A stretch of DNA of 63,184 nucleotides, filler included, from Collodictyon triciliatum (GCA_043381765.1; 8 parts of 8 records of this genome joined end to end with filler, not necessarily neighbours in it); one strand, 5' to 3'. Counted from the whole stretch's first letter, positions 1-63,184 are shown. The notes: generated by a model from the sequence alone, not told the origin. Numbers and translations: made by a program.

Positions 1-13553: not shown

Positions 13554-14700
13554 TACCATACGAAAGGAATCCACCGACGGTGAAAACGCTTGAAAGCTTC
13601 TTTAAAATAAAATAAAAATTATATTGCCTACAGCTTTGACCAATATCGTTCGATATATGAACGCCTTTTGCATTTTCTGCTGACATATTCATCAAGCACT
13701 CATCATATTGGTATTTTGATGCTCATTTAACTTATGGGGTTATGGTCTGTCTCATGTGGCAACCTTTGTCATAACTTTCCAATCATTTTGGTATCTCTGT
13801 CCAAGTAGTGTCTCGTTTTAGTAGAAAATTTTAATCCATCCGGTTGAAAGGTCATAAGGCCAAACCAAATTGTATGAAAATGAAAGTAACTAAAAATGAT
13901 GATGGAATCACTGAAAAGAAGTCAGTGATAGCGAGTTGGTCAGGCGAGCGACCCAACCGGTTGATTGGTTGTGTGGGTAGCAGGGGTTGGATATGCTGTG
14001 GGAGATATCGCACGACACATTCCCACATCTCTCTTCGCTTGCGGTCAGAGTAGCGAAGAATGCGGGCGTGTTTCAGCAGGCCGCGAACTCCCCAAAGTAT
14101 TCATAAAAAGGGGTCAGCGGAGAAGTGCTAAAATTATACATCCACTTATAGCATAGGTACGGAACCAGAGTACCAAAATAACAGAAATTATACCGTATAA
14201 AATAAATGATATAACTAGTATGATATAATATTACCGCATTAGATCCATTCCAATTTTAGCACCAAATGTCAAGCCGAAAGGGCGCTTCATATATATATAG
14301 CTGTGGGCACGCATAAATACGCCCAATTCCCAAGAGCCCTGCCCCGCCCTTTAGATCCCGAACGCGAGAGCCCGGCCCATATATAAACGCAGATGGCTCG
14401 AGGCCAATCGATCCCAAGCCGGAGGCGATTCTTTGTCTGTGCGGCCATAGATGCGAACGAATCAGTTCACGAGGGACAAACCCGGACAGCCGACCGTAGG
14501 CACCCGATCCTTGAGGAAGTGGCCCGGAGACAAGCCCGAGTTCCCAACCATACCCAGCGCTAACCCGACGCTTGGGCTGTCTGCCATCGACAAGAAACCC
14601 GCCTAGGGGAAAGAACTGTCAAGCACTTGCACACCTCCTCGTTAATTTGTATTCATTTTTTTATTTGATTAATTACTATTATTATTTTTGCTTCACACAG

Positions 14701-17100
14701 ATGGCTCGCTTCTCAAAGTCTCTCCTGGCTGCATGCCTCATCCTCGTGGCTGTTTCTCTGGCCGCCGCACTGCCCACCAGGTAGACTCTTACTTTCTCCC
14801 TGTCTTTCTTTCAGCCGCTCTTTGTATTCTTTTTTCTTCTCCTACTACTTTGTGTGCCCCATTTTTGACATTGAATTTTTTTTTCTCTCCATTCTTTCTG
14901 TACATAGAGAGCGCGCCTGTCCCACAAATCCGCGTGGGCCTGGAAAATACACTGCCACCATCCGCTTCGATGGAGGAAACAGGTAGCCGGTTTATTCTGG
15001 ACATTAATTAAGACTCTTAGCTGTATTTTCGTCTCTTATGATGCAGCGTAATTGTAACAAATCTTGATATTTACAATCAACTCACTCAACAAAAAATGAA
15101 GGAGAGAATAATGGCTCAGTTACTTTCTGGAATAGGGACTACATCCTCTATGTGCCCTCCACCTACCCAGGCTTCCATAGCCGTGGAACCCCTGTTCCTC
15201 TTTTCTTTGTGGTATTGCCTCTCTTTTACACAAGCTTTAAAGTCAATAAAACCATGGTTGTGGGCTCTGCTCCTATCATGCTGGTACTGCCCACAGAATC
15301 TCACTGTCCGAACAATGCCCTGTAGCTTCATGGCTTCAGCAACTCCATTGAAGAGACCTATGTCAACATGGGAGTTCAGAAAGTTACTGAGGAGAACAAC
15401 GGTACAATTGCTGTCGTTCCAGCTGGCCACCTTGCCTCATGGAACGGAGGAGCATGCTGCCCCCCTGCGGTTTGTGAAAGAATTACAAAACTTCTAATTG
15501 TATATTTTTTAAAGAAAAACGCACGGCCTGGCACCTCTACATCAATTTATAAGCTAGTCGTATAACTCGAGGGTTCTATTCCAAATGACACAGACATTCC
15601 TCAACAAAAATGATGTTGGCTTCATCCGCGAGCTGGCCAGAATTGTTGCTGCTGAGTTTTGCATTGACGCTGGGCGCATTTTTGCCGGTGGGTATTCCAA
15701 CGGTGGGTTCATGTCCCATCGCCTTGGCTGCCAGGCTTCTGACCTCGTACGTACTTTCATGCGAAACTGTTAAATGAAAATTCTATTTCATTTTTAAAAT
15801 ATAAGGGAGAGAGAACTACCACACATACAACATTCTCCATTTGAATATGAAGTATATGTCAGCAATGTTATATAAGAGTAGGATGGTTGAGTGTAACATT
15901 TTTTTTCCTTTATTCGATTCAAAGATGGTTGGGTGTAACATAAAGATTAATCTCTGAAAAATAACAGATTAGTGGCATCGGCCCTGTTGCTGGCCACCTC
16001 TCTGACGAGTCTGAGTTCCCATGCCGCCCCGTCAAGCAGATGCCTGTTGTGGTATGTACTCGAGTTCTTCATTTGTAAATCATGAAAATTGTTGGAACGC
16101 AACAGTACTTATCTGAAAGCCATTCACCGGAGATACGGCTGCTGTACTTTTTAATCCACCGATGCAATCTCAAAATCTAATAACTACTATTTCCTTTTTT
16201 TTTTTTTAAAAAAAAACAAAACAAAACAAACTAATAGCACTTCCATGGAACTGACGACCGCACCATTACCTACGACAAAGCTCCTGCTTCCTGGAAGCGC
16301 TGGGCCTCAATCAACACCGCCACCAATGGACCAAGAGTAAGCAATCACACAATTGGTCTAATGCTGATTATTGCCCGGTCTTCTCTGACACCATTCTATT
16401 CTCACTAGTTATTTTTTCCTATTGAATGATTTCAATAGTCACATACTCCCACGGGTTAATTCTGAATATCTGTTGATGCAAGTACACTTTTTGTTGCCCT
16501 AGGTCACTTATCAAAAGGGAACCGCAAAGTGCGAATCATACACTTCAAGTGGCTTTGGAGAGTCCACCCTTTGCACCATCCAAGGAGGCCCCCACGCATG
16601 GCCCGTATGTGTTGTTTGAGCTATTTTACATTTTTTTTCATTTTCTCTTCCTTTTTTCTTTTATCGAAGAAAGTTTGTGACGCCTATATTATTATTATTT
16701 GCTTGCGCCTATTCTTGACAGCAGCGTACTAAGGGCACCTTTTTTTAAATATCCAACGAATCAGGGATGCTCTTACTACGGAAGCGGTAAGCCTGGAAGT
16801 GGATCCGGATGCAATGGTGCTACACCTGACATCTACGCCACCGAGTACATGTGGTAAGAGTACATATTATCATCTTGTCAAGCTCTATGCGTTTGTACCA
16901 TCACACTTCTAACATGATGACCATATATCTTGTTTTTTCTTCTCCTGCAACAAAGGCGCTACTTCATGAGCCACTCAAAATCTGCTGGAATCCTGTCCCC
17001 TGAAGACCCACAAGTCCAGTTCAACCCCGATGATATCATCGAATCAGCTCTGGCCAATCGACTCTTCAATGAGTATCCTGTCTTCCTCGGAGATGAATAA
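14701..17100 (+). CDS. Secreted alpha/beta hydrolase of the LpqC / PHB-depolymerase / feruloyl-esterase type, multi-exon
   Basis: Signal peptide MARFSKSLLAACLILVAVSLAAALP; RDYILYVP; PLFFV|LHG; WNGGACCPPA; DVGFI; GYSNGGFMSHRLGC nucleophile elbow; HFHGTDD; GGPHAWP. Confidence 0.85.
15882..15941 (-). mobile_element. Micro-retroposon, family A: 24-nt insert with 18-bp TSD
   Basis: GATGGTTGAGTGTAACAT [TTTTTTTCCTTTATTCGATTCAAA] GATGGTTGGGTGTAACAT (17/18); in an esterase intron, antisense. Confidence 0.85.
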
Positions 17101-17678
17101 AGTCGCAGTAGAGTTAACAGAAAAAGGAAAGAAAAAGAAGAAGCATTCCTCCGCACATACCTGCCATATCTACACCGTGATTCTTTCATCTCTTTTTGAT
17201 TTGTTGAGCGAACCAGCAAGCCCACTTCCCATACGCCACATGTTGGTGTGACGACTCCCATGCGGGGCGTGCGAAACTCTCCTTGTGGCTGTTGGACTCT
17301 GTCCATTTCCCGGCCGAATGAATGGAAGAATGGAAGAATGATTGAATGAATCTCGTCCAATTTGCCCGGCCACATTCAATCGCAAGGAAATCACAAGCGG
17401 GACGCAAGAAGAGAGATGGAGCATTGAGAGAATTGGAAGGAGCGGAGCGTTTACTCGCTGTGTGGAGAATATCCAGAGGGCGAGAAAGGAACAAGTTCTG
17501 TGCAATGGTCGACGAAGGGAAGCTTAATGTGAAAGGGCATGATATGAATGCGTCGGGCTATTAAGGAATAGTTGAAAGGAAGAAAAAGAAAAGAAAAGAA
17601 GTCGATGGTTTAAGGGAGTGACTTTAGCCTTTTTAACAAAAGGAACAGACTAACCGGGCGAAGGCAGATCATAGGAGG

Positions 17679-17785
17679 ATGGGCGACGATCCGGTAGGGA
17701 AGGAAACAAGTGTCGACCTCACTGCCCCAGCAAGAGTTGGGCGTGACTTACAACTCTACAAGGATGGAGTGCGGCAAGCTGCTGG
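17679..17785 (+). CDS. First exon of a DIPP/DDP1-type Nudix hydrolase (remainder lost at scaffold end)
   Basis: MGDDPVGKETSVDLTAPARVGRDLQLYKDGVRQAAG|gtaagt matches the ARxGRxxQxY...GxRxxAG N-terminal motif of DIPP-family Nudix enzymes. Confidence 0.65.
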
Positions 17786-18086
17786 GTAAGTTATGCAAAC
17801 ACTCCTAGAGTTATCGAGTCAGCCCATATATATATAAAAGACAAGAAGCAATTATAAAGTGAGACAAAAAGCAAAAGTAAAAAGATTGGATGCCGTTTTT
17901 CATTCAATTCAGAATATTTATTATAATTCTTATTATTTTATCTTTATTTTATATCTCTATGNNNNNNNNNNNNNNNNNNNNNNNNNNNNNNNNNNNNNNN
18001 NNNNNTTAATTAATTAANNNNNNNNNNNNNNNNNNNNNNNNNNNNNNNNNNNNNNNNNNNNTATTCAAGAGTTAAACCGCAACACC

Positions 18087-18190
18087 CTCACTCACTCACT
18101 CACTCACTCACTCACTCACTCACTCACTCACTCACTCACTCACTCACTCACTCACTCACTCACTCACTCACTCACTCACTCACTCACTCA
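18087..18190. repeat. (CTCA)n microsatellite
   Basis: Direct inspection. Confidence 0.95.
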
Positions 18191-18734
18191 CATCACTGTG
18201 CACACCCACATAACCTATTTCTCTTATCCTCAAGTATTCGAGGATTACCTATGTGATTCGTTGTTTCCATCGACATATTTACAATATCTTGAATTTTGTC
18301 ACCTGTTGCTAGATTTATTGCTTCTTTTTCCTTTCAAAAAATAATGTTTAGTATGCAGATATTTTCTCAGATAATATTCATTTAAAAAATTTTATTACAT
18401 TGAATATTACTAACTTGAACTCGCTTTTTCTGTGGCTCCTTAAATTTTTATATTCACCTCTTGTTTATATTATCCCCGTTGACCTGACGATGAATTTTTT
18501 ATATCGCATTTGGCGCCTCGTGTGGGGATAATCGGTTGCGTCATTTACTTATTTATGACTCTTTGACATACATTGATATCATTCTTATTCCCAAACTGTA
18601 TCTTGGTCACAAATGATTCAATGCTCATCCATACGGGGAAAATACCAACTATATAACGTGATTGCGTATTTTGACATAATTGTGTACCTACTAAATTCGT
18701 TCCATTTTTTAAATTAAAAAATAAACAACTTCAG

Positions 18735-19318
18735 TGAAAGTAGAGGATCCTTTATTAAATAGGGCAAAGCCACCCCCGAGTCAGGTTACTAATACGACTT
18801 CACCTTTGGATAATGTATTTGTGGACCAAAAGAAAGGTGATTCAGCTTCGTCTGTTCGTCCAGTCATTATTCCCATTCTTTCAAAGAGGGAGGCATCTGG
18901 GAACATAGAAAAGGTCAAAAAGAGTGTCCGTTTTTCTGAAGAAAATGAAATAAGGTATATCGAAGCAAGATCGTCGGATACCATAGGCCTCGTGGATTAT
19001 GGAGACGATGATGAAGAGGATTGCGATGGTGAAGACGGCAAATCTGATCCAGACCAGAAGACAACTGGCGTTTTGGGTAAGACCACCTTATCAATGACCG
19101 GTCAGAAATCAAAACAAGGGGACTCTTATCTTGTGAAAGGGCGCCCTGGGGCAGAAACCCCTACGGAATCTGAGTCATCTACCCGGGGAGGAAAAGCAAT
19201 GGCATTCGGTCTCCTGTCCCATTCAAAGCGGTCAGGTGAAGAGGATGAAGAAGATGAATCGGCTCCCCCGAAGAAGAAGTCAACTCCCCGGCCTTTCTGG
19301 GCTGCACCAGATGAATGA
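18735..19318 (+). CDS. Terminal exon of an unknown protein with a disordered acidic/basic tail
   Basis: CAG acceptor at 18732-18734, then ~194 open codons containing KKSVRF (RVxF-like) and GLVDYGDDDEED; upstream exons absent. Confidence 0.55.
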
Positions 19319-20005
19319 TCCACATAGTTATCCTTGTCTGAACATTATTCAAATCGCTGCTTTGAATGGTGGAAAATACCTATTTCTTGCTCTTGGTTGG
19401 ATTTCACCCTTCCACCACAATTATGTTGTCTGTCATCTCTTTTCTGTTGCTATGCAGTTAGAAAAAGAGAGATAGAAATACCAATAAAGTGACGTTCGAA
19501 GGGAAAAGTGGGGCGATATGCGTTGAATTAAAAGCGTGCTCGTTTTTATCGTCGAAATTATTTATTTGTTGCTATTTGTTATTTTTAATCACCATCGTCA
19601 TAATTATGATTATCATCTATGTAGAAAAAAGGAAGAAGAATCAAAGTAGGCCATATATTCCGGGCAATTGCACCATCATTTATCTTCAATTTATTCACAT
19701 CCAGGGTGCCATCAACATTTAGACATTCTCAGGCACAAGGTCATCGGAGACTCGGTATTTTTTTCTTGACACCACACGAACTACGACGCCGCAGAAATGT
19801 CGCAACAGGCTTGGTTCTGGATTTATATCATCCAATTGGCTTAAACGCTTAAAATGAGAAAAGGACATTCAAGCGTGTTGATATATTCATCAATAATAGT
19901 TGCAAAATTAAATGAATGATCATCATACTTTTTTTTAAAAAAATTTTTAATTATTATGGTGTCTCCTCAAACCAAGATTAAGCTAATGTAAGAAAAGTAT
20001 AAACC

Positions 20006-21103
20006 TTATTCGTCATAGAGTGTCAACTTGGCCAAGTGCTTTGAGTCCGAACAGTATGAGTTCAGGTAGCAAGGTAGCTGGGTTATTCCACGGGGTGCCC
20101 TCTTCATCTTATCGAAATCACTCAAGTAAAAGTAGAGATATGATAATTCCTTCAAGTTTGTAATCCAAGGAGGCAGTTCGGAGATCTGTTTTTCAAAAGA
20201 ATTCCGGTATATGAATAAAAAAAAGTATTTCTTAAATGAATAATAATAATAAAAAAACTCCCTTAGAAATGGTGGATATATTGATGAAATGATATGATTT
20301 TTTCCCCGTTATTCAGTCCACTCCTGATATGATTTGATTATCAAGTTAGTTCCGAATAGTCGGTGTATTAGACTTACTGGATTCCCAGCCACTCCAAGGC
20401 ACATCAAATTTGTCATATTCGATATATTTGGTAATGAGCTTAAGTGGTTAAATGAAAGCTCAAACGTATATAGGTTCGACAAGTTGGATATCTCATCTGG
20501 TAGGAAATGAATCCTGTTATTGGATAGATTGAAGGAACGAAGGTGCGACAACGTTGATATCTGTCTCGGCAATCCAGTCAGGTGATTTTGATGTGGATCA
20601 AATCTATCTAGATTCGTCAAGTTGGAAATCCCCTTGGGGATAGAGCTGATTTTGTTGGAGTGGAGGAGAAAGTGCCGAAGATTCTTCAGAAACCCAATCC
20701 TTGCAGGCAGATTTTCTATCAAATTATGATCGATGCGAAGGTCTTCCAGTCTTGTCAACACTGATATCCCATTTGGCAAGTCGATTAAACTATTATTGTT
20801 TGCCCGTAGAGTGCTCATGTGTGTTAGAGCTGAGATTCCGTTAGGAATGACACTCAGCTCATTGTAATGCACGTACAAGACTCTGAGATTTCTTAGCAAG
20901 GATATAGAGTCTGGTAAGGATTTCAACATGTTTTTGTGAAGAAAGAGTATCTTTAGGTTCTTCAGCAACCCAATCGACTCGTTGAGGGTGCTCAACTTCT
21001 TCTCAGATAAGTCCAAGAACGAGCAGTCTTCAAATTTTTCTGTACATGACCCCCACGCTCCTCCAAGCCTTTCGATTTCTGCTAAATCGCCAGTCGTGCT
21101 CAT
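20006..21103 (-). CDS. Leucine-rich repeat protein (about 10 typical 23-aa LRRs)
   Basis: Repeated LxxLxxLxLxxNxLxxLP; intron 20377-20186 (GTAAGT..CAG) joins AGNP|ISELPPWITNL. The 3' end is uncertain. Confidence 0.85.
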
Positions 21104-22077
21104 TTGTACAGTATATGTCGTAGTTATGTATGGTCTGATAGATGCTTCTTCCTAAAGTTGATTTCAAGGTATATTAAAAGGTAAATAAGAGATTATTAGA
21201 ATGACATTCAATGGTATTTTTAAACTGGGAGTTGAGAGAGAGAGAGGGAAAAACTGGTTCGGTCGTGATAAATTCTCCAAATGTCCTTAGACTTTCATCT
21301 CTTCATATTACTGTTCGTTCCTATGAGCCGAATCTGCAATTTGCAAATGCTATCTGTTTGTATGCTCTGGTAATAACATTTAAAAACGCAGAGCAAGCGA
21401 AACCGGGAGACGAACCTCGCACGATTATATACAGGACATCTACAAGGAACAACACGCATCCCAACTCACCGCAACAAATGAAATGAATGTGGTAGGAGAA
21501 CGAAATGAATGAGTTTCGAGAATGAATATGAATGAATTCCGAGAATGAAAACCAGACGGATTACAAAACTTTTATACAATTATGGAAAATATAAGTATAT
21601 ATCTATATAACTTTAATTATATGTTTATTTTATATAATTAGCTAAAATTATACAAATTATATGACATTTAATGTTATAATTGAAATATCCAGATGACGCA
21701 ACTAAACCACACAGCCACACAGCCACAACTCAATCCAGAAATATAGCCGTTTGGCACTTTCCCCATCCCCAAGACCTCTTTGAACGCTTCAAAAGCCAGT
21801 CGTCCCCGAGATGAAGTCAGATCACAAAATCGCTCACAGGCAGATTTGACGCACAGCCGCCAAACAACCAAACACCCAACAAGGTCAAAAAAGATGAGAA
21901 GAGGCAAACGAGGACAACGAGGACAACGAGAGACTCTGCAAACGCCTGTGTACTTTTACACGGCAGCGCGTTCCGACTCCCTTTCTCAAGCAGGAAGGAA
22001 GAGCACCGCACGACACTAACGCGGGACACTTGCAGCAAACAGAGCGTCGAAAGGCAAACGAACAAAAGCAGCGGAAC

Positions 22078-24613
22078 ATGGGCAAAGGAGCAAACAAGAA
22101 GCCAACCACGGCAGCCGAGACCGTCTTCACGTGGGACGAAGTCAAGAAACACAACACCCGCCATGACGCGTGGCTTGTCATCCGCGACAGCGTCTACGAT
22201 CTCTCCGCCTGGCCCAATCACCCTGGTCTGTCTTCCCCACTCCCTTAACAACCACCCAAGATGCTCGGCAGTGGATGTCCGTGTATTGATACCTTTTATG
22301 GTATGCTCAAGCGGAGTCTGACTCCTTTTGCCTACGATCCACAGGGGGCGACGTGCTCTTCCGCCATGCCGGGCTCGACGCAACAGACGTCTTCTCTGCC
22401 TTTCATCCGTCCTCTGCCTCGACGGTCTTGGCCGACTTCCGCATCGGCACCGTGGAGAAGACCGAAAGGAATCTCAAGACAGAGCAGTTTCAAAAGGTTT
22501 CCTACTTTTCTTTTCTTTTTTCTTTTTTTATTTTCTTTCCCCTTGTCCGTATCACCTTTCCCTCCATTCGAGAAGCATGCGAGAAAGCGACTGTTAGAAG
22601 AAAGGAAAAAAAAAAAAAAAAAAGAGAACAGCCTCGAAGTAGAGGAGGAAGAAGAAGTAACGAGCAAAGCTGCGAAAGGGCCTTCTGGGTGTTCCTCATG
22701 AACCCTTGTGTATTCCTGCAGGAGTATCGCGAACTGCGCAACAAGTTCCGGCAGCTGGGCTACTTTGAGGCCAGCCATCTCTACTACACCTGGAAGGTCG
22801 GCAGTAACGTCCTGATTCTGACTGCTGCAGTTGCTTTGGTGGTCGTGTATCAGCGCTTCTGGACAAACATGCTTTCGGCGTTTCTGCTCGGCCTCTTCTG
22901 GCAGCAGTGCGGTTGGTTGGCGCACGACTTTCTGCATCACCAGGTGCTTCATCTCGAGTTGTTTCTCTTTCTAAACATTCATGCCTTGCAGGCTTCTTTC
23001 TTTCATTCTCTTTCATTCTCTTTCATTCTCTTTTTCATTCTCTTTTTCATTCTTTCTCTCTTAACCCTTGCATAATAAGGGTGAAAGATTCATTCGAAGT
23101 ATCTTTTCAACATAGAAAGCATATTATGAGTTGATTTTCTACTAGCCTCTGTTTTTTTTCTTTTCCTTCTATTGATTTTTGCTCTGTTCTGAATTCTGTT
23201 GGCCACTCGCAGGTCTTCAAGAACCACACCTACAACAACCTAATGGGAATCCTCGTCGGAAATATTTTCCAAGCATTCTCTGGTATGTGAATTATCCCCA
23301 GGATTTATCTTTCACTTAGTACAAAAATCACATCATTCAGCCTTTCAGCCCGTCCCTCCGCACCACCTCAATTATCAAGCGATGAAGAGAATCCAGCACA
23401 CCAAACACTTCCAGCCTCCTCCCCGCCCAATAGCCTATCTTTTTAGTTTATCACTAAACTTCCCTTTAGTCAACTGGTGGAAGACCAAACACAACACGCA
23501 TCACGCCTTCCCAAATGTGCTGGAGCAAGACCCTGACATCGACACTGTCCCGCTTCTTGCTTGGTCTCGGGTATAAACGCAGTTTCCCTATCATTTTAAT
23601 AATCAGTCATCATCATATTCCCATTTTCAAAGTCTTTGATACCATGACATCACACTGAATCTCATTAAATCAATACACTCTTTGTTTCTTCGCCATTCAA
23701 CCATCCCATATCATCATGTAATAGGAAATGGCCCTTCAAGGAATCAAAGAGTACAATTCGCCCTTCACTCGCTTCCTCCTCCGCGCCCAACCATATCTGT
23801 ACTTCCCCTTCCTTACATTCGCCCGCCTCAACTGGAGCTTCCAGAGCCTGCTGCATGTTCTCAAGACAATGCCCGAGAACGCGATTCTGGAACTCACCGG
23901 CCTCGCCGTCCACTGGGGACTTTACCTCTATCTGATGGGCCAGTATATGGACATCGTCACATCGATTCTCTACTTCGTCATAAGCCAGGTACTTATCACA
24001 TCTTGGATCGTGTTTGACTTACTCGAAACTACTTTCGCTCTTGACAATCTATTTAAACAACATGGTACCACTCACATGAACACACGAACTGTCATTTGAT
24101 GCGCAGGGTTCATGCGGTCTGATGCTTGCACTTGTCTTTTCTGTCGGACATAACGGAATGGCCGTATTCCCAGAGAAGACGATGGACTTTTGGACCATGC
24201 AAATCCTGGTAACCACATTCTTTCCCTTTCGTGCCACCTTGTTTGTATTGGATATGATAGTTGTCTTAGGCAGTAGATATGGGGCACGGCCGGGCCGACT
24301 TATGCTTATCGCCCCTCATATTTTTTTTTTGGTGGCTCTCTCTCTCTCATACATACACACATATTTATATGCTTGCCTGCAGAGCACTCGCGACATTACG
24401 GGAAACTCCTTCATCCACTGGTTCATGGGTGGACTGCAGTTCCAGGTCGAGCACCATCTGTTCCCAACCATGCCGCGCCACCATCTCTACAAGACCCACG
24501 ACGAAGTCCGTGCCCTTTGCGAGCGCCACGGAATCAAATTCTACGCAACTGACCTCTGGACCGGAACCGTCGAGGTTCTCGAGACACTCTACGAGGTCAG
24601 CAAGCTCATCTAG
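22078..24613 (+). CDS. Front-end fatty acid desaturase (cytochrome b5 fusion, delta-5/6/8 class), multi-exon
   Basis: Cytochrome b5 HP|GG; His boxes HDFLHH, HNTHH and QVEHH ([13 protein letters not shown]). Regiospecificity cannot be read from the sequence. Confidence 0.93.
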
Positions 24614-25051
24614 GCCTTGTCGGACAGCAGCTCTTCGCCACCGCGCCCAATAACAACACCACAACCAACCAGATTCAGCCTCGGACATATTCACAGCAAT
24701 CGTGAGGATTAATTAAATTCTGATGGACACCAAACGGCCGACATTGCCTTTGTGTGAGGAGCCGGGACTCTGTCAAATAACCCCTGAAGTCGACGCTCGG
24801 CTATCTATACGCTTGTCCTGCTTGGTGCACCTAGTCTTATCTTTTCTTTCTCCTTGTGATGGCACGTTTGGTTCTGTGTGTCCAGTGGGCGGGACGGAGC
24901 GGAGCAAACGCGTATGCAAGACATATACTTTTATGAAAGCTGAGCCGATGAAAGTGTCTATGGTATTGTGAGACAGAGAATATTAGCGGGGCGCGTGGGT
25001 TTGGGCGGAATGGGAGGGAAGACGGGCGACAAGTGATGAGATAGGCCAGAG

Positions 25052-26720
25052 TCAGGCGAAGAACGGAGAGTCAGGGCAGGCAGACACCAGGATTTGTGGG
25101 GCGGCAAATTGCGAGTCCTGCGCAAGGAGGCCGACGAGCGATGGAAGGTGGGCCGGGGACGCATGCCAGGAACTGAGTACGCGGGGGCTGGACGGGGCGG
25201 TTCGCGGGGATTCTGGCGGGGAGCTTTGGGCGGGGCGGGACCGGGCGATGGAGAGTCGACGGAAGCCCTCGTGGATGGTTGGTGCGACGCCTCGGCTGTC
25301 GAATCTGTCGGTGCGAGTAGTGTTGTTTTGCAGAGTGAGCAGCAGAGGCGGAGAGTAAGAGCGAAGCGATGGAAGAAGGAATGTGGGGAGAGGGGGTGAG
25401 AGAGGAGAGCCATTGTCAATAGAAGGGCTTACTCATCGTGGTCGTAGTTTTCGAGGATGTAGTTCAGTTGCTCGATGGATATGTCGGGGCAGACCTATGA
25501 AAGTAGGGGATGCATTTTAATGTGGAGAAAAAAAAAAAGGACATACTTCCTTAATTCAAATACATGTGATTTATGTATTTATATTTATTTATTTTTTAGA
25601 AAAAAAAACAACAGAACAAAGGCTGGATGTGATATGCACTGTGTACCTCCCGAAACGTGGGATTAGGCTCCTGCTTCTCGTTGAGAATAGTCTCTTTGGG
25701 GAGGGTGAGTGCATCCGCGATTTGACGGGNNNNNNNNNNNNNNNNNNNNNNNNNNNNNNNNNNNNNNNNNNNNNNNNNNNNNNNNNNNNNNNNNNNNNNN
25801 NNNNNNNNNNNNNNNNNNNNNNNNNNNNNNNNNNNNNNNNNNNNNNNNNNNNNNNNNNNNNNNNNNNNNNNNNNNNNNNNNNNNNNNNNNNNNNNNNNNN
25901 NNNNNNNNNNNNNNNNNNNNNNNNNNNNNNNNNNNNNNNNNNNNNNNNNNNNNNNNNNNNNNNNNNNNNNNNNNNNNNNNNNNNNNNNNNNNNNNNNNNN
26001 NNNNNNNNNNNNNNNNNNNNNNNNNNNNNNNNNNNNNNNNNNNNNNNNNNNNNNNNNNNNNNNNNNNNNNNNNNNNNNNNNNNNNNNNNNNNNNNNNNNN
26101 NNNNNNNNNNNNNNNNNNNNNNNNNNNNNNNNNNNNNNNNNNNNNNNNNNNNNNNNNNNNNNNNNNNNNNNNNNNNNNNNNNNNNNNNNNNNNNNNNNNN
26201 NNNNNNNNNNNNNNNNNNNNNNNNNNNNNNNNNNNNNNNNNNNNNNNNNNNNNNNNNNNNNNNNNNNCGATTAACGGACTAGGTTCTATCTGCATTTGGA
26301 GGGTATTGTGAGCTACCAGGAATAACTGGCATTCAAAGTGAACAAAAATGAATGAAACAGACGACTCTTGTGAGAACAATTGTAAATATTACTCTGTGTT
26401 CGTAGCGTAACACTGTTCTACAATGGGGTTCTATACATAACTTAATAAACCTATTGTGATAAGTTATTCGGTTCATAATATACCTGGTCAGATTCCTTGT
26501 CTGGATTCAGTTGTGAACCAAGCTCGAATTCATCGGGGAGGTGGTCTTCCTTTACATCAAGAGCCTCGCAAAGAGCTGCAGACTCTGTTACAGACCTTTC
26601 ACTTTCAGCTTTAGTCGTATCTGTTGAATCGATAGATGGAAGTGGAGTGCGATGAGGTCTTTGTATTGTAAGCGAATGGTTCAACGAAGCCATCTTTGGA
26701 GATAAACCATGACCTAGTTC
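25052..26720 (-). CDS. C-terminal part of a DIL (Dilute) domain protein; exons above the 25730-26267 gap are tentative
   Basis: Spliced RQIADALTLPKETILNEKQEPNPTFRE|VCPDISIEQLNYILENYDHDE|FDSRGV...PFFA* resembles the DIL C-terminal consensus (RQ..d.L.lpK...CP.Ls..Ql..lL..y.pDEF). Confidence 0.6.
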
Positions 26721-26891
26721 TGCATTACATCAAGGTTACAGATGATGAATAGACACGAAATGTTTTTTTTTCTTAGTTCATTTCAAAAACGACAAAAAAT
26801 CTTGGTTGGATAAAAATTCATTCTGGACTACTTATCGGGCATTTCATTTTTTTCAGGAGGGTAAGTATTTGTCATCGAGCCCCCTTTCCCA

Positions 26892-26989
26892 AAAGAAAAA
26901 AAGAAAAAAAGAAAAAAAGAAAAAAAGAAAAAAGAAAAAAAGAAAAAAAGAAAAAAAGAAAAAAAGAAAAAAAGAAAAAAAGAAAAAAA
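26892..26989. repeat. A-rich (AAAAAAAG)n simple repeat at contig end
   Basis: Direct inspection. Confidence 0.9.
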
Positions 26990-27089
26990 NNNNNNNNNNN
27001 NNNNNNNNNNNNNNNNNNNNNNNNNNNNNNNNNTTAATTAATTAANNNNNNNNNNNNNNNNNNNNNNNNNNNNNNNNNNNNNNNNNNNN

Positions 27090-27205
27090 TATTATGATTA
27101 TTATTATGATTATTATTATGATTATTATTATGATTATTATTATGATTATTATTATGATTATTATTATGATTATTATTATTATGATTATGATTATGATTAT
27201 GATTA
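27090..27205. repeat. (ATT/ATG)n compound microsatellite
   Basis: Direct inspection. Confidence 0.9.
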
Positions 27206-27229
27206 TCGTGTCATTGAATTTCGTCTCAC

Positions 27230-27975
27230 CTTACGACGCTCATATACAACATCCTTGAATCCAAACTCATCTCTCAAGTATATCATTCCTTGGTCAAACA
27301 TGTCTGTTGTTGTAATCCAGTCAAATTCCTTAGCCCTTGCCATGGCTGTCTATGAAATGGTCATTTGTGTGTTTTATTCTAGCGTATTTGAGAAATTAGA
27401 TATTTGTCACATGATTTGTGGGCAATAACGAAACTGGAAGAACTTATATGAAATGAACATATTATTACTTCAGGGGATTGGATTCGAATGAAGCGGCATT
27501 GGGGGTTGCTGGAATTAGTTCTTTTTAGATTCATCAGCCATTTCCAAAAAGGAGGGGCGCGTCCTTTGTGTTTCAAATCCCCCCGAATGTCGTAGAAATA
27601 TGACGAAATATGATGGTCTAATGGCTCTCGCACTATCGTAAAAAACCTATATTTATTACCTAGGTGCTGTGGTCAAATAATCAACAAATAATCAAAGACA
27701 TATGAATGATAACAATAATGTAAAAATTGCCCACAAAATCGAACGATGTGACGATTTTTTCAGATATAGTGTTAAATTCAATAAATTGGGACAACAGTAG
27801 GACCTATGCTTACTTTTTTTAAGCGATGATACTGATAATGACCGAATATGATGTCATATTTTCTAATTTTTTCAAATCCATCTTCTTCTTTGATAAACAC
27901 AGATTCCTGGTAATGTGGACATACTTTTAGCTCTGGGTGTTGCTCCTGTTAAATTAAACAGGAAAACAGTTGCAA

Positions 27976-28034
<59 letters not shown>

Positions 28035-28775
28035 GTGTGCATTAGTATTCAGATTCGCCCAATAAATAGAGAATAAAATTTTGCATGAGATTATATTGTC
28101 TATCGTCATCATTTCCATGTCGGCTGTGATTGACGAAAGTATAAAAGTGACCTTATTAATTTATGCTTTTTGTTTGTTTGTTTGTTTGTTTGTTTGTTTG
28201 TTTGTTTGTTTGTTTGTTTGTTTGTTTGTTTGTTTGTTTGTTTGTTTGTTTGTTTGTTTGTTTGTTTGTTTATGGCCTTTCTTTTCTTTTCTCACATTAT
28301 GAAAGGAATAGTGAAACCTTTATTATTATATTTTTTTATTATTATTTTTGTCTATTATGTCCCAGATTTGCATGAAAAAGGGAGGGTATATACCCCAAAC
28401 TTCAGCAGCACATGCCGCAGAGTTGTTCCGGCTGTTTTGGGTATGTGCACAAAAACTGTTCGGAGTCCTTTTCTTGATCTGACTGGTGGATATAGAGACA
28501 GACAATAAGCAAGGCAAAATACAAGCCGAATATTCCAGTAGGTCATTATCCGAAAGCTGAGAGGTACGCATGATACTAATAGGGGTAGGTGCTTCGTTAT
28601 CAACTACATTGGGATCTCACGAACCATTACCTTTGTCGGGCTCTCCATACTCTGGCCGCCCAATAACCTCCGATCCTGGTGTTTCCATGATCACAGATAT
28701 GTGATAAATTGTAATCATAAGAAAGAAAACTGAAAAGGCTAAGAGTCCCGAGAAGATTGGCATAGGCTTGGACAT
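27230..28775 (-). CDS. Golgi-type (type II membrane) sulfotransferase, 3' end missing
   Basis: N-terminal TM segment (MSKPMPIFSGLLAFSVFFLMITIY); 5'-PSB motif VFVHIPKTAGTT; 3'-PB motif FFTIVREPLDHHISSYFY. Confidence 0.8.
27976..28033. repeat. (AAT)n intronic microsatellite
   Basis: Direct inspection. Confidence 0.95.
28169..28271. repeat. (TTTG)n intronic microsatellite
   Basis: Direct inspection. Confidence 0.95.
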
Positions 28776-30437
28776 CCTATTCCTCTTAATCGTTCTGTGT
28801 GCCGGTCTCCTATTCCAAAACAGCCATTTTTAAAGCAGGCGTGACGAAAACATCTAGCCCTGATCTTTCTTCTTGGAGGCTTTATATGAAGAGAGAGACT
28901 GAACAGCCAGGAGTTATGGCCAGCAAAGAATAGTCTTTCACTCCCATATGTCTTGCTCCCATCCTTCTTTTTTATTTTCTCTTTTAACCCCTGCTCCTTT
29001 TATTTTTGTTTTCTGTTGTTGTTTTTTCTTGTTTCCTTTGGTGGTGGTTCGGGTTCTGTTGCGTGCCAACACCAACCAAATGCGAAATGAGGAAAACTAA
29101 ATGCGGAATATATCATTTATATAGTCATAATATATTAATACTGCATAATTAATCATCAATAAAAATTATTATTAGATATTAGTATTAATACTGCTAATAA
29201 AAATGTGAAGCTGGCTTCCTCCAAATATGCTACCCAATCTGCACATCTGTCGATTGCGACACGAGAAGCCAGGATTAAGAGCACCACTTCTTTTTCGATG
29301 TTATACAATATATTAAAGGTAAATATTAATTAATAAGAAATGCATAACTCTTCAATGTGGTAATTATACAATTGAATCATCATATCCAGATTTGATTATT
29401 TAACATTTGAGGATTCCCAATAGCCCATCGCCTCGCACATAACCACACACAAACAATTTCTACTTTTGACCTTTTTCCACGTATTCTCGAAGATTTCTCG
29501 TCTTTGACCACAAAAATAATTACCGTGGATCCTGAGATATAATCTACAAGTGCTCATCGCTCTTCTCGGTCACTTCATCATAAAGTTGCCCCGTCCGACT
29601 GAGCTGCGCGTCAAGAAAGATACATAAAGCCCTCCAAGAAGCGCTGTGCTGGCAAATACAGCAGGGTTGCGTTCGAGAGGGGGCTGCCTCTCCCTTCAAT
29701 GAGCCATTCGCTTCTTCAACGAACTACCTCAGAGTTTTCTACTTGAGACAAGCCCGCGATCCACGAGAGAAGAATGCATGAGGCTAACTTGCTCTGCGAG
29801 CCAAGCACCTTAAGCTGAATACCTATTCGGCTTTTTCCTTTCATGACTGTAGAGACTTCCAATATGCTATCCCGCTCCACTAGTGCCTTGTCGTTCTTGT
29901 TGTTCAATACCTCTTCCCACTTTTCCCTGTATTTTTGTAACGAGTGAAGGGGTGCTGAATACTGGTTCTTTTCTGTCCCCTACAGATCGCCAAGTTGTGC
30001 CGCTCGGACAAACTACCTCGAGGTCCTTTGCAGCAAATCCGATAACCAACACATCGGAAGGAGAAGTAGCCCAAGAAATTATATGCTGATTTCGAAATTG
30101 GCGTCGTTCAAAGTCAAACCCACAGCCCAGCATCGTCACTCTGAATACAAAACCCGCCAAAAGCCTTTACCCTCCTGACTACCCTAAAACATTCTTGGAA
30201 TATAACTGCTCCAAAGTTGCCGAGTACAACTTACCGTACAAATCGTAAGTGACGCTGAAAACACCCCGTCTCATCCTGCTTTCTCCGTATCATCACCGTT
30301 AATCATGCACTGCCTATACGGCGACTGGAAGTGGTGTTCCCATTCTTAACAAGTTTGAATCTACCTTCCCTAGGAGACTCTAAGACAAAAAATTTCAAGA
30401 GGAAAGCGAAGCCCTAAACAAACTCACTTCACGGAAA

Positions 30438-32184
30438 ATGGCTACCGTTAACATTGGAGGCGACTCACGTGATCCCAACTATCGCTACAAGATGCCTAAG
30501 ATGCAGACCAAAATAGAAGGACGAGGAAACGGCATCAAGACTGTTGTGGTGAATATGGAAGCGATCTCGAAGGCCCTCCACAGGCACCCTGACTGTATAC
30601 TTCACATCGACCTCATACCCCATCCTAACCACTCTTACATCTCCCATAACACAAACAGAGCTCCTTTCTTACGTTCTTAACTTTTCAGTACTCCAGTGGA
30701 GTCTAACCCAAGATTCATAATTTTCTTTCCTCAGTTACAACCAAATTCTTTGGAATCGAACAAGGCTCACTTACCCGCTACGATTCAAAGAACGGACAAG
30801 GTACTGTCAACGGCGAGAAAAGCCTTGCCCAAATGACTGCAACCCTGGATAAGTTCATTGAGAAGTTTGTCCTGTGCAAAAAGTGCCGCCTTCCGGAGAC
30901 AGACATTGTTGGTGGGAAGAAAGGCACTATATTCTTCCACTGCAACGCCTGCGGACACCATGTAGAAGGAGACTATACCCACAAGCTGACAAACTTCATT
31001 GCCACTCACGAATCCCTAAAGTATTTTTCCAAGCTCAAATCATACCCTTCTTTTTAATGCTGGCCATATCATATTTCTTCACGGAAAACCTTGTGATTGA
31101 CGTCCTTAATTCTGTGCTAGAGCAAAGAAGGGAAAGTCGACTGTCGAAGAAAGCCGTGCTAAATCAGTCTCTGGTGACCTCCCAGTCGACGCAGCTGCGT
31201 ATGTACTATTGTTCATTTCTCAGTGTAATAGTTAGTTGCAACCTATGGAAAACAATACCAAATGTTGTTTCTGACATGGGATTCGAATAACATAGTGGAA
31301 AATCTGAAGATACTACACAGCCTGATCCTGAGGCTGCTGACGACAATAGTGGTGAAGTCGCCGAAGGAATGGAGGGCCCCGTGAGATATTCTTCCTATTC
31401 CTTATGGTCCCCTTGATCCTGTGTGCCGTCTGGAGCTCCCCAGATCCAAACCTGAAAAATGTAAGAGATCGTATATACTCTACAGGAAATCGACGGGACT
31501 GAGATTGCTGACAATTTGGGAACTCAAGTGTTTAAGGAGCACTTTACTATTGAGAAACTTGGCCAGTTCACACAATGTGTGTCAGAGGCGAAGCCAAAGC
31601 TTAGCGACGCCCAGGGTGTCATTCCCGCCGATGTCCAGATTGGCTTCCTGATTGGGCTGGAGGAGATGTTTGAACAGAATTCCAGCTCGTTGCCCCACCT
31701 AGTAAGAGACTTTTCTAGACTCGCTCCTTTGCTTTATATGAAACTGCCACTCATTCTCCTCGGACACAGCCACAGTGCTATCCACACCGAAGGAGCTGTC
31801 TAAGTTGCAATTGCTTCCCATTCTTCTTGGAGCATCTTTTTTTCCCTTCCTTTTCCCCAAATGGCAATTCTAAAGGCCCTGTCCCCCCCTATTTTTTTTT
31901 AGCCCGGTATTTTACAGTATCTCTACAACGAGGACATCATTGAAGAGGACTCGTTCGTGTCATGGAAAGACCACAACTCCCGCTACGAGTCCGTCCTGGC
32001 CGCAGCAGAGGGTTTCTTCTCCTGGCTCCTGTGAGGACCTTTCACTTCCACAAGAAAAAAACATCTTGTATGCCCCAGCTCCGCTTACTCACGTACTATC
32101 CACTACCCTCATATTTGATATATATATATTTCAAACACACGCTGCAGGGAGGCTGAAGAAGATGAGGACGAGGAAGGCAACTAA
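30438..32184 (+). CDS. EIF5: Eukaryotic translation initiation factor 5, multi-exon
   Basis: DPNYRYKMPKMQTKIEGRGNGIKTVVVN; FIEKFVLCKKCRLPET...CNACG zinc finger; W2 domain LYNEDIIEED...FFSWLLEAEEDEDEE. Confidence 0.95.
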
Positions 32185-32794
32185 AACCACACTTGGCCCA
32201 CGCGCACCCGAGCATCCAACTCGAGACACAGCACAACACCACACTAAACTCCCATTCCTCATGACCAAGTGTCCCAAGAATTAGTCGCTTTATGAGCCGC
32301 CGCCTTCGGACGGGTGTGGCTGTGGCTGCTGTGGCTGTGGCTGCTGCCTCTGTTGGCCTGCTGGCGCCTACAAGCAAAATGGGTTGGTTTGGTTCCCCGT
32401 GGGAATGAGTCAGTGAGTGACTCGGCGGGAAGGCCCACAAACCATCGACAACTGGGCCGACCCGACACGTGCCTGGGAGGTTCTTCGCGGCAACGCAGCA
32501 ACGGCAGCAGTCTGGGGGGTTTCTGGGGTGGCAGAGAGCGGGGTGAGGAAAACAGAAGGGATGTGCTCGGCGCCCAGTCGGCTGCACCCGCTTCTCTTGC
32601 ACTGCAACATGTATGTCTCATCTTCCGAACGAGCGGTCCTCGCACCAATGCATTACCCAGAAGCAGGCGCTCTCCCGTGGACCGCACTTCCCTGCCACGG
32701 CGGCCATGAGACGCGATTAGGTGTGTCTGAAAATACACATGGATGGTCGTGTCTGTGGGGGGAGAAGGGCGGAGTACGCCACAGGGCGGGAAAT

Positions 32795-35700
32795 CTAAAT
32801 ACCGTACACTGCCCCGGCGGAGTCCTGGTGAGGCAGAGGCTGGAAGCTCTTTTTCTGTGCAAATGCAGGATATCAGAGAGGGTGGCGTTTTGGTGCGACT
32901 AACGGGTATGGTGGCCGTGCCAGACTGCGTACCCGGGTGGGGTTGTTGGCGCTGCCAGGTCCGCCCTTCTCGAATGTCAAGCGCATCTTTTCGTTGAGGT
33001 AGGTCGGGTCATACCGCTTCATTTGGATCTCCTTCTTGATCCTCTGGAGTGTCTCCGAGTCACCCTCGCTGCTCACACTCAGCTCTTCGCTGTGGTCGCA
33101 AGTGAGGATATGAAAGTGTGCAATGCAAGCAAGACACCAGACAGGAAAGCCAAGAAAATGAAAAAACGAAAACGAAACAGAAACGAAAAAGGGGCTCAAT
33201 TGATAGAAAGGGTTCGTAATGAAACATGATGCTGATTGGATGAATGTGGACACGTATTATAGGACATGTGACTGACAATACCCATCCACCGAAACTGTGG
33301 TAGACAGAGATAGAGGTGTCTTCTTCTGGCCCGACCTGGATAGCAAATCAGCTCCTGGATAGGTGAAAGGCAATCGTGGTAGTTTGTTAGTTACTTTAAG
33401 GGAGAAATCGAATATGTTATCCAGTCACATTTTACGGAGGTAGTTGATAAAGGTGTGCAAATTCGGTTTACTCTGCTCGGCACTAGTGGACAAGGTCTTT
33501 GATGATGCTGTTGATGTTGCGACCCGATTCTGTCTATCCTCGGCCTCGATACTTGGGAGGGGTTGGGAGTTCCCTTGGTCTAGTATGGGGACAGTTTCTT
33601 TTTTTCATTTTCTTGTATCTCAACTTGTGATTGTTACCTCAATATGGATAATTTGTCTACAAAAAGGGCACAGGCGTTGGGTCACGTAAATAGTTTCACC
33701 TCTCCCTTCAATGAGATAACGGAAATATAAAAACCGACTATAAGCTTTTTTTCTTCTTTTTCATGACCCACCAGCTCTTATTGGTAAGTTTACCCATAAC
33801 CTCTCGATGTAATCTGTCATCCAATTTTCTCGCTCACATATTTCCACAAGAATGCCGTTAAATCGGAATTGTAGAGACATCCCAAGAACTGATTATCGAG
33901 AATATTCATCTTATTAGGTGAAATAAGTAGACATTAATTAAACAGTGCAGTTTGTTTACAAGATTGTATCTTAAATACTACCAGGACGAAATCCAGGGTC
34001 GTTTTCAAATTTGATCTGAAAATCTCTGTTATTGCAGGGTTGCAGACACATAAATGAGCATAAATATCAAAGTCTTTTTTAAAATAATCATAATCATCAT
34101 CATAATAATACTAATAATAACCATAAAATTAAACAATCCCCTCACTAAAGAACAGCTATTCTTTGGGGGTTTTTTTTTTGTTCACGATGAACAAGGAAAT
34201 TGTTTTTTTTTTTTATTACATTGGTATTGATATTAACTTCATGAAACCTATTTGCAGGACAAACCTCTTCAAATTGCGTTCAGCATCACGCAAATTACTG
34301 ACCTGGAAACCTACGTTTAAGGGACATATGTATTCTCAACAAAGCGATACAATTCACCAAATTTATGTGTCAGAGATGCAACTATTTCACAAAATGTAAC
34401 AGGAAAGAATTTGATTTACCAAAACCCAAATATTCGCCATATGAATGGCTCACTTTCATGTGCTTATCAATGTTGGAAGAATAACATATGCTAAGAAAAA
34501 AAGAATAAATATATCACGCGAACTTAACAACTCAATTTCGATTTGAATAGGTAATACATGATATCGTCTATTCACCTTGGATTGAATAAACGATGCCCGT
34601 TAGCCAACCAATAAAAGTTTGTGTGACCTGAAAGGGATTTCAATAAGAAGTCGTAAAAAAATGGTCAAAATCATAGGTAAACCAATTTTATTATATAAAC
34701 CATACGTTCTGGGAACTCTTCAGAGTCAACAACAGAAAACCCTTTCTTTTCGGCCTTCGAACCCTTTTCTGCTAGAGTTTTGAAAGATGCAGCATCCAAT
34801 GTAGACAATCGTCTATTTTATTCATTGTCTTTAACAGACACTTTCATTTGTATTTGATATCATATGCTTCCTTGTCTTATTAGATAGATGCATTCTACAA
34901 GTGTAATTTTGCTGAAAAGACAGAACAGACACACTCTTTTTGAAATATAAATGCCTAACAAACCGAAGTCGAGGAGCCTGCGGAGCTATATTTTGATGTG
35001 ATGATGGCGCTGGGGTCTATACAATCATTTTTCTTAAATATATAACGATAAAACCTCAAGGAACCATATATTCACAATATCAGCTTTTTTTTTTTTAAAA
35101 AAAAAAAGGAATAAAAAAACAAAACCAAACAAGATTAGCATTGTGAAGCTAAAAATATAAAGATAAAGGAAACCTTTCCTGTTGGTGGATTCGGACCTCT
35201 AAATGCTTCCTTGTGTTCAGGCTCTTTTTATGTATCGAAATAGGAATAATAACCATTAACAATTTTCTTGAAGAGATTCGTTTTCTTCTTCAATGTCATG
35301 ATAAATATCTGGTACATTTACATCAATTCATTATAAAAATGATTACTGGAAAATATTTTTTGAAGATAATACACATCGTAATTAACATTGTCAGAGACTA
35401 GCATCACCCCAGCAACCTTGATATAGTATGCCTATAGAGAAAACAAACATAGTCTCGTTTGGATTAAGCATTTCATCATGAAGGTAGAGCAAGTTAATTT
35501 TTTTTTGATCCATGCTCAGTGTATTGTTATCACTTTAGCGATGGTTTTTTTTCTCGTAACACAAGGTCATACTATCCTGCTAGATGCAGACATTGGCGAA
35601 TTTATAAGTTCCTTGAGAGCTTGAAATTCTGGTGTCTGAACAAACTGAATGGCATACCCGTTTGGATCCTCTATCACAGCAACTTTTGTCCTATTTTAAA

Positions 35701-35987
35701 TTCAATTGATTAATCAATAAGTTACAGTGGATAAAATAAATATGTGGACAGTACATTTGATGTTTATTATGTCGATTTTTCTCTTAAATGATAAAATATC
35801 AACAGGATCGATGGGTTCGTATAATAAATGCTCGGTAAAGAAGGCATTTAAGCCTATAACCAAAGTACTTGTGGAACTCTGCAGGAGGGATTCTAACGGA
35901 ATATCCAGCAGAACGCATTAAATCCATTTCCTTTATGTGTGAATGAACAAAACAGACATCAGTTTCTAAAGATATTTTCTTTCTCAA
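32795..35987 (-). CDS. Multi-exon protein with a VOC/glyoxalase-like motif, 5' end missing
   Basis: EMDLMRSAGYSVRIPPAEFHKYFG|TKVAVIEDPNGYAIQFVQ resembles the VOC D-P-x-G-x-x-I motif; further GT-AG exons run down to KKSFQPLPHQDSAGAVYGI*. Exon chain only partly resolved. Confidence 0.45.
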
Positions 35988-36117
35988 AAAAAAAAAAAGA
36001 AAAAAAGAAAAAAAGAANNNNNNNNNNNNNNNNNNNNNNNNNNNNNNNNNNNNNNNNNNNNTTAATTAATTAANNNNNNNNNNNNNNNNNNNNNNNNNNN
36101 NNNNNNNNNNNNNNNNN

Positions 36118-36222
36118 GAAAAAGGAAAAAGGAAAAAGGAAAAAGGAAAAAGGAAAAAGGAAAAAGGAAAAAGGAAAAAGGAAAAAGGAAAAAGGAAAAA
36201 AGGAAAAAGGAAAAAGGAAAAA
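36118..36222. repeat. (GAAAAAG)n simple repeat
   Basis: Direct inspection. Confidence 0.95.
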
Positions 36223-36729
36223 GATAGGGGCGAAAATGTGGCTCGACATCTATTGTCTACGACACAATCATTTATTTACACACAGCCGAATATGAGGGAA
36301 CATAGACCAAAAGATTTCACCCTGCACGAATTGAAGCATTGAATATAACATCCCTCTGGCGAATACCTGTCAACTCCTCTGGGTGACTCTGCCCTTCCCC
36401 GATATCGCAATATTTCTCGCTCGCCCGCCCCACAACCTCAGCTCCGCGTGGCTGAGTCTACACCCAAGTTTTTCGCCCGAAATTGGGTATTGTGTCCTTG
36501 ACATCTAAATAAAAACAATGGCGTGGCTTCAACCCGCAACGTTAATACGTTCGGCACTTTGCAGTGTTCTACATTTGCAATACCGGATAGGACATCGCGG
36601 TCACCCCTCTTTCTCCAGACAGGCTGTGGGATGCTGGCTCCGATGGGCTTGTGAATACGTTTGTGATTGTGGCTCTGATTTTGATGAACGGTTTCTTTTC
36701 TGTTTGGACTGGTGGGCCGGGCTATGTTG

Positions 36730-36812
36730 ATGTTGTCTGGTATGGCTCATGGCATAACCTCGCTACACTTTGAATCGAATAAAGGATCAAAAAATGTTGT
36801 CTGGTATGGCTC
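36730..36812 (+). mobile_element. Micro-retroposon, family A, longest copy: 45-nt insert with perfect 19-bp TSD
   Basis: ATGTTGTCTGGTATGGCTC [ATGGCATAACCTCGCTACACTTTGAATCGAATAAAGGATCAAAAA] ATGTTGTCTGGTATGGCTC. Confidence 0.9.
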
Positions 36813-37038
36813 GATCAAAAGTCGATCATGCCCAAGGCAGGGCTCCTGCTTCCATGGAAACTTGGATGATACTTATTTTTCAGGGAAATGAAGTATCAAA
36901 GATAACACGTTGTACGTGAAGGAAAGCACAGCTGACTTTTTTTTTTTCCTGCCAATTTACTGAACATGATCCGTCATATCAAGGCCGCCTCGCTTATTTT
37001 TATTTTATATATTTAGATATATTTAATTATATTTAGAT

Positions 37039-39935
37039 ATGACGGTCTTGGGTAACTTCTCGCTTACAACGCCCTTAAAGAGCGCTTCCCTCCTAGTTTT
37101 CATGTTGGCTGGTTGTTGCTTTATGTCAGTTGTAAGTTTTATTCTGCATAACCACATGTATACTCATGTAATATAAGGACGAAATGAAACCTTGAACCGA
37201 CTTTGCCCAGTATTGGATGAATTGTAGCATGCGTGGCTATGCAAACATTTTTATGTTAACAATAATTTTTTGATTCAGATGTACATGGTGCAAATTATCG
37301 CTTTTTTTTTTTTTAACTGTGAGTAACCTAAAATACAAATCATATGGTTAAAGTGTGAATCCGTGCACAGAGCATACCCCCAAAAGATATGGGAGACTTT
37401 CGATATTTTGGCCAGTTTTGATGACTCTGTGGGGTAAGATACTGAAAAGAGATAATTATAAACATTCAATGAGACATCTAATATACTATTATTGTTATTA
37501 TACATTTTTGAGCTTTGTTCATCACCAACAGAGACGAGCAGATTGATTACAAAAAATATGGATTGATTGAAGGATCTTTTGACATAGTCGGATTTAAAGT
37601 GAGTTGTTATTTCGATAAACAGTAAGATATTTTATAGTCAAACACTTACTCTATTTTAAATGTATTTATTGGGAAACAATATACGCTGGTATAATTCCTG
37701 CTATAATTTCCCTAGGTCTACAATAGCCCAGATAATATCGTTTTCATATATGAAATGAATAATAGTCTGAATGCACAGAAGATATTACAAACTAGTGGAC
37801 TACAGCTTCAAATTTACATAGATGCGGATTTAATGTTTGATTGAAAATCATATACTTTAAAATTTTATCTCCAATAATATCAGCAAACAATATACTCAAT
37901 ATTTTTTAATGATGCAAAGTTATACATTATGGTTCAAAAAGTAGTCGTTCGTCGGTATTTTTTTCCTTTATTCGATTCAAAGACGCTCTTCGTTATTTTG
38001 AATTATTTTTACTCTTAGGTTTAAATCCGAAACAAGTCGGTCTTTATATGGCTCAAATTTTCAAATAAGTGATAAAATGTAATTTTCTGGATTAAATGTA
38101 AATCTAAAATACGTTATTGTATAATCAAACCACTTTTATACGCAGGGACTGGGAAATTGCTATCATCGGAGATGATTCAGGATTTCATGTAGAGATACCG
38201 AAGACGTCTTTACTTAACCATGAAGATGCGATATCAGAAATCCTAAAAACCACCGCGATTGGTTGCATTATTGAGGTAGTTTCCAATTTTTTTTTTTGCA
38301 AATTCCTCATATATAATTTATTTACTACAATTTATAATCGCAATAGATACTCGTACCAAAAATTTTGGTACAAAAACTGAAGGAAATTCAACCACCCGAT
38401 TCGTGGAGATATATTGTGGTTACTGGGCGACAAAATGAGGGAAAAATGATCACAACATGTGATAAGGTTATTCGATTATTTGGAGGTCTCTTCTATGGCG
38501 TTGGTTTCATATTCATGATGTATTTGGAAAGGATTTATTTGTAAAGCATATATTTGATTACCTCAAAAGGCCATAGATAATAAAGAAATATGGCACGCTG
38601 GTGTGATAGATTCTCTAGATTTCTACAACATATGCCAACCTAATGTAATTCATTGACATATTTTTTTACCTAGTTTTGATGTTAATGAAACATTTCTGCA
38701 ATATTTTTTAAACTAAAAATATTATACACATCACAGCTTATACAGACATGCCAAGAACAAACAACTATCCCATTCATTTCGAGGACTAAGCTGGCATATT
38801 TGCCCCTATATGAATCCTTTGATGCAATCGGCGATGAAATGTGGATTTACCCTACGAATATCGCTTTTAAAGAATGGGAAGATAAAAGAGGCCTATTCGA
38901 CCTTGTAACTTTTACTTCGTTTTTAAAATATTTTTTGAATATGCTTAAAACCTACGCTGGCTAGCGAACCAAAGCCAACATCTCCACCATCCTGCACAAA
39001 ATTGAAAGGAAGAATAAAAAAAATACTTAAAACATACGCGCCTTTCTTAACGATGTAGGTATATTTTCAAGTATCCACAGACTCTGTGTTCATTAGGTTC
39101 ACTTTTCAGATCAAAAATATGTATGCATCAGAGAAGAATGGTAAGGACTTCGTCCATATAGCGATGACTACTAATACTACTATTTGGTTGTGGAAATCCA
39201 TGCAAATCAATTTGAAAAATACCAGTTGATTACCACTCCAAAAATAATCAAGCAGAAGCAAAATCTATGAAATTGATACATTAAATTCAAGTGCACGGGT
39301 GTTTTTAACTTTTTTTCTTTTTTAAAGGATCACACCTGGTTTTACCGCAGGTGTACATAGATACAGACTCGTGCTTCGGTTGTGGAGAAGTCGATGGGCT
39401 TTTTAACTCAAATATACATTTTAACCCAATGCACGCATGGGAAATCTCTCTGAACTTTGATATTTCCAAAGGAATTGTCCATGTAAATGAGGAATACAAG
39501 ACTTTATTTTTGTAAATCGACATTTTATCCCTTCGCATCCCCTTTACATATGTCCATTTTATAATTTTACCTGTTTTTCTATGATTTGATCAGATAATTT
39601 TTGGAGAGACGAGTTATTCTTCCGGTGCAGTCGTTGTGCAAGAGGATTTCATTATAGGCTATGTGGCTATCGAAGAATTTTTCACAAAAAGTTTATTAGG
39701 TTATCTCGATTGGAATTACTCTGTTCTAATTGGCGCTACAAGTGGTTCGTAATATATAAATATAACAACATCTGCTACTCTCCTTTAGTAAAGTTTCTGC
39801 AGAGCTCTCTCATTCATCCTATTCGAATATTTCTCAAAAATTCTATTTTCGATAGATTCTCAAAATAATATTATTAGTATAAGTATTTTTTCCCTTTATT
39901 CGATTATTAGTGTAAGTATTAGTATTCGTACTAGT

Positions 39936-39973
<38 letters not shown>

Positions 39974-41382
39974 AGAAAGAGCTTGGCTATAATGATGAAA
40001 TTTTCCCTGATTTTTTTTAGGAGATTCTAATAATATGGATATTCGGTCGAAGCCGTCCGCTACGACTTTTGGGGGAGGCAGCGATGATGGACTATTGCCT
40101 AACATTATAGATGCTCTGATACCTCCAGGTCATACATAATTAAATCGACTTTGTTTTTCGAAATGGATGACTGATTTTATCCACTTATTTTTCTCAGGAA
40201 CCAGCCAAAATCACATATTTAGAGTATGTGTAGAGAACCCAGGGTCAATTTGTTACTCACCGATGGTGGGAAATAAGACAGATGTTTTGATGATCGACTT
40301 CATCTTTGAGGTGGTCGTCTATTCGTGAATTTTCATCCCTTTCCATTCTTTATAGTTTTATCTAAAAAGGGAGAAAGCGGGAAAAAGGCAAAGAGAAAAA
40401 ATAATTAAATAATAATTTTGAATGACATGAAGGATGATTACGATGATGAAATATGGATATATGACCTGGCATCTGGATATGCGCCTAAAGGTATTTTTTT
40501 TTTTTTTAATAATTCAATGATTCTTTTTCTCCCCTTTTTTTTCTAGCCAACATTTCCACCATCCTGCACAAAATTGAAACCAAGAATAAAAAAATTCAAT
40601 TTTTCTTCATAATTTAATAAAATTATATTGGATAAAAAATCGTGCTACATTTTTTTTTTATAAAAGGACTATTTGACTTGAGAATGATGTCTGTGCAGCA
40701 CACGACAGATAATATTTATATTGGGATTAAAATGAGCGGAATATCAAATATCATGCCTTCGAAAAATGACATTGGATCTTTGGGAGTTCAAATTTATATA
40801 GACAAAGACAGATTGATGAATTCAGGGTCAACGAAATCAATGTTTAACTCAAATTTCAGGATGAGCTCAAATTATGCATGGGATGCATTCATATTTGTCT
40901 CAGGGAATTCATCCATGTATTATACTTTTGCTGGTGGTCTCCCAAGACTTATTTACCAAGATTTTCCATTTCGTACATGCCAGTCTTCTTTCATTTTTTC
41001 TATTCCATTAAAACATGTCGGGTTACCGAAAAATATGTGGAATTTTGTGGTGGTCAGCGGGTTAACATCACCGTTTAATAAAAAAGTAAATGCATACCCT
41101 AGTTAACCAAAAACTAACAGAGAAATTTTGCACGAAAGATATAATAATAATTGATTCAATAAAGAACTTCGATGTGCCTGTATTTACATTTGGATATGTT
41201 TAGGACCAATTCGTACCTATACAAAGAGTTCCTGCAATTGTCACGCTCTCTGGTGCTCGTGCCAGCTCCGAATACTTTCCAAATATAGCTGATGTCCTAC
41301 TGCCTAAATCTGTGAACCAAACGCAGCTAGTTATGTCATACAAGCCAATCAGGTATAGTTTGATATATTTTATTACATGCTG

Positions 41383-41460
<78 letters not shown>

Positions 41461-54355: not shown

Positions 54356-54948
54356 ACATGAAACTAAAGGAAAAGAAACAAAAAACTAGACAGAAATGAA
54401 GAAAATCCATCCGTACTCACAAAAGAACATTTTTCACTTTTGTTCTATTTATTATCTTTATTCCTGCATACCTATTCTACTACCATACCTATTCTTCTGA
54501 GATCTTTCTTTTTATTTTGTTGTCACACATATTTATCAATCCTCTCATCACTCATGCCCACATTTCGCTCTCCCTTAATCCTTTTTTTAAATGTCTAGAT
54601 ATTGCATTATTTTTTTTTGCCATCTTTAAGGGAAGAATCTCAGTACTCTATCCATTCTCCTCTTCAGTGGTGGAAAACTGTATTAATACTAGGAAATTTA
54701 AAAGGTGTGATCAAGATGTTCTGATTTGCGGTTTTACTAAATAAAAAGCGTACTAATTTATTGTAAGGTTTTTTTTAAAACAAAGTTTATGAAATTTCAA
54801 GACAACCTCAAAATGCGTGTCGAACGGAAGAATTCATAGTCTTAACCAAATAACATCGCGTACTTCCATTTTATAATTTTGTTTCAATAACTTCAAATTG
54901 TGGTACCATTCACTACTATCTTTGAAAGGAGGCTACATTATCTAAAAT

Positions 54949-55000
54949 GTAAAAGCATTCAAATTTTCTTTATTCAATTAAAGTAAATGCAGTCAAATTT
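54949..55000 (-). mobile_element. Diverged family A micro-retroposon: 16-nt insert, 18-bp TSD
   Basis: GTAAAAGCATTCAAATTT [TCTTTATTCAATTAAA] GTAAATGCAGTCAAATTT (16/18). Confidence 0.65.
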
Positions 55001-55013
55001 AATCATATGGTTT

Positions 55014-55285
55014 AGATGTTCACCCTGAAGTTTTTCCCCTTTATTCTTTTCAAGGAAAGGGGGTTTAGGTTTTTTCAACAGTCCAACTAGGTTATTTGCG
55101 CCTTAGTTGAAACCTGTGACATGTGTCAGGTTGGTACGGAAACTAGATCCATGGCTCACCAAAATGCCACCCTCGAGGGTTGAGGATAATTACAACTATG
55201 AAGCTGCAACTACTAGTGACTCTGACCTGGATTCGATCCAAGGCCAAATTTCCCCAGGAAGCGAATGAGATGTTCACGTTAAAGT
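55014..55285 (-). mobile_element. SINE-like 236-bp insert (55032-55267) with 18-bp TSD
   Basis: AGATGTTCACCCTGAAGT / AGATGTTCACGTTAAAGT (15/18). On the minus strand, a tRNA T-arm/B-box-like CTTGG-ATCGAAT-CCAGG lies near the 5' end and the tail reads TTGAAAAGAATAAAGGGGAAAA. Confidence 0.6.
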
Positions 55286-55556
55286 AATAGACTTTGTCTT
55301 TTAATTTTGAGTTCGATGATGATTTTTTTTTAAAATTTAAAAGTTGCTCCGAAAATTTGCATTTTTAACTTTTAATTGAAGTATTTCAATGATTCATACA
55401 ATGGTTTTTATCTTAGTCTTTGTAACAATATCAGCAATATTATTCCAGATGATTGGATAAACTTTCTAAATGGATCACTTAAAATGAGTTCATGATTAGA
55501 GATTGGTCTTTGGTGTCAAAGAGAGGTTAATGATCAATGAAATTTAACTAACTATT

Positions 55557-55611
55557 AAATATTAGCATTCTGTATTGTGAATGAAATAAAGGAAAAATAT
55601 CGGCGTTTTAT
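55557..55611 (+). mobile_element. Old family A micro-retroposon candidate
   Basis: AAATATTAGCATTCTGT [ATTGTGAATGAAATAAAGGAA] AAATATCGGCGTTTTAT (12/17, all mismatches transitions). Confidence 0.4.
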
Positions 55612-55618
55612 TCTTATT

Positions 55619-56016
55619 ACATTCTTAGCAGTGATGCGAGGCCATTTGCTATGGACTATGTGGATAGTACGCATATACTCACGCAAAGCAAGACTCAATA
55701 ACCAGCCATTCATTCCTGATAATAGGCTGGATGACATCATACAAATCTATTTTCTCAATAGCTTTCTTCGCCACCTGCACGTTCTCTACTACTCTGACTC
55801 CGTGAGAAGAGGCATGTGGAAAGATGCAGAGAAAGATATTCAAACTCGCCTTGGCTCTCCCATGCAAGCACAAGACCCAGGCTACAGGCCAAAGCGCAGG
55901 GTGCAATTCCTGATTACCGACTACTTCACCGCCACCCGGCCAACAAGTAGCGTCCATGCAAACAATGACTACGAAATCAAATCCAACATACCCACTATCT
56001 CACACAAATTGATAAG
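55619..56016 (+). mobile_element. 5'-truncated L1/Tx1-like retrotransposon 3' fragment (older copy)
   Basis: Aligns with the reverse complement of 62650-63056 (about 10 mismatches in a ~100-nt stretch counted by eye); encodes RGHLLWTMWIVRIYSRKARL... Confidence 0.75.
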
Positions 56017-56845
56017 GACGATCAATATTATATCATATTGACTTGCTAATTATGATATGATAGTAATTATGCGCTGAAAGCCACCTCTGGAGCGCCGAAG
56101 TCATCTAGAAGGAAATATTATATCCTAAAATATAATCACACATACATCTTCATAACTACGTCGAATCATAACGTTTTCATAGTTGAGAATGTATGAAACC
56201 AGGAGCATCTTCTTCATACATTCCAATTAAATTTCAGTTTCTATATAGTAATATTTGAATATGGTTTGCTATTCTGCCCTCCCACAGTTAATAATTTCAT
56301 TTTTGTTCAATCTAATTTAGCGAATCTTATTGATTAAAAATACTAATTTGTTTCATGATATACCATAATTCTGATTAAAACCAATAATTAATCAAATTTT
56401 AATATTACCGAATGCAGATGCTATTTTTCCGCAAAATAAATTTGTGATATACTTTATATAGATACAGTCCATGGAGATTTATTGCAGTCCGCGTTTATAA
56501 ATTCATATGTATATATTGAATTATCTGTCAAAATTATTGTCTTTATTGATTCGGTTATGGGAAAATCATCTAATTCTGCGATTAAAAATGAAAATTTTAC
56601 CTAATTGGGGGTTTTAAGGAAATATCTTATTCAATGCTCCATATGAATTGAATCAAATTAAAGATTTATGTCATATTGATAATAAAAAATCAAATATTTA
56701 CTATAACATTCGAAATGTATTGAGTTAATGGCAAGGGCAAAAATGAAAGGAATTAAAATGTGGATGGCATAAAATTTTCAAAAAACAATTATATGAGATA
56801 ATTTTTTAATAACCAAATTATAATGAAATTACTGATATAGATCCT

Positions 56846-59800
56846 ATGACTTCGAAATTTCATACGACACCGGCTTTTTTACTAAGTTTGTTTAAGTTAT
56901 ATATTGCTTATAACAGCCTTAAATTTATGGTTTTAATGTTTTATTTTTATTTTTTAGTTTTGGTATTGTTCTGCCATTTATATCATGTGGACGGGCAGGA
57001 TTACTTAATTCGAACTATCTTTGGGCATACTGGAGCTGTTTTCAGTGTTGACATTTCCCCAGATAACTCAAAAATTGCCTCTGGAAGTGCTGATAGAACA
57101 ATTAGAATTTACAATCTATATGATGGTTCTTTCCTTCGTTCTTTAATTGGTCACACTGCAAATGTACCTTCTGTTGTTTTTGCTATGGGAGGTTCAAGAA
57201 TTGTATCGAGCAGTGATGATAGAACAATCAAGATATGGGATACCTCCGATGGAAGAAACATAAATACTATTCGGGCGCATCTTGACAATATTCCTGCACT
57301 TTGCATAACGTCGGATAGCTTAAAAATCATATCGGCCAGTAAAGACACATCAATAAAAGTATGGAATTTTTCAGACGGAAGTTTGATTCGCACATTAAAT
57401 CAACATACAGCTGAAGTACTGAGCGTTTCAATGACTCCTGATAATTCGAAAATTGTAACCGGAAGTCGGGACAGAACCATCAAAATCTGGGATATTTCAA
57501 ACGGATATGTGATTCGCACATTGATTGGCCAAAATAGTAACGTTTGGGGCATCACCATTACTCGTGACAGTTCAAAAATTGTGTCTGGAGGAGAAGATAA
57601 AACACTCAAAATATGGAATCTATCTGATGGAACTTTGATTCGTACATTAGTTGGACATACAAATTTTGTTCCTGGTGTAACTATAACCCCAGATGACTCC
57701 AAAATAATCTCTGGAAGTGCTGATACGTCAATAAAAATTTGGAATCTTTCAGACGGAACTCTGTTGCGAACATTAACTGGACATACCGGGATGATTTGGT
57801 GGGCCCTAAAGACATCGAAAGACGGATCAAATATTATTTCTGGAAGTTTCGATGGCACGATTAAAATTTGGGGAATATGTAGTTCAGGATACTATTACGA
57901 CAATGTTCTCAAATCTTGTAAAATGTGCCCAGCTGGGAGTTACAGTACTGGAGGGACCACGGTGTGCTCAAAATGCCCACCTGGTACCTACAATCCATTA
58001 AATGCACAGTATTCCTGCAAGTCTTGTGCTAGTGGAACATACAATCCTCTCACTGGGTCCATATATTCAACCGATTGCATTCCATGCAGGGCTGGAACAT
58101 ACAACCCACACACTGGGTCTGTTAATTTAACTGATTGCATTCCATGCAAGGCTGGAACATACAACCCGCACATTGGGTCTGCTAATTTAACCGATTGCAT
58201 TCAATGCACGGCTGGGACATATAATCCTTCAATCGGCTCAATCAGCAGTGATTCATGCCTTAAATGCCCGAGTGGAACTTATGCATACGCTCCGGGTCAA
58301 ATTTTTTGTACTGAATGTGAAAAGGGGACTTATAATCAAGTCGACGGAGAGACGAAATGCCTTCCCTGTGCAGAGGGTTCTTTTAGCGACAAAAAAAGGG
58401 AATCTCAATGTAATAGTTGTGAACCTGGAACATACAATAATATAAGAGGACAAACATCATGTTTTGACTGTCCACTGGGCTTTCATAATAAAGAGTCAGG
58501 AAAATTTTTTTGTTCGCCTTGCCAACCAGGAACATATTCAAATTTATCAAAATCAATTAGCTGCCAAGAATGTCCTACTGGAACTTTCAGCTTAAAATCA
58601 GCCTCTCAGAGCGTTGAGGACTGTGTCCCTTGCGATGAAGGAACCTATTCGTCTAAAAAAGGTGCAATCTTTTGTAATTTATGTGAACCGGGAACATTCA
58701 GTGACAAAAAGGGACAACTCATATGTGAAAATTGCAGAGATGGAACATACAATCCGAAGTTTGGTTCAATCACTAATTCTTCATGTGTTAAATGTCCGAA
58801 AGGAACATATAGCAGTAAAAGAAAGGATGATTGTACACCATGTCCAGCTGGTACATGCAACAATAAAACAGGCTCATATAATCAATCATCATGTATTCCA
58901 TGTCCAAATGGAAGCTACAGCTCCGAAAGAAGCGCATCATGCAGCTTGTGCTCATCAGGATTCTATCAAAAAGAAGGAATCACAAAAGACTCTCAATCAT
59001 GCTATGCTTGTCCAAAAGGCACATTCAACTCAAACTCCGGCTCATATGGAAATAAATCATGTATTGAATGTCCACAAGGTACTTGGAATGATAGAGATGG
59101 TCTAGCATCATGCACATCATGTCCAGATGGAACATTCAATGATAAAACTGGGTCATTCAATCAATCATCATGCATTACATGTCCTAATGGAAGCTACAGC
59201 TCCGAGAGAAGCGCATCATGTAGCTTATGCTTATCAGGATTCTATCAAAAAGAAGAAATCAAAAAAAGATTCAAAATCATGTTATGCTTGTCCAAAAGGC
59301 ACATTCAACTCAAACTCCGGCTCATATGGAAATAAATCATGTATTGAATGTCCACAAGGCACCTGGAATGATAAAGACGGTCAAGCATCATGCACATCAT
59401 GTCCAGCTGGTACATTCAGTAACAAAACTGGCTCATTTGATTCTTCATCATGCATTTCATGTCCGAATGGAAGCTACAGCTTAAGTGGAAGTGCATCATG
59501 CAGCTTATGCTTATCAGGATTCTATCAAAAAGAAGGAATCATAAAAGACTCACAATCATGCTACGCTTGCCCAAAAGGCACATTCAACTCAAATTCTGGC
59601 TCATATGGAAACACATCATGCATTGAGTGTCCACAAGGTACTTGGAATGATAAAGACGGTCAAGCATCATGCACATCATGTCCACCTGGTACACTCAACA
59701 AAAAAACTGGCTCATTCAATCAATCATTATGTGTATCATGTCCGAATGGAAGCTATAGCTCAGAAAGAAGTGCGTCATGTGCATTATGCCTATCAGGATT

Positions 59801-62549
59801 ATATCAAAAAGAAGGAATTACAAAAGATTCAAAATCATGCCATGCTTGTCCACAAGGCACATTCAACTCAAATTCCGGCTCATATGGATACATATCATGC
59901 ATCGATTGTCCAAAAGGCACTTGGAATGATAGAGATGGTCAAGCATCATGCACATCATGTCCAGCTGGTACATTCAGTAACAAAACTGGCTCATTTGATT
60001 CTTCATCATGCATATTGTGCCCAGATGGAAGCTACAGCTCAGAAAGAAGCTCAGCATGCAGTTTATGCTCATCAGGATTCTATCAAAAAGAAGATATCAC
60101 AAAAGACTCAAAATCATGCTATGCTTGTCCAAAAGGCACATTCAACTCAAACTCCGGCTCATATGGAAATAATTCATGTATTGAGTGTCCTCAAGGTACT
60201 TGGAATGATAGAGATGGTCAAGCATCATGCACATCATGTTCAGCTGGTACATTCAACAACAAAACTGGCTCATTTGATGGATTATCATGCATTTCATGTC
60301 CGAATGGAAGCTACAGCTCAGAAAGAAGCGCATCATGCAGTTTATGTCTATCAGGATTCTATCAAAAAGAAGGAATCATCAAAGACTCACAATCATGCTA
60401 TGCTTGTCCAAAAGGCACATTCAACTCAAACTCCGGCTCATATGGAAATAATTCATGTACTGAATGTCCACAAGGTACTTGGAATGATAGAGACGGCCAA
60501 GCATCATGCACATCATGTCCAGCCGGTACATTCAACAATAAAACTGGCTCGTTTAATCAATCATCATGCATTTCATGTCCAGATGGAAGCTACAGTTCAT
60601 CCGGAAGCACCTACTGCAACTTATGTCCAACACGCTCTACAACTAAGAAAGAAGGCTCTGTAAGACTCCAAGACTGTGAATGCATGAATACATATGTGTC
60701 TTTTGGCGGTGTTTGCACATGTCCCCCAGGAAAATTCGAGGATGGGAGTCAATGTGTCAACTGCAGAGTTGGCTCGTATAAATTCACAAATGACACCGGT
60801 TTCTGTATTCTTTGTCTGAACAAATTTACAACCAAAAACAACGGTTCCGTGAACTCGACTGATTGTGGTTGTAAGAATGGGTTCAAATTGATAAACTCTA
60901 CGTGTCATTGTCAACCAGGATGGTACGAAAAGCAGGAAGAATGTTTCAAATGCTCTCCAGGTACTTTCAATCAGAATTACGGTCAAACCTTGTGCAAAGA
61001 CTGCCCTACAAATTCATATGCAAATATGACGGGCTCAACATCAATACACGATTGCAAATGCCTTTCAAACACATACCTTGACTCCAAGAGTAAACAATGT
61101 AAATCATGTCCAGAGGGTTTTATTTGTGATGGAAGTAGCAGCATTAGTGTTGCACCTGGATATTGGCAAGCACCAACATCAAATGGAGAATACATCGCTT
61201 TCAAATGCTTAAATCAAGATGCATGTAATGGAGGAAACAATACCTGTGCCGATGGATATACTGGAGCTTTATGCAGCGTTTGTGAAAAAGGATATGGAAA
61301 AGCAGGGTACTTTTGCATTAAATGTCCACCGAAGGGTATCAATGCTGTATTGATTTTCTTGAGCTTTTCTGTTCCCCTTGCCTTTGTTTTCTTCATGATA
61401 GAGCAGTCAAGACAGACAAGAACTGGTAACATTCAAATTCTGAAATCATTATCCACTCATTTTCAAGTTTTAACATACCTAGCAAACTTTGATGTAAAAT
61501 GGAGTACAGTCATCGTATCAGTGATGAAAATTCCAGCTTTGTTTTCCTTTTCACTTTCTATAGACAGCTACCCGATGGAATGTCAACTTGGACTGTCAGT
61601 ATATGACAAAGCACTGTACTCTATGTTAAGTCCGATAATATTGACAGGCGTTATGGTTGTATTCACTTTGTTAAGAGAAATGTGGCGGCTTTACAAGAAA
61701 GAAATATCAAATATCCAACTTACATTTGCTCATTTTCAACACGAAGTAACATACTCCATGCTAGTTCTGCTGTTTTTTGTCCATCCTTCCATTACTTCGA
61801 GCATTTCTGAAATATTTCCTTGTGAAACACTTGGAGATAAAAGCTATTTGAAGGCAGATATGTCAATTTTATGCGATAATGTCACATACAACTTATGGAG
61901 AAGCATCTCTTTTGCTTTTCTGATTACATATTGTTTTGCCGGTCCTATAGTGATATTGATACGAATTATTCGAAAAAAAGCGGCATTGAGCAATCCTACG
62001 TCCAAAACATATGCTTTGCTAAGGTTTTTGGTTGATGGCTATACGGAAAAGTGCCAATTCTGGGAGGTTGTGATGATGATGCAAAAGTTGGTCATTGTGA
62101 TGATAAGCACGTTTTTTTCAGCTTCGCTTCAAATCTACTTTGGGTTGTGGCTGCTCTTTCTCATGATAGCTTCAACCATATACTTCAAGCCATTCATATC
62201 TAATGTATTGAAAAAGTCGCAAATTCAATCACTCATGGTTCTCTATTTCACTTTGATGCTGAGTCTACTTTTCCGATACAACAATTTGAATAAAAAAACC
62301 GAAGTTGTGCTGGTGCTTTTGGTAGTTATTCTGAATGGAGGGATAGGAGGTGTTTTCCTTTCCAAAGCTGGCCCTGTAGTTTTGAGATTGGTTCTGACAA
62401 GTTTCTTATCTATGCTAAGTTCTCTTTGGAACTCAATGACTAATAATTACATTTCACAATATTTTTTCAAGACATTTACTAGAATACATCTGTCAAAAGA
62501 TACAGAAATGAACGACATGTCTCAATCGAAAGTTGCAGAGGAGTTCTAG
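56846..62549 (+). CDS. Intronless receptor-like protein: signal peptide, 7 WD40 repeats, long Cys-rich (GCC2/GCC3, ephrin-receptor-like) stalk and multi-TM C-terminus; one +1 frameshift at 59261-59267
   Basis: ORFs 56846-59335 and 59127-62549 join if one A is removed from A7. Likely start is M at 56927 (MVLMFYFYFLVLVLFCHLYHVDG). GH...SGSxDxTIKIW x7; CxxCPxGTY/F repeats; GYTGALCSVC, YLKADMSILC, FWEVV. Confidence 0.85.
58835..60600 (+). repeat. Intragenic tandem array of 279-nt (93-aa) units, about 6.3 copies
   Basis: CCA(A/C)AAGGCACATTCAACTC anchor at 59012, 59292, 59571, 59850, 60129 and 60408 (spacing 280, then 279). A separate 60-nt repeat lies at ~58030-58230. Confidence 0.93.
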
Positions 62550-62643
62550 TTATATTATCATTCTTAAGCAGTTTATTCATATAATAAAACACCTCAAAAT
62601 CGAATATGTAAGTATGCTTCTAATAAAATGTCACGAAAACACA

Positions 62644-63184
62644 TTTTTTATTCTTCCTTTCAATTTTGTGCAAGATGGTGGAGATGTTAGCTTTGGTTCG
62701 CTAGCCATCGTTTGCATGGACGCTACTTGGTGGCTGGAGGGTGGCGAAGTAGTCGGTAATCAGGAATTGTATCCTGCGGTTTGGCCTGTAGCCTGGGTCT
62801 TGTGCTTGCATGAGAGAGGCAAGGCGAGGTTTAATATCCTTATCCGCTTCTTTCCACATGTCTCTTCTCACAGGGTCTGAGTAGCAGAGAACGTGCAGGT
62901 GGCGAAGAAAGCTATTGAGGAAAGAGATATGCATGATGTCATCCAGTCTATTATCAGGAATGTGTGGCTGGTTGTTGAGCCTTGCTTTGCGTGAGTATAT
63001 GCATGCTATCCACATATTCCAGAGAAAATGGCCTCGCGTCACTGCCCAGAATGTTTTTGCATCTGGGCGCAGCTGTTGCAGAGGACCAAATATCGCCTGG
63101 ATTGGGCCAACAGCTGCAGCCGTCTTGAGTGTCAGTCGAAGAATCTCACCGGCTGTTTCGCGCAGGTTTTGAGCGAAGGGACAT
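62644..63184 (-). mobile_element. L1/Tx1-like non-LTR retrotransposon 3' end (ORF2 C-terminus, short 3' UTR, poly-A), running off the window
   Basis: The frame from the window edge reads CPFAQNLRET...HFLWNMWIACIYSRK, resembling the zf-RVT CPxAxxxW end and the LWxxW tail of L1-clade ORF2; it ends GAAGAATAAAAAA. The RT domain is not visible in the window. Confidence 0.72.

Follow-up and report, generated by a model that had tools for sequence, protein, structure and literature searches.

Poly(A)-tailed micro-insertions in Collodictyon triciliatum, probably extremely truncated 3' ends of an L1-like LINE

Seven short insertions in a window of 63,184 nt from Collodictyon triciliatum (GCA_043381765.1), here called Family A, are very probably 3'-terminal fragments of an L1-like poly(A) LINE (LINE-A) that were made by target-primed reverse transcription (TPRT). 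The process, 5' truncation of a LINE, is a known one, and it is unusually extreme and oddly precise here. The copies are dead on arrival, with nothing in them for renewed copying.

Identification of Family A insertions

The window consists of eight scaffolds joined through N44-TTAATTAATTAA-N44 spacers and contains approximately 61 kb of non-N sequence, which is AT-rich and has many A-rich microsatellites. Allowing for up to two mismatches, we detected seven occurrences of GAATCGAATAAAGG in the window, compared to a mean of 0.83 and a maximum of 4 in shuffled sequences (0 of 100 shuffles reached seven). A fuzzy search, which used the 18-mer followed by an A-run, detected an extra diverged copy at 49502-49530 and also picked up the one at 54967, likewise diverged. 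In total, we accepted seven (C)TTTGAATCGAATAAAGG-(A)n insertions (Table 1). They are spread over four different spacer-separated scaffolds, as stated in an initial annotation of this DNA, and its estimate of about one copy per 9 kb agrees with our count of seven in ~61 kb, a sample that comes from a fragmented assembly.

We compared the repeats that flank each insertion, parsed to maximum length, with a null set of 20000 pseudo-insertions in the block-shuffled window. Depending on the copy, 2 to 178 of the 20000 null sites scored as high as the observed repeat. Six of the seven sites that had been proposed initially were upheld, each with its own TSD that is rare in the null set, and the copy at 49502 was added. 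The remaining site, at 55574 (or 55579), was rejected because its flanking repeat is not significant (4393 of 20000 null sites score as high). We also rejected the two-mismatch motif match at 55031-55055, which lacks any flanking repeat.

Given the base composition and microsatellites of the window, the copies might be explained by an AT-rich word that recurs next to A-runs by chance, or by an assembly artifact. In addition, a generic scan of the window for a direct repeat plus an A-run yielded 15 hits versus 10 in the reversed-sequence control, therefore this signature by itself is not specific. Nevertheless, this explanation is refuted, and we give it practically no weight: the motif is present well above the shuffled expectation, repeats as good as any accepted TSD are rare among the null sites, and the same word terminates a LINE in an independent contig, L002.

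Table 1. Family A insertions and LINE sequences in the window. Null sites are those scoring as high, of 20000.
Feature	Position	Strand	Parts or match	TSD identity	Null sites	Remarks
Family A copy 1	15882..15941	-	TSD 15924-15941, insert 15900-15923 = (C)TTTGAATCGAATAAAGG + A-tail, TSD 15882-15899	17/18	6	exact 14-mer
Family A copy 2, longest micro-copy	36730..36812	+	TSD 36730-36748, insert 36749-36793 = 37 nt of LINE-A 3' UTR + ATCAAAAA, TSD 36794-36812	19/19	2	44/46 match to the 3' end of L002
Family A copy 3	37944..37999	-	TSD 37982-37999, insert 37962-37981, TSD 37944-37961	14/18 (alternative parse 15/19)	62	exact 14-mer
Family A copy 4, shortest	39870..39920	-	TSD 39903-39920, insert 39888-39902 = CGAATAAAGGG + A, TSD 39870-39887	17/18	7 (15/16 parse)	one mismatch to 14-mer; body CGAATAAAGG + up to 3 nt of microhomology; junction AAT common to TSD and element
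Family A copy 5	48421..48480	-	TSD 48464-48480, insert 48438-48463 = CTTTGAATCGAATAAAGG + A8-9, TSD 48421-48437	16/17	7	exact 14-mer; C at -18 clearly element-derived
Family A copy 6, new and diverged	49484..49548	+	TSD 49484-49501, insert 49502-49530 = CTTTGAATTGAGCAAAGGAGG + A5 + TAA, TSD 49531-49548	15/18	178	fuzzy search; weakest accepted copy
Family A copy 7, diverged	54949..55000	-	TSD 54983-55000, insert 54967-54982 = TTTAATTGAATAAAGA, TSD 54949-54966	16/18	8	fuzzy search; A-tail runs into AAA at TSD start
LINE-A, longer 5'-truncated copy	1..118	-	113/118 (96%) identical to L002 553-669			ORF2 C-terminal region; copy begins near 118, where homology stops; other side runs off scaffold start
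LINE-A, internal fragment of 173 nt	13909..14081	-	165/173 (95%) identical to L002 223-395			approximately -267 to -95 from the tail
LINE-B parent, second, related LINE	62645-63184					ORF intact to its stop

The parent element

L002, one of five metagenome matches, carries ...ATGGCATAACCTCGCTACACTTTGAATCGAATAAAGG-A10, and the Family A word forms the final 18 nt of its LINE-A 3' UTR, which ends in a polyadenylation signal and then poly(A) (...GAATAAAGG-A10). Upstream of the word are approximately 76 nt of 3' UTR, preceded by an ORF with a C-terminal zinc knuckle (zf-RVT, PF13966, E 1.5e-7, 32.4 bits versus a cut-off of 27.5). The LINE-A ORF is known from its last ~330 codons, frameshifted in L002, and the reverse transcriptase and endonuclease domains are seen in relatives only. 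We searched for these relatives with P0001 (62% identical to the L002 ORF), which gave 16 library proteins at E<=0.001. The four that are full-length (E 2e-12 to 2e-4 to P0001) all contain Exo_endo_phos, RVT_1, and zf-RVT, and P0014, the sole one of the four that was compared with solved structures, matched human LINE-1 ORF2p (E 3.4e-57).

The initial annotation had suggested extending the copy at 36749 to find its parent, and L002 indeed continues this copy into the C terminus of a LINE ORF2. However, the annotation had also described a micro-retroposon population of its own, a description that we abandon, given that long LINE-A sequences of ~95% identity to L002 are present in the same genome (1-118 and 13909-14081). 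Because the copy at 1-118 leaves the scaffold start, the insertion there must have comprised at least ~540 nt of LINE-A.

Target sites and junctions

The TSDs are 17 to 19 bp long and 14/18 to 19/19 identical, and their sequence differs in all seven copies. Every TSD starts with A, and the preceding base is mostly T; the bases before the seven TSDs (CTTT, GTTG, ATTC, TACT, TTTT, AATG, and GATT) are too small a sample to call a nick consensus. The A-tails comprise 4 to 9 A, and whole inserts range from 15 to 45 nt. With an A-tail, a TSD of this length, and an independent target site, all seven copies bear the sequence hallmarks of TPRT, which supports the initial annotation on this point.

These data also bear on endonuclease-independent capture, by which bits of LINE-A cDNA or RNA would serve as filler in the repair of random double-strand breaks. 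The internal fragment at 13909-14081, whose flanks revealed no 3' end, no A-tail, and no evident TSD, could be such an event. As an account of Family A, however, capture is very improbable: the A-tail is at the correct end of all seven micro-copies, and the uniform TSDs, which start with A after T-rich sequence, point to staggered cutting by an endonuclease and away from random breaks. Random breaks usually give deletions.

Read by eye, with no significance test, the 5'-junction microhomology in the seven copies is 1, 0, 1, 3, 0, 0, and 1 nt, so that 1 to 3 nt are present at four of seven junctions rather than at most of them, as had been claimed. By our reading, two copies (15900 and 48438) have a TSD with terminal ATC, which offers a 3-nt match to an internal GAATC, yet the join is C|TTTG, an argument for a cDNA end that was fixed at -18 before joining.

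A recurrent 5' end

Five of the seven Family A copies (15900, 37962, 48438, 49502, and 54967) start at C(-18) or T(-17), although in three of these five the C at -18 is assignable to TSD or element alike. The common 5' stop point, originally noticed in four copies, is real and found in five. Our census of LINE-A in the window, which combined BLAST with L002, the fuzzy 18-mer search, and an AAAGG+A scan, gave body lengths of 10 to 13, ~18 (five copies), 37, and at least 540 nt, plus the one internal fragment. Simple processivity failure should give decaying lengths, but we observed five identical ends and no copy of 19 to 36 nt. The initial annotation had reasoned that a smooth continuum of lengths from a long parent would indicate ordinary 5' truncation; a long parent does exist, but there is no such continuum in the lengths.

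We looked for a cause of stalling at -18 by RNA folding of the 18-mer and the 3' UTR and found none. A 5-bp hairpin can be drawn in the 18-mer, but alone it is predicted to be unfolded (18-mer + A8, MFE 0), and two diverged copies of the 18-mer are predicted to fold to just -2.6 and -1.2 kcal/mol. The stem immediately upstream (-36 to -21) is weak, with 4 bp, and the LINE-A 3' UTR as a whole folds no better than shuffled sequences (z -0.51).

LINE-B has left micro-copies as well, of ~11, ~48, and ~58 nt, each with a different 5' end. This indicates that very short copies are a general feature and that the -18 end is specific to one family, and the variable LINE-B micro-copies favor a general early abort combined with a family-specific stop. 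Overall, 9 or 10 of the 14 LINE-A and LINE-B pieces in the window are shorter than 60 nt, where the uncertain one is the piece at 51334, with a weak TSD only. Long copies are under-counted in our small sample because long repeats break fragmented assemblies; two scaffold ends are located inside LINEs, one in LINE-A and one in LINE-B.

Mechanism of truncation

The initial annotation had offered two mechanisms, retroposition of a discrete short RNA and almost immediate abort of TPRT. The one we favor, with roughly even confidence, is early abort of TPRT on long LINE-A RNA, although the folding predictions gave no cause for a stall and the clustered lengths speak against simple processivity failure. 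By analogy with established L1 biology, the LINE-A endonuclease would nick a T-rich|A site, and the freed 3' end would prime on the poly(A) tail of an ordinary long LINE-A RNA. The reverse transcriptase would then copy just the last 10 to 37 nt of the 3' UTR, with synthesis preferentially stalling or dissociating past -18. Host end-joining may capture the cDNA end at this position, and the short cDNA would be joined, as in L1, to the upstream DNA end from a second nick 17 to 19 bp away, so that the TSD is about as long as the insert. If very early hand-over to end-joining is general in this genome, it would also explain the variable micro-copies of LINE-B.

A similar model has been proposed for zebrafish ZfL2-2 in chicken DT40 cells, in which the reverse transcriptase dissociates briefly and Ku binds and captures the cDNA end; 5' truncation of LINEs is reported to involve Ku70, Artemis, and LigIV (PMC2666801). 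In contrast to Family A, that work reportedly shows a shift in length, with no single preferred nucleotide and no near-immediate abort.

A possible but less probable explanation is that the template itself is short, with LINE-A RNA cut or trimmed to 18 nt plus poly(A) before reverse transcription and the enzyme running off its 5' end. The common end would then be an RNA end, which an endonuclease, a small-RNA-guided slicer, or 5'-to-3' decay halted at a protein bound to the 3' end could generate. The recurrence of one end nucleotide in independent insertions and the gap in length above it are consistent with a short template, as is a join that sits at the cDNA end and not at the best microhomology on offer. 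The C common to the TSD end and -18 in three of five copies is also expected if a fixed terminal cDNA G pairs with the target. However, no known signal for RNA processing, whether ribozyme, tRNA-like, or of another type, was detected in L002: Rfam gave four matches, all far below gathering scores (best E 0.12), and there is no tRNA. The LINE-B micro-copies lack a common end, and the 37-nt and >=540-nt LINE-A copies demonstrate that longer templates are used too. Under this reading, which we consider only tentatively, processing of LINE-A RNA, or its trimming as far as the footprint of the bound LINE-A protein, would leave a stub of 18 nt plus poly(A) that stays a competent TPRT template, and most integrations in this organism would write just a ~25-nt, AATAAA-bearing "signature" into the genome.

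Implications

If the window is representative, the majority of attempts at LINE integration in this organism stop after ~25 nt of cDNA. Micro-insertions would then be several times as numerous as recognizable LINE copies, with one family alone contributing about one per 9 kb. Such insertions are too small for repeat annotation to detect, and counting them would measure aborted retrotransposition directly, something difficult to observe in other genomes. The single preferred end provides a defined sequence for asking what stops a LINE reverse transcriptase, whether an RNA end, a roadblock, or end-joining. If the stub is instead trimmed before copying, the micro-insertions would be fossils of a process, of host or element origin, by which LINE RNA is disarmed once the RNP has formed, with thousands scattered genome-wide and missed by repeat finders. 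Each micro-copy adds AATAAA and an A-run, so that transcripts could be polyadenylated prematurely there and A-rich microsatellites could grow from it.

Comparison with other retroelements

Family A resembles 5'-truncated copies of human L1 in having poly(A) directly after AATAAA, a T-rich|A nick site, and 0 to 3 nt of 5' microhomology, and its TSDs are within the L1 range of about 7 to 20 bp. As in L1-clade LINEs, the parent has a C-terminal zinc knuckle, and its relatives have an APE endonuclease and a reverse transcriptase, with one of them matched to L1 ORF2p. The differences are the modal body of 18 nt, the one end point in most copies, and tails of so few A. The medians for human L1 insertions are 390 bp for somatic solo and 1277 bp for germline solo events (PMC13009371).

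Family A also resembles SINEs with LINE-derived tails: the copies are short, dispersed, and TSD-flanked, with the 3' end of a partner LINE and a recurrent 5' end. This raises the alternative of a separate non-autonomous element, whose master locus (for example, a LINE-A tail behind an external promoter) would make a discrete small RNA of 18 nt plus an A-run to be copied in trans by the LINE machinery. The constant 5' end in five copies would fit a full-length unit, and a 3' tail in common with a LINE is seen in many SINEs. We nevertheless regard a non-autonomous element as improbable. Unlike SINEs, the inserts have no promoter-bearing head (tRNA-, 7SL-, or 5S-derived) and are not transcribable as units; 18 nt is too short for an internal promoter and, to our knowledge, far below the length of any known SINE. 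Neither the window nor L002 has a tRNA or an Rfam family at threshold. None of the copies looks like a master, since all seven have TSDs, the 37-nt copy runs on into LINE-A and not into another RNA, and the shorter copy at 39888 suggests that the unit is not fixed.

In "stringent" LINEs of the L2/CR1 type, the reverse transcriptase recognizes a 3' stem-loop, copies are mostly short, and the ends are short repeats. LINE-A resembles them in its strong 5' truncation and in an 18-mer for which one can draw a stem of 5 bp and a loop of 7 nt, ending right before the tail. In contrast to them, LINE-A ends in poly(A), its stem is predicted to be unstable, and its protein relatives are L1-like.

Recurrence of Family A insertions

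Family A consists of short insertions in which an 18-mer is followed by an A-tail. Reading of sequence contexts, together with a fuzzy search for the 18-mer and a following A-run, led us to accept seven of them, a sample of seven copies in 61 kb of a fragmented assembly, which is of a type that loses long repeat copies. The word GAATCGAATAAAGG, with up to two mismatches allowed, occurs 7 times in the window compared to 0.83 expected from shuffles; the maximum in 100 shuffles was 4 matches, none of the 100 reached 7, and chance is an unlikely source of the family. A null without shuffling is inflated by the microsatellites of the window. We scored flanking repeats against pseudo-insertions in a block-shuffled window, where 2 to 178 of 20,000 null sites, depending on the copy, score as high as the accepted copies. 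These data support the proposal of the initial annotation that Family A represents real, recurrent insertions flanked by target-site duplications (TSDs).

Among the 493 A-runs of at least 5 nt in the window, Family A is the only noncoding family of pre-A-run words with more than two members. Its cluster of seven contains six accepted copies and a doubtful site at 55579; the seventh accepted copy, at 54967, lies outside this sample because its tail is shorter than 5 nt. The initial annotation had listed the doubtful site (55574/55579) as a possible copy, which we do not retain given that 4,393 of 20,000 null sites score as well. A match with two mismatches at 55031 was also discarded, as it has no flanking repeat at all. 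At 55579-55597, the Family-A-like word GAATGAAATAAAGG followed by A5 lies, without a TSD, about 20 nt upstream of the 5' end of an old copy of a second element, LINE-B; it may be a coincidence or a decayed nested insertion. A generic scan for a TSD plus an A-run does not discriminate (15 matches, 10 in the reversed control), and a candidate micro-insertion of another family at 20286-20339 (-), with AGGAGTGGACTGAATAACGGGG and an A-run between 14-nt repeats carrying 2 mismatches, falls inside the false-positive range of that scan.

Tails are pure A in four of the seven Family A copies. In the other three, non-A bases (ATC, an extra G, and AGG...TAA) begin or interrupt the tail (36786-36793, 39888-39897, and 49520-49530), possibly as a result of imprecise initiation or of mixed tailing. 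The copy at 36749, which spans 36730-36812 with its TSDs (19/19 identical), is probably the youngest of the seven.

Parent element of Family A

A 17-mer plus RAAA, scanned against metagenome contigs, matched five loci, four of which are chance matches in unrelated sequence, leaving contig L002 as the only real relative. Three matches to the Family A word in viral contigs are all due to chance, and a search of genome contigs with two patterns of the word returned none. L002 (1,157 nt) reads ...GTATGGCATAACCTCGCTACACTTTGAATCGAATAAAGG-A10 and extends the 45-nt copy at 36749, to which it is identical at 44 of 46 positions. Upstream of the Family A word, it carries a 3' UTR of about 76 nt and an open frame of about 330 codons with one frameshift, which includes a CX2CX8HX4C motif matched by Pfam zf-RVT (E 1.5e-7). 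Two pieces of the window align to it: 1-118 is 96% identical to L002 553-669, in a copy that starts near 118 and continues past the scaffold end, and 13909-14081 is 95% identical to L002 223-395. The latter is an internal piece of 173 nt without an A-tail or evident TSD, perhaps left behind by a deletion or captured during break repair.

Close protein relatives of the L002 ORF are only short metagenome fragments (7 proteins without informative names in the "near" protein search), and the protein search with this ORF found no longer relatives. One relative with 62% identity (P0001, 345 aa) had no match in the PDB and no relatives among viral contigs; an exhaustive library search with it returned 16 proteins at E<=0.001. 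Four of these are full length, and each of the four contains Exo_endo_phos, RVT_1, and zf-RVT. Of the four, P0014 alone was compared with solved structures, and it matches human LINE-1 ORF2p over the endonuclease and reverse transcriptase (RT) with E 3.4e-57. Because L002 extends the copy at 36749 into a zf-RVT ORF, pieces of the same element are found in the window, and its relatives are L1-like, we infer that Family A is the 3' end of an L1-like poly(A) LINE, here called LINE-A, whose endonuclease and RT are known from relatives only. A separate master gene is an unlikely source of the copies.

The TSDs of Family A are uniform (17-19 bp), their first base is A in 7/7 copies, and the preceding base is mostly T. 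With the L1 nick consensus and the range of L1 TSD lengths as a yardstick, these features and the position of the A-tail at the correct end fit endonuclease-nicked, L1-type target-primed reverse transcription (TPRT); filler from break repair is an unlikely origin. The initial annotation had interpreted Family A as TPRT products, which agrees with our analysis, and as a micro-retroposon family, a reading that we replace: the copies are truncated tails of an L1-like LINE of ordinary type.

A shared 5' end at position -18

BLAST with L002 detects any LINE-A piece longer than about 25 nt in the window, and a scan of the window for AAAGG followed by A found no further TSD-flanked copies of shorter length. 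Five copies share a 5' end (see the table), and all five fit a cDNA ending opposite the C at -18, counted back from the end of the LINE-A 3' UTR. In 48438 and 49502 this C clearly belongs to the element; in the other three it can be assigned to either the TSD or the element. With ends spread evenly over the 36 positions that could be detected (10-45), the probability of at least five of seven at one position would be approximately 1e-5 by hand calculation. In the copies at 15900 and 48438, whose contexts were read by eye, the TSD ends in ATC, matching GAATC inside the element, yet both join at C|TTTG; therefore, the -18 end is not picked by microhomology.

Candidate causes of the -18 end were sought in RNA families, folding of the 3' UTR, a hairpin in the 18-mer, and a stem upstream of it, and none of these was convincing. 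In L002, no Rfam family or tRNA reached threshold, and the predicted folding of its 3' UTR is no better than that of shuffled sequences (z -0.51). Pairing of CUUUG with UAAAG would give the 18-mer a 5-bp hairpin with its 5' base at -18, in which the G.U pair is replaced by G-C or A-U in two diverged copies; we rejected this as covariation because the canonical 18-mer alone is predicted to be unfolded and the changes fit ordinary decay. A weak 4-bp stem is predicted at -36 to -21, so that -18 falls 3 nt short of the stem and -37 just beyond it; speculatively, this would fit RT pausing. A molecular ruler that fixes total cDNA length is contradicted by Family A copies with A7, A8, and A9 tails that end at one body position, and by LINE-B micro-copies that total about 20, 55, and 66 nt.

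The sections consulted of one study report that end-joining factors contribute to 5' truncation of LINEs and put forward a model in which the cDNA end is captured by Ku once RT lets go (PMC2666801). The reading that we favor, at roughly an even chance of being correct, is that RT would preferentially stall after -18 on LINE-A RNA, and that hand-over to end-joining would be near-immediate in this host. Its main rival, which we consider possible but distinctly less probable, is that the template RNA was already shortened to 18 nt plus poly(A), having been either cleaved or trimmed back to a bound protein.

Short insertions of a second LINE

LINE-B lies at the end of the last scaffold (62645-63184, -), is related to LINE-A, and is probably the "Family B" of the initial annotation. 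The C-terminus of its ORF2 is intact to the stop, and its 3' UTR of about 50 nt ends ...AAAATTGAAAGGAAGAAT-A6. At 40525-40542, an 18-nt filler, TTTTCTCCCCTTTTTTTT, separates the TSD from a LINE-B micro-copy; this filler might represent a tail inverted in a twin-priming-like manner, or untemplated sequence. The three LINE-B micro-copies are short and differ in their 5' ends; thus, extreme shortness is general to both LINEs in the window, and only LINE-A shows the precise end. Overall, 9 or 10 of the 14 LINE-A and LINE-B pieces in the window are <60 nt, the tenth being the copy at 51334 with a weak TSD. In contrast, human L1 insertions have medians of 390 bp (somatic solo) and 1,277 bp (germline solo) in the portion of PMC13009371 consulted. 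Within the openly licensed (CC) PMC and bioRxiv literature, which provides weak evidence of absence, none of the titles and abstract openings among the matches listed describes a LINE whose inserts are modally about 18 nt long, or a truncation hotspot at a single nucleotide. The novelty of Family A is its extreme shortness and its single-nucleotide hotspot; the type of its parent LINE is ordinary.

Table. Positions of LINE-derived pieces and A-rich scaffold ends in the window
Feature	Position	Strand	Remarks
LINE-A, body 10-13 nt	39888		
LINE-A, body 17-18 nt	15900		
LINE-A, body 17-18 nt	37962		
LINE-A, body 17-18 nt	48438		
LINE-A, body 17-18 nt	49502		
LINE-A, body 17-18 nt	54967		
LINE-A, body 37 nt	36749		
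LINE-A, body >=540 nt	1-118		
LINE-A, internal fragment	13909-14081		no tail
LINE-B, older 5'-truncated copy	~55615-56040	+	
LINE-B micro-copy, ~58 nt + A8	38959-39023	+	TSD 17/20
LINE-B micro-copy, ~48 nt + A7	40543-40594	+	18-nt filler before it; TSD 13/15
LINE-B micro-copy, ~11 nt + A8	51334-51353	+	TSD 12/16, weak
A-rich microsatellite scaffold end	8900-9420		
A-rich microsatellite scaffold end	26900-26989		
A-rich microsatellite scaffold end	35990-36017		
A-rich microsatellite scaffold end	36118-36215		
A-rich microsatellite scaffold end	45146-45320		
A-rich microsatellite scaffold end	54260-54300		

Other features of the scaffolds

The window is not a single locus; it contains eight scaffolds (1-8932, 9033-17961, 18062-26989, 27090-36017, 36118-45045, 45146-49992, 50093-54159, and 54260-63184) separated by spacers of the form N44-TTAATTAATTAA-N44. 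A-rich microsatellites form many of the scaffold ends. One of them, (GGAAAAA)n at 36118-36215, reiterates the Family A body-tail junction AAAGGAAAAA, so retroposon tails may have seeded some of the A-rich arrays. Two inverted copies of the 19-mer AAGTTAAAACGGGAAAAAA lie about 480 nt apart at 5664-5682 (+) and 6157-6175 (-), the second adjoining a (CAAA)n array, with no TSD evident.

Rfam and tRNA scans detected no rRNA, tRNA, or other Rfam family in the window at threshold. By Pfam, its coding content is eukaryotic, with WD40 and many Ephrin_rec_like repeats, GAF, PDEase_I, and LRR. The PDE fragment and the LINE protein have atlas neighbors in different eukaryotic groups. At 56813-62549 (+), an ORF of about 5.7 kb, almost without interruption, spans two overlapping frames (840 and 1,147 aa) and encodes WD40 repeats followed by >20 Ephrin_rec_like repeats with a period of about 280 nt. 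Either a frameshift or an assembly error may account for the change of frame near 59106-59335.
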